In this document: one piece after another, positions 1 through 60,429 of the stretch
How positions within the stretch are numbered: the first letter of the stretch is position 1
Layout: each line of letters opens with the position of its first letter
NCBI GenBank assembly: GCA_964482715.1
Contig: CAYZYX010000005.1
Coordinates: forward strand, 1 to 60,429
DNA: 60,429 nucleotides
Reading direction: 5' to 3'
Source of the DNA: an uncultured Clostridia bacterium
GTDB lineage: Bacteria > Aerophobota > Aerophobia > Aerophobales > B3-G15
Made by a program: the position numbers and the translations under genes
The notes under the pieces: generated by a model
The model's input: only the letters and a program-made list of their open reading frames with translations
The model's database searches: none
Told to the model about the DNA's origin: nothing

Positions 1-75
1 GGCTGTTAGCTCAACTGGTAGAGCAACGGACTCTTAATCCGTAGGTTGCAGGTTCGAGTCCTGCACAGCCCACCA
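1..75 (+). tRNA. tRNA-Lys(CTT); first G lies just outside the window
   Basis: Acceptor GGCTGT/ACAGCC, anticodon arm ACGGA-CT-CTT-AA-TCCGT, T-loop GGTTCGAGTC, encoded CCA at 73-75. Confidence 0.95.
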
Positions 76-283
76 GTTTTAATGTTTTATTCGGGTATAA
101 CCTACTTTGATATGAGAGAATGTGGTATTTTTTTATATTTGTGACCCCCCTGAACTTTAGGGAGTATTGTTAGTTTGACCTATCAAAAAAGTCCAAAAGG
201 TCATTCAGGAAGTTAGAGAACAGGTAATCTATGAAATTGAATCGAGAATTAAATGGTTAGTGTATCATAAAAGGAGGTTAGAG

Positions 284-1573
284 ATGCGAGAAAAGAGGTC
301 AGAAAAAATAAGGAGAATAGGTGTAGGCATCCTGGCAAGTTTTTGTGTAGTTTTATTTTCTTTTAATGCTGCATTAGGCGAAAAAATTACTCTCACCTGG
401 TACGAATGGGTTAGCCAGGAAGCAAAACCGGGCGTGATAGAGCATATGATTGAAGGATTTGAAAAAGAAAATCCCAATATTGATGTGAAAAGGATCACTG
501 ATCCGTGGCCAGTTACACACGATAAAATTATCACCATGTGGCAGGCAGGTAGGTTACCCGATGTCTTAGCTGTGAACCGAAACTGGTTATGGGAATTTGT
601 GTCACTGGGAATAATTGAACCTCTGGATCCTTACTTAGAACAAGAATCATCCGAATTTGCACAGGAGCTAAAAAATAAATTCTTTGAAGCAGCTCAGGGC
701 ATTTTTGCTGGAAAAACTTATGTGTTTCCTTTATGGGGAGGAGTTGCAGCTTTGGTTTACAATGCAGATATGTTCACCAATAAAGGTGTAACCCCACCCG
801 AGAGTTTGGACGAATTTGTCAAGATAAGTGAAAAACTCACAGATCCAGCTAAATTTCAATACGCTACTGTTTTCCCCCTGAGTGAGAAAAATGTTGCAGG
901 AGCTAATGTCTGCTGTATTGGACCCCTGTTATACTCAATGGGTGGTAAATATGTTGAGAATAAAAAGACAGCGTTCAACAAAGAGCCGGGAGTGAAAACT
1001 GTTGAGTTTTTGGTTGATATGGAAAAGAAAGGATATGCTATGCCTGGTTCCATAACCTATACTGCTGCAGATATGCGTGACATGGTTGCAGGCGGTAAGG
1101 TAGCTATGGTTTTAGATGGAGCCTGGTGTTGGGCAGTATACGGTGCTAAGGCCCCTGAACTAAATATTAAAAATGCCCCAATGCCAAAGGGCCAACGAAT
1201 AGGGACAGTCTATAATGGAGGAAACCTGGGTATTCCCAAGCAATCTCGCCATAAAAAGGAAGCATGGGAGTTTATTAAATACATGACCAGTGATGATACA
1301 ATATATTACTGGTACAAAAGTGGATATATGCCTTTAGCCAAGAAATTTGCTGATTATCCCGAATTCAAAACCGAGTATGCGGGATTTTTTGAAACATTCA
1401 AATCCACAGATAATTTCTTTCAGACAGGTTCCATTCCACAGGAAATACAGATGAATCGAATTCTTGTTTCTGCAGTCCATAAGGTATTTTTGGGGCAAAA
1501 ATCTGCCAGAGAAGCTCTGGGTGAGGCAGCTGCTGAGTATGACAAAATTCTTGAAAAAGCTTATGGAGGATAA
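284..1573 (+). CDS. Sugar ABC transporter solute-binding protein (CUT1, SBP family 1)
   Basis: SD AAGGAGG at 271-277 supports ATG 284 over the track start at 260; hydrophobic signal peptide; family-1 SBP-like segments (LPDV, ALVYNADMF, GKVAMVLDG); followed by two permeases. Confidence 0.9.
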   Translation: MREKRSEKIRRIGVGILASFCVVLFSFNAALGEKITLTWYEWVSQEAKPGVIEHMIEGFEKENPNIDVKRITDPWPVTHDKIITMWQAGRLPDVLAVNRNWLWEFVSLGIIEPLDPYLEQESSEFAQELKNKFFEAAQGIFAGKTYVFPLWGGVAALVYNADMFTNKGVTPPESLDEFVKISEKLTDPAKFQYATVFPLSEKNVAGANVCCIGPLLYSMGGKYVENKKTAFNKEPGVKTVEFLVDMEKKGYAMPGSITYTAADMRDMVAGGKVAMVLDGAWCWAVYGAKAPELNIKNAPMPKGQRIGTVYNGGNLGIPKQSRHKKEAWEFIKYMTSDDTIYYWYKSGYMPLAKKFADYPEFKTEYAGFFETFKSTDNFFQTGSIPQEIQMNRILVSAVHKVFLGQKSAREALGEAAAEYDKILEKAYGG

Positions 1574-1600
1574 TAAACTTAGAATATATTCTTGACGCTA

Positions 1601-1641
1601 TACAGAGCAGACAGATTTAATCTGCCTGCTCTGTATTTTTT
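1601..1641 (+). terminator. Stem-loop with T tract after the SBP gene (attenuator or mRNA stabiliser)
   Basis: TACAGAGCAGACAGAT/ATCTGCCTGCTCTGTA near-perfect inverted repeat followed by TTTTTT. Confidence 0.75.
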
Positions 1642-1673
1642 AAATTGTCTGGCTTGATTATAGGAAGTTCACA

Positions 1674-2558
1674 ATGAAGTATAAACCCAGTATAGTGGGC
1701 TGGCTGGCCGTAATCCCGTTGGCGATGAGTCTTATACTGGTTACTACTGTCCCTCTTTGCTACGTTTTTATATTGAGTTTCTACAGATATTACCTGCCGG
1801 AGAAAATACAGAGTTTTATCGGACTTCTCAATTATTTGGAAATTTTAAAAACACGTGAATTCTGGCATTCCTTTTCTGTGACTATTGTGTTTTGTGGATG
1901 TGTAATATTTTTTCATTTAGCCCTGGGCTTAAGTATCGCGCTCTTGCTCAATCAACGATTTCCGGGGTTGGAAAAAGTCAGAAGATTTTTTCGTGCGCTT
2001 ATTATGACTCCCTGGCTTATAGCTGGAGCAGTTGCCGCCTCCATATGGCTTGTATTATTTCATCCCTTTGGTGCTGTTAACAGCATGTTAATGAGTAGCC
2101 ACTTATTAAAAAGACCTCTGATCTGGCTGGGGGATTATCGATTAGCTCTCCCATCGGTAATAGGTCTCTACGTATGGCGAAACCTGCCGTTTTTCATAAT
2201 TATTCTTCTGGCGACAATAGAAAGCATACCCCAGGAACTTTATGAAGCAGCCAGTATTGATGGGGCGAGTAAAATAAACCAGTTTTTATATATTACATTC
2301 CCCTACGTTGTTCCAACTCTTTTGACGTTGGGTATGATAGATACAATTTGGTCTTTTATTCAATTCGATTTAATCTTCCTTACAACAGGAGGAGGACCTG
2401 CTGGTGCTACTCAAAATTTACCTTTACTGGTATACTACACCGCTTTTGAAGATTTAACATTTGGGAAAGCCGCAGCACAGGGCATATTAACTTTTTTATT
2501 TACGCTCACCTTTGCCATATTTTACATTAAACTTTCTGTTCAAAGAGAAAGTGAATGA
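1674..2558 (+). CDS. Carbohydrate ABC permease (MalF-like)
   Basis: Multiple TM segments; EAA loop ELYEAASIDGAS. Confidence 0.92.
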   Translation: MKYKPSIVGWLAVIPLAMSLILVTTVPLCYVFILSFYRYYLPEKIQSFIGLLNYLEILKTREFWHSFSVTIVFCGCVIFFHLALGLSIALLLNQRFPGLEKVRRFFRALIMTPWLIAGAVAASIWLVLFHPFGAVNSMLMSSHLLKRPLIWLGDYRLALPSVIGLYVWRNLPFFIIILLATIESIPQELYEAASIDGASKINQFLYITFPYVVPTLLTLGMIDTIWSFIQFDLIFLTTGGGPAGATQNLPLLVYYTAFEDLTFGKAAAQGILTFLFTLTFAIFYIKLSVQRESE

Positions 2559-3403
2559 GAGGGTTGAGTAAAAACTCGATGATAAATATTAAGAAATATG
2601 TGTGGCTTACTGCATGTATTGTAGTAATTACGATTATACTTCTACCGATCTTTTGGATGTGTTCAATTGCTATAAGGGAATCAGGAGAGGTTTTTACTAT
2701 TCCTCCTCATTGGATTCCAGAAAAAATCACTTTGGTTGCTTTTAAAAGAGTATTAAACGACCCCGTATTTGCTCAGGCTGTGGTAAATAGTGTATTTGTT
2801 TCGCTTTCTGTGGCTTTAATCTCGGTATTCCTGTCAGCTATAGCAGGGTATGGACTTTCTCGATTTAAATTTAAGGGTAAAAATACATTTATTGTTTACA
2901 TGCTCTCCACACAGATGATACCCCCTGTTCTTTTAGTTCTTCCCTATTACCTTATTTTACGAAAGACGGGAATCTACGACACTTACGCTGGTCTCATAAT
3001 GACTTATCTCACGTTTACTTTACCTTTTTGTGCACTCATCCTTAGAGGTTTTTTCGCTAATATACCGGTGGATTTAGACGAGGCTGCGTTAATTGATGGG
3101 TGCTCCCGATTGGGAGCCTTTTTCAGAATAATTTTGCCGTTATCTTTACCAGGAGTAATAGCTACCACTTTGTTTAGTTTCTTGGTTGCATGGAACCAGT
3201 ATCTATTTGCGCTTGTACTTACTTCGTCTGCTAATCGACGGATGCTTACTGTTCTCATTGGAGCCAAGTTGGGTCAATATAATATATTCTGGAATGACCT
3301 TATGGCTATAGATGTGATTGTTTGTTTTCCTTTAATTGCTGGCTTTTTCTTGTTACAAAAATATTTTGTAAGGGGAATTACTGCTGGGGCTATAAAAATA
3401 TAA
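2555..3403 (+). CDS. Carbohydrate ABC permease (MalG-like)
   Basis: EAA loop DLDEAALIDGCS; AWNQYL motif; 4-bp overlap with the upstream permease; start could be ATG 2579. Confidence 0.92.
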   Translation: MRGLSKNSMINIKKYVWLTACIVVITIILLPIFWMCSIAIRESGEVFTIPPHWIPEKITLVAFKRVLNDPVFAQAVVNSVFVSLSVALISVFLSAIAGYGLSRFKFKGKNTFIVYMLSTQMIPPVLLVLPYYLILRKTGIYDTYAGLIMTYLTFTLPFCALILRGFFANIPVDLDEAALIDGCSRLGAFFRIILPLSLPGVIATTLFSFLVAWNQYLFALVLTSSANRRMLTVLIGAKLGQYNIFWNDLMAIDVIVCFPLIAGFFLLQKYFVRGITAGAIKI

Positions 3404-3417
3404 TTAAGGAGAAAATG

Positions 3418-4608
3418 ATGGAAAGCCTTGCTAACCTGAAAAATATAAGATTTTATTTGCCTACAAGAGTTATTTTTGGAGAAGAAACTGTAAATGAAAT
3501 TGGCCAGGAGGCAATTCGGCTTGGAAAGAAAGCTTTGTTGGTAACCGGGAGAGAATCAATGAGAAAGCTGGGCATTACCTCCAGAGTAGAGGGTTTGCTC
3601 ATAGATTCAGGAGTCAAAGTTGTTATTTATGAAAAGGTAGAACCTGAGCCAAGTATTCAAACAGTAAATGAAGGAGGGATGCTGGCAAGATCGGAAAATT
3701 GTGATCTAATTATTGGACTGGGTGGGGGTAGTGTGCTCGATGCTTCAAAGGGGATTGCTGTTATAACCACACAGGAAGGCTCGATAACAGAAGCTATCGA
3801 GAGTAAAGACAAAAACCAGTTTTTTGCGAAAAGAAAAATACTACCGGTCCTCGCTATTCCAACCACATCAGGAACAGGAAGTGAAGTAACCCCCTTTGCT
3901 TTATTTACTGATAAGAAAGAGAGAAGAAAAAAACCATTAGGTCATCCGGTGCTGTACCCCAAATGTGCCATAATTGATCCTGATCTAATGATGGGGATGT
4001 CTCCCAAACTTGCTGCCATAACCGGTATAGATGCACTTGGCCATGCGGTCGAAGCCTATATTTCGCGAAATGCTAATTTTTTATCAGATATGTTTGCCAA
4101 AGAAGCAATACACCTGATTTCTGAAAATCTTCTTCGAGCTATAAGAGATAGAGGTGACCGAGAGGCTCAGAAAAATATGGCTCTGGCCAGTACGCTGGCT
4201 GGAATAGCAAATGCCCAAGCTGGTACAGTAGCAGGTCATGCTATGGCAGTTGCTCTTGGAGGATATTTGGGTATTTCTCATGGAATAGCTGTAGGCTTAT
4301 TTTTACCCTTCGTATTGGATCTCAATAAATCAGTATGTCCGGATAAAATAGCTCAGGTTACGAAAATGTTTATAAAGGATACACAGGAAATTTCCATAAA
4401 TGAACGGATTAAAAAATGTGTAGAGATTTTTCAAACTTTTGTTAGAGATAGCGGGTTACCCACTCACTTAGAAATGAAAATTGACGAAGACCAGATTATG
4501 AGGATTGCAAAGGATGCTTTCACCAAACCGGCTATGAGTTATAATCCCGCTGAATTAAAATTAAGTGACGTAGTAGCTGTAATTAAAAATGTATTCTCTA
4601 AAGCATGA
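3418..4608 (+). CDS. Iron-containing (family III) alcohol dehydrogenase
   Basis: GLGGGSVLD, PTTSGTGSEVT, DALGHAVE and SHG motifs; SD AAGGAG at 3406-3411 favours ATG 3415/3418 over the track start at 3322. Confidence 0.9.
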   Translation: MESLANLKNIRFYLPTRVIFGEETVNEIGQEAIRLGKKALLVTGRESMRKLGITSRVEGLLIDSGVKVVIYEKVEPEPSIQTVNEGGMLARSENCDLIIGLGGGSVLDASKGIAVITTQEGSITEAIESKDKNQFFAKRKILPVLAIPTTSGTGSEVTPFALFTDKKERRKKPLGHPVLYPKCAIIDPDLMMGMSPKLAAITGIDALGHAVEAYISRNANFLSDMFAKEAIHLISENLLRAIRDRGDREAQKNMALASTLAGIANAQAGTVAGHAMAVALGGYLGISHGIAVGLFLPFVLDLNKSVCPDKIAQVTKMFIKDTQEISINERIKKCVEIFQTFVRDSGLPTHLEMKIDEDQIMRIAKDAFTKPAMSYNPAELKLSDVVAVIKNVFSKA

Positions 4609-4681
4609 AAAGCACAGGTTAACGATCCCATTTTGTTTTTGTTTTCAGAATATCTCCCCTTTTATGCTTTTTATCTATTAG

Positions 4682-4805
4682 TTAAATAGCACTTGCCAGT
4701 CTTTTACTAATCTGGATGGCACATTCATCTTTCATCCTGATGACTTAAAACTTCAGGTATAAATCCCGCTCCAATATCCTGGATTTTGTGAGGTCCCGAA
4801 GAGGG
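4682..4805 (-). pseudogene. cysK: Degraded cysteine synthase (CysK-family) fragment
   Basis: Minus strand reads PSSGPHKIQDIGAGFIPEVL (CysK motif GPHKIQGIGAGFIP), then after a frameshift/deletion IRMKDECAIQISKRLA, matching the next CysK helix; no start and no full ORF. Confidence 0.8.
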
Positions 4806-5124
4806 AAATCTCATGAATCTTTTAGAAGTTTTTATCATGAGAAAAGCTGTGGCCCAGCCAAGGGAGAAGACAAATGTCAAAAGATAGCCATTTCCAGAGA
4901 TTTTTTTGAAATCGAAATTTATCCCGGTGTACTAAATAATAAATGAGCCATCTTGTGAAGGAACTATTACAAAAAATTGCTAATAAAATTTTCGTTGATT
5001 TTACTGTGATACTTATATTTTGTTGACATTTATTATTGTAACATTATTTTCTTTACCTTTTATATAGGGAAATTTCCGAAATGACTTATTCAATTTTTGT
5101 TAATTAAATATAGATTTTAGAAGT

Positions 5125-5152
5125 TTGACTTGAAGCTCTTTCAAGTTATAAT
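5125..5152 (+). promoter_or_regulatory. Sigma70-type promoter of the FadR/transketolase operon
   Basis: TTGACT (5125-5130), 16 bp, TATAAT (5147-5152). Confidence 0.7.
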
Positions 5153-5164
5153 TTACCAGTTAGA

Positions 5165-5175
5165 TGGTCTTACCA
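5165..5175. promoter_or_regulatory. Probable FadR-subfamily operator
   Basis: TGGT-CTT-ACCA palindrome just downstream of the -10; matches the TGGT-N3-ACCA pattern of PdhR/LldR-type regulators. Confidence 0.65.
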
Positions 5176-5202
5176 GTATACCAAAAGAAGACTTAATCTG
5201 AA

Positions 5203-5898
5203 ATGTTTGAAAAAGTCCAAACTAAAAAAGTTTATATGGAGATAGTGGAGCAAATACAAAAGTTGATTAAAGAAGGAAAATTGAAGCCTGGGGACAAACT
5301 CCCTCCTGAACGCATCCTGGCGAAAAAACTCGGGGTATCCCGCCCTCCATTAAGAGAAGCTTTGTCAGCACTGGAGATACTTGGGATAATTGAATGTAGA
5401 GGGGGAAGAGGCAATATAATTAAAAACAGTTTTGATCCTGATGTTCTTAAACAGCGATTCAAGGAATTGGAGAGTGAACAGAGCCCGTTTGAGCTTTTGG
5501 AAGCAAGAAAGGTAGTGGAAATGCAGATTGCCGGTCTTGCAGCAAAAAAAGCACTAAAGGAAGATATAGTCGCTATTGAAGAATCCTTAAGAAAGATGAA
5601 AGATTCTCTTTCCAATATCACCAAAATCTTGGAATACGATAGAGAGTTTCATGTTAATGTAGCCAGAGCTGCTCACAACAGTGTACTTTTTTCCATGATG
5701 AATTATTTAGCCGATGGCTTAAAAGAAAAACTATGGGTAAACCTGAAAGAGAAATGTTACAATCTTCCAGGACGTCCCGAGAAGTATCTTCGGGAACATA
5801 TTGAGATCTTTAATGCCATAAAGAACAAGGATAGTAAAGGCGCCTCCAGGAAAATGTACACTCATCTGGCTGGTGTGGAAAAGGACTTACTCGGTTAG
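5203..5898 (+). CDS. GntR family, FadR subfamily transcriptional regulator
   Basis: wHTH LKPGDKLPPERILAKKLGVSRPPLREAL; FCD domain DREFH...AAHNSVL...EHIEIFNAI. Confidence 0.93.
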   Translation: MFEKVQTKKVYMEIVEQIQKLIKEGKLKPGDKLPPERILAKKLGVSRPPLREALSALEILGIIECRGGRGNIIKNSFDPDVLKQRFKELESEQSPFELLEARKVVEMQIAGLAAKKALKEDIVAIEESLRKMKDSLSNITKILEYDREFHVNVARAAHNSVLFSMMNYLADGLKEKLWVNLKEKCYNLPGRPEKYLREHIEIFNAIKNKDSKGASRKMYTHLAGVEKDLLG

Positions 5899-6031
5899 TT
5901 ATGAGAAATTGGATTTTTATATAGAGAATTTATGATTCTTGTCTGATTTTCTTAAGCTATTTGTCTGTTAGCCGGTTTAAGTAGAGTAAAATTGTCAGCT
6001 AACTAATTAAATTTATTGTGAGAGGTGGACC

Positions 6032-6871
6032 GTGAGTTACCATTCTGAAAGTCTAATCGGTGGTTTGCACAAAATTGCAAGACAGGTACGGGTTGATGTA
6101 ATTGAAATGATTCATAGAAGAGAAGCTGGACATCCAGGTGGTTCTCTATCCATTGTAGAAATTCTGGTTGCTCTTTATTTTCATCATTTAAGAATTAAGC
6201 CCGAAGATCCTTCTTGGCCAGAGCGAGATCGATTCATTTTAAGTAAAGGTCATGGATGTTCAGCTCTTTATGCTACACTGGCAAGAAGAGGGTTTTTCCC
6301 TCCAGAAAAGCTTGAAACATGGGGTCATATAGGTTCGTTTTTACAGGGACATCCTGATAGATTGAAAACTCCAGGAGTGGAGATGAGTTCGGGATTTCTG
6401 GGGCACGGGCTTGCCATTGGTGTTGGTTTGGCTTTAGCTGCTCGGATTAGAGGTTTTTCCTATCAAACATATGTTTTATTGGGTGATGGTGAATGCCAGG
6501 CGGGAATTGTATGGGAAGGGGCAATGGCTGCAGGAAAATACAAATTATCAAATTTAACTGTTATTGTTGATTACAATGATGTTCAACTGGATGGTATTGT
6601 ACATGAAATTATGCCTCTTGAACCTTTCATTGATAAATGGTGCTCATTTAATTTTGAGGTGCTACAAATCAACGGCCATAACATGAGAGAAATTCTTGAT
6701 TCTCTGGACATGGCCCTCGAGATTCATGAGAAGCCCGTAGTTATAATAGCTCGTACCACCAAAGGAAAGGGCGTCTCCTATATGGAGAATAAATCTATCT
6801 GGCATGGAAGAGCTCCAACTGAAGAAGAGTTGAAGATAGCAAAAACTGAACTTTTGAAGGAGGAAAATTGA
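6032..6871 (+). CDS. Transketolase, N-terminal (ThDP-binding) subunit
   Basis: GHPGGSLS, LSKGH, LQGHP, ThDP motif GDGE...N, WHG; GTG start. Confidence 0.92.
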   Translation: MSYHSESLIGGLHKIARQVRVDVIEMIHRREAGHPGGSLSIVEILVALYFHHLRIKPEDPSWPERDRFILSKGHGCSALYATLARRGFFPPEKLETWGHIGSFLQGHPDRLKTPGVEMSSGFLGHGLAIGVGLALAARIRGFSYQTYVLLGDGECQAGIVWEGAMAAGKYKLSNLTVIVDYNDVQLDGIVHEIMPLEPFIDKWCSFNFEVLQINGHNMREILDSLDMALEIHEKPVVIIARTTKGKGVSYMENKSIWHGRAPTEEELKIAKTELLKEEN

Positions 6872-7818
6872 TGCAGAAAGTTTCTATTCGAGAAGCTTTT
6901 GGAAAAACATTGGTTAAGATTGGAGCCCAAAATCCAGATGTTGTGGTATTAGTTGCAGATGTTTCCTCTTCACTTATGACAGATTATTTTGGAGAAAAGT
7001 TTCCCGATCGTTTTTTTAATCTGGGAATTCAGGAGGCTGGAATGGTTGATGTTGCGGTTGGTTTTGCACTTGCTGGGATGATTCCTTTCACAAATACATT
7101 TGCTGGTTTGTATCTTCGAACGGTTGAACAGATAAGAACCTGTGTCGCTTATGCCAGAACTAACGTTAAAATTATCGGGGGATACTGTGGATTATCGGAC
7201 TTCAAAGATGGACCAACTCATCATTCTATTGTAGATATTGCTGTTATGAGGGCTCTGCCCAATATGGTGGTTATAAGTCCCGCTGATGCTACAGAAGTCG
7301 AGAAGATTTTACCCCTTGTGGCAGAATACGATGGACCGTGTTATGTTCGTCTAAGCAGGGCAGATTTGCCTGTTGTTTTTGATGATAACCATCAGGTAGA
7401 GATTGGTAAAGGGATCGTCATCAAAGAGGGTGAAGATGTTGCTCTCATTGGTACCGGGGTTATGACCTGGCGCTGTCTTGAAGCGGCAAAAATCTTGTCA
7501 GGTGATGGCATAGATTGTACAGTTATAAATATCCATACCCTTAAGCCATTAGATGAGTCTCTCATAATAGAGACTGCAGAGAAAACGGGAGCTATAGTTA
7601 CCGCTGAGGAACATTCAATCATAGGTGGATTGGGAAGTGCGGTAGCAGAAGTTCTCGCAAATAATTGCCCTGTTGTTGTTGAACGAGTTGGAATTGCTGA
7701 TAGATTTACCGAAACTTCCTTAGATTTTGAATCTTTGCTTGATCATTATGGTATGAGTGTTCAGGATATAGTTGGAGCGGCTAAACGAGCTGTTCATAGA
7801 AAACAAAAAGTTAAATGA
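6868..7818 (+). CDS. Transketolase, C-terminal (pyrimidine-binding) subunit
   Basis: NLGIQE, DGPTHHS, YVRLSR, TLKPLD, EEHSIIGGLGSAV. Confidence 0.92.
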   Translation: MMQKVSIREAFGKTLVKIGAQNPDVVVLVADVSSSLMTDYFGEKFPDRFFNLGIQEAGMVDVAVGFALAGMIPFTNTFAGLYLRTVEQIRTCVAYARTNVKIIGGYCGLSDFKDGPTHHSIVDIAVMRALPNMVVISPADATEVEKILPLVAEYDGPCYVRLSRADLPVVFDDNHQVEIGKGIVIKEGEDVALIGTGVMTWRCLEAAKILSGDGIDCTVINIHTLKPLDESLIIETAEKTGAIVTAEEHSIIGGLGSAVAEVLANNCPVVVERVGIADRFTETSLDFESLLDHYGMSVQDIVGAAKRAVHRKQKVK

Positions 7819-7834
7819 GAAAGAAGGAGTCTAT

Positions 7835-8908
7835 ATGGCAATAAAAGAAAAATTAGGGTTTGGCATAATCGGGGCAGGTGCAATTGCTCCGTTCCATGCT
7901 GAAGCAATTAATGATTTACCTGAAGCGACCCTTGTTGGGGTTTGCGATTCTATAGAGGAAAGAGCAAGATCTCTTGCTGAAAAGTTCAATGCAAAAATGT
8001 GGTGCACTGACTATAGAGAACTTCTGGAAAGGAAAGACATAGATGTCATCAATCTGTGCTTACCCCCTTCTTTAAATGCGAAAATTACTCAGGAAGCTGC
8101 CAAAGTGCATAAGAACGTAATTGTGGAAAAGCCAATGGCTTTAAATGTTGAGCAGGCTGATAGTATGATATCCTCCTGTAAGGAGGCAAAAGTTAAATTG
8201 GGGGTTATTTTTCCTTGTCGTTTTAGCGAGGATACTAAAAGAGTGAAAAACATAATTGAAGAAGGAAGACTGGGAAAGTTATTCATGGGTAACGCTTTTA
8301 CCAACTGGTTCCGAACGAAAGAATACTATGAAAATGCTTCCTGGAGAAAGACTTGGAGTGGTCAGGGCGGAGGAGTTTTAATGAACCAGGCTATACACTC
8401 TATAGATCTTTTACAATGGTATATGGGGCCTGTGAAAAGTATATATGGATTAATGGATACATTTGTACATGATATTGAGGTAGAAGATAGTGCTGTTGCT
8501 ATTTTGCAGTTTGAAAATGGAGCGGTAGGAGTGATTCAGGGGACTACTGCAGCTTTTCCTGGTTTTCCAAGAAAAATAGAAATTTTTGGAGAAAAAGGAA
8601 GCATCGTCTTAAAAGTGCATTTTCTGGAACTTTTAGCTATTATAGGTTCTGAAATGGAAATTAAGGGGGATTTAAGACAAGATTATGTAAATAAAAGACC
8701 CGGAGATTGTTCTTCAGGACCCGTTCATTTAACTTCTGAATATCACAGACTTCAAATAGAAGACTTTATAAACGCTGTAAAGGAAGATAGAAAACCATTT
8801 GTTGATGGAGAAGAAGGAAAAAAATCTCTGGAGATAATTCAGGCAATATACCGGTCAGCCAGAACAGGTAAGACAGTTAGGTTGCCTTTAAAAAGTAATA
8901 GTAGCTAA
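7835..8908 (+). CDS. Gfo/Idh/MocA family NAD(P)-dependent oxidoreductase
   Basis: GIIGAGAIA Rossmann motif, VEKPMA, GGGVLMNQAIHSID; SD AAGGAG supports ATG 7835. Confidence 0.92.
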   Translation: MAIKEKLGFGIIGAGAIAPFHAEAINDLPEATLVGVCDSIEERARSLAEKFNAKMWCTDYRELLERKDIDVINLCLPPSLNAKITQEAAKVHKNVIVEKPMALNVEQADSMISSCKEAKVKLGVIFPCRFSEDTKRVKNIIEEGRLGKLFMGNAFTNWFRTKEYYENASWRKTWSGQGGGVLMNQAIHSIDLLQWYMGPVKSIYGLMDTFVHDIEVEDSAVAILQFENGAVGVIQGTTAAFPGFPRKIEIFGEKGSIVLKVHFLELLAIIGSEMEIKGDLRQDYVNKRPGDCSSGPVHLTSEYHRLQIEDFINAVKEDRKPFVDGEEGKKSLEIIQAIYRSARTGKTVRLPLKSNSS

Positions 8909-8922
8909 TTACAATTTATTTT

Positions 8923-8960
8923 AAAAGGTTTCACTTTGATTTGATAAGTGAGATCCTTTT
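8923..8960 (+). terminator. Intra-operon stem-loop
   Basis: AAAAGGTTTCACTT...AAGTGAGATCCTTTT imperfect inverted repeat ending in T4, between the oxidoreductase and the aminotransferase. Confidence 0.45.
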
Positions 8961-8994
8961 GGGCTTATATCTAAATTGTTAGGAGAGGAGAACC

Positions 8995-10362
8995 ATGAAA
9001 TACGATCTTACACCCAGAGATGTAGGAAAAACTGAAACTCCTTACAGGAGAATCAAGACAAAATTACCGGTCCCTGAATCCTTACCTGTTTTAGAAAAAT
9101 TGGCCCGGTATGAACCCCGTCAGTTTCGTTCAATACCGCCTGTAGGTGTAGTTTGGGATAGAGCTGAAGGATTTCAAATTTATGACAGGTATGGTAACAA
9201 GTGGTTAGATTGGACTTCAGGCGTTCTTGTTGCTTCTGCTGGTCACGCAAGAGAAGAAATTAAAAAGGCAATAGTGGATCAACTCAATTCCTCCCTGCTT
9301 TTCAACTATGTTTTTCCCAATGAAATAAGACTGAAGCTTATAGAAAAACTAATTCAGATAACACCTGACCCTCTTAATATGGTTATTTTGCTAAGTACTG
9401 GAGCAGAAGCTGTTGAACGTGCAATAAAACTGGCACGAATTTGGGGTAAAAAAGTTGGTGGTAAAAAAAAGATAGGAATTGTTTCCTTTGAGGGAGCTTT
9501 TCACGGGAGAACTCTTGGTTCTCAAATGATCGGAGGAATACCTTCCCTAAAAGAATGGATTGTAAATCTTGATCCTGATATGCATCAGGTTCCTTACCCT
9601 GGTGACTTCAGGTGTAAAAATAAGGACTTTTCACTTTTTGAGGAGACACTGGCCAATAAGGGTTTGAAAAGTGAAAATATTGCCGCAGTAATTACCGAGA
9701 CCTTTCAAGGAGGAGGGGCCTCCTTTATGCCTAAGGAATATGCTCAAAAATTGGCTGAATGGTGTAAGCGGGAAAACGTTCTGTTAATTATGGATGAAGT
9801 TCAGGCTGGTTTCGGGAGAACAGGTAAGATGTTTGGTTTTGAACACTACGAAATTGTTCCAGACCTCATCTGTTGTGCAAAAGCAACCACCTCATCTTTA
9901 CCTCTTTCCTGTGTGATTGGCAGATCCGAGGTTATGGATGTGGATGACCCTGTCACGAGTACACATTCAGGTAATCCTCTATGTGTGGCAGCAGCCCTTG
10001 CTAATATCAATCTTATTGAAAAAGAAAATCTTGTTGAAAATGCCGCCAGAGTCGGAGAATTTTTCTCTGCAGAACTTAATAAATTAAAAGAGGAATATGG
10101 AGATATAATTGGTACAGTTTGTGGAAAAGGGCTTGTCTATGGTTTGCATATCGTTAAGAAAGGAACGATTGAACCCGATGGGGAGCTTGCTTATAAAATA
10201 GTTCGAAGATGTGTAGAAAAAGGATTGATGCTCTTCTCACCGGTTGGCTTTGGTGGAGCAACTATAAAGATATGTCCTCCTTTAATTATAACAAAAGAAG
10301 CAGTAAGTGATGGGATAACAGCTTTGAGAGAAGCGATAGAAGAAAGTCTGGAGCATCGTTGA
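8995..10362 (+). CDS. Class III (omega/GabT-like) PLP aminotransferase
   Basis: GNKWLDW, TGAEAVE, AFHGRT, IMDEVQAGFGRTG, PLP lysine in CAKA, THSGNP. Confidence 0.92.
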   Translation: MKYDLTPRDVGKTETPYRRIKTKLPVPESLPVLEKLARYEPRQFRSIPPVGVVWDRAEGFQIYDRYGNKWLDWTSGVLVASAGHAREEIKKAIVDQLNSSLLFNYVFPNEIRLKLIEKLIQITPDPLNMVILLSTGAEAVERAIKLARIWGKKVGGKKKIGIVSFEGAFHGRTLGSQMIGGIPSLKEWIVNLDPDMHQVPYPGDFRCKNKDFSLFEETLANKGLKSENIAAVITETFQGGGASFMPKEYAQKLAEWCKRENVLLIMDEVQAGFGRTGKMFGFEHYEIVPDLICCAKATTSSLPLSCVIGRSEVMDVDDPVTSTHSGNPLCVAAALANINLIEKENLVENAARVGEFFSAELNKLKEEYGDIIGTVCGKGLVYGLHIVKKGTIEPDGELAYKIVRRCVEKGLMLFSPVGFGGATIKICPPLIITKEAVSDGITALREAIEESLEHR

Positions 10363-10393
10363 TAGCCATATATAAGCGAAAGGAGAGAACAAA

Positions 10394-11797
10394 ATGAGGG
10401 TTGGTTTGCTTTCCTTTTCCGATGGACGGGAAAGGGTGCACAGAGATTTAATTCCGGAGATAAAAAAGGCCCAGGATGTTATAATTGATTTTTTAAAGAG
10501 ACAGAAAGGCATAGAAGTCGTTGCAGGATCAAGTATAGTATACACACCCGATTTGGCTCGAAGAGAAGCAAGGAGGTTAGTTGCCCAGAATATAGATGCT
10601 CTTGTTTTTAATATCCCGGTATTTGCCTTTCCAAATTTTGCCTTGATTGCAGCCAGAATATGTAATATCTCACCCTTGATTTACTCTCTTCCTAACCCGA
10701 GACTCCCGGGGTTAGGTGGAATGCTGGCAGCTGGAGGTGGTCTCAGAGAAGCAGGAATAAATTGCGAGAAATTATGGGGCGATCTTGGCGACCCATTGAT
10801 TCAGAAAAAATTTATGGCTTACTTGAGGGCTCAAACTGCTGCAAGAAAACTTCAAGGCCAGGTCTATGGGCTCATTGGAGGTCGGAGTATCGGAATGGTT
10901 ACCGGGACCATTGATCCTTCCCAGTGGATGGAAATATTCGGGGTGGATGTGGAACATGTGGACCAGCTTGAAATAATTCGTCTTGCAGAAAAGATCCCTG
11001 AGGTAGAGGTTAATGAAGGATTCAAATGGTTGAACAGTCATGTTGGAAAAATAGAGTATGCTGGTGCTTTAAGTGAGGAGAGTTTAAAGTACCAGCTGAG
11101 ATGTTACCTTGCTATACAGGAAATAGTTAAACAGCACCAGCTCGATTTTCTGGGAGTAAAGTGTCACTACGAACTAAGTGAGTATTACGTTACCCAATGT
11201 TTAAGTTGTGCAATTTGCTCTGATCCTTATGACTGGAGAGGACCAAAGCCTCCCCAGGTCTTTGCCTGTGAAGCCGATTCAGATGGAGCTTTAACTATGC
11301 AAATCCTTAAACTCCTATCGGGAAAACCCACAGCTTTTCTTGATCTCAGACATTATGATGAAGCAAATGGCCTTTATGTTCTTTGTAACTGTGGTGCTTT
11401 AGCTACGTGGTTTGCTGCTCAGGCTGAGGATCCAAATGAAAACCTAAAGAGGGTGACCCTTTGCCCCATTATACCAAAGTATGCTGGAAAAGGAGCTCAT
11501 GTTCGTTTTCTGTGTAGTAGTGGTGAGGTTACGTTCGCAAGACTTATGCGCTCAAGCGGTCGTTATCAGATGGTGATATTTAAAGGTGAATTTGTAGAAG
11601 TTCCACTCGCCAGGCTTCAGGAAACTTGCCCTCAATGGCCTCATGCTTACGCAAAAATAAATATTGGTCCACAGGAACTTTTTGATATTTATGATTCCAA
11701 TCACTGTCACGCTGTTTATGGGGACTATTTAGAGGAAATTGTTAAATTTTGCAAAATTCTGAATATTGATGTTCAGCTTATTGAAAGAAGAAGATAG
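10394..11797 (+). CDS. L-fucose/L-arabinose isomerase-fold protein
   Basis: N-terminal SDGR; candidate metal ligands CEAD (Glu), LD (Asp) and NHCHAVYG (His) positioned as in FucI. Confidence 0.8.
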   Translation: MRVGLLSFSDGRERVHRDLIPEIKKAQDVIIDFLKRQKGIEVVAGSSIVYTPDLARREARRLVAQNIDALVFNIPVFAFPNFALIAARICNISPLIYSLPNPRLPGLGGMLAAGGGLREAGINCEKLWGDLGDPLIQKKFMAYLRAQTAARKLQGQVYGLIGGRSIGMVTGTIDPSQWMEIFGVDVEHVDQLEIIRLAEKIPEVEVNEGFKWLNSHVGKIEYAGALSEESLKYQLRCYLAIQEIVKQHQLDFLGVKCHYELSEYYVTQCLSCAICSDPYDWRGPKPPQVFACEADSDGALTMQILKLLSGKPTAFLDLRHYDEANGLYVLCNCGALATWFAAQAEDPNENLKRVTLCPIIPKYAGKGAHVRFLCSSGEVTFARLMRSSGRYQMVIFKGEFVEVPLARLQETCPQWPHAYAKINIGPQELFDIYDSNHCHAVYGDYLEEIVKFCKILNIDVQLIERRR

Positions 11798-11802
11798 TCA
11801 AA

Positions 11803-13113
11803 ATGAATTCTTTGTATCAGAAGGTAATAGAGTATATTGATCGTCAAAAAACAGATCTGGTGGATTTTCTTTCAAAATTGATTGGTTTTCCATCGGTGAA
11901 TCCAGGGATGCCGGGTCAAGGGAAGGAGTTGGAATTGCAACAGTGGCTAAGCGAAAAACTAAGACAATTTGGATTTGATGAGGTTGACTGCTGGTCTGCT
12001 GACCCTAAAATTGAAAGGCCTAATATTGTAGCCACCATAAAAGGATCAGGTGGAGGCAAGTCTCTTATACTGAACGGTCATTGTGATGTTGTACCGGTAA
12101 ATGAAAAGGAACTGGAAAAATGGGATACTGACCCTTGGAGTGCTACTATTAAGAATGGCAGACTTTTCGGTAGAGGGGCAAGTGATATGAAAGGTGGTCT
12201 TACTGCCATGATATGGGCAGCTAAGGCAATAATTGATAATGAAATAGATTTAAAGGGAGACCTCTTTGTTGAATCTGTGGTAGGAGAGGAATCAGGAGAA
12301 GGAGAAACCGTTGGAACTAACTCTACATTGCAACGTGGCTACAAAGCACCTTTTGCCATAATAGGTGAGCCAACCAGCTGTGAGATTAAAGTAAGGACAC
12401 CCGGTGTCTTTTTCTTTGAGCTTGAAATACAGGGAAAAGAAACTCATATTTGTAACAGGAATCAGGTTATTTTTCCTCAGAAACATGGTGTAAGTTCTGG
12501 AAGTAAAATAGGAGTGGATGCGATAACCAGTTCCATACAGTTTATGCAGCTTTTTCAGAAAATAGAGTTGCAGTGGAATCAGAGATGGCAAGACGAGCTT
12601 CTTCCGGAAGAAGAAGGGGTAGGATCTTTTACCATCGGCCCCTGTTTTATTGAAGGAGGTACTTACGGTGCAGCCGTAGTTCCAGGATCTTGTAGAATTG
12701 TTTATAATGTGCGTTACCCCTGGTGGTTGAAGGATGAAGATCTCTGGCAAGAGCTGAAGCGGTATGTAGATGCTCTGGCATCAACAGACGATTGGTTCAG
12801 AAAAAATCCTCCCAAATTTAAGGTACCAGTTATAAGACGCTGGCAACCAATGATTGAGACTCCAGTTGATCATCCTGGGGCGAGAACACTGGCTGCGGCT
12901 TTTGAAAAATTAACCGGGAATAAAGCACGATTTTCCAGTTTTAAGGGATTAACTGATGCTACTTTCTTGACCCGCGGAGGTGTACCTACGGTTTTATTTG
13001 GCCCGGGCAGCCATGACTGTGGTATTCATGGACCTAATGAATACATATCTATCGATGAACTTATACTGTGTGCAAAAATATACGCTGTTATGATATTAGA
13101 CTGGTGCAGATAA
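11803..13113 (+). CDS. ArgE/DapE-family M20A deacylase/peptidase
   Basis: LNGHCDVVP, GRGASDMKGG, VGEES, IGEPT, HGPNE metal-binding motifs. Confidence 0.9.
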   Translation: MNSLYQKVIEYIDRQKTDLVDFLSKLIGFPSVNPGMPGQGKELELQQWLSEKLRQFGFDEVDCWSADPKIERPNIVATIKGSGGGKSLILNGHCDVVPVNEKELEKWDTDPWSATIKNGRLFGRGASDMKGGLTAMIWAAKAIIDNEIDLKGDLFVESVVGEESGEGETVGTNSTLQRGYKAPFAIIGEPTSCEIKVRTPGVFFFELEIQGKETHICNRNQVIFPQKHGVSSGSKIGVDAITSSIQFMQLFQKIELQWNQRWQDELLPEEEGVGSFTIGPCFIEGGTYGAAVVPGSCRIVYNVRYPWWLKDEDLWQELKRYVDALASTDDWFRKNPPKFKVPVIRRWQPMIETPVDHPGARTLAAAFEKLTGNKARFSSFKGLTDATFLTRGGVPTVLFGPGSHDCGIHGPNEYISIDELILCAKIYAVMILDWCR

Positions 13114-13182
13114 TTTACCTGTTTGTAAAGAAAGAACAAAAATAGATCAACCAATTGCCCAGTATATGCAAGGAGTTTATTG

Positions 13183-14322
13183 ATGAATCGACGTGAGATG
13201 GTAATTGCCACCATTGATCACCAGAAACCAGAAGTAATTCCCCAACAGGTTACTTTTTTTGATATTAACGCTTTAAAAAAGTTTGTGCCAACTTTTAGTA
13301 CTGACTGGAGAGAGGATGCGGTTAAGAAAATGGAGTTTCTCGATAGTGCTTTTGTAGAAGTAAGTAATTGTTTGCATCGTTCAAAGTATTTGCAGAAGGT
13401 GGATATTTTAGAAAGAGTAGCTTTTTATCATGCTGTTGCACCTTCTGGCGGACTTTATGTAGATGTTATAAAAGAAGATGATGAATCTGTGATAATCCAA
13501 TTTGAAACTGGAGGTAAATGGGAGATCCATAAGGACCCTTTCTGGCGTCATTTTATTGATTATCCTGTAAAAGATGAAAAAGATCTTGAGAAATTGCATA
13601 TGCCTGATCCTAACGATCCCAAAAGATACACAGGTGTTGAGGAAACAATTGCATACTTTAAGAAAAAAGGTTTTTTCACCCAGGTTGAGATTAATGGCTT
13701 TTTTTCGGATGTATGGTATCGGTACCACAATATGCCCGATTTTTTGGTAAACATGATAGAGAAAGAGGAATTTATAAAGGAACTTTTGAACAAAGTGGGA
13801 TCATTTAATCTTGCTGTTGCTGAGAATTATCTTAAAAGAGGTGTAGATAGCGTTATGTTTTGTGAAGACCTTGGATCAAACAAAAGTATGTTGATTTCTC
13901 CTGACCTATACAAGAAGTTTTTTTATCCATGGCATAAAAAATTAGCTGACCTTTGTCATCAATATGGGGCTTATCTAAATATGCACAGTCACGGTAATAT
14001 AAATGAGATCGTACCATTTATAGTGGAAGCAGGAGTTGATATATTAAATCCAGTAGGTCCTTCTGACAATATGGATCTCAAAAAACTGAAGAAAAATTAT
14101 GGTGATAAGATTACTCTAATGGGTGGATTGAGCAAATTCATTGGTAACATGAGCAGAGAAGAACTCGAGTCCCATATTAAAAATGTGATAGAAACCGGGT
14201 CTTCTGGTGGCGGTTTTATTCTCATGTCAGAAGGTGGAATTCCCTCCAGTATGAACCATGAGGATTTCAAGTTTTACTGTGATGTGAGCAAGAAATATAG
14301 AAAAAAATGCGGTAAAAGATGA
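13183..14322 (+). CDS. Uroporphyrinogen decarboxylase/MtaA-CmuA-fold protein
   Basis: FCEDLGS, LISPDLYKKFFYP, MHSHG, GVDILNP, ITLMGG; TTG 13180 is an alternative start. Confidence 0.85.
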   Translation: MNRREMVIATIDHQKPEVIPQQVTFFDINALKKFVPTFSTDWREDAVKKMEFLDSAFVEVSNCLHRSKYLQKVDILERVAFYHAVAPSGGLYVDVIKEDDESVIIQFETGGKWEIHKDPFWRHFIDYPVKDEKDLEKLHMPDPNDPKRYTGVEETIAYFKKKGFFTQVEINGFFSDVWYRYHNMPDFLVNMIEKEEFIKELLNKVGSFNLAVAENYLKRGVDSVMFCEDLGSNKSMLISPDLYKKFFYPWHKKLADLCHQYGAYLNMHSHGNINEIVPFIVEAGVDILNPVGPSDNMDLKKLKKNYGDKITLMGGLSKFIGNMSREELESHIKNVIETGSSGGGFILMSEGGIPSSMNHEDFKFYCDVSKKYRKKCGKR

Positions 14323-14446
14323 GAATTTGTAGGGGATAAAATGGACCGGAAAGGAGGTGTGTAAAAAAAATTATCAGGTCCATTAAAAAAGGAGGTTTTA
14401 CACGATTTTACCGAACAAATATCAAGTATTAAGGGGGAAAAGATCA

Positions 14447-15892
14447 ATGGGTAGAAGTTTTTCATACAAGGTTTTTTTAGGTTTGGGGTTAATGTTGATT
14501 TTGTTGATGATTATTGGTCAAACAGTTTTTGCAGCAGGGGAAAAACCCTGGGAAAAAATCGAATGGAATAAGCCAGTACCTGCTCCTGAAAGGTTATCTG
14601 CCGATGAATACATTCTTCCAGAAGGGTGGCAACAGGCAGTGAAAGGTGTTGAGAGGATACTTCACTTCAATGCCGGAAGTATGGAACACGATCCAGGTAC
14701 TTTGGCTAATTTTAAACTTTTTGAGAAATTAACCGGAATAAAGGTCAATTATGTTGAGGTATCCGATCAAGTTCTCCTGCAAAAGACGATATCTGCTCTT
14801 GTAAGTGGTGATCCTAATGTTACTTCCATGTGTGTTTCAGAGCCAGCCTATTCCATGCAACATCTAATAGCTGCAAATTGGCTTGAAAAATGGGATGTAG
14901 TATGGAGTCCTGAAGTTCAGAAAATTTATCCACCAGGATTAGTACAGTTGCTTAAAGGACCAGATGGCCACTTTTATGGAACGGTTGATACTCAAAAATC
15001 AGCCATTATGTACGCAAGAGTTTCTTGGCTTAAAGCAGCAGGTGTGGATATTCCTGATACCTGGCAAGATGTAATTATTGCTGCTAAGAAGTGCCGGGAG
15101 TGGGCTTTACAAAATCTTGGTCCAACTTACTGGGGTATTGCCTTTCCAGGTGATCACTATCTACTTCAGCATTTTCAGTGTGGGGTTTACTCTCAGGGTG
15201 GGAGGTTAATGCAAGATGGTAAGATTAATTTATTGACTCCCGAATTCAAAAATACATGGAAGATGTTTGTGGATTTCATCAAGGAAGGTTCAGCTCCTGA
15301 GGCAATTCTTGGATGGACGTGGAATGATTACCAGCAGGCTTTTGCAATGGGAAAAGTAGCCATATGTGATGAGGGACTCAATACTAACATGGTATTTTTT
15401 AAAGATCCAAATAGATCCCCTGGGCTTCAGAAAGATGTGTTTGGTAATCCTGTGAAGGGTGGGGACTGGATTGCTTTTCCACCACCAAAGTGGAGTGACG
15501 AAATGCCGGAAAGTTACAGAGGAGCAGCTCCAACTAATTTTTCGACATTTGTTATCAATAGATTTGCTCCTGACAATGCTAAAGCAGCAGCAATGTTACT
15601 GGGTGAGGTTAGAATGAGTAAGCAAGGTGGAGTGAATGAGCTTTTGATAGAGGGTAATTCTCCGTTTTTGCCTACGGTGTTTGAAGATCCTGAGGTCCTG
15701 AAAAAGGTAGACTATGTTGATGTACGAAAGATATGTCTGCAGAATGCTGTGCTGGAAGTTTTTCCTCCCGGTGCTCAGCATATGATGGACATTTTGCTTG
15801 AATATTTTGGAAAAGCAGTCACTGGAGAGATGGATACCATGGAAGCTCTGGAGCAGGCCCAAAAGGAACTGGATGAGCTACTGTACTACTAA
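14447..15892 (+). CDS. Sugar ABC solute-binding protein with an N-terminal Trp/Pro-rich extension
   Basis: Signal peptide ending TVFA; DIPDTWQD and FAMGKVA family-1 SBP segments; precedes two permeases. Confidence 0.85.
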   Translation: MGRSFSYKVFLGLGLMLILLMIIGQTVFAAGEKPWEKIEWNKPVPAPERLSADEYILPEGWQQAVKGVERILHFNAGSMEHDPGTLANFKLFEKLTGIKVNYVEVSDQVLLQKTISALVSGDPNVTSMCVSEPAYSMQHLIAANWLEKWDVVWSPEVQKIYPPGLVQLLKGPDGHFYGTVDTQKSAIMYARVSWLKAAGVDIPDTWQDVIIAAKKCREWALQNLGPTYWGIAFPGDHYLLQHFQCGVYSQGGRLMQDGKINLLTPEFKNTWKMFVDFIKEGSAPEAILGWTWNDYQQAFAMGKVAICDEGLNTNMVFFKDPNRSPGLQKDVFGNPVKGGDWIAFPPPKWSDEMPESYRGAAPTNFSTFVINRFAPDNAKAAAMLLGEVRMSKQGGVNELLIEGNSPFLPTVFEDPEVLKKVDYVDVRKICLQNAVLEVFPPGAQHMMDILLEYFGKAVTGEMDTMEALEQAQKELDELLYY

Positions 15893-15944
15893 TCTGAAAC
15901 AGAGTTTTCTCGCAGTTAATTGAGTGATTTGAATGAAAAAGAAA

Positions 15945-15980
15945 AGTTGGCCCCGTGCGATTACAAATACGGGGCCAACT
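15945..15980 (+). terminator. Perfect 12-bp GC-rich stem-loop after the second SBP gene
   Basis: AGTTGGCCCCGT/ACGGGGCCAACT; no clean U tract, so more likely a stabiliser or processing hairpin. Confidence 0.65.
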
Positions 15981-16020
15981 CCGCCTTCGTTTTCAAAATA
16001 TTCAGAAGGAGGGGTACTTC

Positions 16021-16893
16021 ATGAAAATCTCTAACAGTAAATTCGGTTTGTTTCTTTCTCTACCAGGAATAGTACTTTTGACACTTTTGATAATTGGTCC
16101 TTTGATTTTTCTTGTTTACACAAGCTTTCTTCGATATGATAATATACGTCCGGTGGTATTTTGTGGCCTTAAGAACTATAAGTATCTTTTCCGTCAACGA
16201 GTTTTCTGGTTGAGTTTCAAAAATACTCTGGTTTTCTGTGGAGGAACCACACTTTTAACTTTTGTCTTAAGTCTGCTTCTTGCACACTGTTTATCGCGAA
16301 TTACCAGAGGATCGAGTATTTTCAGGTCTTTTGCAATGTTTCCCTGGGCAGTTCCACTTGTTGTTTCGGGTTTCATGTGGAAACAGATGTTTAATCCCTC
16401 TTTTGGTGTTATCAATGATGTTTTGTTAAGGACAGGAATAATAAAAAATCCTCTTGATATATTCGGTAATCCCACTCTGGCCATGATAGGGGTTATTCTT
16501 GCCGATTCATGGACACGTATACCTTTTATGACGATAATTATCCTTGCAGGGCTGGAGAGTATTTCACCCACCATATATGAGGCAGCCAAAACAGATGGAG
16601 CAGATGTATTTCAGACGTTTGTTCATATATCCCTGCCTCTTAACAGAAAAGCCATGCTAACAGGTCTTCTTATTACCAGTATATTTTCTTTTCGCACAAT
16701 TGATGCAATTTTTTCCCTGACTTTTGGTGGTCCAGCAAAGGCTACATATGTTTTTGGGTTTTACATTCTTGATCTTATCTATAGATATTTCAATTTTGGT
16801 GTTGCAGCTTCACTGAGTATATTGATGATTATTTTCTTGATAGGAATTGGAAGTATTTTTGTTTACAACATCCTTAAAGGTGGCAAATTATGA
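16021..16893 (+). CDS. Carbohydrate ABC permease (MalF-like)
   Basis: EAA loop TIYEAAKTDGA; SD AGGAGGGG supports ATG 16021 (the track start at 15955 lies inside the hairpin). Confidence 0.92.
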   Translation: MKISNSKFGLFLSLPGIVLLTLLIIGPLIFLVYTSFLRYDNIRPVVFCGLKNYKYLFRQRVFWLSFKNTLVFCGGTTLLTFVLSLLLAHCLSRITRGSSIFRSFAMFPWAVPLVVSGFMWKQMFNPSFGVINDVLLRTGIIKNPLDIFGNPTLAMIGVILADSWTRIPFMTIIILAGLESISPTIYEAAKTDGADVFQTFVHISLPLNRKAMLTGLLITSIFSFRTIDAIFSLTFGGPAKATYVFGFYILDLIYRYFNFGVAASLSILMIIFLIGIGSIFVYNILKGGKL

Positions 16894-17741
16894 AGAAAAT
16901 AAGAGAGTTCCTGGCAACTGTACTGGAACATAAGGCCACTCCCTATGTAGGAGCTTCGGTGATCCTTTTTATTATTTTTATACCTATACTGTGGACCCTG
17001 ATTACTTCATTTAAGACCCTGGAAGAGTCTTTCTTTTCTCCACCAACCTATATTCCTAAGACTCCTACCCTTGAGGCATACAGAGAGGTAATTTTTAATT
17101 CCCCTGTCCCTCTCTATATTTTGAATTCTGTAATTTATGCTACCAGTACAACATTTTGTGTTTTAGTTGGAAGTGTCTTTACCGCCTATGGGTTGAGTAG
17201 ATACCCATATAAGGGAAGTGGTATGGTTCTTGGTTCTTTTCTTGCCAGTCGCATAATTCCACCTCTTAGTCTTTTACTTCCCTTCTACATTATTTATAAA
17301 ATACTGGGACTGATAGATTCCAAGCTGGCAGTTGTAATATTTACTGTCTACCTCTGCTATCCACTATCAGTATGGATATTAAAAACTTTTTTTGATGATT
17401 ATCCGCAGGATCTGATGGATGCTGCCCTTATCGATGGATGTTCACGTTTGGGTGTACTGTTTAGAGTTGTTATGCCTGGTATTGCTGTCGGCATAGCTGC
17501 CGTGGCTATCATCTCTTTTCTGTGGACGTGGCAGGAATTTTTATCTCCCTATTTGTTTCTTAATAGTGACCAGAACAAGCCCATAACCGTGGGTGTATAT
17601 TACTTTGTTGGAGATGAACTAACTTACTGGAATTCTATATCTGCTGCAGCAATTTTTGCAAGCATTCCCGGAATTGTATTTTTCTTAATTGCTCAGAAGT
17701 TTATTATAAAGGGATTAACACTGGGTGGAGTGAAGGGATAA
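16890..17741 (+). CDS. Carbohydrate ABC permease (MalG-like)
   Basis: DLMDAALIDGCS, WTWQEFL. Confidence 0.92.
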   Translation: MKKIREFLATVLEHKATPYVGASVILFIIFIPILWTLITSFKTLEESFFSPPTYIPKTPTLEAYREVIFNSPVPLYILNSVIYATSTTFCVLVGSVFTAYGLSRYPYKGSGMVLGSFLASRIIPPLSLLLPFYIIYKILGLIDSKLAVVIFTVYLCYPLSVWILKTFFDDYPQDLMDAALIDGCSRLGVLFRVVMPGIAVGIAAVAIISFLWTWQEFLSPYLFLNSDQNKPITVGVYYFVGDELTYWNSISAAAIFASIPGIVFFLIAQKFIIKGLTLGGVKG

Positions 17742-17780
17742 GGATAGTATAAAGAGAGCTTCAATATTGGAATAGTAAAA

Positions 17781-18917
17781 ATGCGGTCAAAAGAGTTACT
17801 TTTAAAGACGTTAAATCATGAGGAACCCGACCGAGTTCCTGTTGATCTTGGGAGTACCAATGTTACCACCATCACTTGGCCGGCATATGTAAATCTTTGT
17901 AAATATTTAGGGTTAGATAAAGAAAAAGAAATCACGGTTGTAGATAGAATACAGCAAATCGTTGTACCAGATGAAGAGGTTTTGCTTCGGTTAAAAGTTG
18001 ATACGAGAAGTGTTTGGTTGCCAAAGCCAGGCGCAAGGAAGGTAGAATTGGAAGAAGAGGATGCCTATATGGATGATTGGGGTATTGTAAGAAAAAAAGT
18101 AGCTGGAAGCTGGTATTATGACGTTATTAAATTTCCTCTGGAGGATGCAAATAGTATAGAAGACCTGTTGAATTATAAATGGCCCAATCCGAATAGTCTG
18201 AAAAAATTTGAAAAAGTAGAAAATGAAGCCAAAAAGTTGTATTCGGAGGGTGTTTACCCTCTTGTCATTGATCCCACAGGATCTGTTCCCTTTCAAAATT
18301 CCCAACTTTTAAGGGGCTTTGGTACTTTTTTAATGGATTTAGTACTGAATAAAAGTTTTGCCGAGTTTCTCATGGATAAACTGGTTGAATTTCAGATAAA
18401 ACGGCTTGAGAAATTGCTTGAAGAAGTTGGAAATTATATAAATGTCATTAAGATTGCTGACGACCTGGGCACACAGAAAGGTCCTCTTATTTCCCCCGAA
18501 CTTTATAGAAATTTAATAAAACCAAGACATAGACAGCTCATCCAGTTCATCAAGAAAAAATCAAAAGCTAAAATCTTATTTCATAGTGACGGGGGAATTT
18601 ACCCTTTTATTGAGGATTTGATTGATATAGGTGTAGATATTCTTAATCCAGTTCAGGTTTCTGCTCATGGCATGGATACCAAAAGGCTTAAGAGAGAGTT
18701 CGGAAAGAGTCTTTGCTTTTGGGGAGGGATTGACACCCAGAGAACATTACCCTATGGAAGTATAAAAGATGTTGAGGATGAGGTAAAAAGACGGATAGAT
18801 GAGTTAGCTCCGGGTGGAGGATATGTACTTGCTCCTGGACACAATATTCAGCCTGATGTTCCACCCGAAAATATTGTTGCCATGTACCAGACAGCCATTG
18901 AATATGGCAAAAAATAG
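17781..18917 (+). CDS. Uroporphyrinogen decarboxylase/MtaA-CmuA-fold protein
   Basis: EEPDRVPVDLG, ADDLGTQ, FHSDG, GVDILNPVQ, FWGGIDTQ, APGHNIQ. Confidence 0.9.
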   Translation: MRSKELLLKTLNHEEPDRVPVDLGSTNVTTITWPAYVNLCKYLGLDKEKEITVVDRIQQIVVPDEEVLLRLKVDTRSVWLPKPGARKVELEEEDAYMDDWGIVRKKVAGSWYYDVIKFPLEDANSIEDLLNYKWPNPNSLKKFEKVENEAKKLYSEGVYPLVIDPTGSVPFQNSQLLRGFGTFLMDLVLNKSFAEFLMDKLVEFQIKRLEKLLEEVGNYINVIKIADDLGTQKGPLISPELYRNLIKPRHRQLIQFIKKKSKAKILFHSDGGIYPFIEDLIDIGVDILNPVQVSAHGMDTKRLKREFGKSLCFWGGIDTQRTLPYGSIKDVEDEVKRRIDELAPGGGYVLAPGHNIQPDVPPENIVAMYQTAIEYGKK

Positions 18918-18932
18918 ATTAAAGGAGGGTAT

Positions 18933-19739
18933 ATGAAGATAGGATTAGCTATAGCACCCGCAAATGCTTTGCCTTCTGCCTTCGTTGTTTTTCGAATGGA
19001 TCTGGGCCTGGGAATAAAAAAAGCTGCAGAGCTTGGTTATGATGGTGTTGAATTAGCCATTGCTGATGCCACAGAAGTGAATGTGACTCAAGTGAAGAAA
19101 CTTATTAAAAAATACAATTTGCAGCTTCCCATAATCTCTACCGGAAGGGTTTTTGCTGAGAAAAAGGTCTCATTTACGCATTTTGATGATAATATACGCA
19201 ACGAAGCAATACGGACAGTTAAAGGTATAATAGAACTTGCTGCTAATTTTGGAGCAGATGTGAATGTTGGTAGGGTAAGAGGAAATTTGCCTCCTGGTGA
19301 AGAAGAAAAAGCCAGAGAAAGATTTATTTATGCCATGAGAGAATGTGCTGATTTTTCAAAAAGTTTCGGAAGACAGCTTTTACTTGAACCTGTAAATCGT
19401 TATGAGACTAATTTTATCAACAATCTGAAGGAGGGAATGGATATTATTAAAGAAATCCAGAGGGATAATGTGAAGCTTATGCCTGATATTTATCACATGA
19501 ATATAGAAGATGCATCTATTGAAGGAAGTTTAGAGGAGGCACGAGATATAATATCCTACATCCATTTCGCAGATAGTAATCGCCTGGCACCTGGCCAGGG
19601 TCATATTGATTTTAAGAGCATAATAGACACCCTTAGAAAGATTGGTTATGACGGTTTTATTACTGTAGAGATTCTGGCCAAACCAGACCCGGACAGAGCA
19701 GCCAAACTGGCTATTGATTATCTTAGAAATTTCATATAG
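18933..19739 (+). CDS. Xylose-isomerase-like TIM-barrel epimerase, resembling Thermotoga 5-keto-L-gluconate epimerase (IolO)
   Basis: GYDGVE, EPVNRYET, DIYHMNIE, HFADSNRLAPGQGH, VE; overall similarity to the remembered TM0416/IolO sequence. Confidence 0.8.
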   Translation: MKIGLAIAPANALPSAFVVFRMDLGLGIKKAAELGYDGVELAIADATEVNVTQVKKLIKKYNLQLPIISTGRVFAEKKVSFTHFDDNIRNEAIRTVKGIIELAANFGADVNVGRVRGNLPPGEEEKARERFIYAMRECADFSKSFGRQLLLEPVNRYETNFINNLKEGMDIIKEIQRDNVKLMPDIYHMNIEDASIEGSLEEARDIISYIHFADSNRLAPGQGHIDFKSIIDTLRKIGYDGFITVEILAKPDPDRAAKLAIDYLRNFI

Positions 19740-19757
19740 TTATTCCGGAGGACTGAT

Positions 19758-21083
19758 ATGAATTATAAAGATCGAGCTAAAAAAATGCTTCATGACTGGA
19801 AGAAGGAAAATTATGCCTTTGGTATGGGTTCTTTGCAAAAGATTGGAGATTTTGCAGCCCGGGAAGGCAGCTCTACAATGCTGGTGGTGAGTGGATTAGG
19901 AAAAGAAAAGTGGGTTGAACCATATGTTAGCGAGATTAAGTCCTCTATTGAGAAAAAGAGTGTCAAAATTTTGGATATAATAAGCGGAGCGAGGGCTAAT
20001 ACTCCCCGGGAAGATGTGTACAGAATTGCCAACCAGATAGGAAAAAAAAATCCTGACAGTGTTATCCCATTGGGTGGAGGAAGTACCATAGATGCAGTGA
20101 AGGCAGCAGATGTACTGGCTATACTGGATCCTGATGACGTGGAAAATTACTTTGGTAGCGGGTTGGTTCAGGAAAGATTGAATAAGGAAGGGAAAAAACT
20201 TATTCCGATTATAGCTGTACAGACTGCAGCAAGTTCTGGAGCTCATCTTACCAAGTATTCCAATGTTACTGACCCGGTAACAGGGCAGAAAAAATTGATA
20301 ATTGACGAGGCAATTGTTCCTCCTCGAGCAGTTTTTGATTATAAAACAACCATAGGGGCTCCATATGCGATCACTGCAGATGGTGCCCTTGATGGGATTG
20401 CCCATTGTTTAGAAGTTGTGTACGGAGCTACCGAAAAGCCTTTTTTTGAGATAGCGATGCAAATAGCTGAGGTAGGTGTCAGTCTAATTGTGAACAACCT
20501 TCCCAGGGCTATAGATGATCCTTACGATGAAGAAGCAAGAGTTGGACTGGGTCTTGGTACAGACCTTGGAGGATATGCTATAATGGTTGGAGGGACAAAT
20601 TACGGACATCTTTTCAGTTTTTCTGTAGTAAATAAGCTACCTCATGGACGAGCGTGTGCTATTGTAAATCCTTATGCCACAGTATTTTTTGCTCCGGCAA
20701 TTCAAAATCAATTAAAAATGGTAGGTAGGATTCTAAAAGCAGCAGGTTATATTAAAGATGATCCAGAGAAATATCAGGGGAAAGACCTGGGTATCCTTGT
20801 AGCCGAAGGAATGATAGAATTTTCTAAGAGCATTAATTTTCCTACCACCTTTGGTGAAGTTGGAGTGAATGACGAAGATAAAAAGAGGATTCTAACTGCT
20901 GCAAAAAATCCTCAACTCTGGAGTAAACTGGAGCAGGCACCTGTTTCATTAATTGCAAGAGACAAAGGAGGAGAGGTTGACAAAGAAAAAACAGAGGAGA
21001 ATATAGATCTCTATATGGGTGCACTTTTGGATGCTATCATCGTTGGAGATTTTAACAAAATAAAGATGATGCCGGAAAAATAG
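19758..21083 (+). CDS. Divergent iron-containing alcohol dehydrogenase
   Basis: LGGGSTID, TAASSG, DGIAHCLE, GH...PHG. Confidence 0.85.
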   Translation: MNYKDRAKKMLHDWKKENYAFGMGSLQKIGDFAAREGSSTMLVVSGLGKEKWVEPYVSEIKSSIEKKSVKILDIISGARANTPREDVYRIANQIGKKNPDSVIPLGGGSTIDAVKAADVLAILDPDDVENYFGSGLVQERLNKEGKKLIPIIAVQTAASSGAHLTKYSNVTDPVTGQKKLIIDEAIVPPRAVFDYKTTIGAPYAITADGALDGIAHCLEVVYGATEKPFFEIAMQIAEVGVSLIVNNLPRAIDDPYDEEARVGLGLGTDLGGYAIMVGGTNYGHLFSFSVVNKLPHGRACAIVNPYATVFFAPAIQNQLKMVGRILKAAGYIKDDPEKYQGKDLGILVAEGMIEFSKSINFPTTFGEVGVNDEDKKRILTAAKNPQLWSKLEQAPVSLIARDKGGEVDKEKTEENIDLYMGALLDAIIVGDFNKIKMMPEK

Positions 21084-21088
21084 GAGTA

Positions 21089-22477
21089 ATGAACGGTACG
21101 AGCTGGAAAGAAATAGATATTGAATACGGGAAAGAATACATAACTGTTAAGGTGCCTCCTTATTGTGAGATATTGGAGAATAAAAGTGCACCGCCTCTTG
21201 CACGTCCTCGGGAGAAAATAGAGGAGGTATTATCCAATCCTGTTGGGACAGAATCGATGGAGAAACTTATTGGTTCACTTAAAAAGGATCCTTCAAAGAT
21301 AAAAGTTGCTATAACTGTATCGGACAATACAAGACCTGTTCCTTACAATGGAGAAAGTGAGCAGGGAATACTCCTTCCGCTTTTAAGAAGATTAGAAAAA
21401 GCAAGGATTAAAAAAGGGAATATAAAAATTATTGTAGGCACAGGAACTCATCTTCCAACATCATCCGAATGGAAAAAAGAGGCCTTTGGTGAGTTTATTT
21501 TGAATAACTACGAAATAATAGATCACGATTGCAATGCCCTTGACCTTATTTCCATAGGAAGAATAAGAGGAGTCGAGGTTAAAATAAATAAAGAATTTAT
21601 AACTGCTGATATTCGTATCGCCACGGGTCTTGTAGAGCCCCACTTTATGGCTGGAGTTTCAGGTGGAAGAAAAGCGATATGTCCCGGACTTGTCAACCTG
21701 GAGGCTACTTACGTCTTTCATGGTGTGGATTTCATGGATCATCCTAACGCCACAAATATGGTCTTAGTCAATAATCCCTGTCATGAGTTTGCCCTGGAGG
21801 TTGCTAAAAGAGCAAAAGTAGATTTTATTGTAAATTGTACTATAAACGGTAATGGTGATTTAACTGGGGTTTTTGCCGGTCATTTCGAGAAAGCCCATCT
21901 TCAGGCTGTGCGTATGTTAAAGGATACCTGTGTGGTACACTGTTCTCATGAGTATGATATAGTACTGACCCAGGGTGGAAAGGTTGCTGTTAATCATTAC
22001 CAGGCTGCTAAGGCAGCCTATGCAACCATTCCTATAGTTAAAAAGGGAGGAATTGTTATTCTGGTTGCTCATAACAGCGACAAAAATCCTGTGGGCAAGG
22101 ATGAGTACAGGAGAGTTTTGAGAGTTTTAAAGGAGAAAGGACCTGGTAAGTTTACCGAGTATATTAAGAGTAAAAACTGGCGGTTTGTACCTGATCAGTG
22201 GCAGGTCCAAAAGTGGGATCAGTTTTTTAAGAAAATTGGTTTCTTTGATAACCTTATTTATTGCACCACAAATATTCCTCCTCATGAACTGGAAGAACTT
22301 CCCGGTAAAAGTGGCTATCTCTTTGCCAAAGAGGAAGCTTTAACCTGTGATAGGATGGTACAAAATGCCATATATTATGCTGTAGACAATTTTAGGCAAA
22401 AGCTAAAGAGAGAGCCTGCAATGGCCTTCATAAAGGAAGGTCCCTATACAGTTCCTCTACTTAACCTGCCTGCTTAG
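21089..22477 (+). CDS. LarA-family nickel-pincer-dependent racemase/epimerase
   Basis: DNTRPVP, GTGTH, EPHFMAGVSGGRKA, NHYQAAK (includes both candidate NPN-binding lysines). Confidence 0.88.
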   Translation: MNGTSWKEIDIEYGKEYITVKVPPYCEILENKSAPPLARPREKIEEVLSNPVGTESMEKLIGSLKKDPSKIKVAITVSDNTRPVPYNGESEQGILLPLLRRLEKARIKKGNIKIIVGTGTHLPTSSEWKKEAFGEFILNNYEIIDHDCNALDLISIGRIRGVEVKINKEFITADIRIATGLVEPHFMAGVSGGRKAICPGLVNLEATYVFHGVDFMDHPNATNMVLVNNPCHEFALEVAKRAKVDFIVNCTINGNGDLTGVFAGHFEKAHLQAVRMLKDTCVVHCSHEYDIVLTQGGKVAVNHYQAAKAAYATIPIVKKGGIVILVAHNSDKNPVGKDEYRRVLRVLKEKGPGKFTEYIKSKNWRFVPDQWQVQKWDQFFKKIGFFDNLIYCTTNIPPHELEELPGKSGYLFAKEEALTCDRMVQNAIYYAVDNFRQKLKREPAMAFIKEGPYTVPLLNLPA

Positions 22478-22569
22478 TATGATTTTTATCCATTTTCCGG
22501 GAAAAGAAAGGCATCTATTGACTTTTTATGAAGATTAAATATATATATAAAAAGCTATAAAACGAAAGA

Positions 22570-22644
22570 GCGGGAATAGCTCAGCGGTAGAGCATCACCT
22601 TGCCAAGGTGGGGGTCGCGGGTTCGAATCCCGTTTCCCGCTCCA
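22570..22644 (+). tRNA. tRNA-Gly(GCC)
   Basis: GCGGGAA/TTCCCGC acceptor, TT-GCC-AA loop, GGTTCGAATC, CCA. Confidence 0.96.
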
Positions 22645-22740
22645 ATTTTATAAAGCCTACCTTTAAAGTGTGTCTTCATTTAAAACAAGGTAAAATTTAC
22701 AATCTTGCCCATTAGAAAAACCAGATTATATTGGTAACTG

Positions 22741-22768
22741 TTGCCATAAAAATATTTTTTTGTATAAT
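22741..22768 (+). promoter_or_regulatory. Sigma70-type promoter for tRNA-Leu-tig
   Basis: TTGCCA, 16 bp, TATAAT. Confidence 0.6.
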
Positions 22769-22793
22769 TATTATCTGTCAAATATGCATCAAT

Positions 22794-22880
22794 GCGAGGG
22801 TGGCGGAATTGGTAGACGCGCTAGACTTAGGATCTAGTGAGGTAAACCTCGTGCGGGTTCGAATCCCGCCTCTCGCACCA
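22794..22880 (+). tRNA. tRNA-Leu(TAG)
   Basis: CTAGA-CT-TAG-GA-TCTAG anticodon arm, long variable arm GAGG-TAAA-CCTC, CCA end. Confidence 0.96.
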
Positions 22881-22896
22881 AAGGGAAAGGATAAAC

Positions 22897-24213
22897 ATGC
22901 AGATAAAAGTAAATAAAAAAGAAAAATCTCAGTTTGAATTAGAGGTAGAGATTCCTCAAGATACAGTTAAGGAGGTGTTCTCCCGGGCTTTTAAGAGAGT
23001 GGCTCAGCAGGTTGAGGTTCCTGGGTTTAGAAAGGGAAAGGTTCCGAGAAAAATATTTGAACAGAGATACGGAAAAGAGCCTATTGAAGATGAGGCATTT
23101 AAAGAACTTTATCTTAGAGCTTACAATAAGATTGTAAGCGAAGAGAAAATAACCCCTCTTGCTGAGCCCAGGGTAGAGGTAATAAAATTTTCCGAGGAAG
23201 AGCCAGCTATTTTAAAATTCCAGATTCCAGTAGAGCCCGAAGTACAACTTGGAAATTACAAAAAGATCAAAGTCAAAAGGAACAAAATTAAGGTAGAAGA
23301 AAAAGAAATTGAACAGCAGCTAAAAAGCTTGCAAAAGGAACTGGCAGAGTATCCACCCCTATTGGAAAATCGTCCCACCCAGGAAGGAGATTGGCTGGCG
23401 CTGGAAGTAAGAGCCCTTTCTCCAGATATTTATTTTGATGGAACCAAAAAAGAAGAAAATTTCTGGTATAAGCTGGGTTCTGATCAATTACCACCTGTTT
23501 TTCATGAAAAACTTCTTGGAGCTAATATAGGGGATGAAAGAATTGTGGAAACAATAGTTCCTCCTGATCATCCTCGAAAATCTATAGCCGGGAAAAAATT
23601 GAGTTTTAATGTCAAGGTTAAAGACATTCGAGCAGAAAGACTGCCTCCCATTGATGATGAATTGGCTAAAAATTTGAACTTTGAAAACATTCAAAGTCTC
23701 AAAGAGTGGATAGGTAGGGAACTGGAAAAGCTCAAGAACAAAAAGGAGGAAGATAGAATTAAAAAAGAGATATTGGCAAAAATAATCAAGGGTTCTAAGG
23801 TAGATATTCCTCCTTTGCTTGTAGAAAGGGGAATTGAGAACAAGATGAGGAGATTAGAAGAAGAACTCCAGAAAAACGGAATGACCTTTTCTGAATACCT
23901 TGAAGAAAACAACACCACTGAAGAAAAGATAAAAGAATTTTTTAAGGCTCAAACGGAAAATGAACTTAAACTTCTTTTTATTTTGGAGGAAATTGCTCGA
24001 AAGGAGGATATAAAAGTTACACCCGAGGAAATAGATAAAAATCTTGAATCAATGGTTCAAGGTGAAAATAAAGAAGCTAAGGTTAAAAATCTCAAAAGAG
24101 AACTCATTAAGAGAGGGAGATTAGGTGGCTTTATTCAGAGAATTAGAGATGAAAAGGTTATTGACTTTCTTTATCAGCAAGCAGATGTTTCAGGTGTCGT
24201 TTCTTCTGATTGA
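22897..24213 (+). CDS. tig: Trigger factor
   Basis: Ribosome-binding motif VPGFRKGKVP; FKBP-like middle domain; synteny with clpP/clpX. Confidence 0.95.
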   Translation: MQIKVNKKEKSQFELEVEIPQDTVKEVFSRAFKRVAQQVEVPGFRKGKVPRKIFEQRYGKEPIEDEAFKELYLRAYNKIVSEEKITPLAEPRVEVIKFSEEEPAILKFQIPVEPEVQLGNYKKIKVKRNKIKVEEKEIEQQLKSLQKELAEYPPLLENRPTQEGDWLALEVRALSPDIYFDGTKKEENFWYKLGSDQLPPVFHEKLLGANIGDERIVETIVPPDHPRKSIAGKKLSFNVKVKDIRAERLPPIDDELAKNLNFENIQSLKEWIGRELEKLKNKKEEDRIKKEILAKIIKGSKVDIPPLLVERGIENKMRRLEEELQKNGMTFSEYLEENNTTEEKIKEFFKAQTENELKLLFILEEIARKEDIKVTPEEIDKNLESMVQGENKEAKVKNLKRELIKRGRLGGFIQRIRDEKVIDFLYQQADVSGVVSSD

Positions 24214-24261
24214 TGGATAATATATCATGGAGAAATAAATTCTACTAAAAGGAGAACAAAG

Positions 24262-24846
24262 ATGGCTTTGATCCCTATAGTTATAGAAAGAACTGCAAGA
24301 GGGGAGCGAGCCTACGACATATATTCCCGTCTTTTAAAAGACAGAATAATATTTATTGGTGCCCCCATTGATGATGCCGTTGCTAATGTGGTGATAGCTC
24401 AGATGCTCTTCCTTGAAGTTCAGGATCCCAAGAAGGATATCCACCTTTATATAAACTCTCCAGGAGGTTTGGTTACTGCTGGGCTGGCTATTTACGACAC
24501 CATGCAGTATGTGAAACCTGATGTTTCTACTATCTGCATGGGCCAGGCAGCATCAGCTGCTGCCCTGCTTCTGGCTGCAGGAACCAAAGGGAAGAGATTC
24601 TCTCTTCCCAATGCCAACATCCTTATCCATCAGCCTCTTGGAGGCGCCAGGGGGCAGGCTACCGATATAGGTATTCAGGCTCGTCAGATTTTAAGGATAA
24701 AGGATAGATTAAACGAAATTCTGGTCAGGCATACAGGTCAACCCAAGGAAAAGATAGAAAGGGATACGGATAGAGATTTCTACATGACTCCCTATGAGGC
24801 AAAGGAATACGGGATAATTGATGAGGTTATAGAATCCAGAAAGTAA
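24262..24846 (+). CDS. clpP: ATP-dependent Clp protease proteolytic subunit
   Basis: [20 protein letters not shown], catalytic Ser (AASA), His (IHQP) and Asp (DRD). Confidence 0.98.
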
Positions 24847-24853
24847 AAAGTAA

Positions 24854-26098
24854 ATGAAAAAAAGAGAAAATTCAACACCTCGTTGTTCCTTTTGTGGGAG
24901 AAGTCAGTTAGAAGTAGAAAAGCTTATTTCAGGAATTGATGCCTTCATCTGTGATCGTTGTATATTTTACTGCAATCAGATTTTGCAAAGAGAGAGGGAA
25001 AAGACCGATCCCTTTCTAAACAACCTTAGCCTGAATAACCTTCCTAAACCAAAACAGATTAAAGAAAAACTGGATGAATGGGTTATTGGTCAAGAAAGGG
25101 CAAAAAAGGTTCTTTCAGTTGCCGTTTATAATCACTACAAACGAATTCTCTCTAATCTGACCGATAAAGATAAAAGTGTTGAAGTAGAAAAGAGTAATAT
25201 TCTCTTGATTGGTCCTACTGGTTCAGGAAAGACACTTCTTGCAAGAACGCTGGCCAGAATACTACATCTTCCTCTTGTTATAGCTTCAGCTACCAATGTT
25301 ACTGAAGCAGGTTACGTGGGAGAAGATGTGGAAACTATACTTTTGCGTCTTCTTCAAAAAACGGATTTTAACATTCCTTTAGCCTCAAAGGGGATTGTCT
25401 ATATTGACGAGATAGACAAAATTGCCAAAAAAAGTGGCGCTAATCCTTCCATTACTCGAGATGTTTCCGGAGAAGGTGTTCAACAGGCTCTCTTAAAAAT
25501 TCTGGAAGGGACCATAGCCAATATTCCGCCTCAGGGAGGTAGAAAACATCCTCATCAACAGTTCATTCAGCTTGACACCACCAATATTCTCTTTATCTGC
25601 GGGGGAGCCTTTCCAGGTCTGGAAGATATAGTTAAAGAACGTATAGGGAAAAAAGCTGTAGGATTTTCCCGGGAGAAGGAAACCGATAAGTCTCAGGTGC
25701 TTAACCACCTTATTCCTGATGATCTAATTGAATATGGATTCATCCCGGAATTTGTAGGCAGGCTTCCGGTGGTAGTTACTCTTGATAGATTAACCAGGGT
25801 CCAGCTTAAAAAGATTCTCTTTGAACCCAAAAATGCCATTGTTAAACAATACCAGAAGCTGTTCGAGCTGGAAGGGATAAAGCTAACTTTTACCGATGAG
25901 GCTATGGAGGAAATAAGCCGTATTACTTATGAGAGAGAAATGGGAGCAAGAGGTCTGCGGGCAATTGTTGAGGATATTATGCTGGATTTGATGTATGATC
26001 TTCCCTCTCGTAGCAATGTTAAGGAATGTGTAATTGATCGGGATGTTGTTGCTAAAAAGAAAGCTCCCATTATACTTACCCAGAAGATGACGGCCTAA
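24854..26098 (+). CDS. clpX: ATP-dependent Clp protease ATP-binding subunit
   Basis: C4 zinc finger, [32 protein letters not shown]-like VGF loop. Confidence 0.98.
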
Positions 26099-26112
26099 AA
26101 GGAGTATTAGAT

Positions 26113-27882
26113 ATGAAAAAAGGGGAAATAGTTAAAATATCCGGTCCCCTTGTCGTGGCCAAAGAAATTCCAGGTGCAAGAATGTTTGATGTGGTTAGAG
26201 TTGGAAAGGAGGGGCTTTTTGGAGAGATACTCGAAATAAAGGGAGAACTGTGTTCTATTCAGGTTTATGAAGATACAAGTGGCTTAAAGCCTGGCGAACC
26301 AGTGGAGTCTTTATATTACCCATTATCCGTTGAACTTGGTCCAGGACTTCTTGGTAATATCTACGATGGTATTCAACGTCCTCTGGACTTAATTAGAGCT
26401 CAGGTGGGGGATTTTATTAGTAGAGGGATAGAAGTTAAAGCTGTTGACCGAAAAAAGAACTGGGATTTTTCACCCCGGGTAAAGGAAGGTGATCGGGTAG
26501 TTGCTGGAGATATTCTGGGGGTGGTGCAGGAGACAGAAATTATTGAACACAGGATAATGGTTCCTATTGGTATAGAGGGAAAGGTTGAAAAAATCCACTC
26601 AGGACCTGCCCGGGTGGAAGATGTTATAGCCATAGTTAGAACCCCTGAAGGAAAAGAAGAAAAAATTACCATGCTCCAGCGATGGCCGGTAAGAAAAATG
26701 CGACCCTATAAACAGCAACTTGATCCTGAAGAGCCTTTAATCACCGGCCAAAGAGTTATAGATACCTTTTTTCCCATTGCCAAAGGAGGGACTGCTTGTA
26801 TTCCCGGCCCTTTTGGAAGTGGAAAAACCGTAATTCAACACCAGCTTTCCAAGTGGGTTGATGCTCAAATCATTGTTTTTGTTGGATGTGGGGAAAGAGG
26901 AAATGAGATGTGCGATGTTTTACGTGAGTTTCCCAAGCTGAAAGATCCCCGGACCGGGAAACCCTTAATGCAAAGAATCATCCTTATTGCTAATACTTCT
27001 AATATGCCGGTTGCTGCCAGGGAAGCCTCAATTTATACAGGGATTACCATAGCTGAGTATTACCGGGATATGGGATACGATGTAGCTTTAATGGCTGATT
27101 CGACCTCTCGCTGGGCAGAAGCTTTGAGGGAGATGTCGGGTCGTCTGGAAGAGATGCCTGGAGAAGAGGGTTATCCTGCTTATCTTCCCTCCAGACTTGC
27201 CGAGTTTTATGAGCGTGCGGGAAGAGTGATAACTCTGGGGAGTGATAAAAGAATTGGTTCTCTATCGGCTATTGGTGCGGTATCACCTCCAGGTGGAGAT
27301 CTTTCTGAACCTGTGACTCAGGCTACTTTAAGAGTAGTAAGAGTATTCTGGGCACTTGTGGCTGAACTTGCCTACCAGAGGCACTTTCCTGCTATTCACT
27401 GGCTTAGAAGCTACTCACTTTATCTTGATTCACTTACCGATTATTTTACCCGGGAGGTAGCTCCTGACTGGATGGATCTCCGGAAGAAAGCTATGGCAAT
27501 TTTACAGAAAGAAGATGAACTTCAGGAGACTGTGAGACTGGTAGGACTGGATGTTCTTTCTCCTCAGGATAGAATAACCATGGAAACTGCACGTTCCATT
27601 AGAGAGGACTTCCTTCAGCAGTTCGCCTTTCATGAAGTTGATACTTACTCGCCCATAAGAAAACAGTATCTCATGTTAAAACTCGTTCTTGAATACTACG
27701 ACCTCTGCATGGAGGCATTGAAAAGAAATGCTCCACTGGACAGATTAATTGAGCTTCCCGTAAGAGAAGAAATTGCGCGAGCCAAATATATTCCCAATGA
27801 GGAAGCGGAAGAGAAAATCGAGAAAATCCGTAAAAAATTAAAAGATCAAATAGACAGAATAAAAGATAAAGTTGAAGTCTAA
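26113..27882 (+). CDS. atpA: V/A-type ATP synthase subunit A
   Basis: [28 protein letters not shown]; no intein. Confidence 0.97.
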
Positions 27883-27905
27883 AAAACCAGGAGAAGAGGT
27901 AAATT

Positions 27906-29309
27906 ATGGGAAGAGAATATACGAGGGTAAAGGAGTTAACCGGTCCTCTTATGCTGGTTGGGAATGTTGCTGATGTTGCCTTTGAAGAACTGGTAGAAAT
28001 AGAACTACCCACAGGGGAAAGACGAAGGGGAAGAGTTCTGGAAGTAACCTCGGATGCTGCCCTGATTCAACTCTTCGAGCGTGCTACAGAATTAGGTATA
28101 GAGGGTGCAAAGGTGAAGTTTCTGGGTAAAGGGATTCAGCTTGGAGTTTCCAGTGACATTCTGGGTAGAGTCTTTGATGGGTGGGGAAGACCCCGTGATG
28201 GTGGAGCAGACGTCATTCCCGAGAAGAGACTGGATATAGGAGGTAAGCCTATAAACCCTGAAGCTCGGGCTTATCCAGAAGAATTTATCCAAACCGGTAT
28301 TTCTGCTATTGACGGTTTGAATACATTATCCAGGGGGCAAAAACTTCCCATTTTTTCGGCATCCGGACTTCCTCATGTTCAACTTGCTGCTCAAATTGCA
28401 AGACAGGCAAAGGTTTTGGGAAAGGAAGAAGAGTTTGCTGTTGTGTTTGCGGCAATGGGAATCACCTTTGAGGAGGGTAACTTTTTCATTCACGATTTTG
28501 AAAAGTCAGGAGCAATTGAGCGTTCTGTCATTTTTTTAAACCTTGCCGATGACCCGGTGATTGAAAGAATAGCAACCCCCAGAATGGCCCTTACTTGTGC
28601 AGAATATCTTGCTTTTGAGAAGGATATGCATATTCTGGTTATTTTAATTGACATGACTAACTACGCGGAGGCCTTGCGGGAACTATCAGCTGCCAGAAGA
28701 GAGGTTCCAGGAAGACGCGGATATCCCGGGTATCTCTATACGGACCTTGCCACCATTTACGAAAGAGCAGGGAGAATAAAAGGTAAAAAAGGTTCCATTA
28801 CACTTATTCCTATACTGACCATGCCAGATGATGATAAGACACATCCCATACCTGATCTTACTGGATATATTACCGAAGGTCAGATAATTCTTCAAAGAGA
28901 CCTTCATCAAAAGGGGATTTATCCTCCCATAAATGTTTTGCCTTCCTTATCCAGATTGATGGATGAAGCTGTGGGGGAGGGAAAAACCAGAGAGGATCAT
29001 CGTGAACTGTCCAATCAGCTTTATGCGACCTACGCTCGGGGAATAGAGATAAGAGAACTCGCTCTGGTTATGGGCGAGGCAACTCTCAGTGATATGGATA
29101 GAAGGTATCTTAGCTTTGCCGATGAATTTGAGAGAAGGTTCGTTAATCAGGGTGAGGATGAAAATAGAACGGTGGAGGAAACCCTGGATCTGGGATGGGA
29201 GCTTCTCAGGATGATGCCCAAATCAGAACTAAAGAGGGTAAGAGAAGAATATATTACTCGTTACGGACAATGGAAGAAGGAAAAAGAACGGGAAGTAGCA
29301 AAAGTTTAA
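27906..29309 (+). CDS. atpB: V/A-type ATP synthase subunit B
   Basis: [43 protein letters not shown]. Confidence 0.97.
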
Positions 29310-29323
29310 TGTGAGGGATAGTC

Positions 29324-29944
29324 ATGCCAAGGATTCCTCAGTTTAATCCCACCAGGATGGAGCTTTTAAAGCAGAAGAAAAGGTTAGAAACTGCCAGAAG
29401 AGCTCATGATCTTCTGGAAGATAAAAGAGACGAATTGATCCAGAGGTTCTTACCCCTTATAAAGGAACTCAGGCTTCTTCGGAGAAGAGTTCAGGAAAAG
29501 TTAAGGAGAGTTTACTTAGATTTTCAAATGGCAAAAATGATTAACGGGGAAAAGGAAATTGAACAGGCTTTTCTTTTAACTCAAGTAAAATGTGGGGTTG
29601 AAATAGCAGGTTACTCCCCGCTTGGATCTCCCAATTTCAAAATAGTGGTGGAAGGAGACCCTCTCTGTTATGGTTTTCGTGAAACAAACTGGAAGCTTGA
29701 TGAGGGGGTTAGAAATTTCCGTGAGATTCTACCCGATCTTTTAGAACTTGCTCAAAAAGAGGAGGAGGTAAAGAGACTGGCCCGAGAGATAGAAAGAACT
29801 CGGAGAAGGGTCAATGCTCTCGAATACATATTTATCCCTCAAATTGAACAAATGGTGAAATATATAACCATGAAACTGGAAGAGAGAGAGCGTGCCCATA
29901 TCGTAAATATAATGAAGATAAAGGAGCTTATGCAGAGAGAGTAA
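29324..29944 (+). CDS. atpD: V/A-type ATP synthase subunit D
   Basis: NPTRMEL, LLEDKRDEL, TRRRVNALEY. Confidence 0.95.
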   Translation: MPRIPQFNPTRMELLKQKKRLETARRAHDLLEDKRDELIQRFLPLIKELRLLRRRVQEKLRRVYLDFQMAKMINGEKEIEQAFLLTQVKCGVEIAGYSPLGSPNFKIVVEGDPLCYGFRETNWKLDEGVRNFREILPDLLELAQKEEEVKRLAREIERTRRRVNALEYIFIPQIEQMVKYITMKLEERERAHIVNIMKIKELMQRE

Positions 29945-29952
29945 CTGGCAAA

Positions 29953-31053
29953 TTGAAAGATAAAATAGCCTGCTTCATTAGAACATACCTTTTCCCAACA
30001 GAAACTTTCATTTATGAGGCAATAAGGAATATAAAGAATTTTACAGTGGTTGTTTTGGCCTGTAACTTAATAAACACCCACCTTTTCCCTTATCATGAAA
30101 TAATCTCTCCTCCTCGAGTTTCAAAACAACTGCCCTTTTTTGGGAAATTACTGGAAAGAATTTTTTTTGCCCGAGTTATAAAGGAAAAAAGTGTAAAATT
30201 AATCCATGCCTGGTATGGATGGAGTGGAATAATGATTTTACCGGTATGTAAAAAACTGGGATTGCCCCTGATTACAAGTTTTCACGGATTGGACGTTTCA
30301 CGTCTTCCCCGCCATTTTTTTTACCGTCGGAAACTTTTCAGTTTATTCAAAAGAGGCGATCTTTTTTTAACCAGATCCTTTTTTATGAGGGATGAGGTAA
30401 TAAGATTGGGATGTCCTCCAGAAAAAGTTCTGGTCCATTACGGAGGGATAAATGTGAGCAGATTTAAATTAAAAGAAAAAACAAGAGCTCGCGAGATTAA
30501 AATCCTCATGTGTGGAAGAATGGTAGAGAAAAAAGGTTTTAATTATGGGATACTTGCCTTTTCCAGAATTTCCAGGAAATACCCCAGGGCTCGAATGATT
30601 ATAGTGGGAGATGGAAAATTAAGGCAACCTCTTGAGAAACTTGTCTTATCTTTTAATCTCCAGGATAAGGTAGAATTTTCTGGATTTTTACCTCACCACG
30701 AGGTTGAGAAAAAAATGAGAGAGGCAGATATTTTTCTTGCACCCAGTGTTACCGCCAGAAATCAGGATAAAGAAGGTATCCCCAATGTTATAAAAGAAGC
30801 CATGGCCTGTGGACTTCCTGTTGTCTCCACCTATCATGCGGGGATTCCCGAAATTGTGCGGGATGGAGAAACTGGTTTTCTGGTTCCGGAGAGAGATGTT
30901 AACCTTCTTGCTGAAAGACTGGATTATCTTCTTTCTCATCCTGAAATCTGGACAGAGATTGGTATGAAGGCAAGAGAGCTTATATGGAGAAAATTCAATC
31001 TTTTTACCCAGACACAAGAACTTGAAAAAATTTACTCAAGATTTATAAAATGA
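29953..31053 (+). CDS. GT4 glycosyltransferase (WcaL/AmsK-like)
   Basis: GRMVEKKG, EGIPNVIKEAMACGLPVV, HAGIPE; TTG start. Confidence 0.9.
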   Translation: MKDKIACFIRTYLFPTETFIYEAIRNIKNFTVVVLACNLINTHLFPYHEIISPPRVSKQLPFFGKLLERIFFARVIKEKSVKLIHAWYGWSGIMILPVCKKLGLPLITSFHGLDVSRLPRHFFYRRKLFSLFKRGDLFLTRSFFMRDEVIRLGCPPEKVLVHYGGINVSRFKLKEKTRAREIKILMCGRMVEKKGFNYGILAFSRISRKYPRARMIIVGDGKLRQPLEKLVLSFNLQDKVEFSGFLPHHEVEKKMREADIFLAPSVTARNQDKEGIPNVIKEAMACGLPVVSTYHAGIPEIVRDGETGFLVPERDVNLLAERLDYLLSHPEIWTEIGMKARELIWRKFNLFTQTQELEKIYSRFIK

Positions 31054-31976
31054 AGATAAGCATTGTAATTCCCACATATAACAGGAAAAAAGTGTTAAAA
31101 AGATGCCTACAGCTTTTGTTTGCTCAAGAGTTTCCTTCCTCTGAATACGAAATAATTCTGGTTGACAACGGCTCAACAGATGGAACAGATAAAATAGTTG
31201 CTTCTCTTTCATCTTCCTGCAGTTTTACTTACCTTGTGGAACCAAGAAGAGGACCCCATATTGCACGTAATCGGGGAATTAAAGCTGCCCGCGGGGAAAT
31301 TATAGTTTTTGTTGATTCTGATATTCTGACTCCACCTGGTTTTCTGATGGAACACCTGAAGTTTCATGAAATATACGGAGACAAGGTAATTGTTAGCGGG
31401 CCAGCGGTTAGAACCTCTAATTTAATGGACGACTTTTCTGACATTGAAAAAAGAAAAAGAAAAAAGAAGTTTTTTGATTGGTCAGGCCCTTCTCTCATTA
31501 CCTCTAACCTTTCAGTAAGAAGGGAACATCTATTAAAGGTGGGAGGATTTGATGAGGAATTTGAAGGTATGGGCTGGCATGATTGGGATCTGGGATTAAG
31601 ACTTATAAAATCAGGACTTACACCAAAAAGGAATCTTGATGCTATAGTTTATCATTACAAAGAGAAAAGAGAATCAACTGATCTTTCTGAACTTCTTAAA
31701 AAGAGAATAGAAAGAGGACGAAATGCTGTTTTATACTATAAAAAACATCCTTCTTTCAGAATAAAACTGGGAATAAGAGCACATCAGCTTTTAACTGACA
31801 GATTTTTCTGGTGGATTGATAGCTCTACAGGAGAGAGAATTGTTAACTGGGCAAGAAAAAACAGGGAGAAGTTTCTGCTTGAGCTTCTTATCCAGTGGAA
31901 ATTAGACAGAGCCTATGTTCAGGGATTGAGGGAGGGCATGAAAAAATACGGGGTTAAACTATGGCCATTGATGTGA
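31050..31976 (+). CDS. GT2 glycosyltransferase (paralog 1)
   Basis: SIVIPTYN, DNGSTDGT, FVDSD, GGFDE. Confidence 0.92.
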   Translation: MKISIVIPTYNRKKVLKRCLQLLFAQEFPSSEYEIILVDNGSTDGTDKIVASLSSSCSFTYLVEPRRGPHIARNRGIKAARGEIIVFVDSDILTPPGFLMEHLKFHEIYGDKVIVSGPAVRTSNLMDDFSDIEKRKRKKKFFDWSGPSLITSNLSVRREHLLKVGGFDEEFEGMGWHDWDLGLRLIKSGLTPKRNLDAIVYHYKEKRESTDLSELLKKRIERGRNAVLYYKKHPSFRIKLGIRAHQLLTDRFFWWIDSSTGERIVNWARKNREKFLLELLIQWKLDRAYVQGLREGMKKYGVKLWPLM

Positions 31977-32896
31977 GTGTCGTGGTTGTCTCATATAATA
32001 GAAAAAGATTTCTAAAAAAATGCCTTGAATGTCTTTTGTGGCAGGATTATCCCGAAGATAACTATGAAATCATTGTTGTTGACGATGGTTCAACCGATGG
32101 AACTGATAAGATGTTTGAGATGATGGATTATCCACAGAGAGTGCGGTATTTTTGTAGTCCAGAGAGACTCGGACAGTCTAAAGCCAGAAACAGGGGTATT
32201 TTTGAGGCTAAGGGAGAGGTGATCATTTTCACAGACAGCGATGCGTTTGCGCCTCCCTGGTTTATTCGGGAGCATATGGTCTGGCATCAAAAAGACAGCA
32301 AATTAATAGTTGATGGACCGGCAATAAATGTTTCAGGGGAAAATTATTTAAAAGAACCTCCCTTTGATTCATCATTAGTTAAAATCCTTGCTTTCTTTGA
32401 CTTCTGGGGAGCAAGCTTCATAACTGTTAATACCTCCTGCAGAAGGGAGAATCTTATAAAAGTGGGAGGATTTGATGAGGATTTTGGCAGGGGATTTGGC
32501 TGGCAGGATCGGGAACTGGGTTTAAGATTGAGAAGTTTTGGCTTGAAAAGAGTTAAAAATAGAAAGGCCTATGTCCTACATTTTCGGGCTGAGGAAAATG
32601 ATCTGGTCTGGATTGCCCAGAAAAGAAAGGAGAGAGGAGAAAATGCGGTTTTATACTACAAGAAACATCCTCTCTCCAGCGTAAAAAGGGAGATTCGTTT
32701 CCACTATCTTTTTTATGACGAACTTTTCAGAAGATTTGGTTTTGGGGGAAAATATCTTAACCTGGATTATCTAAATAAAAAGAGCAAAAGCCCCCTGTTT
32801 CCTCTGTTGAAAAAGCTTTACCTCATACAAAATTATGCGGAAGGGGTAAAAATTGGAATGCGTAAATACAATTTAAACCCGAATGACAGAAGATGA
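31961..32896 (+). CDS. GT2 glycosyltransferase (paralog 2)
   Basis: SVVVVSYN, DDGSTDGT, FTDSD, GGFDE. Confidence 0.92.
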   Translation: MAIDVSVVVVSYNRKRFLKKCLECLLWQDYPEDNYEIIVVDDGSTDGTDKMFEMMDYPQRVRYFCSPERLGQSKARNRGIFEAKGEVIIFTDSDAFAPPWFIREHMVWHQKDSKLIVDGPAINVSGENYLKEPPFDSSLVKILAFFDFWGASFITVNTSCRRENLIKVGGFDEDFGRGFGWQDRELGLRLRSFGLKRVKNRKAYVLHFRAEENDLVWIAQKRKERGENAVLYYKKHPLSSVKREIRFHYLFYDELFRRFGFGGKYLNLDYLNKKSKSPLFPLLKKLYLIQNYAEGVKIGMRKYNLNPNDRR

Positions 32897-33789
32897 TTAA
32901 GGCAAGCATCATTATACCAACTTACAATCGAAGAAAGCTGCTGGAGAAATGTCTGCAGGCCCTTTTTCATCAAACCTACCCTTCTGATCAGTATGAAATA
33001 ATCCTTATTGATGATGGATCAACCGATGGGACTGAAACCATGGTCCAGTCACTTTGCACACCCTGCAAGCTGGTTTATGTTAAAAACAAATGCAGGATAG
33101 GACAGCCTAAATCAAGAAATAAGGGAATTGAGCTTGCTCAAGGAGAGTACATAATTTTTGTAGATAGTGATATAATCGTGATTCCTCAATTTGTTGAGGA
33201 ACATTTGAAATTTCATCAAATTTACGGAGATGTTATAGTCAATGGGGAACTGATCTACATATCCAGCTTCCATGAGATTGGAAAGAAAAGAAAGAGTCTG
33301 TGGGATATATCTTTTTCCTCTTTTAATACAGCCAATGTATCGGTTAAGAAAAAATTTTTACAAGAAGTAGGTGGTTTTGATGAGAATCTTCTTCCCTATG
33401 GATGGCAGGACGTGGAACTTGGATACAGGTTAAAGAAAATGGGACTTAAAAAAAAGAAAAATAGAAAAGCTCTTGGCTATCATTTTAGAAAATGGGGAGA
33501 CTGTTCTGATCTTCCTTTTCTTAAAGAGAAAGAGTTCATGCGGGGGATAAGTGGTGCCATCTACTACAAGAAGCATCCCTGTCTCAAAGTGAAACTTTCT
33601 GTAAAGGCAAACCCTCTTTTTGCCTTTGCCTTTTTGGGTAAATGGTTAGAAGAGAATTCCCGAGGCAAAAATTTTTTTAACTGGATTAAAGATAAAAAGA
33701 TCCGCTGGCTTAATGCTGCCTGTATGAAACTCATTATTTGTCATTACTATCTGAAAGGGTATAATAAAGAAATTAAGAGAGAAGGATAA
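32893..33789 (+). CDS. GT2 glycosyltransferase (paralog 3)
   Basis: SIIIPTYN, DDGSTDGT, FVDSD, GGFDE. Confidence 0.92.
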   Translation: MIKASIIIPTYNRRKLLEKCLQALFHQTYPSDQYEIILIDDGSTDGTETMVQSLCTPCKLVYVKNKCRIGQPKSRNKGIELAQGEYIIFVDSDIIVIPQFVEEHLKFHQIYGDVIVNGELIYISSFHEIGKKRKSLWDISFSSFNTANVSVKKKFLQEVGGFDENLLPYGWQDVELGYRLKKMGLKKKKNRKALGYHFRKWGDCSDLPFLKEKEFMRGISGAIYYKKHPCLKVKLSVKANPLFAFAFLGKWLEENSRGKNFFNWIKDKKIRWLNAACMKLIICHYYLKGYNKEIKREG

Positions 33790-33800
33790 ATAAGAAAAAA

Positions 33801-35000
33801 ATGCATGTTTTCATTACTGCCAACTCTCCCGGAGAGATTGCCGGATGGGTTAAACCTCTGGCAATCAGGCTAAAAGAAAAAAATCCCCGGGTAAAAGTTA
33901 GTCTGGTAATCTGTCCCTGCCAGTATGCAAGTGGCAGGGAAATTATGGTTGCCAGAGAGTGGCCCTGGATTGATGAAATAGTTGACCCCCGCGCCTTACT
34001 GAAATATGTTCTTTTAGGACGACAAACATTTTCCTGGAATTTTGAGGAAAAATCTTGCATCCTTTTTCTGGGTGGTGACCCCTTTTATGCTGCCATTTTA
34101 TCCAGAAGAATGAAAATTCCAGCCTTCGCTTATACAGAAAGACCCGGGTGGGAAAAATATTTTAAAAAATTTCTGGTATCAAACAGCAAAGCAAAAGAGA
34201 AACTTATTCATTCAGGAGTGGAATCAAAAAAGATTGAGGTAGTAGGATATCTGGCCTTGGATTCGATTGATCTGGATCAGAAAGAAGAAGATATTTATAA
34301 TACTCTTGGTTTCCGGCCTGGAGATTTGATCATTGGTTTTTTACCGGGAAGTCGTCCCGTTGAGATTAATTTCATGCTTCCGTTTTTTCTTCAAAGTGTT
34401 GATCTTATCAGGAAAAAAATCCCGGATGCCCGGTTTCTTTTCGCTCTTTCACCTTTCTCACGTCTGGAAGATGTAAAAAAAATCCTCTCAAAGCATGAAA
34501 TGCAGGCTATAAGGCAAAGTGGTTTTACAGAAGTTGAGACATCATCAAAAAGCAAGGTAATTCTGGTTGAAAAAAATCCTCATCAGGTTATTAAAATTTC
34601 TCGCTTACTGGTGACAGTCCCGGGAACTAATAATCTCCAGATTGCCGGACTGGGAAAACCCATGCTGGTGGTTCTGCCCCTTAATAGAGCCGAATTGATT
34701 CCCATGGATGGAATAATTGGACTGATAAACCCCAAAATACCACCAGTTGGCTTTATCAAAAAGCAGCTTATTTTTAAAAAAAACAAAATGCTCAGATTCA
34801 TATCACTTCCCAACAAAGCAGCAGATCAAATGGTTGTTCCTGAATTGAGAGGTATTATAAGCCCTCAAGATGTGGCTGATAAAGTGCTTTCTCTGCTGGA
34901 AACACCGGGTTTACTTCACCGTATATCGGAAAAATTAAAAAATATACCTTTTGAGAGAGGTGCTGCCGAAAGAATAGCCAGCATCCTCTTAAATTCTTGA
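33801..35000 (+). CDS. Lipid-A-disaccharide synthase (LpxB)-related GT-B protein
   Basis: FLPGSR, VPGT...GKPMLV, ISLPN motifs; non-canonical N-terminus TANSPGE. Confidence 0.7.
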   Translation: MHVFITANSPGEIAGWVKPLAIRLKEKNPRVKVSLVICPCQYASGREIMVAREWPWIDEIVDPRALLKYVLLGRQTFSWNFEEKSCILFLGGDPFYAAILSRRMKIPAFAYTERPGWEKYFKKFLVSNSKAKEKLIHSGVESKKIEVVGYLALDSIDLDQKEEDIYNTLGFRPGDLIIGFLPGSRPVEINFMLPFFLQSVDLIRKKIPDARFLFALSPFSRLEDVKKILSKHEMQAIRQSGFTEVETSSKSKVILVEKNPHQVIKISRLLVTVPGTNNLQIAGLGKPMLVVLPLNRAELIPMDGIIGLINPKIPPVGFIKKQLIFKKNKMLRFISLPNKAADQMVVPELRGIISPQDVADKVLSLLETPGLLHRISEKLKNIPFERGAAERIASILLNS

Positions 35001-35013
35001 AGAGGCCTTTTAC

Positions 35014-36126
35014 ATGAGGATCTGTTTTCTCAGTAACTGTTACGGTGAGGATAGATCTGCTGCACTTATTGCCAGGGAGGTTAAGAAATTAAGGCCCGAA
35101 GTTAAGGTTGTAGGAGCACCTTTAATTTCTCCAGGAAGTGAATATCTGAAAAGAGGAATTCCCATTCTCACCAGAGGGAAGATTCCCCCCTCTGGAGGTT
35201 TTCCCACCAAGAGTGTGTGGGGATTTATTCTGGATCTTGCAAATCTTTATGTGCCCATAAAGTACTATTTAACTTTGAAGAAGAAAAAAAAGGATATAAA
35301 TTATGCAGTCGTTGTGGGAGATGTTCCATTGTTGGTTCTTGGGTATCTTGCCCTGCGGCGAGATACCATATTCCTTGCACCGGCAAAATCGGATTACCAG
35401 AGACCTCACTATCAAATTGAGGAACTGATTATGCGCAAGATTCCCCGGAAGGTTTTAACTCATGACCAGTACACAGCCACGAATTTGCAAAAAAAAGGTA
35501 TTCCCGCTTTTTTTTTGGGCAACCCCATGATGGATGAATTAATTCCAAAAGGTCTTAATCTGGGGGAATCTCCAATTATAGGGATACTTCCTGGAAGTAG
35601 AAAAGAAGCCTATAGAAACTTTTTAAAAATCCTCAAAGTTGTTGAACTTGTAAATGAAAAGGTAAACTTTGTCTGTGCCTTGCCAGATTCTTTGAAAATT
35701 GAAAAAATAGTAGAACTTGTAAAAAAAGACACGTGGTCATACACCGATGGAATGCTGGTAAAAAATGGTAAAAGGATTCGGCTGGTAAAGGATGGTTTTA
35801 CAGATGTAATTTCTCAGGCAGATATTATTATCGGACTTGCTGGAACAGCCAATGAGCAGGCAGCAGGTCTGGGTAAACCTGTTATTTCTTTTGCTGGCTT
35901 TGGACCTCAAACCACCCCCGGAAGGATGAAAGATCAAGCCAGACTTCTGGGGGGAGCGGTTAAGTTTATATCTAATTTTCCTCGAGGTGTCGTATCAGAG
36001 ATTTCTTTTCTTCTTAAAAACCCTGAGGAAAGAAAAAGAAGGGGAGAAATTGGAACCTTTAGAATGGGACCACCCGGGGGGGCAAGAAAAATTGCCGAAC
36101 TTATCATAAAGGAATTTAATCTCTAA
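35014..36126 (+). CDS. Lipid-A-disaccharide synthase-related protein (cyanobacterial-type LpxB-like)
   Basis: LSNCYGED, GNPMMD, ILPGSR, AGTANEQAAGLGKP. Confidence 0.72.
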   Translation: MRICFLSNCYGEDRSAALIAREVKKLRPEVKVVGAPLISPGSEYLKRGIPILTRGKIPPSGGFPTKSVWGFILDLANLYVPIKYYLTLKKKKKDINYAVVVGDVPLLVLGYLALRRDTIFLAPAKSDYQRPHYQIEELIMRKIPRKVLTHDQYTATNLQKKGIPAFFLGNPMMDELIPKGLNLGESPIIGILPGSRKEAYRNFLKILKVVELVNEKVNFVCALPDSLKIEKIVELVKKDTWSYTDGMLVKNGKRIRLVKDGFTDVISQADIIIGLAGTANEQAAGLGKPVISFAGFGPQTTPGRMKDQARLLGGAVKFISNFPRGVVSEISFLLKNPEERKRRGEIGTFRMGPPGGARKIAELIIKEFNL

Positions 36127-36160
36127 TTTTACCGCACTTGAACATTAAAACTAAACTGCC

Positions 36161-37339
36161 ATGCCAAAAACGAATTTTGCCAGAAAGTGGACTTCCTTAT
36201 TTCTTTTTTTTCTACCCTGGTTTTCTTTACTGGGGTACCTTTTTTTGATACTTTCCTTAGTTGGTCGTCTGAAAAAAATGAATTTTTTCAAGGTCTTTAA
36301 TCCATCTTTTAGTCTGTTTGATTTTGCTCTTTTTTTTCTAATTGTGACAGTGACCATTTCAGTTATTTTCTCCGTGGATCGTTTTTTAAGTCTGGGAGCT
36401 TTTTTTCTTTTTCTTTTCTATCTTCTGGCTTTATGGGTGGTTAGAAATTCTGCTCGGGAAGGTCTGGGAGAAATTTTAGTAGATGCCATTCTTCTTGCAG
36501 CTCTGGTGGTTACCGGTTTTGGGATAGTGCAGTACCTTTTTAATTTAAATCTTAATTTAAATTTCTCCTTTTTTCGTCTGAAAATATCTACCAGGGGTGG
36601 TCTTAGCTCTACATTGGGTAACCCCAATCGACTTGCCAAGTATCTGGTTTTAGTTTTACCCTTTGTCCTCAGCACCTATTCCCGGAAAAAGGGTTTTTTT
36701 AAAGTTATTTTAATTATCCTGTTTGCCATGGGTATTTTCTGTCTTGGTTTAACTTATTCTCTGGGAGGAATAGGAGCATTTGGAGTAACTTTTTTGGTTT
36801 TTTTGATGAAGAAAAGATGGAAATGGGGGATTTTAGTTCTTGCGGTAGGGGGATTTCTTTTTATGATAAAATTTGATTTCCTGCTTTCCGTTATTGAAAC
36901 GTACAGTAGTCTGGAGAATCGTCTTTACACCTGGGAAAATGTGATCTGGCCTATTTTCAGTGAACGTTCTCTATTCGGCACAGGACTTGCAACCTACAGG
37001 GTGGTTTTCTCCAGATTCTCTGGCAATTCTCTTATTGTTACCTCACATGCTCATAACCTTTATCTTAACTATCTGGTAGAGCTGGGCATTTTTGGACTGG
37101 GGGGTTTACTCTTTGTATTTATTGTGTTTTTTTTAAATTTCTGCAAAACAGAGAGTTCTTCTGATAAAAATAAGGCACTTTTGGAGGGGTGTTTCCTGGC
37201 AATATTAGGCGCCTTAGTTCATGCAAGCGTGGAAACTTATATTGACTATTTTCAGTTAGGACTTCTGTTCTGGAGTATAATCGGTCTGGGAACAGGAATT
37301 GTTGAGCAAGAAAAGATGACAAAAAAGAATTATCTATAA
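36161..37339 (+). CDS. O-antigen ligase (Wzy_C/WaaL/PglL)-family membrane protein
   Basis: Many TM segments; STLGNPN, TYSLGG, R..W...FGTG, HAHNLYL. Confidence 0.85.
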   Translation: MPKTNFARKWTSLFLFFLPWFSLLGYLFLILSLVGRLKKMNFFKVFNPSFSLFDFALFFLIVTVTISVIFSVDRFLSLGAFFLFLFYLLALWVVRNSAREGLGEILVDAILLAALVVTGFGIVQYLFNLNLNLNFSFFRLKISTRGGLSSTLGNPNRLAKYLVLVLPFVLSTYSRKKGFFKVILIILFAMGIFCLGLTYSLGGIGAFGVTFLVFLMKKRWKWGILVLAVGGFLFMIKFDFLLSVIETYSSLENRLYTWENVIWPIFSERSLFGTGLATYRVVFSRFSGNSLIVTSHAHNLYLNYLVELGIFGLGGLLFVFIVFFLNFCKTESSSDKNKALLEGCFLAILGALVHASVETYIDYFQLGLLFWSIIGLGTGIVEQEKMTKKNYL

Positions 37340-38403
37340 CCCCTTTTTTCAAGCCATTCTCCAAGATCATCAACGTATCTTTCCGCATTTTCCAGAGCGT
37401 GTCTCCAGTGGACAAGACCCTTTTCCACCAGCACCTCCAAACTCTGTCTTAAGGAAATCATACCCGAAGTGGAACCTGTTTCTATCATAGTGTAAATCTG
37501 GTCTATTTTATTTTTTCTGATCAGGTTGGCTACGGCAGGTGTTACAGTCAGGATTTCGCAGGCAGGAACCCTGCCTCCACCTCTTTTGGGCAGAAGCTGC
37601 TGACATATTACGTTTCTCAGACTCAGAGAAAGCTGGGAACGAATTTGATTTTGCTGTTGCTCTGGAAAAACATCGATGATCCTGTTGATGGCTTGAGGAG
37701 CATCAGGAGTGTGAAGGGTTGCCATAACAAGATGACCGGTTTCTGCAGCAGTAAGGGCTAAGGAAACCGTTTCCAGATCTCGCATCTCTCCAACAAGTAT
37801 GACATCCGGATCCTGTCTTAAAGCGTATTTTAATGCCTGGGCAAAAGACGGTATATCTCCACCAACTTCGATTTGTTCAACTAAGGCTAACTTATGATTG
37901 TGGAGATACTCAATTGGATCTTCTATAGTTATGATATGAACTCTTCTTGTTTCGTTTATTATGTTAACCATTGCTGCCAGAGTTGTTGATTTACCACTTC
38001 CTGCAGGACCTGTCACCAGGATCAATCCCCGATGTTGCAGGGCTATATTTCGAAGAATTGAAGGTAAGTTCAGTTCTTCTAAAGAGCCCACTGTTGAAGG
38101 AATGAGTCTAATAGCTGCTGCAATTGTTCCCCGTTGCAGATGGACATTAAGGCGAAAACGTCCTGTTCCCGGAAGAGTATAGGTAAATTCTACGCAGGAA
38201 CTGTTTTCAAGTAACTTTATCTGTCGAGGCTGCATTATCTGATAAACAAGCTCCTTTATATTCTCTGCTGAAAGTTTAACTCTACCTCCGGTCAGAATTT
38301 CTCCATCAACACGAAACATGGGTTCGGCACCAGCAACAAGATGAAGATCTGAAGCCTTTCTTTTCAAAACTTCCTTTAATAAGTGATTTATATTTAAATT
38401 CAT
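37330..38403 (-). CDS. pilT: Type IV pilus retraction ATPase PilT/PilU family
   Basis: ASDLHL, GPAGSGKST, EDPIE, VGEMRD, TLHT, AVANLIR. Confidence 0.93.
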   Translation of the reverse strand: MNLNINHLLKEVLKRKASDLHLVAGAEPMFRVDGEILTGGRVKLSAENIKELVYQIMQPRQIKLLENSSCVEFTYTLPGTGRFRLNVHLQRGTIAAAIRLIPSTVGSLEELNLPSILRNIALQHRGLILVTGPAGSGKSTTLAAMVNIINETRRVHIITIEDPIEYLHNHKLALVEQIEVGGDIPSFAQALKYALRQDPDVILVGEMRDLETVSLALTAAETGHLVMATLHTPDAPQAINRIIDVFPEQQQNQIRSQLSLSLRNVICQQLLPKRGGGRVPACEILTVTPAVANLIRKNKIDQIYTMIETGSTSGMISLRQSLEVLVEKGLVHWRHALENAERYVDDLGEWLEKRGYR

Positions 38404-38420
38404 CTTCTCCCTTTTTAATT

Positions 38421-39269
38421 TTAAGGTTTGATTCTCATATTGTCAATTAACCTCACCCCTCCTATCCTCACTGCTAAGGCCACAAGAACCTCTCCGTTAA
38501 TTTCTTTTAAAGGTTCAAGAGTTTCTGGATCAACCAGGGCAATATAATCTATTTTTGCCAGGGGTTCTTCTTTGATAAACTCTTCCAATAAAGATATAAT
38601 CCGTGAAGGATTATCCTCTCCACTTTGGATCTCTGTTTTTGCCCTTATAAGGGATTGGTAAAGAATTCTGGCCGCTTTTCTCTCCTCCCGGTTAAGATAG
38701 GTGTTCCTTGAACTCCAGGCCAGCCCATCCTTTTCTCTAATAGTAGGCATAAGCACAATCTGTGTGTCAAAGTTAAGCTCTTTAACCATTTTTTTTACAA
38801 TAAGAGCCTGCTGGTAGTCTTTTTCGCCAAAATAGCTCCTGTCGGGGAGGACAATATTGAATAGTTTAGTCAAAACTGTGGTTACTCCCCGAAAGTGACC
38901 GGGGCGAAAGGCTCCTTCCAGGGTCTGAGTGATTTTTCCGGTCACCTCTACCCAGGTGGAGAAATCTTCTCCGTACATATCTTTTTCAGAAGGAACAAAA
39001 ACAAAATCTACTCCCTCTATTTCACAGAGCTTTAAATCGCAATCCAGATCCCGGGGATAACGTTCAAAATCTTCTCCCGGTCCAAATTGTGCAGGATTGA
39101 CAAAAATACTCACCACGACCACATCACAATCCTCTCTTGCTTTTCGAATTAGAGAAAGGTGACCTTCATGTAAAGCACCCATAGTGGGAACAAAACCAAT
39201 AATTCTTCTTTTTAATTTCACTTCTCGTAGATGTTTTTTGGCAAGATTTATGTCCTTTATAACCAGCAT
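38421..39269 (-). CDS. panC: Pantoate--beta-alanine ligase
   Basis: VPTMGALHEGH, FVNPAQF, RPGHF, FGEKDYQQ, SSRN, RLIDN. Confidence 0.98.
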   Translation of the reverse strand: MLVIKDINLAKKHLREVKLKRRIIGFVPTMGALHEGHLSLIRKAREDCDVVVVSIFVNPAQFGPGEDFERYPRDLDCDLKLCEIEGVDFVFVPSEKDMYGEDFSTWVEVTGKITQTLEGAFRPGHFRGVTTVLTKLFNIVLPDRSYFGEKDYQQALIVKKMVKELNFDTQIVLMPTIREKDGLAWSSRNTYLNREERKAARILYQSLIRAKTEIQSGEDNPSRIISLLEEFIKEEPLAKIDYIALVDPETLEPLKEINGEVLVALAVRIGGVRLIDNMRIKP

Positions 39270-39974
39270 TTAATTTTCACCTTCGGTAAGTCTTTTTATG
39301 TGTCTCTGGCAGATCTCTTTAATCTTAAGATCCCGGGTGGATTTGAGTATCTTTTTCCATTGCATCAGGGCTTTGTCTGTCTGTCCGTCTTTTTCGTAGG
39401 CATAGGCGAGGATTCTTTCCAGAATGGGGGGATAACCTTCCTGTTTAAGTGCAAGTTTTATTCCTTCAATTGCTTTCTTGTACTCATGGGTTTTGAAAAG
39501 GCGAATAGTAAAATCACGATACAACCAGAGTTCAAAAGCACGGGGGTTGTTTTTTATACCTTTATTGAGAATCTCTATTGCCTCATTTACATGGCCGATT
39601 TCATCCAGAGCTAAAGCACCAAAAGAATATCCTGGAACAAAATGTGGAGCAATACTCACCATGGCCTGGATAACAGGATATATCTTTTTAAACTTAGCCT
39701 CTTCCCCCAATTCCCAATCCCCAAAGTACTGGATTGACTGAAGAAACAAAAAGTCGGCTACCACTTCTTTAAATCCGAGAGAAAGTGCTGTAACAAGAAC
39801 TGTGGCTTCTTCTGGATTTTCCTCACTTAAACTGCTGATTATCTTTCTTAGCGGGAGATGTGGTTTTTTTTCTTCCAGGCTATGTTCAAGAAAATACTTG
39901 CCCACAAAAAGAGAAATTAAGGACATGATTAAAAAAATTTCCAGATACTTAACCTTATAGCTCTTTTTTTCCAA
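39270..39974 (-). CDS. Membrane-anchored TPR protein
   Basis: One N-terminal TM segment, ADFLFLQSIQYFG, helical TPR-like repeats. Confidence 0.7.
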   Translation of the reverse strand: MEKKSYKVKYLEIFLIMSLISLFVGKYFLEHSLEEKKPHLPLRKIISSLSEENPEEATVLVTALSLGFKEVVADFLFLQSIQYFGDWELGEEAKFKKIYPVIQAMVSIAPHFVPGYSFGALALDEIGHVNEAIEILNKGIKNNPRAFELWLYRDFTIRLFKTHEYKKAIEGIKLALKQEGYPPILERILAYAYEKDGQTDKALMQWKKILKSTRDLKIKEICQRHIKRLTEGEN

Positions 39975-41274
39975 AAGCTAAAGCCCTCTGCAAAATATCC
40001 GGGAATTGGGGAAAAGATATATTGATGCAATCGGCATGCCTGATTTTGGTTTCTCCTCGAGCACAAATTCCGGCTATAGCAAGAGCCATGGCTATTCGGT
40101 GATCTTCCCAGCTATCAACTTCAGCTCCTTTCAGTATGCCGGTTCCTCGAATTACCATTCCATCTTTTCTTTCTTCTATTTTTGCGCCCATTTTAGAAAG
40201 TTCCACACTTAAAGCCCGGATTCTATCAGCTTCCTTTACTCTCAACTCGCCCGCCCCTTCAATCAGGGTCTTCCCTCTGGCAAAGCAGGCTACCACGGCA
40301 AGGATAGGAATTTCGTCTATTAAACAGGGAATAATATCTCCAGATATTTTTATTCCTTCTAAAGAATTTTCACCTTTTATTCGCAGGTCAGCTATTTCTT
40401 CGTTGCACATTATACGCTTATTTAAGACTTCTATTTGAGCTCCCATTTGCTGTAAAACCTGTAAAAAGCCTGTCCTGGTTGGATTTATCCCCACTCCTGG
40501 TAAAAATATATCCGAGCCTTCCAGGATACAGGCACCGCCAATAAAAAAAGCTGCTGCAGAAATATCTTTAGGAATCAAAAGTTTCTTTGCTCTAAGTTCC
40601 TGGCCGGGGCGTAGCTCTATCCGCATACCTTTCTTAACTATCTTAGCCCCCATATAATCAAGCATTCTCTCAGTGTGGTCCCGTGAGAGGGAAGGTTCAA
40701 TTACTGTGGTTTTACCCTGAGCATAAAGTCCAGCCAGAAGGATACAGGATTTAACCTGAGCGGAAGCCACAGGAAGGGTATAACTTATTCCTCTCAAAGA
40801 GCTCCCCTTTATACTTAAAGGAGGAAAAATTTCTTTTCTGGCCCAGATTGTAGCTCCCATCTCCTGCAGAGGTTTTATTATCCTATCCATAGGCCTTTTC
40901 CTGAGGGAGGAATCTCCCGTCAGGACCGTATAAAACTTTTGTGCGGCTAAGACGCCGGAAAGGATTCTCATGGTAGTTCCGGAATTCCCACAGTCCAGTA
41001 TGTCATCAGGCTCTCTCAATCCTTCTAATCCCACTCCCTGAACTATCACTCTTTTATCATCCTCCCGGACAGAAACTCCCAGTTTTTTCATACAGTTTAA
41101 GGTAGCAAGACAGTCCTTCCCTCTCTGGATACCCTCTATCAAAGAGTTACCCCGGGCAAGAGATGACAAAATCAAGGCTCTATGGGATATAGATTTATCT
41201 CCAGGCAGGTCGATTGTGCCTTCCAATCTGTGACCGGGTTTTATGTAAAGCACATTATTTTTGTGAGATTCCAT
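39955..41274 (-). CDS. aroA: EPSP synthase
   Basis: PGDKSISHR, CGNSGTT, SAQVKS, SRDHTE, ELRVKE, DHRIAM. Confidence 0.98.
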   Translation of the reverse strand: MESHKNNVLYIKPGHRLEGTIDLPGDKSISHRALILSSLARGNSLIEGIQRGKDCLATLNCMKKLGVSVREDDKRVIVQGVGLEGLREPDDILDCGNSGTTMRILSGVLAAQKFYTVLTGDSSLRKRPMDRIIKPLQEMGATIWARKEIFPPLSIKGSSLRGISYTLPVASAQVKSCILLAGLYAQGKTTVIEPSLSRDHTERMLDYMGAKIVKKGMRIELRPGQELRAKKLLIPKDISAAAFFIGGACILEGSDIFLPGVGINPTRTGFLQVLQQMGAQIEVLNKRIMCNEEIADLRIKGENSLEGIKISGDIIPCLIDEIPILAVVACFARGKTLIEGAGELRVKEADRIRALSVELSKMGAKIEERKDGMVIRGTGILKGAEVDSWEDHRIAMALAIAGICARGETKIRHADCINISFPQFPDILQRALAFGKKEL

Positions 41275-41290
41275 GACCTATATGCATGCA

Positions 41291-42304
41291 TTATACTTCC
41301 CGTCCCATGACCCCGGCTATTTTTTTAACTTCATCCACCAGCTTGTAAAAATTTTGAGGGCGGATTGATTGAAATCCATCTGAGAGAGCCTCTTCGGGTC
41401 TGGGATGAACTTCCACTAAAATACCATCAGCACCAGCAGCAACAGCTGCACGGGCAAGAGGAATTACCAGTTCCCTTTTTCCCGTTCCATGACTTGGATC
41501 AGCTACCACCGGTAAATGCGATAGATCTTTAATTAGAGCAATTGATGATATATCCATTGTAAAACGAGTAGAGTCTTCAAAGGTTCTTATCCCCCTTTCG
41601 CAGAGGATTACATTGTAATTGCCACTTGAAAGGATGTACTCTGCGGACATCAAAAATTCTTTAACTGTTGCAGCCATTCCTCTTTTTAAAAGCACGGGCT
41701 TATCAGTCTTGCCCACTTCCTTTAACAGATCAAAATTCTGCATGTTTCTTGCTCCAATCTGGATTATGTCCGCATAACGGCAGACAAGCTCTACCTGTCT
41801 TACCTCCATTGCCTCGGTAACCACCGGAAGACCTGTAATTTTAGATACCTCAGCGAGGTACTTTAAGCCTTCTTCCCCAAGTCCCTGAAAGGAATATGGA
41901 GATGTGCGAGGTTTAAATGCTCCCCCTCGCAGGATTGATGCTCCTGCCCTTTTAACTTCCTCTGCTGTTTGCAGGAGAATTTCTCTATTTTCTACCGAAC
42001 AGGGTCCTGCCATAAGTACCACTTTATTTCCACCTATAGTAACATTTTTTACCTTTATCAGGGTATCATTCTTTTTGAATTCCCGGCTTACCAGCTTAAA
42101 CGGTTTGGATATAGGAGTAACCGATTCTACAATGAACATCGATTCGAAGATATGCCTTGTCTGTATCGCGTTTTCTCCAATAACTCCTATTATTGTTCTC
42201 TCTTCACCCCTGGAGATATGTGGAGTAAACCCCAGTTCTTTAATTTTAGCTACTACATGTTGAATTCCCTTCTCAGTAGTTCCCGGTTTTAATATGATAA
42301 CCAT
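41291..42304 (-). CDS. aroF: DAHP synthase type I-beta with an N-terminal regulatory domain
   Basis: MAGPCSVE, GGAFKPRTSPYSFQG, GARNMQNF, LKRG, CERG, DPSHG. Confidence 0.96.
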   Translation of the reverse strand: MVIILKPGTTEKGIQHVVAKIKELGFTPHISRGEERTIIGVIGENAIQTRHIFESMFIVESVTPISKPFKLVSREFKKNDTLIKVKNVTIGGNKVVLMAGPCSVENREILLQTAEEVKRAGASILRGGAFKPRTSPYSFQGLGEEGLKYLAEVSKITGLPVVTEAMEVRQVELVCRYADIIQIGARNMQNFDLLKEVGKTDKPVLLKRGMAATVKEFLMSAEYILSSGNYNVILCERGIRTFEDSTRFTMDISSIALIKDLSHLPVVADPSHGTGKRELVIPLARAAVAAGADGILVEVHPRPEEALSDGFQSIRPQNFYKLVDEVKKIAGVMGREV

Positions 42305-42319
42305 CCTTATCTTCCTCCA

Positions 42320-43381
42320 CTAATCGCCCCTGGGATAAGAACCCAGGATTTTCAAAAAGAAACATCTCTCCTCTAACTCGGAAAGGGCCTTTTTAACTGG
42401 CTCATCATCCTTATGTCCGATGAAATCCACAAAGAATACATATTCCCATGCTTTACGTTTGGTTGGACGGGATTCGATTTTTGTAAGATTAATTCCATGA
42501 GCCCTGAAAGGAGCGAGCATATCATATAATGCTCCCACTCTATCTTTAATGGAAAATAAAATTGAAGTTTTATCCTGTCCACTTGGCTCAGCGTAATCCC
42601 TTCCAATTACCAAAAATCGAGTATAATTGTGAGGTGAATCTTCTATATGGGCCTCTAAAATTCTAAGTCCATAAAGACCCGCGGCTACCTCTGAGGCAAT
42701 AGCTGCCGCATCTTCTTCTTGGGAAGCCAGTTGGGCAGCTTTTGCTGTGCTTTCAGTTTCACTTATTTTGACATCAGGCAGGTGTTCTTCAAGCCATAAT
42801 CTGCATTGAGCGATAGCCTGAGGGTGGGAGTATATCTTCTTGACATTCTTTAATTTCCCTCGTCCCAGCAGATGATGACTTATCTCAAGAATTATCTCCG
42901 CACATATCTTAAGTTCAGAATCAAGAAACATATCGAGGGTATGGGATACTATCCCTTCGGTGGAATTTTCTACCGGGACAACCCCGTAGTCTGCCTGTTT
43001 TTTTTCCACTCGAGCAAAGATCTCTTTTATATTTCTTGCCGGGATTAATTCAACTGAATGACCGAAGTTCTTTATAGCAGCAAGATGAGTAAAGGTAGCC
43101 GGGGGTCCAAAGTAAACCACTTTTAGCTTTTTTTGAAGAGAAAGATAGGCTTTCAGAATGGTTTTTATTATTTCCTTTAATTCCTCATCGGGTAAGGGAC
43201 CTTTATTCTGGGTTAAGAGTCTTTCCAGTACGATCTTTTCTCTTCCCGGAGAGTAATAACTTTCCCCTTTTCTTTCTTTTATTTTTGCTATTTGTAGAAC
43301 CTTTTCTGCCCTCCTGGATAAAAGCTCTACAATTTGGAAGTCTATCCGGTCAATTTCTTTTCTTAAATCCTCCATGTTCAT
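42320..43381 (-). CDS. pheA: Chorismate mutase/prephenate dehydratase (P-protein)
   Basis: AroQ-type CM domain LRKEIDRID; PDT motifs PVENS, SHPQA, NYTRF; ACT domain LTKIESRP. Confidence 0.96.
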   Translation of the reverse strand: MNMEDLRKEIDRIDFQIVELLSRRAEKVLQIAKIKERKGESYYSPGREKIVLERLLTQNKGPLPDEELKEIIKTILKAYLSLQKKLKVVYFGPPATFTHLAAIKNFGHSVELIPARNIKEIFARVEKKQADYGVVPVENSTEGIVSHTLDMFLDSELKICAEIILEISHHLLGRGKLKNVKKIYSHPQAIAQCRLWLEEHLPDVKISETESTAKAAQLASQEEDAAAIASEVAAGLYGLRILEAHIEDSPHNYTRFLVIGRDYAEPSGQDKTSILFSIKDRVGALYDMLAPFRAHGINLTKIESRPTKRKAWEYVFFVDFIGHKDDEPVKKALSELEERCFFLKILGSYPRGD

Positions 43382-43827
43382 GGGTTACCACCTTTCTTCA
43401 AAATGTTTATCATAGCTTCCAGAGCCAAAATATAACCTTGTTCCCCCAGGCCTGATATTTGGCCAACACAAACTGGAGCTATAAGAGACCTGTGGCGGAA
43501 GTTTTCCCTCTGGTAGATGTTACTTAAGTGCACCTCTATTACCGGGAGCCTGGTAGCCGATATGGCATCTCTTATGGCCACACTGGTATGAGTATAGCCA
43601 CCGGGGTTAATTATAATCCCCTGAGCCCATCCACGGGCTTCCTGAATAAAATCAATTATTTTTCCCTCATGATTAGTTTGCTTAATCTGAACCTGGCAAC
43701 CCACCTCTTCTGCTTTTTTGATTATAAGTTCGTTGATCTTGTCCAGAGTAACAGTTCCATACCATTCAGTTTCTCTTTCGCCTAAGAGGTTAAGGTTGGG
43801 TCCATGAACAATTAAAATCTTTATCAT
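43378..43827 (-). CDS. aroQ: Type II 3-dehydroquinate dehydratase
   Basis: HGPNLNLLG, QTNHEG, INPGGYTHTS, EVHLSN. Confidence 0.97.
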   Translation of the reverse strand: MIKILIVHGPNLNLLGERETEWYGTVTLDKINELIIKKAEEVGCQVQIKQTNHEGKIIDFIQEARGWAQGIIINPGGYTHTSVAIRDAISATRLPVIEVHLSNIYQRENFRHRSLIAPVCVGQISGLGEQGYILALEAMINILKKGGNP

Positions 43828-45422
43828 GAAACTATCTCCTGGATCACTTTCCTTACAAGTGATTGAGGGATCTCGTCAACAAGGACAATCCGGCCAATTG
43901 CTTCAGGCAAAGCAAAGACCTGTTTACCTTCTCTTATTTTTTTGTCAACTTTTAAAGCCCTGAAAATTTTTTCTGCATCCACTCCTTTAGCTTTAACTGG
44001 AAGTTTAGCTCTAACCAGTAATCTAATTAAATTTTGCAACCCGGATGGGGAGAAAAGACCAATTTTTTCTGCAATCATTGATTCCCCAACCATTCCAATA
44101 GCTACAGCTTCTCCATGAGTGTACCTTCTGTAACCTGATGCTTTTTCAATAGCGTGACCCAGTGTATGTCCGAAGTTAAGGATCTGTCTTATACCTTTTT
44201 CTTCTCTTTCATCCTGTTCAACCACTTTGATTTTGGTCTGGATAGCCTTATTTATCAAAAACCTTAACGTATGGGGGTCTTTTTTCAAAGCTCTGGTAAT
44301 ATTTTTTTCCAGATAAGAGAAGAAATTATCGTTATCTATTATAGCACACTTGATGACTTCGGCTATTCCCTCTCTAACCCTCCTGGGAGGAAGGGTTTTA
44401 AGAACCCCAGGATCGATCAGAACAAATTTAGGTTGGTAGAAACAACCTACCAGATTTTTTCCCTGAGGGAGATTAACTCCTACCTTACCTCCCACACTGG
44501 AATCAACCTGTGCTAATAGAGAAGTTGGAACAACTACAAAGTTAACTCCTCGCAGAAAGGTTGCCGCTACAAAACCAGAAAGATCTCCAACCACTCCTCC
44601 CCCCAGGGCGAGAATTGAAGAAGTTCTATCCATTTCCAGATCTATGCAGAAATTGTACATTTTTTTTGCCTGAGAGAGAGATTTGTATCTTTCTCCTGGA
44701 GGAATGACCAGAGAACTTACCAGAAATTTTTTCCTTTGCAGGGAGTTTGCTACCTTTTTGCCGTAAATAGGAAAAACGTTTCTGTCAGAAATTACAAGGA
44801 TTTTCCCTTTTAAACCGAGTCTGCTGGCTATTTTCCCCGTCTCTTCAATAGAGCCCCCCACGTAAATTGGATAGGTTCTATCACCGACTCTCACCTTGAG
44901 TTCTCTTCCTGGAAGAACGGCAATTATTGCATTAACAATTTGAGGTATTGATAAACTGGAGGTATCAATGGTGAAATCAGCTTGCTGATAGTAAGGTTTT
45001 CTCACTTTTAAAAGTTCCTGGATTCTTTTTTTCTTGTTTCTAAACCCGTTTAAAAGAGGTCTTTCACCATTTTGATTTTTTGTCCTCTGTAAAATTACCT
45101 CTGTATTTGCAGTTAAACAAACCAGATATCCATTTTCCTTTAAGCATTTTATGTTCTCCGGACTTAAGACAGCACCTCCTCCAGTAGAAATCACATAACC
45201 TTTAAATTTAGAAATTTCTTTTATTACCTCCTTTTCCCTCTGGCGAAAGTAGTCTTCCCCTTTTTGAGCAAATATTTCAGGAATAGCCTTTCCCTCCTTC
45301 TTTTCAATCAGCTCATCTGTATCTACGTATCCCAGTTCCAGTCTTCTGGCAAGCTCTTTTCCAACAAGACTTTTACCAGTGCCCATAAAACCGATCAAAA
45401 CAATGTTTGTGCCATCTTTCAT
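43824..45422 (-). CDS. aroB: Shikimate kinase-3-dehydroquinate synthase fusion (AroKB)
   Basis: N-terminal GFMGTGKS and STGGG kinase domain; C-terminal GGGVVGD, DSSVGGK, LNFGHT, HGEAV. Confidence 0.96.
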   Translation of the reverse strand: MKDGTNIVLIGFMGTGKSLVGKELARRLELGYVDTDELIEKKEGKAIPEIFAQKGEDYFRQREKEVIKEISKFKGYVISTGGGAVLSPENIKCLKENGYLVCLTANTEVILQRTKNQNGERPLLNGFRNKKKRIQELLKVRKPYYQQADFTIDTSSLSIPQIVNAIIAVLPGRELKVRVGDRTYPIYVGGSIEETGKIASRLGLKGKILVISDRNVFPIYGKKVANSLQRKKFLVSSLVIPPGERYKSLSQAKKMYNFCIDLEMDRTSSILALGGGVVGDLSGFVAATFLRGVNFVVVPTSLLAQVDSSVGGKVGVNLPQGKNLVGCFYQPKFVLIDPGVLKTLPPRRVREGIAEVIKCAIIDNDNFFSYLEKNITRALKKDPHTLRFLINKAIQTKIKVVEQDEREEKGIRQILNFGHTLGHAIEKASGYRRYTHGEAVAIGMVGESMIAEKIGLFSPSGLQNLIRLLVRAKLPVKAKGVDAEKIFRALKVDKKIREGKQVFALPEAIGRIVLVDEIPQSLVRKVIQEIVS

Positions 45423-45423
45423 T

Positions 45424-46590
45424 TTAAACCCGTCTTAAGTAATTTTGATAGGCGAGAAAGTTTTCTCTCATTTCTTCAAGACTATCTCCCCCGAACTTCT
45501 CTCTCATCGCTCGGGCAATCTCAATGGCAACCACTGCCTCTGCTATAACTGAGGCGGCGGGAACAGCACAAACATCGGATCTTTCCATTCCCGCTTTAAC
45601 CTGTTTTTTGCTCATTATATCTACGGAACGGAGAGGACGTCGCAAAGTAGAAATAGGTTTCATAGCTGCTCTAACCAAAAGAGGCTCTCCTGTGGTCATT
45701 CCTCCTTCTATTCCACCAGCACGGTTACTTAATCTGTAAAATCCTTTTTCAGCAGAATAGGCAATCTCATCCTGTACCTGAGATCCAGGTCTGGTGGCTG
45801 CTGTAAATCCAATTCCTATTTCAACTCCCACTATAGCTTGAATGCTCATCATGGCAAAGGCAAGACGAGCATCAAGTTTAAGATCCCATTGAATATAGCT
45901 TCCAAGTCCAGGTGGAAGTCCTTTAACCATTACCTCAAAGATACCTCCCAGAGTATCACCGGATTTTTTTATCCGGTCAATAAGCTCCATCATCCTTCTT
46001 TCACTGTTTTCGTCGGTGCAACGAAGAGGTGACTTTTCGACTCTTTGATAGTTCTGCAGTGTTAGATTCCAATCACTTTGATCTTTTTCCGGACCTATTT
46101 GGATTACCCTGCTTAATATTAGAATATCAAACTGACTGAGGAGTTTTTTACAAACTGCCCCCACCGCTACCCTTACCGCTGTCTCCCTGGCACTTGCTCT
46201 CTCCAGGACATTTCGAAGGTCTCGAAATCTATACTTTATCCCACCCACCAGGTCAGCATGTCCGGGTCTGGGTTGAGAAAAATAGGGGATTTTCTCTTCA
46301 GACGGAGAAAGGGACATAATTTTTTTCCAGTTTTCCCAGTCAAGGTTGGGTATAAAAAGGGCTATGGGACTTCCCAGGGTCTTTCCCAGACGAACTCCTG
46401 ACAGGATCCTGACTTCATCTTTCTCTATTTTCATTCTATTCCCCCTACCATAGCCGGTTTGACGTCTTTTAAGCTCCCTGTCAATGTCCTCTTTAGTCAG
46501 GTCAAGACCCGATGGCATTCCCTCCAGTACAGATATAAGACCCTGTCCATGGGATTCACCCGCGGTTAGATAGCGAAGTTTTGTGCTCAA
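45424..46590 (-). CDS. aroC: Chorismate synthase
   Basis: [38 protein letters not shown]. Confidence 0.98.
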
Positions 46591-47444
46591 ATTCTCCCCC
46601 TTAAGTTATCCTCTGCCACCTTTTTCATTTTGTCCAGAGGAGCCTTCTTACCGGTCCAGATTTCAAAAGCTAAAGCCCCCTGAAATACGAGCATATCGAG
46701 TCCCCCTTGATGCATCATTCCTCTTTTTTCTGCCTCCTCAAGGAGTTTTGTTTTCCTGTGGTATATAATATCGTAAACATATACTGAGGAAGGAAAATTC
46801 TGAAGGTTTACCGGAGGAGGATCCCCATCATGCATACCCAGAGAAGTTGCGTTTATAAGGAGATCTATTTTATCATGACCGGGAAAAGTATTTCTTTCGC
46901 CATATTCAAAAACTTCTATATTTACCTGAGGAGCAACTTTTTTTAATCTGTCAGCCAGCCTTAGTGCCCTGGAGTAAGTCCTGTTTATGAGAACCAGCCT
47001 TTTAATTTTTTCTTTCACCAGCGAAACACATATGGCGACAGATGCTCCACCAGCCCCCAGAATAAGAATCTCCTTTTGCAAAAGAGATATCCCTCTGGAC
47101 CGTAAAGACTGAACAAAACCCTCTCCATCAGTATTGTATCCTATTAACCTCCCTTCTCTGTTTACTACCGTATTTACAGCACCAATTATTTTAGCTTCCG
47201 GAGAAATATCATCAAGATAGGAAATAATTTTTTCCTTATGAGGGATGGTAACATTTATTCCCAGAATCCCCAGAGCTTTAAGTGCCTGTATTGCTGCCTG
47301 GAGATCTGAGGGCTTAACCAGAAAGGGGACGTAAACAAAGTTAAGCCCGGTTTCCTTGAAGACCAGATTATGCATGACTGGTGAGATGCTGTGAGAAACA
47401 GGACAGCCAAAAATTCCAAGCACCTTTGTTTGTCCGTTAATCAT
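46587..47444 (-). CDS. aroE: Shikimate dehydrogenase
   Basis: HSISP, NVTIPHK, GAVNT, NTDG, GAGG, NATSLG. Confidence 0.96.
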
Positions 47445-47471
47445 TTTTCTTTTTCCTTATGGTGAAAAAGC

Positions 47472-47499
47472 ATTTTAATAAATTAACAGGCTCTGTCAA
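47472..47499 (-). promoter_or_regulatory. Sigma70-type promoter of the aro operon
   Basis: Minus strand TTGACA, 16 bp, TAAAAT, about 30 bp upstream of the aroE ATG. Confidence 0.7.
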
Positions 47500-47510
47500 T
47501 CTTTCCTGCC

Positions 47511-47735
47511 CTGAGGTTGGGACACTTTTTTAAGTAGATAGGGGTCCCGGATATTCCAAAGGAAGCCTCTTTTTGGCGAGCAGAAAACTTTGCCTTAGTA
47601 GGAACTTTTGCACAGCCAAAAAGCGGAGGCCGAGCTACACTAAAATGATTAGGTGAGATAAACCTCTTGCGAGGCCGTCTTCCGTGGGATATCCGGGACC
47701 CAGAAAAAAGCTGTGAGAAACTGTCCCAATTTCAG
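47511..47735. repeat. Structured intergenic repeat, copy 1 (nested inverted repeats)
   Basis: Outer IR CTGAGGTTGGGACA/TGTCCCAATTTCAG; perfect 13-bp IR GGGTCCCGGATAT (47542-54)/ATATCCGGGACCC (47689-701); inner 9-bp IR CTTTTTGGC/GCCAAAAAG; core homologous to 60246-60366. Confidence 0.75.
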
Positions 47736-47882
47736 TTCCTGCCATAGTTTCGGAAAAAATTCCTGTTAGGTAGCCCGGGTGCGTATATCTTGCTTTAAAG
47801 GAAAGGTGATTCCCTTCCGTTTTAATGTTATGAGTTTTATCTTTGTTATAAGACTTTTTCCCGAAACTGGGGATATAAGACC

Positions 47883-47910
47883 TTGTTCCTCTTCTGGAAT
47901 TTGTTATAAT
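47883..47910 (+). promoter_or_regulatory. Extended -10 promoter for the HAD gene
   Basis: TG-T-TATAAT at 47902-47910; weak -35 TTGTTC. Confidence 0.55.
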
Positions 47911-47956
47911 ATGTGTTCAAATTTTAACGCCAATTACTAAGGAGGAGGAAGTTTGT

Positions 47957-48739
47957 ATGGCTGTAAAAATTGTCGCCTGTGATCTGGACAGGACTTTGAT
48001 GAGTGAGATTCCTATTCAGCCTGAAGTAAGGGATTTTTTTGTGGAACTTCAAAGAAAGGGTATCAAGTTTGTTATAAACTCGGGTCGTTCTCTGGAAAAT
48101 ATACTGGACATCTTATCTCAAAGTGAAATTTATTTTGATAGAGGCTACCCGGAAGCCATAATCTCCAGACACGGAGTTTTTATTCATTACCTTCAGGGGA
48201 AAACCTATGTGGAAGATGAAGAATGGAATAGACAGAGAAGAGAAGATATGGATATTTTGCAGGATGAGATTGGGTGGAAGAGCAGATCCTGGGAAAAGAT
48301 GATTGAAGAGGACCTGCAAATTTTTCCCCAGAAAAAAAATATTGCCTATGGTGTATTTGAGATGCTTTTTAATACTGATGAGGAGGCAGAAAGGGTTAGA
48401 CAGATTCTTTTAAGAGAAAATGATTTAAAATACACAACTTTCCTGAGAAACAGGCATTTTTTAACTGCTACTCTGGCTACCGCTTTAAAGGGCCGATCTT
48501 TATCCAGAGTAGCCTGGAGCTTCAGGGTGTATCCTTCTCAGGTGGTTGCCGTGGGTGATTCCCAAAATGATGAGGATATGCTTGATGGTAAATACGGTTT
48601 TATACCAGCCGCTCCTTCAAATGCTGAACCAGGTATAAAAACCATGGTGAGAGAAAATAAAGGATATGTTGCCACTCTTCCGGAAGGAAGAGGGGTTGTA
48701 GAAGTGGTAAGCTCACTCCTTAACGGCACCAAAAGTTAA
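47957..48739 (+). CDS. HAD superfamily IIB (Cof/sucrose-phosphatase-like) hydrolase
   Basis: Motif I DLDRT, NSGR, K in LKG, GDSQND; strong SD. Confidence 0.88.
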   Translation: MAVKIVACDLDRTLMSEIPIQPEVRDFFVELQRKGIKFVINSGRSLENILDILSQSEIYFDRGYPEAIISRHGVFIHYLQGKTYVEDEEWNRQRREDMDILQDEIGWKSRSWEKMIEEDLQIFPQKKNIAYGVFEMLFNTDEEAERVRQILLRENDLKYTTFLRNRHFLTATLATALKGRSLSRVAWSFRVYPSQVVAVGDSQNDEDMLDGKYGFIPAAPSNAEPGIKTMVRENKGYVATLPEGRGVVEVVSSLLNGTKS

Positions 48740-49558
48740 ACCTCTCACCAGATATCTCTGAATGGTTAAAGCTAAAAGTACAGGTGGAGCTATAGCAAGC
48801 AGTGTATTTACAGACGCTACATTAAATAAAACTCCTCTTGTGCTTCTCGCTGAGAGGATATAGACAGGCATAGTTCCTGCCTTTGCGGAAGTTAAAGTAA
48901 GAGCAAATAAAGCTTCGTTCCAGGCAAAAGCGAAAACTATAATAGCTGTGGCGATCAGTCCATTCACTGCTAAAGGAAGAGATACCCGGGTAAAAGCCTG
49001 CCAGTCACTTGCTCCATCAATAAGAGCCGCCTCTTCCAGTTCCACAGGTATATCTCTAAACATCTCCCTCATTATCACTACACCAAAAGGGAGGTTAAAG
49101 GTAACGTAGACAAGGACCAGTCCCCTCCAGGTATCAAGAAGATGTAATTTCATCATTATTATGAAAAAAGGAATGAGTACAACTACTGGGGGAAGAACTC
49201 TCTGTGAGAGAAACCAAACTGTGAGATCTTTGGATTTAATGATGTTCCATCGGTACCGAGCCAGAGCATAAGCAGCCATGGTTCCTATGACTAAAACTAT
49301 TGCCGTAGTAGCTGTGCTTACCACTGCCGAGTTGATAAGGGGTTTGATGGGATCTCCCTGTGTAAAAACCTTATCCCAGGCCCAAAGACTGGGCTGGAAG
49401 TTGATGTAAGGGAAAAGAGAACCCGGATTGAAGGTTTCAATTTTTGGTTTTATGGAATTACTCACCGCCCAGTAAAAAGGAAAAAGCATCCATAAAGTTC
49501 CCGCAATTATTATTATCCATATAAAGACTCTTTTGATAGATCCCTCTTTTTGCTTCAT
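48713..49558 (-). CDS. Carbohydrate ABC permease (MalG-like)
   Basis: ELEEAALIDGAS, AWNEAL. Confidence 0.92.
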   Translation of the reverse strand: MKQKEGSIKRVFIWIIIIAGTLWMLFPFYWAVSNSIKPKIETFNPGSLFPYINFQPSLWAWDKVFTQGDPIKPLINSAVVSTATTAIVLVIGTMAAYALARYRWNIIKSKDLTVWFLSQRVLPPVVVLIPFFIIMMKLHLLDTWRGLVLVYVTFNLPFGVVIMREMFRDIPVELEEAALIDGASDWQAFTRVSLPLAVNGLIATAIIVFAFAWNEALFALTLTSAKAGTMPVYILSARSTRGVLFNVASVNTLLAIAPPVLLALTIQRYLVRGLTFGAVKE

Positions 49559-49570
49559 AACAGGGCACCT

Positions 49571-50428
49571 TTATTCATAAATTTTACGCATTCTACCGAA
49601 AAATTGAACAACAACGATCATCACTATTAAAAGAAGCAAAAAAGCCATGGCAGAACCATGGCCAAAATCAAAGTACTTTATAGATGTGCGGTAGTTTAAT
49701 ACACAGTATATCTCAGTTGTTCTGCCAGGCCCTCCTTCAGTTAAGCTGAAGACAAGTCCAAATTGTTTAAAAGCTTCTATAAGACGTAAAAGTAATGCAA
49801 TGGTGAAGGCTGGCAAAATTGAAGGAAAGGTAATATATCTGAAAATTTGAAACTCTGAGGCAGTATCAAGACTTGCTGCTTCATACATCTCTTCCGGAAC
49901 AGACTGTATAGCAGCAAGCAGAATTATGAAAGCAAAAGGAGTCCATCTCCATATATCAAGTAAAAGAATAGCCACCGTAGCCCAGAAACCGGTTGAGAGC
50001 CAGGGAACCTGGGTACCAAAAAAACTCAGAAAGTAATTAATGGGACCTCCTGTCTCATGAAACATGGTTACTCCAAGATAGCCCACCGCTACTCCTGTGG
50101 TGAAAAGAGGGGAGGTAAAAATGGTACGGAATACTGCCTTGCCCTTCAGTTCTCTGGCAAAGACCCAGGCAAATCCAAGGCCAAGAGCCATCTCCACTGG
50201 AACTGCCACACAAACGTAGATAAGCATTACACGAAATGCATTCCAGTAGTCAGGTGATTTAAAAAGATCAATAAAATTCTGAAAACCAACAAACTCACCT
50301 ACCCCCATACCCAGCCTGTAGGTAAAAAAACTGAGTCGCAGGGAGTCAATAAGTGGGTAGATGGTGAAAATAAGCACCCACACAACTGCGGGTAGCAGGA
50401 AAACAAACTTCATATAACCTTTGCGCAT
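49571..50428 (-). CDS. Carbohydrate ABC permease (MalF-like)
   Basis: DIWRWTPF, EMYEAASLD, TEGGPG. Confidence 0.92.
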   Translation of the reverse strand: MRKGYMKFVFLLPAVVWVLIFTIYPLIDSLRLSFFTYRLGMGVGEFVGFQNFIDLFKSPDYWNAFRVMLIYVCVAVPVEMALGLGFAWVFARELKGKAVFRTIFTSPLFTTGVAVGYLGVTMFHETGGPINYFLSFFGTQVPWLSTGFWATVAILLLDIWRWTPFAFIILLAAIQSVPEEMYEAASLDTASEFQIFRYITFPSILPAFTIALLLRLIEAFKQFGLVFSLTEGGPGRTTEIYCVLNYRTSIKYFDFGHGSAMAFLLLLIVMIVVVQFFGRMRKIYE

Positions 50429-50452
50429 TTTTTCCTGTCCTTTGATTTACTG

Positions 50453-50489
50453 GTAAAAAAGAAGCAGGGGAGAAATTCCCCTGCTTCTT
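50453..50489 (-). terminator. Intrinsic terminator-like hairpin after the third SBP gene
   Basis: AAGAAGCAGGGGA/TCCCCTGCTTCTT stem followed by a T run on the minus strand. Confidence 0.75.
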
Positions 50490-50496
50490 GGTAAAC

Positions 50497-52032
50497 TTAT
50501 CCCTTGTATCCCACAGACTCTCTAAACAGTTTCAACTGTCTTTCTTTACCCAGGCGGTTGGTTATCCTGACAAAATCCTTATAACATTCGTCAAGAGCTT
50601 CTTCAGGAGAGAGCTCTCCGGATGCCGCCTTTCCAAGAGCAAAGTCTAAAGCTCTCCAGTATTCTTCTCCACCAGGAATTCTTAGATAGAGTATCTGGAG
50701 AGGGTTGGTAAAGTCTATGTAATAAGCATCGGTGTAAGGTTTCACATCGTGAGGATCCCAGCCCTGTTCTACATAATCTTCAATTGAAGCTGTTCCATAA
50801 GGAGGCAGGAAGGCAAAGGTTCTTCCTGGATCAACTCCGGTCCATCCTCGAGTAAAGTTCCAGAAGGCGTTTTCCTTAACAGCCATAAAGGCACAGTAGT
50901 CGTAGGTTGCTTCAGGGTGCTTAGAATAGCGGGAAATAACTGGATGCCAGCTTCCACCTGTGGTATTACCGACCTGGATAACCTTATCGTACTTTTTCCA
51001 CACCTTCTTTATGGGATTATAAACTTCATATCTTCCAGGCATGGGAGTAGCACCAACTTTCCCCTTTACCCTTGATTCTTTGGGATCCTGGGCCAAAGCT
51101 CCTAAGTCACCCCAGGTGAAACAGAAAATAGCATCTCCTTTAAGGAAAAGATCCCATCCTTCACCAAGAGTCCAGGCCAACATAGCTCTTGGCCCGTAAT
51201 TTACCATTTCCACCATATCTTCCATGGCTTTCAGGTGTCCTTCAGAATTTATCAGAGGTTCCATGTTTTCAGGGTTAAACCAGAAATAGGGATTGTCAGG
51301 AGATATTACATAACAGGCTGCCCAGGAAGCATAGTGGAACATTGCCTGTTCTCCCACTTTAAGATGCATACTGAGTCCATAATCAACTTTTCCATCCTTG
51401 TCCCAATCCCATCCGTTGAAAAATTTGGCGATGTCCAGGAATTGATCGGTAGTTTTAGGAGGAACTGGCAGATCGTATCCAAATTCAGCCTTAAATCTTT
51501 TTCTATATTCAGGATTGGTTAGTATATCCTCACGATAGTAAAGAACCTGTCCATCGTTATCATTGGGAATTCCATACCATTTACCACCCCAGGTCAGAAG
51601 TTTCTTTATAGCTGGAAGAACAGTATCTGGATCCCATTGAGGAAAGCGCGGGTCTTTCATGAACTTCTCAATGGGAATTATGTAAGGTTCAACAGCAGAG
51701 AAGTAATCTCCATAATACCAGGAAGCTGTGAGAAAGGCATCGTATTCTCCCATTCCAGTGATAAGGTCGGTGAATATTTTCTGGTGAAATGCCGCCAGGG
51801 GAACCTCAACTACTTCGACCTTCCCCCCTGTTTCTTTTTCCCACTTCCGACCCAGGATAAAAAGAGGCTGAGAGACAGTTGCTTTTAAGGTCAAAATACG
51901 TACAGTCACACCTTTGTAGGGGTTTGTTGCCAGCCAGGCTTTTCTCTCCGGAGTCATCTCATATGCTGAGACACAGGTTAACCCCAGAAGAGAAAAAGCC
52001 ACAATCAAACCTACAACTTTTTTCCAGCTCAT
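50497..52032 (-). CDS. Sugar ABC solute-binding protein
   Basis: Signal peptide ending CVSA; YYREDI and PVPPKTTDQFLD segments; DWDKDGKVD loop; precedes two permeases. Confidence 0.88.
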   Translation of the reverse strand: MSWKKVVGLIVAFSLLGLTCVSAYEMTPERKAWLATNPYKGVTVRILTLKATVSQPLFILGRKWEKETGGKVEVVEVPLAAFHQKIFTDLITGMGEYDAFLTASWYYGDYFSAVEPYIIPIEKFMKDPRFPQWDPDTVLPAIKKLLTWGGKWYGIPNDNDGQVLYYREDILTNPEYRKRFKAEFGYDLPVPPKTTDQFLDIAKFFNGWDWDKDGKVDYGLSMHLKVGEQAMFHYASWAACYVISPDNPYFWFNPENMEPLINSEGHLKAMEDMVEMVNYGPRAMLAWTLGEGWDLFLKGDAIFCFTWGDLGALAQDPKESRVKGKVGATPMPGRYEVYNPIKKVWKKYDKVIQVGNTTGGSWHPVISRYSKHPEATYDYCAFMAVKENAFWNFTRGWTGVDPGRTFAFLPPYGTASIEDYVEQGWDPHDVKPYTDAYYIDFTNPLQILYLRIPGGEEYWRALDFALGKAASGELSPEEALDECYKDFVRITNRLGKERQLKLFRESVGYKG

Positions 52033-52129
52033 GATTACCCCCTTTTTTCTTTTTTTATATCAGACAAAATAACATCTTTTATTTTTTCCCATCACCTCCT
52101 TTTCATTTTGGTATTATTTTTCAATTTTA

Positions 52130-52158
52130 ACTATACAAAAATTATACGCAGTTGTCAA
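52130..52158 (-). promoter_or_regulatory. Sigma70-type promoter for the third ABC operon
   Basis: Minus strand TTGACA, 17 bp, TATAGT. Confidence 0.72.
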
Positions 52159-52319
52159 TCAAAAGGATAACTGACATTGGAACACTTTTTACCTGCACTT
52201 TTCTCTTCAGGCTCCCGGGCAAAGCAGACGGTCTTGTAAAAGGCATCTCGGGAGTCTCTTATTTATTCTTCGTAAACAAAAGTATCCCACTATCAGAAAG
52301 GATACAGAACACAAATACG

Positions 52320-53066
52320 TTAGTTCTGGCTGCATTTTGACTTTTCAAAAAAAGGTGGAGGAATTTTTTTGTGCCAGGCCTTTTCCATCATACTTTTTAC
52401 TCTGGTTATGTTTTCTTTTGCCAGACTGGTTTTTTGTCCCTCTTCAAGATGAAGAATGATTTCATCAAGTTCCTCATAGGTTATACCCATTTCCTCTTCA
52501 TCGGTTTGCCCATTCCACAGTCCCGCACTTGGAGGTTTTTTAATGATGTACCCGGGAACCCCAATATACCTTGCTATTTCTCTCACTTCCGTTTTTAATA
52601 TGCCCCCTAACGGCAGTATATCAACACCGCCATCCCCATATTTGGTAAAATAACCTACTGCAAGCTCACTTCTGTTACCTGTTCCTATAACGATATAATT
52701 TAAATTATTGGCAAAGTAGTAAAGAGTTATCATTCTGAGTCTTGGCTTTAAATTGGCTTGAGCTAACTTATTTCCTGAGGGAAGAATCTCCTTAAATTTA
52801 TCGTAGACTGGCTCAAGAGGAATGAGCCTGGTGTTAATTTTAAACTTTTTTGCAACATCCCGTGCACATTGAATATCAAAAGGATCGTTGTAACACGGCA
52901 TAATAAGTGCCAAAACATCGTTTCCCAGTGCCTGTTTGCACAGTCCGCCCACTACTGCTGAATCTACGCCTCCACTCAGTCCAAAAACTCCTCCTCTGGC
53001 TCCAGCCTCTTTAACCTTTTCCTTTATCCATTCAACGATTTTTATGCACAGCCTGGCAATTGTCAT
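52320..53066 (-). CDS. nadE: NH3-dependent NAD+ synthetase
   Basis: GLSGGVDS, NLKPRLRM, GYFTKYGDGG, PSAGL, QTDE; no glutaminase domain. Confidence 0.96.
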   Translation of the reverse strand: MTIARLCIKIVEWIKEKVKEAGARGGVFGLSGGVDSAVVGGLCKQALGNDVLALIMPCYNDPFDIQCARDVAKKFKINTRLIPLEPVYDKFKEILPSGNKLAQANLKPRLRMITLYYFANNLNYIVIGTGNRSELAVGYFTKYGDGGVDILPLGGILKTEVREIARYIGVPGYIIKKPPSAGLWNGQTDEEEMGITYEELDEIILHLEEGQKTSLAKENITRVKSMMEKAWHKKIPPPFFEKSKCSQN

Positions 53067-53560
53067 TGCAGTTTTTCCTTTAATTGCAGTTTTTCCTTTA
53101 ACTCCTTATAGGTCATCTCTAAGGCTTCTGGAATTACTTTAGTCTCAGAGAAAATAGGCATAAAGTTGTAATCCCCTGTCCAGCGAGGAACAAGATGAAG
53201 ATGGATATGATCAATAATTCCGGCTCCTGCTGCTTTTCCCAGGTTTATACCGATATTGAAACCTTCAGGATGTAGGGTTTCTTTCAGGATTTTTATCATT
53301 TTACGTAACAGTTCCATCATTTCCAGACTTTCCTCAGAGTTTAACTGTTCCACAGATGGTATATGTCGATAAGGAGCAATCATCAAATGGCCATTATTAT
53401 AAGGAAAGCGATTTAATATGACAAAACAGAATTTTCCTCTCAAAAGTATATAATTTTTTTCGTCTTCATTTTCCTTTGGTTTTTTACAAAATATACACCC
53501 TTCTTCCTTTTCCTCCTGCCTTACATACCTGGAACGCCAGGGAGCCCATAGTCTATACAT
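53063..53560 (-). CDS. HIT family hydrolase (Fhit/Ap4A phosphorylase-like)
   Basis: LWAPWR, CIFC, PYNNGH, HIHLHLVPR. Confidence 0.92.
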   Translation of the reverse strand: MYRLWAPWRSRYVRQEEKEEGCIFCKKPKENEDEKNYILLRGKFCFVILNRFPYNNGHLMIAPYRHIPSVEQLNSEESLEMMELLRKMIKILKETLHPEGFNIGINLGKAAGAGIIDHIHLHLVPRWTGDYNFMPIFSETKVIPEALEMTYKELKEKLQLKEKLQ

Positions 53561-53623
53561 TTTTACACCTTAGATGTAAAAAATAACAAAATCAGTTTAT
53601 TTTGTCAATTTTAAGGAGTGGAT

Positions 53624-53908
53624 TTAAAAGATCTCTTTCAGTGACAATTTCCATAGCCATATTTCATCGGCAGGAAATCTTTTTCGGAGAGTATCTATCT
53701 TTTTCTTAAATTCCTGTTCTTTTTCTTTTTCTATGAGGGCAAGGATACAGTGATATAATCCTGGCCAGACATGATTTCCCATATGTTTTTCCTTCCATTT
53801 TCCCTTTACTCTATCCCACTGAATATATCGGTCAATATGGAGTTCTTCCACGATGACCATTACTTCTTTTTCCAGAACTTCTTCATATACGATAAAGAAA
53901 AGATACAT
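53624..53908 (-). CDS. Small PII-like RND-associated protein (PG0541-like)
   Basis: 94 aa; HMGNHVWPG motif; last gene of the RND operon. Confidence 0.65.
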   Translation of the reverse strand: MYLFFIVYEEVLEKEVMVIVEELHIDRYIQWDRVKGKWKEKHMGNHVWPGLYHCILALIEKEKEQEFKKKIDTLRKRFPADEIWLWKLSLKEIF

Positions 53909-53920
53909 TTTTGTTCCCGC

Positions 53921-56900
53921 TTATATTTTTGCCTTTTGTTTTTCTCTTCGCTCCTCAAAAAGGGTATAGATTACTGGTATTATAAGTAAGGTGATAAAGG
54001 TTCCGGCTAAGAGCCCTCCAATAACTGAACGAGCCATAGGAGCCCAGTTTTCAGCTCCCGGTCCTATTTTTAAAGCTAAAGGTATCATAGCCAGTATGGT
54101 GGTCAGAGCAGTCATCAAAACCGGACGAAACCTAATTCTTCCCGCCTCTCTCGCCGCCTCATTGATTTTTTTTCCTCTCAGGCGTAAAAGATTTGTATAA
54201 TCCACGAGCACGATAGAATTATTAACCACAATCCCCACCAGCATTATCACACCTACCATTGAAATTACGCTCAAAGTGGTTCCCGTCAAAAAGAGAATCC
54301 AGATTACGCCTATGAGAGAAAGGGGTATGGTTAGAAAAATGATAAATGGATCTCTTAGAGACTCAAACTCAGAGGCCATGACCATATAAACAAGAAACAT
54401 GGCTACTATTAAGGCATAACCCAACCAGGTCATTGATTTTCGCATATCCTCTCCACTTCCTCCTGCTCTCCAGTAAAATCCAGAGGGAAACTTTACTTTT
54501 GACACTTCGTTTTCCACATCCTTTAACACATCTCCAAGAGGTCTTCCAATTACCCTGAATGAAATATCAGCGATTCTTCGCTGGTTCTTTCTGTAGATTG
54601 TCAGAGGTGCTCGTGTATACTCAACACCAACTAAGTCTTTCAATTTGACATGAACTCCCCGTGGGGTTAAGATCTCAAGCTGGAGGATATCTTCAATTCT
54701 GGACCTGTCTTTTTTTCTCAACCTAACTCTAACGTTGTACTCCTTGCCCTTTTCTTTGTAAGTTGAAGCCACTGAACCCTGAATAGCCGTGTTTATTAGT
54801 TCTGAAACGTAGGAGGTGGAAAGACCGAGGTCGTACAACCTATCTCTTTTGTATCTCAAATTGACCTGAGGTCGTCCTTCCTCTCCCATACTGTTGTTCA
54901 CGTTGATAATTCCCGGTATTTTCTTTATTCTCTCTTCAACTTGGCGTGATATTTCCTGAAGTTTGATCAGGTCATATCCGTAGATTTCAATATTGGCGCC
55001 TGAAGGGTCAAGTCCCCCAATACCGAGGGGAGAAGTGGATCCAATTTCAGCTTCGGGAAGTAGCCTGGTAAGAATATTACGAAGTTCTTTCTCAATCTCC
55101 TGGCTGGTTTTTTCACGTTTGCTGCTATCCACAAGTTCCAGTCTTATACTTCCTGCATGAGACCCTTCACTCATAAAGGCAAGAAAACCTCTTCCACTTC
55201 CCACAGTGGTATACATGGTTTTTACTTCAGGGAAATTTTCTTTTATTATTTTCTCAGCCTTTTTGAAGGTTTTGTCTGTTTCCTCCAGACTCGTCCCCAC
55301 CGGTCTTTTTAATTGGAGATAAATTGAACCCGTGTCCATTTGAGGAAGAAAAGACGTTCCTATAAATTTGAAGAGGATGATCATACTTGTTAAAAAGAGT
55401 GCTGCTATAATAAAAAGAGTTAGTTTGCGGTAAGTTAAACACCAATCAAGCATTTTCTCGTATATTTTGATGGAACTCTCAATAACTTTACCCAGAAAAA
55501 TCGCTAACCTGCCCGTCTGCTTTTTTCCTAAATTACGCATTTTTGAGGTAATTAAGGGTACAAGAGATAAAGCAACGAAAAGAGAAATCCCCAGGGAAAA
55601 AACAACGGTCAAAACTATATCCCTAAACATCTGACCTGCTATTCCGGGAACAAAAAGTATGGGGAAGAACACGCAGATAGTGGTGAGAGTTGAGGCAGTA
55701 ATAGCAGTTGCTACCTCCGAAGATCCAATTATGGCTCCCTGATCCGCAGGTTCACCTTTTTCCCGGTGACGAAATACACTTTCAAGAACAACGATAGAAT
55801 TATCCACAAAAAGCCCAACCCCCAGAGCAAGCCCGCCCATAGAGACTATGTTCATGGTGACATGGAAAATATTCATTATGGCAAAGGTACAGATTATGGA
55901 AACTGGAATGGAAACCAGCACTACCAGGCTGCTTCTGAAAGTGCGGAGGAAAAAGTAAAGAACTGTTGCACATAAAACCACGGCAAGGATGATTGTGTTG
56001 AAAAGATTGGCCATGGATTCTCTGATGGGTTTGGCAGTATCAAAAGTAACCGATAGTTTTACGTCTTTAAGCGTATCTTCAATTTCTTTTAATTTTGAAA
56101 GAACCCGGTCTGAAACTTCTACTGTATTAGCTCCAGACGCTCTGCGTATGGTTATTACCACAGCTGGTTTACCGTTTATGCGTGATATTTGACGTTTCTC
56201 CTCAGTTGCATCTACGACGTCGGCTACATCTTTAATATATATGGGAACCCCATCCTGGTAGGTGATAACAGTATTAGCAATTTGCTCTACACTGGTATAC
56301 TCACCCAATGTTCTTATGGTATATTCAGTTTTCCCTTCCTCTACAATTCCCGCAGGAAATATCACATTTTCTTTTTTTATAGTGCTTAGCAATTGTCCTA
56401 AAGTGATCTTTCTTGAGGTTAGTTTTTCCCTGTCTATCTGAACCTGAATTTCCCTTATTTCTCCACCACCAGTGTCTGCAGCGGCTACCCCTTCGATTCT
56501 TTCCAGAAGAGGTTCCACTTCATCTTCGGCTATTTTTCTAAGTTCTGCCTGACTTTTTTCTCCAGCTAAGCCAATAGCCATAATGGGACTTAAGGTGGGA
56601 TCAAACTTGAATATCAGAGGTTCTTCCGCATCATCAGGAAGATACGACTTGACAAGGTCAACTTTTTCTCTGACGTGTCTTTCAGCTATATCCATATCAG
56701 TGCCCCAGGAGAATTTAGCCATCACCAGAGATATACCTTCTCTTGATTGGGAGGTTAAAGTATCCAGATTTTCCACGGTGGCTATTGTTTCTTCTATGGG
56801 CCTTGTAATAAGAGATTCGATGTCCTCAGGGGAAGCTCCAGAATAAGTGGTTATAACTGCTACAATGGGAAGCTCCAGCTGGGGATAAAGATCCATTTTT

Positions 56901-56995
56901 AATCCCACAAAGGCAACAAGTCCAATCCCCACCAGAGCTATAAATACCATGAAGAAGGTTATCGGTCGCTTGACCGATAAACTGGAAAGCCCCAT
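53921..56995 (-). CDS. RND (AcrB/HAE1-like) efflux permease
   Basis: KRPIT, TM4 GLFVDNSIVVLE, TM10 GIVVNNSIVLVD, RFRPVLMT; 1024 aa. Confidence 0.96.
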   Translation of the reverse strand: MGLSSLSVKRPITFFMVFIALVGIGLVAFVGLKMDLYPQLELPIVAVITTYSGASPEDIESLITRPIEETIATVENLDTLTSQSREGISLVMAKFSWGTDMDIAERHVREKVDLVKSYLPDDAEEPLIFKFDPTLSPIMAIGLAGEKSQAELRKIAEDEVEPLLERIEGVAAADTGGGEIREIQVQIDREKLTSRKITLGQLLSTIKKENVIFPAGIVEEGKTEYTIRTLGEYTSVEQIANTVITYQDGVPIYIKDVADVVDATEEKRQISRINGKPAVVITIRRASGANTVEVSDRVLSKLKEIEDTLKDVKLSVTFDTAKPIRESMANLFNTIILAVVLCATVLYFFLRTFRSSLVVLVSIPVSIICTFAIMNIFHVTMNIVSMGGLALGVGLFVDNSIVVLESVFRHREKGEPADQGAIIGSSEVATAITASTLTTICVFFPILFVPGIAGQMFRDIVLTVVFSLGISLFVALSLVPLITSKMRNLGKKQTGRLAIFLGKVIESSIKIYEKMLDWCLTYRKLTLFIIAALFLTSMIILFKFIGTSFLPQMDTGSIYLQLKRPVGTSLEETDKTFKKAEKIIKENFPEVKTMYTTVGSGRGFLAFMSEGSHAGSIRLELVDSSKREKTSQEIEKELRNILTRLLPEAEIGSTSPLGIGGLDPSGANIEIYGYDLIKLQEISRQVEERIKKIPGIINVNNSMGEEGRPQVNLRYKRDRLYDLGLSTSYVSELINTAIQGSVASTYKEKGKEYNVRVRLRKKDRSRIEDILQLEILTPRGVHVKLKDLVGVEYTRAPLTIYRKNQRRIADISFRVIGRPLGDVLKDVENEVSKVKFPSGFYWRAGGSGEDMRKSMTWLGYALIVAMFLVYMVMASEFESLRDPFIIFLTIPLSLIGVIWILFLTGTTLSVISMVGVIMLVGIVVNNSIVLVDYTNLLRLRGKKINEAAREAGRIRFRPVLMTALTTILAMIPLALKIGPGAENWAPMARSVIGGLLAGTFITLLIIPVIYTLFEERREKQKAKI

Positions 56996-56999
56996 TTTT

Positions 57000-58340
57000 C
57001 TACTTTTCCTCCGTCAGTATGAGTTTCACCCGGGCAAACATCCCCGGCCTTATTTTAAGATCAGGATTGGGAATTTTAACTTCAACTTTTATTTTTCGGC
57101 TAAGGGGATCCATCACGGGGCTTATGTTAATTTCAAGAGGAGTAAAGGTTTTATCAAGATAATTTTCTATCTTAACATTTACTTTTTTAGTTTGAGAGAT
57201 CTGGTCAAGATACTCCTCTCCGATGTGCAGGATTATCTTTACGGAGCTTATATCTACTATGCTTACCAGAGGAGCCTGTGGTCCTACCAGGGAGCCTTCA
57301 TCAGCAAAACGCCCGCTTACAATTCCAAAGATGGGAGCCTTTATAATACAATCTTCAAGACGGGACTTTGCAAGTTCAAGAGCTGCCTGTGCATTTTGGA
57401 CCTGAGCTCTGGCAAGTTCAACATCCCTCTCCCAGAGTTTATCTTCCCAGGAGGTTTTGGCAAGTAAATAGGAAGATCTCGCATTTTCAAGCTGAGCTTT
57501 TGATCCCTGTATTTGAACTTCCCAGCTTTTTGCCTCTTTTAACTTTTCAAGCTTTTCCAGGTTTGCTCTTGCCTGTGCAACATTGGCCTCTGCTATCTGA
57601 ATATCCTCAGCTCTTGCGCCTTTTTTGATAAGTTCAAGGCTTGCTTTTGCTGAGTCAAGTTGGGCCTTTGCAACCTCAAAGGCAAGCTTAGCTTTATCAA
57701 GAGCCTGTTCAGGAATTGCCCCTCTGTTGTAGTCGTCCTCTGCTCTTTGCAGATCCTTTTTCACTGTCTGGAAGTTGGCAAGAGCCTGTTCATAAGCAGC
57801 TTCCACCCGATCGATTTCTTCTTTTCTTGCCCCCTCTTTTGCCTTGGTTAAATTGGCCTCTGCTATTTTTAAGGCAGCTGTTGCCTGAGAAAAACCTGCA
57901 AAAAACTCTGTTTTAGAAGTTGCTGTAGTTAAATCAAGATGTGCCTGTGCGGAAAGAAAAGCAGCCTCTGCAGTCCTTAGATTGTTTTCCGCCTGAATTT
58001 TTGCCAGTGATTTTGCCTTTTCATAATTTGCCCTGGCCGAAATTAAAGCTGCTTCGGCCTGTTTTACCTGAAGAGCAATATCTTTAGAATCTATTCTGGC
58101 AATTACCTGTCCCTTTTCTACCCGGTCTCCGAGCTCCACAAGAATTTCTTCCAATGTCCCACTTACCCTGGGCATTACCTGAACCTGTCTGGCTGGTGCA
58201 ATATCAGCAGTGAGGGATATTTCCTTTGTGGGTTCTTTTTTCTCTTGAGAAGAAATTTCTTCTTCTGCCCACAGAGAAAATGGATTTATCATCAGGAAGA
58301 AAAATGCTATTCCCGTAACTAAAATAATCTTTTTCTTCAT
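57000..58340 (-). CDS. RND membrane fusion protein with a very long alpha-helical hairpin
   Basis: Lipoyl halves MPRVSG..GDRVEKGQ and IKAPIFG; LKIRPGMFARV; about 245 helical residues between them. Confidence 0.9.
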   Translation of the reverse strand: MKKKIILVTGIAFFFLMINPFSLWAEEEISSQEKKEPTKEISLTADIAPARQVQVMPRVSGTLEEILVELGDRVEKGQVIARIDSKDIALQVKQAEAALISARANYEKAKSLAKIQAENNLRTAEAAFLSAQAHLDLTTATSKTEFFAGFSQATAALKIAEANLTKAKEGARKEEIDRVEAAYEQALANFQTVKKDLQRAEDDYNRGAIPEQALDKAKLAFEVAKAQLDSAKASLELIKKGARAEDIQIAEANVAQARANLEKLEKLKEAKSWEVQIQGSKAQLENARSSYLLAKTSWEDKLWERDVELARAQVQNAQAALELAKSRLEDCIIKAPIFGIVSGRFADEGSLVGPQAPLVSIVDISSVKIILHIGEEYLDQISQTKKVNVKIENYLDKTFTPLEINISPVMDPLSRKIKVEVKIPNPDLKIRPGMFARVKLILTEEK

Positions 58341-58363
58341 AGTTTTCCTCCTCTCCTTAACTT

Positions 58364-59653
58364 TTAATCCTCTAATTTTCCCATAGCCTTAATCAAAGCA
58401 GCCTTTGCAAGATTATAATCGTACAATGCCTTGCTGTAATTTAATTTTGCTCTGGTAAGAGCGAGATTGGTGTCAAGCACTTCTATCTGAGTTATAGTTC
58501 CGTTTCTGTATCTTCCCTCCGCAATGGATAAAGCCTCCTCTGCTTGTTGGACGTTTTTTTCCTGAGCAAAAAGAGTCTCCCTTGCTGCCTGCATATCCCA
58601 GAAAGCCTTTTTCACTTCCAGTGTGATCGTATCCTCCAGCTGGTTTACCATGAGCTTTACCTGTTCTAACCGGGATTTTTCTTGTTCAATAATGGCTTTT
58701 GTTCTACCAGAATCAAAAAAGGGGAAAGAAAGAACAAGACTTATACTCCAGTTTTTTTCCCAATCAGTGTTTGCCTCTCCCGGGCTGGTAAACTCATAAT
58801 TACCGGTCAGGGAAAGAACTGGCAAATTCCGGTATCTGGCAATTTTTAAAGAAAACATAGCCATCTTCATGTTTAGAAGAACGCTTTTCAGATCACTTCT
58901 ATTATTAAGAGCGATATCGATGGCTTCATTCAAGGTTAAATGTAGGGGTTCGAACTTCAGTTTACCCTCAATTTCCAAGGAAGAGGAGGAAATTGATAGA
59001 ATACTGGCTAACCTCTCCTTAGCCATGTTTAGATTGTTCCTTGCCTGGATCAGATTTGGCTTAAGATTGGCCACCTCGACTTTTGCTCTTAAAAGATCAA
59101 AACGAGAAGCTCTCCCTGATTGATAAAAAGATTCCACCATTTTGAGATGAAGTTCTGCCTGATTTAGAGCTTGCTCTGCTATTTTGAGGTTTTCTCTGGC
59201 CAAAAGAACAGAGTAAAAGCTCTCTTTTACCTGGAAGATAAGATCTTTCTTAACAGCAGAGAGATCTTCTTCGGTCTTTTGGTAGTTTAAGTTAGCCTGC
59301 TGGTAAGCGAGTGAAAGTTTTCCGCTCGTGTACACTGGCTGGGTAAGAGAAAAAGAAAAAGAAGTGGTGTCCTGTTCTCCCATTTCCAGCTCACCTATAT
59401 AGGGAATAGAAATAGAGGGAACCTCTCCAAAATGAGTGTAGATCCCGTTTAACCTGAGAGAGGGGAAAAATTCGGCAACTGCTCCTTTTATCCTGTGCTG
59501 TGCCTCTTTCACTTTTTCTTCAGCAAGAAGAATGCGAAGGTTATTTTTTAAAGCAATATCTATTGCCTCTTCTAAGGTAATTGCCTGCAAGCTATTGTGC
59601 AAGAGAAAAAAAGAGAAAGAAAAAACCACCGCAAAAAGAAGCTCTTTTCTCAT
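58364..59653 (-). CDS. TolC-family outer membrane efflux channel
   Basis: TLEEAIDIALKNN, PSL, QPVYTSG, RYRNG..TQIEVLD. Confidence 0.92.
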   Translation of the reverse strand: MRKELLFAVVFSFSFFLLHNSLQAITLEEAIDIALKNNLRILLAEEKVKEAQHRIKGAVAEFFPSLRLNGIYTHFGEVPSISIPYIGELEMGEQDTTSFSFSLTQPVYTSGKLSLAYQQANLNYQKTEEDLSAVKKDLIFQVKESFYSVLLARENLKIAEQALNQAELHLKMVESFYQSGRASRFDLLRAKVEVANLKPNLIQARNNLNMAKERLASILSISSSSLEIEGKLKFEPLHLTLNEAIDIALNNRSDLKSVLLNMKMAMFSLKIARYRNLPVLSLTGNYEFTSPGEANTDWEKNWSISLVLSFPFFDSGRTKAIIEQEKSRLEQVKLMVNQLEDTITLEVKKAFWDMQAARETLFAQEKNVQQAEEALSIAEGRYRNGTITQIEVLDTNLALTRAKLNYSKALYDYNLAKAALIKAMGKLED

Positions 59654-60108
59654 TGTTTGCCTCTTTTTTCCTCATTACAAATTCTCTGATGAAGGACTTG
59701 AAGTATCTGCAGAAACTTCTTTCTTTCAGTCTGATTGAAGTATCTCAAGACAGACATTATTTTTTCCTTTTTTGTCCTCTCAATTTTTCTTACCACTTCG
59801 TCTCCATAGGGAGTGAGAGTTACCCTTATAATTCTCCTGTCAGAAGGATCAAATTTTCTTGTCACAAGATTTTTTTCAACGAGTTTGTCTACAATCCGGG
59901 TAAGAGTGCTAAGTTGAACTCCACAGGCCTCGCCCAGCTGACTCATCATAGGCTCTTTTAAAAGATATATCTGCCTTAGAACTTCAAGCTGGTGAAAATT
60001 AAGATCCACATCAATTACTTTCCCCGTCTCCTTCATCCCAAAAATCCTTGTTATATCTGACATCAGCCTGTCAAGGAGCTCTGCCTGCTTTTGAATTTCA
60101 TCCTCCAT
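59650..60108 (-). CDS. MarR family regulator
   Basis: LTRIVDKLVEKNLV, DPSDRR, LTPYG. Confidence 0.93.
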   Translation of the reverse strand: MEDEIQKQAELLDRLMSDITRIFGMKETGKVIDVDLNFHQLEVLRQIYLLKEPMMSQLGEACGVQLSTLTRIVDKLVEKNLVTRKFDPSDRRIIRVTLTPYGDEVVRKIERTKKEKIMSVLRYFNQTERKKFLQILQVLHQRICNEEKRGKQ

Positions 60109-60156
60109 AATTTTTCCTTATTAGAAAATTTTCAAAAAGAAAATATAAAAAATTGC

Positions 60157-60192
60157 AAATTTTATTATAATAAAATTTTTTAATACCGTCAA
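60157..60192 (-). promoter_or_regulatory. Promoter of the marR-RND operon with an overlapping palindromic operator
   Basis: Minus strand TTGACG, 17 bp, TATAAT; perfect 22-bp palindrome AAATTTTATTATAATAAAATTT (60157-60178) covers the -10. Confidence 0.72.
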
Positions 60193-60245
60193 TAATTTAA
60201 CTCTAACATGGAACATTTTTTCTCATGAAGATAAAGGCCGCCGGA

Positions 60246-60429
60246 GATATCTTGCAAGCAAGCTTTTTTTGGCGAGCAGCCGGCCTTCACATGGTAGCCA
60301 ATGTTGCACCCACAAAAAGGAAAGGCCTGCTGCACTAAAATGATGGGTGAGATAAAACCTGTGCGAAAGCATCTTTTTTGCCCCGAGAAAGCAGCGAGCG
60401 AAGCTATGCCAGCGGGAAATATTTTCCCT
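60246..60429. repeat. Structured intergenic repeat, copy 2 (probably cut by the window end)
   Basis: Shares blocks GATAT, TTTTTGGCGAGCAG, TTGCAC, AAAAAG, AGGCC, CACTAAAATGAT, GGTGAGATAAA, CCT and TGCGA with 47550-47672 at near-constant spacing. Confidence 0.75.

Follow-up and report, generated by a model that had tools for sequence, protein, structure and literature searches.

An uncultured vent-sediment bacterium carries, at positions 284-22477 of the 60,429-nucleotide stretch of DNA analysed here (the window), a conserved gene cluster that we tentatively assign to the catabolism of an N-acylated amino-sugar acid, which would be deacylated, deaminated and cleaved by transketolase in unphosphorylated form. 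The locus is a composite of two modules, the lower one widespread and the upper one clade-specific, and the likeliest anionic handle on the substrate, judging from the protein families present, is a carboxylate, as in an acylamino aldonic or uronic acid.

Gene content of the locus

The ORF listing and Pfam scans give 19 intact genes, all on the forward strand (Table 1); the first-pass annotation had the families, orientation and intactness right, but counted 18, omitting the regulator. Coding sequence, counted from gene coordinates, makes up about 94% of the region, and the sole large intergenic gap is 4609-5202 (594 bp). The cluster does lie between tRNA genes, as previously described: Rfam finds a 5'-truncated tRNA at 1-72, identified as tRNA-Lys(CTT) by its CTCTTAA anticodon loop (read by eye), and ARAGORN places tRNA-Gly at 22570 and tRNA-Leu at 22794. 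The earlier report of no sugar kinase, aldolase or glycosidase also agrees with our searches, as Pfam and NCBIfam give no match to these families in the 19 genes, nor do the gene tables list any in the remaining 38 kb of the window, where they show housekeeping and aro genes together with those of a third CUT1 system and of RND efflux. No ATPase gene for either ABC system is found inside the cluster.

Table 1. Genes of the cluster, with coordinates in the window and the basis of each assignment
Gene product	Position	Strand	Basis and remarks
CUT1-type solute-binding protein 1 (SBP1)	284..1573	+	Pfam SBP_bac_8/SBP_bac_1; start ATG at 284, preceded by AAGGAGG
ABC permease 1a	1674..2558	+	Pfam BPD_transp_1
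ABC permease 1b	2555..3403	+	Pfam BPD_transp_1
Iron-type alcohol dehydrogenase 1 (Fe-ADH1)	3415..4608	+	Pfam Fe-ADH + ADH_Fe_C
GntR/FCD (FadR-type) regulator	5203..5898	+	Pfam GntR + FCD; first gene of co-conserved unit
Transketolase N-terminal (ThDP-binding) subunit (TK-N)	6032..6871	+	Pfam Transketolase_N; NF004559 277 bits
Transketolase C-terminal (pyrimidine-binding) subunit (TK-C)	6868..7818	+	Pfam Transket_pyr + Transketolase_C; NF004559 272 bits; start codon region overlaps TK-N stop
Gfo/Idh/MocA NAD(P) oxidoreductase (Gfo)	7835..8908	+	Pfam
Class-III (GABA-AT-like) PLP aminotransferase (AT)	8995..10362	+	Pfam Aminotran_3, 318 bits
FucI-fold Mn-dependent aldose-ketose isomerase	10394..11797	+	Pfam Fucose_iso_N1/N2/C; short form, 467 aa
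M20 ArgE/DapE-family deacylase	11803..13113	+	Pfam Peptidase_M20 + M20_dimer
UroD-fold protein 1 (UroD1)	13180..14322	+	Pfam URO-D
CUT1-type solute-binding protein 2 (SBP2)	14447..15892	+	Pfam SBP_bac_8/1; no NCBIfam match
ABC permease 2a	16021..16893	+	Pfam BPD_transp_1; ORF may start at 15955 (GTG); annotated as 290 aa in source contig
ABC permease 2b	16890..17741	+	Pfam BPD_transp_1
UroD-fold protein 2 (UroD2)	17781..18917	+	Pfam URO-D
IolO-like xylose-isomerase-fold TIM-barrel ketose epimerase	18933..19739	+	Pfam AP_endonuc_2
Fe-ADH2, divergent 441-aa iron-type dehydrogenase	19758..21083	+	Pfam Fe-ADH, 99 bits; all NCBIfam models at most 107 bits
LarA-family nickel-pincer 2-hydroxyacid racemase/epimerase	21089..22477	+	Pfam Lar_N + LarA_C

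None of the enzymes reaches an NCBIfam equivalog cut-off, so we can only infer the specificity of each; the one NCBIfam model passed by an enzyme is the ArgE/DapE subfamily model TIGR01910, matched by the M20 deacylase (score 278, cut-off 217.6). Best matches (score/cut-off) of the Gfo protein are IolG (170/355), UDP-GlcNAc 3-dehydrogenase (143/450) and levoglucosan dehydrogenase (122/650). Those of Fe-ADH1 are GbsB (296/550), FucO (258/537) and SarD (214/700), each under its cut-off; it appears to be an ordinary group-III alcohol/aldehyde oxidoreductase and is a candidate terminal aldehyde reductase.

The catalysts look competent from their residues. Invariant E293/D317/H437 of the FucI-fold isomerase, which has no close PDB relative, align with the Mn ligands E337/D361/H528 of E. 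coli FucI, TK-N has a GDG...N ThDP motif beginning at residue 151, and the M20 deacylase keeps its metal-site motifs. The aminotransferase has its Schiff-base lysine at residue 296 and finds archaeal class-III amino-acid racemases (1e-68) and GABA-AT (1e-59) as best PDB matches. The LarA-family protein (PDB matches 9eid, 3e-53, and 5huq, 5e-44) conserves all of LarA residues D72, R75, H108, H174, K184, H200, Y294, Q295 and K298, here D79, R82, H121, H185, K195, H211, Y304, Q305 and K308 in the same order, and retains the substrate-carboxylate-binding residues. Both UroD-fold proteins have putative metal triads that differ from that of MtaA. In UroD1 a putative His/His/Glu site consists of an invariant H269-S-H271-G and of E351, 89% conserved (121 relatives). 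The putative His/Asp/His site of UroD2 (H268/D270/H354) aligns with the MtaA Zn ligands H240/C242/C319; of 119 relatives, 95 have Cys at position 270 and 24 have Asp. The AlphaFold model of UroD2 (pLDDT 92.7) has MtaA (4ay7) and HemE as its nearest folds (TM 0.65-0.72), while a PDB sequence search with UroD1 gave no match and the UroD-like proteins have no close PDB relative.

Conservation and modular structure

The fifteen genes running from GntR through LarA (GntR, AT, M20, UroD1, SBP2, two permeases, UroD2, TIM barrel, Gfo, TK-N, TK-C, ADH2, LarA and FucI) recur in two other uncultured metagenomic lineages, at 57-85% protein identity. Gene order in locus L003 is as here, and in L085 and L086 it is reshuffled; AT and M20, for example, lie between Gfo/FucI and UroD1 here and ahead of everything in L085. 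The Gfo gene is kept in L003 and L085, a 66% orthologue of the regulator heads L085, and SBP2 has orthologues of 77-85% identity in all three. Such recurrence shows an association beyond chance, and the locus is not the random mosaic that the first-pass annotation had considered. Its single 18-gene unit, on the other hand, breaks up. The first ABC system and Fe-ADH1 (284-4608) are absent from the conserved copies examined and are set apart by the 594-bp gap, and none of L003, L085 and L086 has an SBP1 orthologue beside its conserved genes; the membership of these first four genes, Fe-ADH1 included, in the conserved unit is uncertain. The remainder is two modules fused. SBP2 with permeases 2a and 2b is probably the importer of the conserved unit.

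The lower module comprises the FucI-fold isomerase, the IolO-like epimerase and the split transketolase, to which Fe-ADH2 and LarA are often added. In a set of 61 genome loci anchored on FucI, each with 8 kb or more of flanking sequence, TK-N is present in 35, TK-C in 33, the TIM barrel in 28 and all three in 24, with LarA in 7 and Fe-ADH2 orthologues (41-50%), placed after TK/TIM, in 10. Transketolase could be a housekeeping enzyme sited here by accident, but the frequency of its linkage to FucI-like genes speaks against this. The phyla represented include Acidobacteriota, Planctomycetota, Bacillota, Chloroflexota and Aminicenantes; the loci pair with TRAP, MFS or ABC importers, relatives carry a 2-hydroxyacid dehydrogenase, and RpiB genes occur in 16 related loci. 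The upper module (M20, aminotransferase, Gfo, the two UroD-fold proteins and the CUT1 importer) is clade-specific, M20, AT, UroD and SBP2 being found at 35% identity or above in none of the 61 loci.

A proposed route and the nature of its substrate

We infer the substrate, the product, the role of every enzyme and the following order of steps. The compound would be imported by the second CUT1 system, and the two UroD-fold metalloproteins would remove or rearrange some substituent. The M20 deacylase would release the amine, the aminotransferase would convert the amino carbon to a ketone, and the Gfo/Idh/MocA enzyme, the proposed ketoreductase of this trio, would reduce the ketone to a hydroxyl, amounting to amino-sugar biosynthesis in reverse. 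On the resulting sugar acid, the LarA-type epimerase would invert the 2-hydroxyl, Fe-ADH2 would oxidise the penultimate hydroxyl to give a 5-keto-aldonate (hex-2-ulosuronate), and the IolO-like epimerase would fix the configuration adjoining the keto group. The split transketolase would then pass a C2 ketol on to glyceraldehyde-3-phosphate, so that xylulose-5-phosphate forms and a C4 aldehyde-acid is left; isomerisation of this aldehyde to a ketose by the FucI-fold enzyme would allow a second transketolase cut, and the remaining C2 acid/aldehyde (glyoxylate in our scheme) would be reduced or assimilated. ATP-dependent phosphorylation of the substrate would be unneeded because the phosphate comes with the acceptor, as in the sulfo-TK pathway.

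The substrate had been proposed earlier to bear a phosphate, sulfonate or carboxylate, or else to be processed unphosphorylated, and several observations favour the carboxylate. The named NCBIfam families nearest to the regulator (NanR, LldR, UxuR, PdhR, ExuR and GlcC) are sensors of carboxylic acids. The ArgE/DapE model passed by the M20 deacylase has N-acyl alpha-amino acids as its substrates on record, and OngB, acting on GlcNAc1A, shows a deacylase of the N-acyl-amino-acid type already recruited to an acylamino aldonic acid (PMC12017989). Besides the retained carboxylate-binding residues of the LarA homologue, all characterised LarA homologues act on 2-hydroxy acids (PMC11770544). The TIM barrel scores 284, just under the cut-off of 300, against NF041099, the model for IolO, which is a 5-keto-L-gluconate 4-epimerase (PMC12632266). 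The TRAP and MFS importers and the 2-hydroxyacid dehydrogenase of the lower-module relatives point the same way.

An amino-sugar theme is suggested by genomic neighbours. One UroD1 relative (48%) and a second UroD gene sit between a CUT1 importer on one side and, on the other, genes for an AGE-like epimerase, a NagC-like ROK protein, NagA (above its cut-off) and NagB; another (55%) has a further UroD gene near it, along with genes encoding LarA-like, Amidohydro_2 and SIS proteins; and ADH2 + LarA loci also bear amide hydrolases (M19 twice, M24). Several observations weigh against our reading: CUT1 importers usually carry neutral oligosaccharides, the SBP2 orthologue of locus L093 lies in a kinase/aldolase setting (see below), the scheme gives the two UroD-fold proteins no defined step, and no larB, larC or larE gene for the nickel-pincer cofactor is found in the 60-kb window.

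Alternative readings

It is possible, but rather unlikely, that the substrate has no anionic group. A neutral deoxy- or amino-deoxy-sugar would be deacylated and transaminated, and the 6-deoxy/amino-deoxy hexose passed through the FucI-like enzyme, TIM barrel and transketolase to C2 units; acetaldehyde, lactaldehyde or glycolaldehyde would be reduced by the Fe-ADHs, and LarA would do no more than racemise a small side product, for instance lactate or glycerate, which some LarA homologues prefer (PMC11770544). FucI proper is a neutral deoxy-sugar enzyme, Fe-ADH1 has its FucO (lactaldehyde reductase) similarity, and CUT1, ribose-type ABC or SSF importers lie near many lower-module loci. Moreover, locus L093, with a 70% SBP2 orthologue, has an FGGY kinase and a class II aldolase in place of transketolase; since phosphorylation there takes place on an intermediate, the compound taken up does not have to be an acid. 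Against this stand the TRAP importers and 2-hydroxyacid dehydrogenase of the relatives, the keto-sugar-acid substrates of IolO, the FCD-type regulator, and the position of LarA directly 3' of ADH2, within the conserved module and away from any lactate gene.

Less probable is that a kinase encoded elsewhere phosphorylates the ketose, making the transketolase donor a phosphorylated one as in the apiose AptAB route, which includes a kinase. The window spans just 60 kb of the genome, and FGGY kinases are found near UroD2 relatives (L087, L089), in L093 and, in L007 and L013, upstream of the lower module in divergent orientation. However, in most of the 61 loci the recurrent neighbours include no kinase, none occurs in any of the three full-cluster copies or in the 38 kb downstream, and the sulfo-TK precedent makes one unnecessary. 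That published kinase-free pathway, comprising the FucI-fold isomerase SqvD, the split transketolase SqwGH, SqwI (an RpiB isomerase) and the Fe-ADH SqwF, was overlooked when transketolase routes were said typically to include a kinase (PMC12890257, PMC9594981).

The lower half of the cluster has the sulfo-TK architecture (FucI-fold isomerase, split transketolase, Fe-ADH), and L059 and L076, where AT, TIM barrel and FucI-like genes accompany a transaldolase in place of transketolase, recall sulfo-TAL, likewise a published kinase-free route. True sulfoglycolysis, in which an amino- or acylamino-sulfosugar with its sulfonate handle would yield sulfoacetaldehyde and isethionate by sulfo-TK chemistry, is nonetheless improbable. 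SftI (sulfoquinovose isomerase) is among the sole named NCBIfam matches of the FucI-like protein beyond FucI, and both Fe-ADHs weakly match the sulfoacetaldehyde reductase model, but the scores are 80 bits for SftI and 214 and 94 for SarD, against cut-offs of 700. Sulfoquinovosidase, SqvB mutarotase and a TauE/SafE-type exporter are all absent from the 60-kb window, and sulfoglycolysis makes no use of LarA or IolO-like enzymes.

Equally doubtful is that two or three unrelated operons (the first ABC system with Fe-ADH1, an amino-compound module and a sugar module) are simply adjacent. The gap, with the best predicted sigma-70-like site at 5125-5152, 5' of the GntR gene, the missing leading segment in other copies and the lower module standing alone in many phyla fit this view, but upper and lower modules occur together in three lineages despite reshuffled, interleaved gene order.

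NCBIfam, PDB and literature searches found no high-identity orthologues in a characterised pathway, and no characterised pathway matching the cluster came from the literature searches, so the first-pass view that this is not a described pathway stands. The lower-module enzymes fail orthology with those of the sulfo-TK and sulfo-TAL routes. By its gene content, the route by which this bacterium may degrade an acylamino-sugar acid resembles the sulfosugar transketolase pathway and yet is a different pathway.

Gene content and conservation of the cluster

The cluster holds 19 intact genes, every one on the plus strand according to the ORF listing, and about 94% of its length is coding, as counted from the coordinates. 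By Pfam, these genes encode two CUT1-type importers (each an SBP_bac_1/8 binding protein with two BPD_transp_1 permeases), two iron-type alcohol dehydrogenases (Fe-ADH1 and Fe-ADH2), a GntR/FCD regulator, a split transketolase (N and C subunits, TK-N and TK-C), a Gfo/Idh/MocA protein, a class-III aminotransferase, a short FucI-fold protein, an M20 peptidase-family protein, two URO-D-fold proteins (UroD1 and UroD2), a xylose-isomerase-fold TIM barrel and a LarA-family protein. The family assignments of the first-pass annotation are thus borne out by Pfam, although its gene count left out the GntR/FCD regulator. Its statement that there is no kinase, aldolase or glycosidase also holds, as none of these families was matched in the 19 genes, and no sugar kinase family was found in the 60 kb of the window. 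No ATPase gene of the MsmK type was found for the CUT1 importers in the window; a shared ATPase encoded elsewhere is usual in the CUT1 family.

Coordinates of features in and around the cluster
Feature	Position	Strand	Remark
tRNA, 5' end cut by the window edge	1-72		Rfam 69 bits
Cluster	284-22477	+	19 genes
First importer (ABC-1) and Fe-ADH1	284-4608	+	first four genes
Non-coding gap	4609-5202		594 bp, between Fe-ADH1 and GntR regulator
Best sigma-70-like site of the region	5125-5152		TTGACT-16-TATAAT
Co-conserved unit, GntR to LarA	5203-22477	+	15 genes
UroD1	13180-14322	+
SBP2, binding protein of the second importer	14447-15892	+
UroD2	17781-18917	+
Ambiguous TTG/GTG starts	3322, 7772, 13180, 15955	+	alternatives 3415, 7835, 13183, 16021
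tRNA-Gly	22570		downstream of cluster
tRNA-Leu	22794		downstream of cluster
V-type ATPase A/B/D genes directly after clpP-clpX; LpxB, Wzy-like gene, OEP/RND efflux system, MarR regulator	within 24262-37339 and 53921-60108
Sucrose-6-phosphate-phosphatase-type HAD hydrolase	47957-48739	+	adjoins third CUT1 system
Third CUT1 system, two permeases	48713-50428	-
Third CUT1 system, binding protein	50497-52032	-	511 aa
PP-loop ORF (NadE)	52320-53066	-
ORF adjoining NadE	within 52320-53560	-	165 aa

There is only one long gap in the cluster, and promoter and terminator scans of the region gave counts not above shuffled expectation. Four of the starts chosen by the ORF caller run into upstream genes; the source contigs have shorter products for these (396, 357, 379 and 290 aa), and downstream ATG starts suit better. 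The tRNA at the window edge is missed by ARAGORN and has an encoded CCA end; by eye, from the anticodon loop CTCTTAA, it is tRNA-Lys(CTT). We considered a genomic island between tRNAs and rejected it, as GC content is flat (0.36-0.41 inside vs 0.38-0.44 outside), the cluster has neither integrase nor repeats, and other copies of the cluster occupy other contexts. The remaining 38 kb carries tig, clpPX, V-type ATPase subunits, glycosyltransferases, LpxB, an aromatic amino-acid pathway, the third CUT1 system, NadE and an RND pump. Because LpxB, Wzy-like, OEP/RND and V-type ATPase genes are present, we take the host to be a diderm with a V-type ATPase. The window sequence occurs in hydrothermal-vent and marine-sediment metagenomes, and none of the RNA runs searched for the locus holds it.

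Fifteen genes, from the regulator to the LarA-family gene, are found again in two further lineages. L003, a homologous locus from the same metagenome, has the set in window order at 67-85% identity, while the sister contigs L085 and L086, from other samples, have it at 57-81% identity in a different order (GntR, aminotransferase, M20, UroD1, SBP2, two permeases, UroD2, TIM barrel, Gfo, TK-N, TK-C, Fe-ADH2, LarA, FucI). The keeping of a set while its order is shuffled is a classical sign of functional coupling, and this recurrence argues against the random mosaic that the first-pass annotation had named as the outcome counting against it. The cluster finding is real. The first importer and Fe-ADH1 were not seen beside the conserved copies in L003 or L085/L086: L085 begins 750 bp upstream of its regulator and does not have them, and in L003 the transketolase is directly preceded by a different permease. 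The first four genes are for this reason treated as possibly separate from the conserved unit. The SBP2 gene of L085 is called as two ORFs (214 and 228 aa) and is intact in L086.

The FucI-like/transketolase module and related pathways

Judging from their conserved residues, the genes look functional. In the FucI-like protein, E293, D317 and H437 match the Mn ligands E337, D361 and H528 of E. coli FucI and are invariant in 13 relatives. TK-N has the GDG...N ThDP motif, and both transketolase subunits match Pfam and NCBIfam transketolase models. The TIM barrel aligns over its full length to NF041099, the IolO equivalog model, with 284.3 bits against a cut-off of 300. The LarA-like protein, aligned to 5huq, retains every defining residue of L. 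plantarum LarA (D79, R82, H121, H185, K195, H211, Y304, Q305 and K308 are conserved), a set that includes both catalytic histidines, the lysine tethering the nickel-pincer cofactor, the nickel-binding histidine, and the Arg, Tyr, Gln and Lys for the substrate carboxylate. It falls under every cut-off of the NCBIfam LarAH equivalog models (best 264 vs 460), and none of the cofactor genes larB, larC and larE is in the window. A PP-loop ORF was considered as LarE and rejected, being NadE instead (274 bits vs a cut-off of 255); the 165-aa ORF next to it resembles a HIT-family ATP adenylyltransferase.

To follow these genes across genomes, we used the FucI-like protein as an anchor and scored all 19 window proteins against 80 loci, one genome per species; the following counts are restricted to the 61 FucI-anchored loci flanked by 8 kb or more. 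The FucI-like gene has TK-N beside it in 35 of the 61 loci, TK-C in 33 and the IolO-like TIM barrel in 28, with all three present in 24. An Fe-ADH2 orthologue (41-50% identity) accompanies it in 10/61 and a LarA homologue in 7/61. No M20, aminotransferase, UroD or SBP2 protein at 35% identity or more was found at any of the 61 loci. Two modules are fused in the locus: a lower one of the FucI-like isomerase, TIM barrel and transketolase, often with Fe-ADH2 and LarA, and an upper one of the M20, aminotransferase, Gfo and UroD proteins with the SBP2 importer.

Lower-module loci span the Acidobacteriota, Planctomycetota, Bacillota, Chloroflexota, Aminicenantes, Brocadiaceae and other groups. Their importers include MFS (12 loci), TRAP (about 10), ribose-type ABC (7) and sodium-solute symporter (4) systems. 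RpiB-family isomerases neighbour the module in 16 loci and an M24 hydrolase in 10, and M19 dipeptidases and a D-2-hydroxyacid dehydrogenase also recur. A kinase is a recurrent neighbour only twice, as a divergent FGGY gene in L007 and L013. L059 and L076 have a transaldolase (PF00923) in place of the transketolase, next to the FucI-like gene, the TIM barrel and a class-III aminotransferase. L013 (Acidobacteriota) and L061 (an uncultured MAG) share the order TonB-type outer-membrane barrel, MFS, FucI-like, TIM barrel, TK-N, TK-C, two M19 dipeptidases, Fe-ADH2 and LarA, after which L013 goes on to an M24 hydrolase and L061 stops. Amide hydrolases recur with the form of the module that has Fe-ADH2 and LarA. 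The widespread FucI-like/TIM barrel/transketolase module itself seems undescribed.

The first-pass annotation had taken typical transketolase routes to include a kinase. This premise is incomplete, as the published sulfo-TK pathway of Clostridium sp. MSTE9 and relatives is kinase-free with the same parts list. Its enzymes are SqvD, SqwGH, SqwI and SqwF: the FucI-fold isomerase SqvD is followed by the split transketolase SqwGH, which shifts a C2 ketol to glyceraldehyde-3-phosphate twice; between these transfers comes SqwI, an RpiB-type isomerase, and the Fe-ADH SqwF reduces the remaining sulfoacetaldehyde (PMC12890257, PMC9594981). No kinase is needed because the sulfonate stands in for phosphate, and the phosphate of the product comes from the acceptor. 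Shared with the window are the lack of a kinase, a FucI-fold aldose-ketose isomerase, an adjacent split ThDP transketolase (compared with SqwGH by family and architecture only) and an Fe-ADH, and further points of likeness are the RpiB isomerases of the 16 related loci and occurrence in strict anaerobes. The sister pathway, sulfo-TAL, uses a transaldolase (SqvD and SqvA). The transaldolases of L059 and L076 show the same duality in our family, although the window itself carries a transketolase and no transaldolase; the resemblance to SqvA and SqvD is one of gene families.

The lower module, though it works in the manner of sulfo-TK, is a different system. Its FucI-like protein does not qualify as an SftI/SqvD orthologue (79.8 bits on NF048012, SftI, vs a cut-off of 700), the two Fe-ADHs score 214 and 94 bits against 700 on the model for SarD, the sulfoacetaldehyde reductase, and the window has no sulfoquinovosidase, glycoside hydrolase or TauE/SafE-family sulfonate exporter. 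Unlike sulfo-TK, the window also has no RpiB (PF02502) protein, and it adds an IolO-like epimerase, LarA, a deacylase, an aminotransferase, Gfo and two UroD-fold proteins. The charged handle is probably a carboxylate here, as opposed to the sulfonate of sulfo-TK.

Other known systems share single features with the cluster. The D-apiose AptAB route of Carter et al. 2018 reportedly combines a split transketolase with a required apulose kinase. Within a cluster for sugar catabolism, the transketolase there also adjoins a TIM-barrel enzyme of the xylose-isomerase fold, but that route is not known to have FucI-like, LarA, M20, aminotransferase or UroD genes, and its ketose kinase (AplK) is absent from our cluster and its two conserved copies. 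In the inositol pathway of Thermotoga and the L-glucose pathway of Luteolibacter, IolO and LguG serve as 5-keto-L-gluconate 4-epimerases (PMC12632266). The TIM barrel, near the IolO cut-off, would imply the same chemistry, in which a 5-keto-aldonate is epimerised at the carbon beside its keto group. Downstream of IolO/LguG come a reductase, dehydratase, KDG kinase and aldolase (PMC12632266), whereas in the window a transketolase takes their place. The Thermotoga-type inositol pathway is not matched, as the IolG cut-off is missed (the Gfo protein scores 170 vs 355) and no candidate second dehydrogenase or hydrolase was recognised in the window. Every characterised enzyme of the LarA superfamily inverts a 2-hydroxyl on a carboxylic acid, which may be a sugar acid, and sugar-acid 2-epimerases (GntE) are known members (PMC11770544). 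Our protein shares their catalytic, cofactor-tethering and carboxylate-binding residues; unlike the solved LarA structures, it has about 80 extra C-terminal residues beyond the aligned part, and its context beside a transketolase is undescribed. Literature searches turned up no published pathway built from these genes. The first-pass annotation did not recognise the set as a described pathway, and this stands, there being no characterised match within the libraries and literature searched.

The UroD-fold proteins and the upper module

UroD1 and UroD2 are 24% identical to each other and are neither HemE nor MtaA. They score 25-28 bits on the HemE model TIGR01464 (cut-off 303) and 54-63 bits on the MtaA/CmuA model TIGR01463 (cut-off 235), and PDB sequence searches gave no close characterised relative for either one, nor for the FucI-like protein. 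The UroD2 AlphaFold model (pLDDT 92.7) matched MtaA and HemE at a TM of only 0.65-0.72, and a fold search with it returned only MtaA, HemE and MetE.

With HemE only the fold is in common; MtaA shares both the fold and the metal-ligand positions, and its zinc ligands His240, Cys242 and Cys319 correspond to His268, Asp270 and His354 in UroD2. Among 119 UroD2 relatives His268 is invariant and His354 is 98% conserved, while at position 270 there are 95 with Cys and 24 with Asp, the Asp group including all close relatives. In 121 UroD1 relatives His269-Ser-His271-Gly is invariant and Glu351 is 89% conserved. Based on these conserved residues at the MtaA metal positions, both proteins look like metalloenzymes, with ligands (His/His/Glu in UroD1, H269/H271/E351; His/Asp/His in UroD2) harder than the His/Cys/Cys of the thiol methyltransferase. 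We did not adopt a corrinoid-dependent O-demethylase as the role of the pair, as none of the three full clusters (window, L003, L085) has a gene for a corrinoid or B12-binding protein and the Cys ligand is replaced in the subclade of the window. In L087, a locus in an Aerophobetes MAG, a 53% UroD2 relative has the Cys variant of the site. Nearby are genes for a corrinoid protein, a RACo activase, an FGGY kinase and a ribose-type ABC system, along with two of the MttB family, which suggests that part of the UroD2 family may still be corrinoid-linked methyltransferases.

The gene neighbourhoods of other relatives suggest a link to amino sugars. A 48% UroD1 relative and a second UroD gene lie between a CUT1 importer and genes for an AGE-like epimerase, a NagC-like ROK protein, NagA (280 vs a cut-off of 226) and NagB; a 55% relative is accompanied by another UroD gene and by genes for a LarA homologue, a SIS-domain protein and an Amidohydro_2 protein; and a 64% relative adjoins a CUT1 importer and Gfo genes. 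In L101/L102, a UroD1-type cluster is broken up by IS elements (DDE_3, IS240-type) and has a truncated Gfo gene.

The M20 protein is the sole cluster enzyme passing any curated cut-off (TIGR01910, ArgE/DapE subfamily, 278.4 bits vs 217.6; Pfam PF01546 and PF07687). The aminotransferase keeps its Schiff-base lysine and is nearest to archaeal class-III amino-acid racemases and GABA aminotransferases. Whatever the substrate, M20, aminotransferase and Gfo may be read as amino-sugar biosynthesis in reverse. Weak LgdA and BT_2158/9 matches raised an alternative in which Gfo and the TIM barrel form an oxidative glycoside-cleavage pair (levoglucosan, C-glycoside or 3-keto-glycoside-like). We did not take this up, as the TIM barrel is IolO-like and co-occurs with the transketolase. 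A parallel to the deacylase step is found in the catabolism of oxidised chitin (GlcNAc1A) by OngB/OngC (PMC9537276, PMC12017989), in which a 2-acylamino aldonic acid is imported, N-deacetylated by a derivative of an N-acyl-amino-acid deacylase and then relieved of its nitrogen. OngB is of the amidohydrolase superfamily, as opposed to M20, and in that route a deaminase takes the nitrogen, where the window has a class-III aminotransferase; KDG kinase and aldolase then act on the product. The recruitment of an N-acyl-amino-acid deacylase to an acylamino aldonic acid (PMC12017989) is a precedent for the deacylase step, not evidence for the substrate in the window.

The charged group of the substrate and a possible route

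Six independent observations point to a carboxylate handle; none is proof. The LarA homologue is fully equipped, in a superfamily whose characterised members act on carboxylic acids; the TIM barrel is nearly IolO, an enzyme of 5-keto-aldonates; and the nearest named relatives of the regulator (NanR, LldR, UxuR, ExuR, PdhR, GlcC) sense organic acids. The M20 protein belongs with the ArgE/DapE enzymes, known to act on N-acyl alpha-amino acids. TRAP transporters, used by relatives of the module, typically require a carboxylate or sulfonate, and a 2-hydroxyacid dehydrogenase that follows the module in TRAP-type loci could reduce a glyoxylate-type end product. Counting against a carboxylate, CUT1 importers carry mostly neutral sugars. 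A neutral deoxy or amino sugar as substrate is unlikely.

Also counting against the carboxylate is L093, the locus of the SBP2 orthologue closest outside the clade (70%). It is a phosphorylating variant, with an FGGY kinase and a class II aldolase besides M20, TIM-barrel and UroD genes. Our cluster might likewise depend on a sugar kinase encoded elsewhere in the genome, but we think this distinctly unlikely given how rarely a kinase neighbours the lower module. A true sulfonate substrate would fit the likeness to sulfo-TK, but is very improbable in view of the SftI and SarD scores and the missing exporter. Unrelated neighbouring operons, which the separable first four genes and the two-module structure might suggest, are very unlikely for a set of 15 genes that recurs in shuffled order.

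With a carboxylate as the handle, the following scheme is tentative as a whole, as the substrate and most steps are inferred, and we put it at somewhat less than an even chance. SBP2 and its permeases would import the substrate, and UroD1 and UroD2 would remove or rearrange a substituent. M20 would then deacylate the amine, the aminotransferase would turn the amino carbon into a ketone, and the Gfo enzyme would reduce this ketone to a hydroxyl. LarA would invert the 2-hydroxyl of the sugar acid formed, Fe-ADH2 would oxidize it to a 5-keto-aldonate, and the TIM barrel would epimerise the carbon beside the keto group. A first transketolase cut would yield xylulose-5-phosphate and a C4 aldehyde-acid, whose aldehyde the FucI-like isomerase would convert to a ketose for a second transketolase cut. 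The leftover C2 acid/aldehyde would be reduced, by Fe-ADH1 or another enzyme, or assimilated.

The cluster is best filed as kinase-free transketolase/transaldolase cleavage of a sugar bearing its own charged group, with further enzyme families. A broader joint reading is possible but doubtful: the lower module would be an undescribed, widespread "carboxy-" counterpart of sulfo-TK/sulfo-TAL, a kinase-free glycolysis of keto-sugar acids to xylulose-5-phosphate and glyoxylate, and the UroD families would be new corrinoid-independent metal enzymes acting first on modified amino sugars that derive from sediment necromass. If this is true, phosphorylation-independent transketolase/transaldolase cleavage, so far found for sulfoquinovose only, would be a general strategy, applied by anaerobes of many phyla to sugars already bearing a charged group. 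Pathway-prediction tools keyed to kinases and aldolases would miss the lower module, and the genome-based reading of sugar-acid and amino-sugar turnover in sediment bacteria would change. There would also be a physiological role for a LarA-family nickel enzyme in sugar-acid catabolism, and a role for two large UroD-fold families now annotated "uroporphyrinogen decarboxylase", one of which has thousands of members in uncultured anaerobes.

Follow-up and report, generated by a model that had tools for sequence, protein, structure and literature searches.

Here we analyzed a window of 60,429 nucleotides of DNA (by window we mean this whole stretch) from an uncultured hydrothermal-sediment bacterium whose genome, of 1.57 Mb, is 94.7% complete. 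The forward strand holds at positions 5203-22477 (~17 kb) 15 genes that form a conserved single operon, co-transcription being predicted from their arrangement. The features are as follows:

5125-5152, + strand: promoter-like TTGACT-16-TATAAT, followed at 5165-5175 by the GntR/FadR-type palindrome TGGTCTTACCA, a putative operator
5203-5898, + strand: GntR-family regulator with an FCD effector domain, FadR subfamily (PF00392 and PF07729)
6032-6871, + strand: TktN, N-terminal ThDP-binding subunit of a split transketolase (PF00456, 172 bits)
6868-7818, + strand: TktC, C-terminal subunit (Transket_pyr and Transketolase_C), of the Tyr type by alignment
7835-8908 (open reading frame from 7772), + strand: Gfo/Idh/MocA oxidoreductase (Pfam), probably a sugar 3-keto reductase or dehydrogenase
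8995-10362, + strand: class III aminotransferase of a distinct "Lys425" type (PF00202, 318 bits)
10394-11797, + strand: short FucI-fold aldose-ketose isomerase of 467 aa, anchor of the core described below (matches to all three Pfam domains of FucI)
11803-13113, + strand: M20 deacylase of the ArgE/DapE family (PF01546; TIGR01910 278 bits, cut-off 217.6)
13180-14322, + strand: UroD/MtaA-fold protein 1 (PF01208, 86 bits)
14447-15892, 15955-16893 and 16890-17741, + strand: solute-binding protein and two permeases of a CUT1-type ABC importer (Pfam)
17781-18917, + strand: UroD/MtaA-fold protein 2 (54-65 bits with MtaA-type models, well short of the cut-offs)
18933-19739, + strand: IolO-like ketose/keto-uronate 3-epimerase, a xylose-isomerase-like TIM barrel (NF041099)
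19758-21083, + strand: FeADH2, a divergent Fe-ADH-family protein of 441 aa (no named Fe-ADH above 107 bits)
21089-22477, + strand: homologue of LarA-family nickel-pincer-dependent 2-hydroxy-acid racemases/epimerases (profile scores)

The earlier note had described the first seven genes as a tightly packed module ending at 13113. Open reading frame listing and Pfam/NCBIfam scans confirmed all seven in their places, only the Gfo/Idh/MocA start being shifted to the likely ATG at 7835 behind GAAGGAG, in agreement with the 358-aa orthologue on metagenome contig L001. The limits of the module did not hold, as these genes are the front half of a unit that continues through the UroD-like, importer, second UroD-like, epimerase, Fe-ADH and LarA-like genes. 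Contig L001 carries the 15 genes in identical order with 68-86% amino-acid identity, and because the order is kept there through the eight further genes the arrangement goes beyond chance. Some 20 independent metagenome runs from vents or sediments contain the stretch. The same scans detected no kinase domain in any open reading frame of positions 1-23000.

The module had also been called FadR-controlled, and the regulator does belong to the FadR (FCD) subfamily of GntR proteins, but FadR models score it at only 41 bits, below cut-off. Its best NCBIfam matches, likewise all below cut-off, are NanR, LldR, UxuR, PdhR and ExuR (100-126 bits, with NanR, LldR and UxuR at about 125), which are carboxylate sensors. 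Loci L004-L006, whose overlap with the window is otherwise limited to the isomerase and the epimerase, have regulators 70% identical to this protein. The promoter is the best match within 4500-23000 (11 of 12 positions), in a region where the total of promoter-like sites does not exceed that of shuffled sequences, and the palindrome, with two occurrences in the window where 0.77 would be expected, is weak evidence by itself. From one near-consensus promoter with the palindrome placed in front of the operon we infer its regulation by the FCD/GntR protein.

In the split transketolase, TktN has the GDG...DYN motif. Alignment with 6yaj and human transketolase showed that in TktC Tyr106 replaces H461 of the E. 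coli enzyme and Lys113 replaces E468, while the equivalents of Arg358, Ser385, Asp469, His473 and Arg520 are retained. All of the 120 closest TktC homologues present Tyr or Phe at the H461 position and Lys at that of E468, and transketolases of the sister clusters likewise have Tyr in the phosphate pocket. The window enzyme is a member of a distinct subfamily in which H461 became Tyr or Phe, and E468 became Lys or another residue. In E. coli transketolase the H461S replacement raises activity on non-phosphorylated aldehydes, and E468 forms a salt bridge with R520 (PMC3657141). Because a normal transketolase of 647 aa with the canonical His is encoded elsewhere in the genome, the split enzyme is, as judged from its residues, an extra, dedicated copy whose phosphate pocket has changed. 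TktN is 74% identical to its L001 orthologue and 49-51% to transketolases of TRAP-transporter clusters. Some close transketolase homologues at 65-75% identity adjoin Zn-ADH genes together with branched-chain-type ABC importers, or a class I/II aminotransferase, so the subfamily is not bound to uronates.

Examination of 22 loci carrying a Tyr-type transketolase identified the FucI-like isomerase in 19 and, next to it, the IolO-like epimerase in 18. Further partners were an ACS-family MFS transporter of the D-galactonate transporter subfamily (249 bits) in eight loci, a TRAP transporter in three, tartronate-semialdehyde reductase GarR (489 bits, cut-off 397) in three, 2-oxo-tetronate/hydroxypyruvate isomerase OtnI/Hyi (380 bits, cut-off 325) in four, RpiB in four and FeADH2, after the transketolase, in seven. 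Kinases amounted to one weak FGGY match and no PfkB among the 22. Isomerase, IolO-like epimerase and Tyr-type transketolase therefore make up a widespread core that almost never occurs with a kinase, and that is accompanied elsewhere, for example in L007, by LarA. The isomerase is 52% identical to the TRAP-cluster orthologues and scores 44-58 bits against FucI equivalogs (cut-offs 775-850). The epimerase comes nearest to the 5-keto-L-gluconate epimerase model (NF041099, 284 bits, cut-off 300), followed by D-psicose 3-epimerase (129 bits).

The genes for the aminotransferase, the Gfo/Idh/MocA enzyme and the M20 enzyme are joined to this core only in the window and its closest relative, the core occurring in many genomes without aminotransferase or M20 gene, and this part is a lineage-specific add-on. 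Aligned with E. coli GabT, the aminotransferase keeps the Schiff-base Lys296 and the FHGRT Arg172, has Lys425 in place of Arg398 and misses the Glu211 equivalent; its Arg172 could serve 2-oxoglutarate binding alone. Lys425 is invariant in 30 of 30 sequences, and relatives 58-86% identical are present in Planctomycetota, Acidobacteriota, Omnitrophota and archaea. Across 83 loci from many phyla, the next gene after that for this type encodes a Gfo/Idh/MocA protein in 41 cases and an M20 enzyme in six. The best solved relatives of the window Gfo protein are the WlbA UDP-GlcNAcA 3-dehydrogenases 3q2k (185 bits) and 3q2i (169 bits), followed by glucuronide 3-dehydrogenase and DgpA; in the work of Thoden and Holden, the WlbA enzymes reportedly have an N-acetyl amino uronic acid as substrate and operate alongside an aminotransferase. 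A second aminotransferase-Gfo-isomerase cluster, this one with a kinase, lies on contig C10 of the same genome, and an M20 paralogue (58% identical) on contig C39 has as neighbors a further ABC importer and the alpha and beta genes of a ThDP-dependent E1.

Among the remaining genes, the ABC binding protein shares 86% identity with its L001 counterpart and has as nearest solved relative, remotely (57 bits), a trehalose/maltose-binding protein. FeADH2 is 51% identical to its L007 orthologue, a locus with which the window shares the Fe-ADH-LarA pair, and is a candidate reductase for the aldehyde-acid that the transketolase would leave. The LarA-like protein reaches 264 bits with LarA (cut-off 460) and 241 bits with malate racemase (cut-off 500), and the genome encodes on contig C17 the cofactor nickel-insertion protein LarC (481 bits).

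Taking these results together, we tentatively favor, at somewhat less than an even chance, a reading in which the operon would serve the import and kinase-free catabolism of a modified sugar, for which an N-acylated amino sugar acid is the likeliest candidate. We infer the following enzymatic steps from what was observed, namely the genes with their order and conservation, the substitutions in active sites and the statistics of co-occurrence. The substrate would enter through the CUT1 ABC system and lose its N-acyl group to the M20 enzyme; the Lys425-type aminotransferase would convert the freed amine into a keto group and the WlbA-like Gfo/Idh/MocA enzyme would reduce this to a hydroxyl, these three reactions leaving an ordinary uronate-like sugar in place of the amino sugar acid. 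The FucI-fold isomerase would then form the ketose, the IolO-like enzyme would epimerize C3 to the D-threo configuration that transketolase requires, and the Tyr-type transketolase would move C1-C2 onto an acceptor; with glyceraldehyde-3-phosphate, for instance, the product would be xylulose-5-phosphate. As in the sulfo-transketolase route, no ATP would thus be spent on bringing carbon into the pentose phosphate pathway. In an eighth step, the divergent Fe-ADH may reduce the leftover aldehyde-acid, or the LarA homologue may invert its stereochemistry.

The logic of deacylation, transamination, isomerization and transketolase cleavage had been put forward in the earlier note, and gene order, the pairing of the aminotransferase with Gfo and M20 genes and the altered transketolase pocket speak for it. 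The neutral amino-polyol or amino-deoxy sugar proposed there as substrate fared less well, since the recurrence of the core with TRAP- and ACS-type anion transporters, GarR, OtnI/Hyi and LarA shifts the likely substrate class to a carboxylated sugar. Within the window, the regulator's best matches, the LarA homologue and the IolO score point to carboxylates, and the aminotransferase-Gfo order and the WlbA relationship point to amine-to-alcohol conversion. Against the amino sugar acid stands the window importer, a CUT1 ABC system rather than TRAP or ACS, such importers usually carrying neutral sugars. GarR, Hyi and RpiB are absent from the window operon, the anion evidence stems from orthologues at only 45-52% identity, and most other aminotransferase loci pair with a different Gfo subfamily of about 400 aa. 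Moreover, enzymes of the M20 ArgE/DapE type as a rule require a free alpha-carboxylate beside the amide, which most N-acetyl sugars do not have.

A neutral compound, either an amino-polyol or an amino-deoxy sugar with an N-acyl group, is an unlikely substrate, though one to be taken seriously. Examples would be 6-amino-6-deoxyhexoses and 3- or 4-acetamido-6-deoxyhexoses. Such a compound would be deacylated, transaminated, reduced, isomerized, epimerized and then cleaved by transketolase because its C6 cannot be phosphorylated. The trehalose/maltose-like binding protein agrees with this, as do 6-deoxy-L-galactose being the classic FucI-fold substrate, the polyol-type Zn-ADH genes beside close transketolase homologues, which suggest neutral ketose donors, the compatibility of Tyr or Phe at the phosphate-pocket His with an uncharged tail, and the C10 cluster. 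However, the anion pocket retains both arginines and gains Lys113, the regulator, LarA homologue, IolO-like enzyme and sister-cluster transporters and enzymes point to carboxylates, and an ArgE/DapE enzyme would be atypical as a sugar N-deacetylase. Another candidate is a conjugate in which an amide joins a sugar acid to an amino acid, after the model of the glycuronoyl-amino acids in the wall polymers of bacteria and archaea, and which the M20 enzyme would split. M20 enzymes of the ArgE/DapE/CPG2 type cleave acyl-amino acid amides with a free carboxylate, and the window enzyme exceeds the TIGR01910 cut-off. The sugar acid would pass to the core, which many genomes hold on its own, and the released omega-amino acid to the Gfo enzyme and the aminotransferase, which resembles GABA/ornithine aminotransferases and keeps the FHGRT arginine. 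Nevertheless, the tight aminotransferase-Gfo pairing across phyla fits better a single substrate going from amine to ketone to alcohol, and no peptidase or amino-acid catabolic genes follow, so that we regard the conjugate as quite improbable.

We give little probability to an ordinary pentose-phosphate transketolase boosting downstream flux, with the substrate phosphorylated by a kinase encoded elsewhere, a situation likened to the proposal for the Thermotoga ribose/D-arabinose operon, in which FucI-like genes, a split transketolase and a kinase are united (PMC3750489). The retained catalytic residues and phosphate-pocket arginines and the incompleteness of the genome would allow it, but the separate canonical transketolase, the subfamily-wide His to Tyr/Phe and Glu to Lys changes and the lack of FGGY or PfkB kinases in 21 of the 22 related loci argue against it. 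Least credible of all, and rejected here, is the sulfosugar variant of the earlier note, in which the Fe-ADH or the aminotransferase would make isethionate or taurine from sulfoacetaldehyde. The sulfo-transketolase route does use the same enzyme types, a FucI-superfamily isomerase, split transketolase and Fe-ADH without a kinase (PMC11659671); SftI is the top NCBIfam match of the isomerase, and sulfonates can be TRAP cargo. The SftI score is nevertheless only 80 bits (cut-off 700), the SarD model gives FeADH2 94 and FeADH1 214 bits (cut-off 700), and the LarA, GarR and OtnI partners are carboxylate enzymes. The lack of a GH31 gene in the window, already remarked upon, extends to the 94.7%-complete genome, in which YihQ is absent. 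Cellulosilyticum has both a YihQ-containing sulfoquinovose cluster (L106) and a separate orthologue of the window core: the window proteins group with the latter (45-52% identity) and are far from the former (isomerase 21%, TktC 38%, TktN 41%, FeADH2 25%), in whose transketolase Asp and Asn occupy the positions of Tyr106 and Asp114 of the window enzyme. The sulfosugar reading is hence largely refuted.

The two UroD-fold proteins would stand outside the eight steps of the favored amino sugar acid pathway. Protein 1, which has no solved relative by sequence, is one of about nine paralogues in the genome, and protein 2 has paralogues on contigs C18 and C33 at 44-48% identity; the paralogues of protein 1 mostly adjoin ABC importers.

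The plus strand from 5203 to 22477 carries an unbroken run of genes according to the ORF listing and the Pfam and NCBIfam scans, and the same scans found no kinase domain in any ORF of window positions 1-23000. An earlier note on this DNA had described a seven-gene module at 5203-13113; the existence and placement of those seven genes were confirmed, but the module proved to be only the front half of the longer unit, which is composed as follows.

Features of the 5203-22477 unit, with the model or scan behind each assignment
5203-5898, plus strand, GntR+FCD regulator (Pfam/NCBIfam)
6032-6871, plus strand, split transketolase N subunit, TktN (PF00456)
6868-7818, plus strand, split transketolase C subunit, TktC (PF02779, PF02780)
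7772-8908, plus strand, ORF of a Gfo/Idh/MocA oxidoreductase, likely start ATG 7835 after GAAGGAG (Pfam)
8995-10362, plus strand, class III aminotransferase (Pfam/NCBIfam)
10394-11797, plus strand, 467-aa FucI-fold protein (three FucI Pfam domains)
11803-13113, plus strand, ArgE/DapE M20 deacylase (TIGR01910)
13180-14322, plus strand, UroD-fold protein 1 (Pfam/NCBIfam)
14447-17741, plus strand, CUT1 ABC importer, including the binding protein at 14447-15892 (Pfam/NCBIfam)
17781-18917, plus strand, UroD-fold protein 2 (Pfam/NCBIfam)
18933-19739, plus strand, xylose-isomerase-like TIM-barrel protein, IolO-like (NF041099)
19758-21083, plus strand, divergent 441-aa Fe-ADH, FeADH2 (Pfam/NCBIfam)
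21089-22477, plus strand, LarA homologue (PF09861, PF21113)

The order from the transketolase to the LarA gene is the same in a JGI metagenome contig (L001), where each protein is 68-86% identical to its window counterpart, and near-identical copies of the stretch occur in about 20 hydrothermal-vent and marine-sediment metagenome runs, which excludes an assembly artefact. The best promoter-like site of the region (TTGACT-16-TATAAT, 5125-5152) is followed downstream, at 5165-5175, by a GntR/FadR-type palindrome, TGGTCTTACCA; each of the two is statistically not strong when taken alone, and the promoter and terminator scans gave no excess over shuffled sequence. From this arrangement we infer that the operon is probably co-transcribed and autoregulated through the putative operator. 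A separate unit at 260-4608, 600 bp upstream of the regulator, encodes another CUT1 ABC importer and a conventional Fe-ADH (FeADH1) whose real start lies at about 3418, which scores 296 bits with the choline dehydrogenase model and is 33% identical to the reductase of a sulfoquinovose cluster; no second operator palindrome was found upstream of this unit.

The genome encodes a further, separate transketolase of 647 aa with the canonical 'THNG...DGKTHQ' segment, and the split enzyme is therefore a dedicated second copy. TktN and TktC match PF00456, PF02779 and PF02780 and keep GDGE...DYN as well as Asp114 and His118 (the Asp469 and His473 equivalents). Alignment of TktC with the split transketolase of C. 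hydrogenoformans and the human enzyme, using E. coli numbering for the pocket, showed that the equivalents of R358 (R8), S385 (S35), D469, H473 and R520 are retained, while Tyr106 stands in place of the phosphate-binding H461 and Lys113 in place of E468; the canonical phosphate-binding set (R358/S385/H461/R520) and the E468-R520 salt bridge are incomplete. In the E. coli enzyme, where E468 forms a salt bridge with R520, the H461S replacement leads to more activity on non-phosphorylated aldehydes (PMC3657141). The motif G-G-[YF]-x-G-x-S-[DN]-[FYW]-K-D-G-x-T-H-[HY] is present in all 120 closest TktC homologues (63-99% identity; Omnitrophota, Atribacterota, Chloroflexota and many without a name), and Tyr is also the residue in the more distant transketolases that adjoin the isomerase elsewhere. 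Judged by these residues, TktN and TktC belong to a distinct 'Tyr-type' subfamily with a remodelled yet still cationic pocket. Three loci with transketolases 65-75% identical to the window enzyme show other surroundings: L117 and L118 have TktN, TktC and Zn-ADH in that order, accompanied by branched-chain-type ABC importers, E1 alpha/beta and an SDR, or AcnX, and in L119, from a Chloroflexota MAG, the neighbours of the Tyr-type enzyme are a class I/II aminotransferase and genes for glycine cleavage, a canonical transketolase lying 5 kb off. Kinase genes are likewise absent from these three loci, whose contexts indicate that the subfamily is wider than any single substrate.

A screen with the window proteins of 80 metagenome loci, collected through an alignment of the isomerase family, identified the isomerase, the IolO-like epimerase and the Tyr-type transketolase as a compact, recurring module. 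Among the 22 loci with a Tyr-type transketolase, a FucI-like isomerase is present in 19 and an IolO-like epimerase in 18, followed by an ACS-family MFS transporter in eight (D-galactonate transporter subfamily, 249 bits), FeADH2 in seven, OtnI/Hyi in four (NF043033, 380 bits vs 325; hydroxypyruvate isomerase 353 vs 353), RpiB in four, a TRAP system in three and the 2-hydroxy-3-oxopropionate reductase GarR in three (489 bits vs 397); a weak match to an FGGY kinase was found in one of the 22 and a PfkB kinase in none. The gene order is ACS-type MFS transporter, isomerase, epimerase, TktN, TktC, FeADH2 in two loci (L146/L147) and isomerase, epimerase, RpiB, TktN, TktC, OtnI/Hyi, GarR in another (L138), and in a fourth (L007) the FeADH2-LarA pair recurs, together with an FCD regulator. 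Taken with LarA and the IolO-like enzyme, the anion transporters and the C3/C4 acid-sugar enzymes point to a carboxylated sugar as the substrate of the core, and suggest that the transketolase would leave a small aldehyde-acid, later reduced or isomerised.

The isomerase matches all three FucI Pfam domains and so shares the FucI fold, but it has 467 aa against the roughly 590-aa FucI architecture and scores below both L-fucose isomerase models (TIGR01089, 44 bits, cut-off 850; NF008220, 58 bits, cut-off 775); used alone as a query, it found nothing among named genomes. The epimerase comes close to the IolO model (NF041099, 284.3 bits, cut-off 300), the next family being D-psicose 3-epimerase at 129 bits. 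The LarA homologue matches PF09861 and PF21113 and reaches the cut-off of no characterised LarA subgroup; nickel-pincer cofactor biosynthesis was judged from LarC, encoded on contig C17 of the same genome (481 bits). The core would resemble both the inositol pathway of Thermotoga maritima with its epimerase IolO (5-keto-L-gluconate to D-tagaturonate) and the classical hexuronate isomerase pathway (UxaC/UxuB/UxuA/KdgK/KdgA) in converting a uronate to a keto-uronate and in C3 epimerisation by a TIM-barrel enzyme. Unlike the classical hexuronate pathway, the operon has no genes for UxaC, UxuA/UxaA dehydratase, KdgK or an aldolase; the transketolase would replace the dehydratase/kinase/aldolase branch, and the isomerase has the FucI fold rather than that of UxaC. 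In another metagenome contig (L004, 102-16701) a regulator 70% identical to the window GntR/FCD protein accompanies a different gene set, namely an ABC importer, an IolO-like epimerase, an isomerase, two further TIM-barrel genes, an M24 creatinase-like peptidase, an L-threonate-dehydrogenase-like gene, an SDR, a glycyl radical enzyme with its activase, a Zn-ADH and a transketolase; the regulator that both have suggests a common effector at the isomerase/epimerase step.

The sulfo-transketolase (sulfo-TK) pathway for sulfoquinovose, found in Clostridium sp. MSTE9 and Faecalicatena, is also kinase-free and relies on two isomerases, SqvD and SqwI, with SqwGH as split transketolase and SqwF as reductase (PMC11659671). 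The earlier note had entertained a sulfosugar variant for the window, and had pointed to a comparison with SqwG, SqwH, SqvD and SqwF. As a reference we took L106 (Cellulosilyticum sp. G031, contig C11 of that genome, 327000-346900), reached through a 370-bit match of its isomerase to the sulfoquinovose isomerase model SftI and labelled a sulfoquinovose cluster from its gene content: the sulfoquinovosidase YihQ (870 bits, cut-off 553), the SftI-like isomerase, two transaldolase/Fsa-like genes, an Fe-ADH, a split transketolase with an RpiB-like gene directly after it, and a transporter. Its layout is the published sulfo-TK/TAL layout, and from its genes it appears to be a complete bifurcated sulfo-TK/sulfo-TAL cluster; no match to true SftI above cut-off was found in the 31 genomes of the window organism's own phylum or in 401 genomes of the order Lachnospirales. 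Set against L106, the window isomerase, transketolase and reductase are not orthologous to the sulfo-TK enzymes. The window proteins group instead with L003, a second locus of the Cellulosilyticum genome in which a TRAP transporter is accompanied by an isomerase orthologous to that of the window, by RpiB and an IolO-like gene, and by a split transketolase: identities to L003 and L106 are 52% vs 21% for the isomerase, 46% vs 38% for TktC and 49% vs 41% for TktN. The window transketolase is 45-51% identical to TRAP-cluster enzymes and 47% to that of C. hydrogenoformans, and FeADH2 is 51% identical to its L007 orthologue vs 25% to the Fe-ADH of the sulfoquinovose cluster. At the E. coli H461 and D469 positions the L106 transketolase has Asp and Asn and the window enzyme Tyr106 and Asp114. 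The window isomerase reaches 80 bits with the SftI model (NF048012, cut-off 700), FeADH1 and FeADH2 reach 214 and 94 bits with the sulfoacetaldehyde reductase model SarD (NF050025, cut-off 700), and YihQ (GH31 sulfoquinovosidase, NF007746) has no match in the 94.7%-complete window genome. Given the low SftI score, the grouping with L003, the pocket residues and the lack of YihQ, a sulfosugar substrate is not supported, and we consider it very improbable.

The pathway logic is nevertheless similar. Both systems combine a FucI-superfamily aldose-ketose isomerase, a split transketolase and a reductase of the Fe-ADH family, do without a kinase, and would bring carbon in as xylulose-5-phosphate with reduction of an anionic C2-C4 remainder; in sister clusters of the window operon, moreover, an RpiB-like gene adjoins the transketolase, much as SqwI adjoins SqwGH. 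The window differs in adding the 3-epimerase, the LarA homologue, the aminotransferase, the M20 and Gfo enzymes and two UroD-fold proteins, in having no sulfoquinovosidase, and in partners that point to carboxylates rather than sulfonates.

In the locus screen, only the window and L001 combine the core with the aminotransferase, Gfo, M20 and UroD-fold genes and with a CUT1 importer. Alignment of the aminotransferase with E. coli GabT showed that the Schiff-base Lys296 and the Arg172 of FHGRT (GabT R141) are kept, that Lys425 replaces Arg398 and that Glu211 is missing; the latter two form the gating pair of canonical enzymes. Lys425 is invariant across 30 family members, two paralogues in the same genome retain Arg398, and every equivalog model scores below its cut-off. 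The family occurs at 58-67% identity in Planctomycetota, Acidobacteriota, Verrucomicrobiota, Omnitrophota and one Thermoproteota archaeon. Directly downstream of the aminotransferase, on the same strand, lies a divergent Gfo/Idh/MocA gene of roughly 400 aa in 41 of 83 named-genome loci, of another subfamily than the window Gfo, and an M20 peptidase in six of the 83. At stringent thresholds these 83 loci have no other window gene in common, so that the family does not travel with the transketolase core. The Lys425-type aminotransferase and Gfo pair (L017-L096, from named MAGs of Planctomycetota, Acidobacteriota, Verrucomicrobiota and others; L016 in Thermoproteota), usually without a further conserved neighbour, is a widespread two-gene module; a CoaC-like flavoprotein lies upstream in five loci.

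The best solved relatives of the window Gfo are WlbA UDP-GlcNAcA 3-dehydrogenases (185 and 169 bits), followed by a glucuronide 3-dehydrogenase and DgpA. On an N-acetyl amino uronic acid, WlbA/WbpB and an aminotransferase working in tandem convert 3-OH into 3-NH2 and back. The front end is thus like WbpB/WlbA with WbpE/WlbC (and WbpD) of 2,3-diacetamido-2,3-dideoxy-uronic acid biosynthesis, in which a Gfo/Idh/MocA 3-dehydrogenase operates with an aminotransferase through a 3-keto sugar acid and the amine is N-acetylated. It differs in that its direction would be catabolic and on a free sugar, not a UDP-sugar, in that the aminotransferase is of class III (GabT-like) and not of the DegT/WbpE type, in having an M20 deacylase instead of an acetyltransferase, and in the modest identity of its Gfo to WlbA (185 bits). 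The simplest reading is that the front end is a portable amine-ketone-alcohol module with N-deacylation ahead of it, converting an amino sugar acid to the core substrate. A housekeeping ArgD/ArgE role for the aminotransferase and M20 enzyme was rejected, given argC elsewhere, the two Arg398-type paralogues in the genome, the Lys425 type of the window enzyme and the gene order conserved within a sugar operon; catabolism of rhizopine/inosamine, Amadori compounds, ectoine or N-acetyltaurine was likewise rejected, none of them accounting for the transketolase/epimerase/LarA core. The argC match (C11 of the window genome, 38762-39769, 440 bits) has one in-frame TAA, which may be an alignment overhang at the gene end.

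Taking these results together, the best general reading, which we put forward tentatively, is the kinase-free catabolism of an imported modified sugar, likely an N-acylated amino sugar acid. Built on the observed genes, their order and conservation, the pocket substitutions and the co-occurrence, the inferred steps would be uptake through the CUT1 ABC system, N-deacylation by the M20 enzyme, transamination and, following it, reduction by the Gfo enzyme. The aldose would then be isomerised to the ketose and epimerised at C3 to the D-threo configuration needed by the transketolase, which would transfer C1-C2 onto glyceraldehyde-3-phosphate to give xylulose-5-phosphate, and FeADH2 and the LarA homologue would process the acid remainder. 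Candidate substrates, among which we have no preference, are N-acetyl or diacetamido hexuronic acids and the N-acetyl-talosaminuronic acid of bacterial or archaeal envelopes. A broader proposal, possible but doubtful, is that Tyr/Phe-type split transketolases are an undescribed subfamily cleaving non-phosphorylated keto sugar acids. Together with the isomerase and the IolO-like 3-epimerase they would constitute an ATP-free 'urono-transketolase' route, widespread among uncultured anaerobes, parallel to the sulfo-transketolase pathway and leaving tartronate semialdehyde, glyoxylate or a tetronate as the acid remainder, with the aminotransferase/Gfo/M20 front end of the window bacterium directing it to N-acylated amino uronic acids (diacetamido-uronic, talosaminuronic) of archaeal or bacterial envelopes.

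The best general reading is weakened by the window importer, a CUT1 ABC system and not an anion transporter, and by the lack of GarR, Hyi and RpiB in the operon; the evidence from anion partners comes from orthologues 45-52% identical only, and Arg172 of the aminotransferase may bind 2-oxoglutarate only. ArgE/DapE enzymes, moreover, usually require an alpha-carboxylate next to the amide, a requirement that favours N-acyl amino-acid-like or conjugate substrates. The M20 enzyme passes the TIGR01910 cut-off (278 bits, cut-off 217.6) and falls below those of ArgE, DapE and all other equivalog models, for which reason its specific substrate was left unassigned. Of the rival readings, we regard a neutral amino-deoxy sugar as unlikely, as in the proposal of the earlier note that an N-acyl amino-polyol or amino-deoxy sugar is deacylated, transaminated, isomerised and fed to the transketolase; a sugar-acid-amino-acid conjugate seems improbable to us. 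An ordinary pentose-phosphate transketolase with its kinase encoded elsewhere would agree with the catalytic residues kept in TktC, and has against it the canonical enzyme present in the same genome and the incomplete phosphate-binding set; we consider it quite improbable. A partial parallel to the window operon is the apulose-4-phosphate transketolase AptA/AptB of D-apiose catabolism, also a dedicated split transketolase within a catabolic operon for an unusual sugar, although that route, compared here by its description, has a kinase and a phosphorylated donor whereas the window operon is kinase-free.

Full-text literature searches yielded no description of uronates or other sugar acids being broken down through a transketolase, and no described function for the Lys425-type aminotransferase family. 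We file the finding as kinase-free, transketolase-dependent catabolism as in sulfo-TK, with a Tyr-type transketolase that is not orthologous and with an added front end that removes an amine. If true, such sugar breakdown would not be peculiar to sulfoquinovose and would be a general answer where C6 cannot be phosphorylated, and functions would be given to three families now without any, namely the transketolase subfamily (two pocket residues), the Lys425-type aminotransferase and the short FucI-fold isomerase. Transketolases have been engineered at the positions of the Tyr/Lys pocket, and its natural occurrence is relevant to biocatalysis. It would also become clear how a bacterium with a small genome, from a candidate phylum of 31 species, makes its living in hydrothermal sediments, possibly on amino uronic acids of cell envelopes.

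The source genome is a 1.57-Mb MAG, 94.7% complete, of a phylum with only 31 species genomes in a single order, and codes for about 17 ABC systems of the CUT1 type and for about nine paralogues with the UroD fold. Sequence search gave no solved relative for UroD-fold protein 1, the solved-structure search no informative relative for the binding protein, and full-text literature searches no account of what UroD-fold proteins do in sugar clusters. The genome also encodes small corrinoid-binding proteins on contigs C44 and C38 (211 and 234 aa), so that a methyl-transfer role is conceivable. Three further clusters show the organism to be a specialist in unusual sugar derivatives: C1 has the order LacI, ABC, UroD, FucI-like, aldehyde:ferredoxin oxidoreductase, UroD; C10 (L107, 9365-17119) has DeoR, a class III aminotransferase of the Arg398 type, Gfo/Idh/MocA, an FGGY kinase, HAD and a remote FucI-like gene; and C39 (L108, 5482-13090) has ABC permeases, an M20 enzyme 58% identical to that of the window, an SDR, a PF04199 cyclase, ThDP E1 alpha/beta and a PfkB kinase. 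The UroD/MtaA-fold paralogues mostly adjoin CUT1 ABC importers (window 13180-14322 and 17781-18917; contigs C1, C2, C7, C18, C33 and C49), and those on C1 adjoin the FucI-like gene and the aldehyde:ferredoxin oxidoreductase.

Follow-up and report, generated by a model that had tools for sequence, protein, structure and literature searches.

Among prokaryotic MITEs, the Correia elements of Neisseria have been studied best; MITEs are typically <500 bp in total length, survive mostly in intergenic DNA and, in Correia and several others, carry their own sigma-70-like promoters (PMC10969869). QMITE2 of Coxiella burnetii displays direct repeats of 7-9 bp, terminal repeats of 23-29 bp and a core of 113-145 bp (PMC10969869). 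Placement relative to a short motif is also described among autonomous elements: ISAjo2 and others of the IS1202 family are found 5 bp away from the XerC site of pdif/dif (PMC10132070), and insertion sequences that target REP sequences exist (PMC1525189). Both keep to a fixed spacing from a short functional motif and thereby occupy a gene-sparing 'safe haven', features shared with the element described here. In yeast, tethering to the transcription machinery directs the Ty3 and Ty1 retrotransposons to sites just upstream of genes transcribed by RNA polymerase III, following the same logic: an insertion at a promoter's upstream edge does little harm.

We analysed a stretch of 60,429 nucleotides (the window) from an uncultured deep-sea bacterium related to Candidatus Aerophobetes and represented in hydrothermal-vent and marine-sediment samples. 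It contains three copies of an element which very probably belongs to a MITE family, kept or inserted just upstream of -35 hexamers of the sigma-70 type, and either of its ends can face the promoter. The likeness to prokaryotic MITEs includes terminal inverted repeats, direct repeats in younger copies, a non-coding core, intergenic location in multiple copies, a transcript predicted to form a very stable stem-loop and frequent proximity to promoters; QMITE2 is a close match in anatomy. The target duplication of Correia elements is TA, compared to 8 bp here, and while Correia has internal promoters, a scan found none in the window element, which instead adjoins an already existing -35 with near-constant spacing. 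Ty3 and Ty1 are eukaryotic retroelements whose integrase is tethered to TFIIIB or Pol III, whereas this is a bacterial DNA element for which a tether to sigma factor or RNA polymerase is hypothetical. In place of a dif or REP target there would be a -35-type hexamer (TTGACA), and while ISAjo2-related elements occur in one orientation (PMC10132070), the window element occurs in both and is non-autonomous.

Copies, termini and target-site duplications

The original prediction of a diverged pair of stretches at 47550-47672 and 60246-60366 was confirmed as an observation, and its interpretation was right in part. On realignment 91/125 columns are identical (73%), which is far above chance (score 51 vs -16.6 +/- 4.6 in 500 shuffles), and a blastn self-search yields 74% identity over 104 nt (E = 7.7e-8); the invariant blocks, single-base indels and T-run/A-run stem described earlier were all found on re-examination. 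Although both stretches are real, they are mere cores, with homology reaching far past either, and the pair is joined by a third copy detected with nhmmer on the minus strand. The copies and their parts are as follows.

47503-47510, no strand: left target-site duplication of copy A, TTCCTGCC, an exact 8-bp repeat of 47736-47743, the two touching both termini
47511-47735, plus strand: copy A, a full-length copy of the probable MITE, 225 nt, nhmmer E = 3e-77, holding the stretch 47550-47672
47511-47532, plus strand: 5' terminal inverted repeat of copy A, CTGAGGTTGGGACACTTTTTTA, pairing with 47714-47735
47542-47558 and 47685-47701, plus strand: subterminal inverted-repeat arms of copy A, pairing with each other over 17 nt, 94% complementary
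47559-47684, plus strand: passenger core of copy A, containing the invariant blocks and missing from copy C in alignments
47714-47735, plus strand: 3' terminal inverted repeat of copy A, reverse complement CTGAAATTGGGACAGTTTCTCA
47736-47743, no strand: right target-site duplication of copy A, TTCCTGCC
52162-52169, no strand: target-site duplication of copy C, AAAGGATA, an exact repeat of 52297-52304, with one extra A at 52170 before the terminus
52171-52296, minus strand: copy C, an internal-deletion derivative of 126 nt, nhmmer E = 4e-9 to profile positions 152-224
52297-52304, no strand: target-site duplication of copy C on the other side, AAAGGATA
60203-60429, plus strand: copy B, of the abundant subfamily, nhmmer E = 3e-42, holding the stretch 60246-60366 and cut by the window end

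The boundaries of copy A were set by a copy on another contig (L008), whose flanks diverge directly outside them. Imperfect terminal inverted repeats of ~22 nt, with the consensus CTGA-NN-TTGGRACA-S-TTTTT (R = G/A, S = C/G), are present at both ends of all five copies compared (A, B, C, L008 and a further copy, L003); each element also has subterminal inverted arms, and full-length copies additionally have a non-coding passenger core of ~125 nt. Copy B is complete in other assemblies, where it measures 293 nt (L009 9614-9906) owing to ~60 nt extra in its 3' half; the L008 and L003 copies are 224 nt and 235 nt, and all five are <500 bp. A and B are members of two diverged subfamilies, while C is a core-less deletion derivative that keeps both terminal repeats and the subterminal arms. 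Since the core is missing from this transposed copy, the conserved core is cargo, dispensable at an insertion.

Perfect 8-bp duplications also flank the L008 copy (ATAGATTC, touching the termini) and a third A-type copy, recovered from runs X1 and X5 (TCTTTGAC on either side); that of L003 matches at 7/8 positions, and none is recognisable at copy B. The hallmarks of MITEs are thus present, i.e. a length of <500 bp, terminal inverted repeats, direct repeats, lack of coding capacity and occurrence at several unrelated loci. No conserved coding capacity was found, the longest start-codon ORFs being <40 aa with frames broken or different between copies, and a 37-aa ORF matched nothing real among 1.84 billion proteins. 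Searches of Rfam, plasmids and phages brought up no sequence resembling the element.

Distribution and copy number

Within the window the copies lie beside aroE/HAD (A), ABC-transporter/nadE (C) and marR/HAD (B) genes, and elsewhere beside CitMHS/ABC-ATPase genes (L008) and downstream of an epimerase gene (L003). Depth is equal across the three A-type junction contigs in each of two runs (8.6/9.5/9.4 and 12.3/12.4/12.6), thus one genome holds all three. Sequences of the B/L003 type reach a depth of 90-450 vs 7-13 in their flanks (X1, X5, X3, X9), falling abruptly at the termini; metagenome depth over the element is ~10-30x that of the flanks, a copy-number figure obtained from summed k-mer depth, to which related organisms sharing the samples may have contributed. 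Copies A and C are fixed across the fetched strains (C is present in strains L009-L011), and no empty allele was found within the species among those strains. In related species, whose RND pumps are 72-76% identical, the 46 kb fetched from three loci (L029-L031) contain no copy, and the sites upstream of marR (L029) and aroE (L030) are empty, with different adjacent genes.

We propose that a DDE-type transposase encoded elsewhere would move the MITE in trans, cutting the target at staggered positions 8 bp apart; repair of the cuts would generate the 8-bp direct repeats. No autonomous partner, with a transposase gene enclosed by matching terminal repeats, came to light: a terminal-repeat scan of viral contigs gave just chance matches inside phage genes.

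Position relative to promoters

Each copy in the window lies next to a minus-strand promoter:

47472-47499, minus strand: aroE operon promoter, TTGACA-16-TAAAAT, 11/12 to consensus, its -35 ending 3 nt from the copy A duplication
52130-52158, minus strand: solute-binding-protein/ABC-transporter operon promoter, TTGACA-17-TATAGT, read from sequence, its -35 ending 3 nt from the copy C duplication
60164-60192, minus strand: marR-RND operon promoter, TTGACG-17-TATAAT, 11/12 to consensus, its -35 ending 10 nt from the first base of copy B

The earlier placement of the A and B stretches directly upstream of the aroE and marR promoters, each 11/12 to consensus, therefore holds, and extends to copy C. 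All three elements start 10-12 nt upstream of a near-consensus -35, with either element end toward the promoter; the exact distances are 11 nt (A), 12 nt (C) and 10 nt (B), those of A and C representing 3 nt plus the 8-bp duplication. The background frequency of TTGACA in the window is 2.3e-4 per base per strand. Outside the window, the layout TGTCAA-N3-duplication recurs in the third A-type copy and in the flank consensus of X9, while B/L003-type copies have TTGACA or TTGACT 10-11 nt to the right (X1, X3, X5, X2, X7); the number of independent promoter-adjacent sites there is uncertain, as the metagenome-contig flanks are partly a consensus merged from several contigs (agreement 0.6-0.9). At the expected offset L003 has no -35-like hexamer and L008 has only a weak one (TTGCGT). 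The orthologous marR promoter is present without the element in a related species (L029), thus the promoter came first.

A second, unrelated repeat at 47746-47870 shows a similar promoter offset bias.

The mobile element is ordinary in kind, its unusual aspect being the near-fixed distance upstream of promoters in every window copy. The MITE would land, or persist, immediately upstream of sigma-70-type -35 hexamers, a spot at which insertion leaves the transcription unit uninterrupted. A more specific proposal, which we advance tentatively as quite possible, is that this MITE and apparently a second, unrelated repeat family home to the upstream edge of sigma-70-type promoters and cut 3 bp from the -35 in either orientation, with a transposase that reads (A)TTGACA or tethers to sigma factor or RNA polymerase, and with a core that may be tRNA-Leu-derived. 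Such promoter homing, if true, would give bacteria a counterpart to Ty3-style 'safe-haven' integration.

Alternative explanations

That the copies might represent a new family of structured ncRNA, i.e. paralogous non-coding RNA genes in which a long closing stem and conserved loops form a functional RNA, was part of the original prediction and now appears very improbable. The fold is indeed very stable, better on the plus strand (for copy A, MFE -101.8 kcal/mol, z = -7.85) than on the minus (-85.5, z = -5.39), with G-U pairs in its stems; the consensus structure has 90% of its cells paired, and 5/53 pairs change on both sides. However, long hairpins are expected from any MITE transcript (PMC10969869), and the two-sided changes come from six sequences that are effectively two lineages, so that they essentially represent one split between A-type and B-type subfamilies: the covariation is not significant, 61/500 shuffles yield as many, and RNAalifold gives covariation an unfavourable term (+2.04). 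The duplications and terminal repeats mark transposition, a consensus scan found neither a sigma-70-like promoter nor an intrinsic terminator inside the element, copy C has no core, and related species lack the element upstream of marR and aroE. Rfam gave no credible match over either of the predicted copies at E up to 10; in the whole window only three tRNAs reach the gathering score, none of them in the elements. The argument already made against a riboswitch stands, and we rejected a riboswitch or 5'-UTR cis-regulator as each of the three window copies lies upstream of the neighbouring operon's -35, outside that operon's transcript. A tRNA gene, or a SINE-like element derived from one, was also rejected: neither ARAGORN nor the Rfam tRNA model recognises a tRNA inside the elements, and the terminal repeats and fixed 8-bp duplication indicate DNA transposition. 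The 3' half of the core (about 47630-47684) does locally resemble tRNA-Leu(UAG) over ~55 nt. The other half of the original interpretation, a non-autonomous mobile element near promoters, is borne out by the terminal repeats, the 8-bp duplications, the several unrelated loci and the near-fixed distance to the -35, but its 'REPIN-like' qualifier is not. Like REPINs, the element is short, hairpin-forming, intergenic and present in many copies, and its better folding on the plus strand would suit single-stranded hairpin ends; REPINs moved by RAYT and palindrome-associated elements of the IS200/IS605 type, however, make no target-site duplications, whereas those seen here are clean 8-bp repeats. 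Furthermore, at 126-293 nt with a non-palindromic core the element is not a doublet of GC-rich, 20-40-nt palindromes, nothing REP-like was seen, and no RAYT or TnpA/TnpB was found among the ~23 proteins of the fetched loci with a Pfam scan or precomputed Pfam hits (a scan covering few of the window ORFs left of 43.8 kb), and we give this origin almost no credence.

Given a MITE, the promoter spacing could result from selection, if insertion is near-random and the surviving copies abut the upstream edge of a promoter because they are harmless there or because the element's end provides something of use at precisely that distance. MITEs do generally persist chiefly in intergenic DNA (PMC10969869), and two copies at the 3' ends of genes, L003 and (arguably) L008, lack a good hexamer. 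However, survival alone predicts a spread of distances and not the 3 nt plus duplication seen in A, C, the third A-type copy and the X9 flank; moreover, both element orientations occur at the same offset, an unrelated repeat family has a similar one, and the marR promoter, found without the element in a related species, predates it. We therefore consider selection a rather unlikely source of the spacing, and infer that it reflects target choice instead of selection after insertion. It is also conceivable, though improbable, that copies have been exapted as cis-regulatory modules, which would supplement the MITE explanation without replacing it. The MITE would carry putative regulator sites (e.g. 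repeated RGATA-like motifs), and landing at about -45 would join the aro, sugar ABC transporter and marR-RND promoters in one circuit, for which the core and stems would be kept. The presence of core-less copy C at the same position argues against this, and the likeness among copies may just mean recent spread. Activators commonly act just upstream of -35, a position that the element shares, and A and C are fixed across the sampled strains. GAAGATAAAGG, GGAGATACC, GTGAGATAAACC and GTGAGATACCC recur in direct orientation, and one internal hairpin holds its pairing despite sequence change between strains and copies.

Copies, boundaries and class of the element

The likeness that the original prediction had drawn between 47550–47672 and 60246–60366 is real: 91 of 125 aligned columns are identical (73%), with a score of 51 compared to −16.6 ± 4.6 for shuffled sequences, and the pair also emerges from an unbiased blastn comparison of the window with itself (E = 7.7e-8). 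The invariant blocks, single-base indels and T-run/A-run stem described for it are all present, but its coordinates were too short, the similarity running on at both sides. Two inverted repeats, one nested within the other, bracket copy A (47511–47528/47718–47735 and 47542–47558/47685–47701). The element's boundaries are fixed by comparison with a copy at L008, a locus fetched from outside the window, because the flanks of the two copies diverge exactly outside CTGAGG...TTTCAG. Copy B is truncated by the window end; following the marR protein into public assemblies gave access to the DNA beyond, and the remaining ~66 nt, with the matching 3' arm, lie in locus L009, where the full length is 293 nt (9614–9906). 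Copy B has ~60 nt extra in its 3' half (TTTTGCCCCGAGAAAGCAGCGAGCGAAGCTATGCC..., from ~60373, continuing to L009 ~9670), inserted after the TGCGA block and absent in copy A and in the copy at locus L003; this segment may be a nested fragment or may be left over from the parent element. Searching with a six-sequence profile revealed copy C (E = 4e-9), which has both termini and the subterminal arms and wholly lacks the conserved core.

Copies of the element and their marks of transposition
47511–47735: copy A
47503–47510 and 47736–47743: target-site duplication of copy A, TTCCTGCC, perfect 8-bp, abutting the termini
52171–52296, minus strand: copy C
52162–52169 and 52297–52304: target-site duplication of copy C, AAAGGATA, perfect 8-bp
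60203 to window end: copy B, no recognisable target-site duplication
Copy at L008: target-site duplication ATAGATTC, perfect 8-bp, abutting the termini
Third A-type copy (sequencing runs X1 and X5): TCTTTGAC on both sides, perfect 8-bp
Terminal-repeat pair of the element: CTGANNTTGGRACA...TGTYCCAANNTCAG

Imperfect ~22-nt terminal inverted repeats, CTGA-NN-TTGG(G/A)ACA(C/G)TTTTT, are common to all copies, and the L003 copy has a target-site duplication matching at 7 of 8 positions. Duplications of 8 bp fit several DDE insertion-sequence families. As RNA, copy A forms a single long hairpin whose interior is branched (−101.8 kcal/mol, z = −7.85 for the plus strand; −85.5, z = −5.39 for the minus strand). 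No reading frame is common to the copies; a 37-aa ORF in copy B was considered as the relic of a transposase N-terminus and rejected, having one marginal and uninformative match among 1.84 billion proteins. Rfam returned no match to the element at gathering thresholds for the whole window, nor at E up to 10 for copies A and B.

Prokaryotic MITEs are defined as elements of < 500 bp that carry terminal inverted repeats and, in younger copies, direct repeats, and whose transcripts form stable stem-loops (PMC10969869), and every one of these features that could be tested is present. The architecture matches that of ordinary MITEs such as QMITE2 and Correia (PMC10969869). No cognate transposase was found. 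We regard the element as very probably a new MITE family, a known thing in kind. As such it is ordinary biology, and its placement at promoter edges, a variant feature, is the part deserving attention.

Structured-RNA alternative and the tRNA-like core

A structured non-coding RNA, the other possibility raised in the original prediction, fares poorly. The stems are the transposon's terminal and subterminal repeats, a consensus scan of the element turned up neither promoter nor terminator, and copy C inserted, or persists, without the core. Five two-sided pair changes trace to a single split between the A-type and B-type subfamilies; that count is reached by 61 of 500 shuffles, and the covariation term is unfavourable. 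In one internal hairpin the pairing is kept while the sequence changes (CAC..GTG, TAC..GTA, CACTTAA..TTAAGTG), which on comparison of the copies hints at constraint but is not proof. Identification as a MITE keeps three intergenic regions from mis-annotation as novel RNA genes.

The copy B hairpin CACTAAAATGATGGGTGAG (60333–60351) becomes CACTTAACTTTTAAGTGAG in L009 (~9757–9776), with loop and inner stem rewritten and pairing intact; another copy has TACTAAAATTTTAGGTAAG. Two candidate promoters within the element were rejected: a sigma-54 promoter in TGGCGAGCAG...TTGC, by eye, as its spacing is unlike TGGCAC-N5-TTGC, and TTGCAC/TAAAAT as a sigma-70 promoter, which has a 27-nt spacer and in which other strains have a different sequence in place of TAAAAT.

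The 3' half of the core (47630–47684) resembles the tRNA-Leu(UAG) gene at 22794–22880 of the window (for example, GTGAGATAAACCTCTTGCG in the core versus GTGAGGTAAACCTCGTGCG), in a likeness that starts in the D-stem, takes in the anticodon arm and long variable arm and extends into the T-arm, and contains the conserved blocks CACTAAAATGAT, GGTGAGATAAA and TGCGA. The match has an nhmmer E of 0.0023, and its alignment score is equalled by 0–1 of 1000–2000 shuffles. Tools for tRNA detection made no call on this half; the cargo may be a tRNA-derived fragment.

Copies outside the window, copy number, host and relatives

Of the metagenome-contig loci retrieved with the pattern ACTAAAATGAN{1,3}GGTGAGATAA, two (L003, L008) are true copies and five are unrelated; in the genome collection the pattern gave a sole chance match within a kinase gene. 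Its block differs between strains, making it a poor search pattern. The L008 copy is 97% like copy A and is flanked by genes for a CitMHS transporter and an ABC-ATPase; the L003 copy is B-like, without the extra segment, and has two epimerase genes upstream. The third A-type copy is known solely from runs X1 and X5. A six-frame chimeric 'protein' query, designed to catch copies as spurious ORF calls, had no match, the plasmid and phage collections held no match to the element, and core and terminal-repeat patterns gave chance matches alone in viral contigs. One 2,095-bp viral-contig segment bounded by repeat-like sequences was rejected, being conserved phage structural genes.

Three contigs with A-type left junctions have equal depth in X1 and X5 (8.6/9.5/9.4 and 12.3/12.4/12.6), and all three therefore belong to one genome. 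With the L003 copy as reference, the summed depth of contigs from X1, X5, X3 and X9 is 90–450 over the element compared to 7–13 in the flanks, falling sharply at both termini. This corresponds to roughly 10–30 copies per genome-equivalent, if all derive from one population; an early estimate of 30–60 times was inflated by one short, very deep unitig. The abundant subfamily is the B/L003-type, the A-type being rare, and assemblies break within the element, as a repeat would predict. An apparent excess conservation of the core over the ends, and hence a selected RNA, was rejected as an artefact of taking the rare A-type as depth reference: with the abundant L003-type, the depth of the ends is at least that of the core.

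Candidatus Aerophobetes is the source of the closest named homologues of the RND pump (66–76% identity), and the runs containing the locus are hydrothermal-vent and marine-sediment metagenomes. Mobile elements of Aerophobetes-like bacteria seem not to have been described before. Copies A and C are in every strain of the species that we fetched, and no empty-site joints were seen in eight metagenome runs. Three related-species loci (pump 69–76% identical; 46 kb in total) contain no copy: the marR promoter (TTGACA-17-TATGAT) is present without the element in L029, and L030 is empty of it upstream of aroE, although neither is a strict empty site as the neighbouring genes differ. One 532-aa ORF in the window (43824–45422) joins shikimate kinase to 3-dehydroquinate synthase; in L030 the two are encoded by separate genes. 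The RND pump gene (window 53921–56995) is a single ORF of 1024 aa in the window versus two overlapping ORFs (643 and 355 aa) in L011 (13114–16060), a frameshift or assembly error in that sample.

Placement beside promoters

As proposed for a mobile element favouring promoter regions, all three window copies abut −35 hexamers. Those of aroE (TTGACA-16-TAAAAT, 11/12) and the ABC transporter (TTGACA-17-TATAGT) end 3 nt from the duplications of copies A and C, respectively, and that of marR (TTGACG-17-TATAAT, 11/12) ends 10 nt from copy B. TTGACA occurs in the window at 2.3e-4 per base per strand, and therefore three such coincidences are not due to chance. The promoter-facing end is 5' in A and B and 3' in C. 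Elsewhere, TGTCAA-TGA-(8 bp)-element is the arrangement at the third A-type copy and in the flank consensus from X9, and to the right of B/L003-type copies the sequence is (8 bp)-TT-TTGACA in X1, X3, X5 and X2 and ...CA-TTGACT-16-TAAAAT in X7; L008 fits weakly (TTGCGT) and L003 does not fit. Some of these outside flanks are a consensus of several contigs, so we treat the copies in the window as firm evidence and the others as supporting.

The spacing might reflect selection after insertion rather than choice of target. We consider the latter moderately likelier, since the distance is fixed, the element is found in both orientations, a relative already has the marR promoter, and a similar bias is seen in an adjacent, unrelated repeat. 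A transposase choosing its target could read (A)TTGACA directly, a sequence loosely resembling TTGGRACA in the terminal repeat, or could be tethered to sigma factor or polymerase bound at the promoter. Insertion at a fixed distance from a functional motif has precedents in the ISAjo2/IS1202 group at dif sites (PMC10132070) and in REP-targeting insertion sequences (PMC1525189); in a limited literature search no account of −35 hexamers as a target came up. If the 3-bp offset does represent target choice, the element would be a DNA transposon able to recognise promoters as such, which would amount to a safe-haven strategy new to bacteria, and its transposase would have a programmable-looking, motif-anchored insertion site. 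Such an element could also rewire the regions upstream of promoters, in this window those for aromatic amino-acid synthesis, a sugar ABC transporter and the marR-RND efflux operon.

The second, unrelated repeat family lies at 47746–47870, 10 nt right of copy A, with the inverted repeat AGTTTCGGAAAAAATTC/GACTTTTTCCCGAAACT marking its two ends. It has no recognised target-site duplication and no further copy in the window or fetched loci; its depth in vent metagenomes is 10–30 times that of its flanks. TGTCAA stands 13–15 nt to its left in four other left flanks and, with copy A subtracted, in the window as well. The 8 bp that separate the aroE −35 (+3 nt) from this repeat are precisely the duplication of copy A (TTCCTGCC). 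The sole contig of X19, a 2023 vent metagenome, on 5.2 kb of the region (217 nt, depth 11.9, window 47630–47845) begins in copy A, crosses the duplication and enters the second repeat, and its junction is unchanged. No flanking gene was recovered from X19 at ≥88% likeness, a pattern that reflects either patchy assembly or a two-repeat composite in another background.
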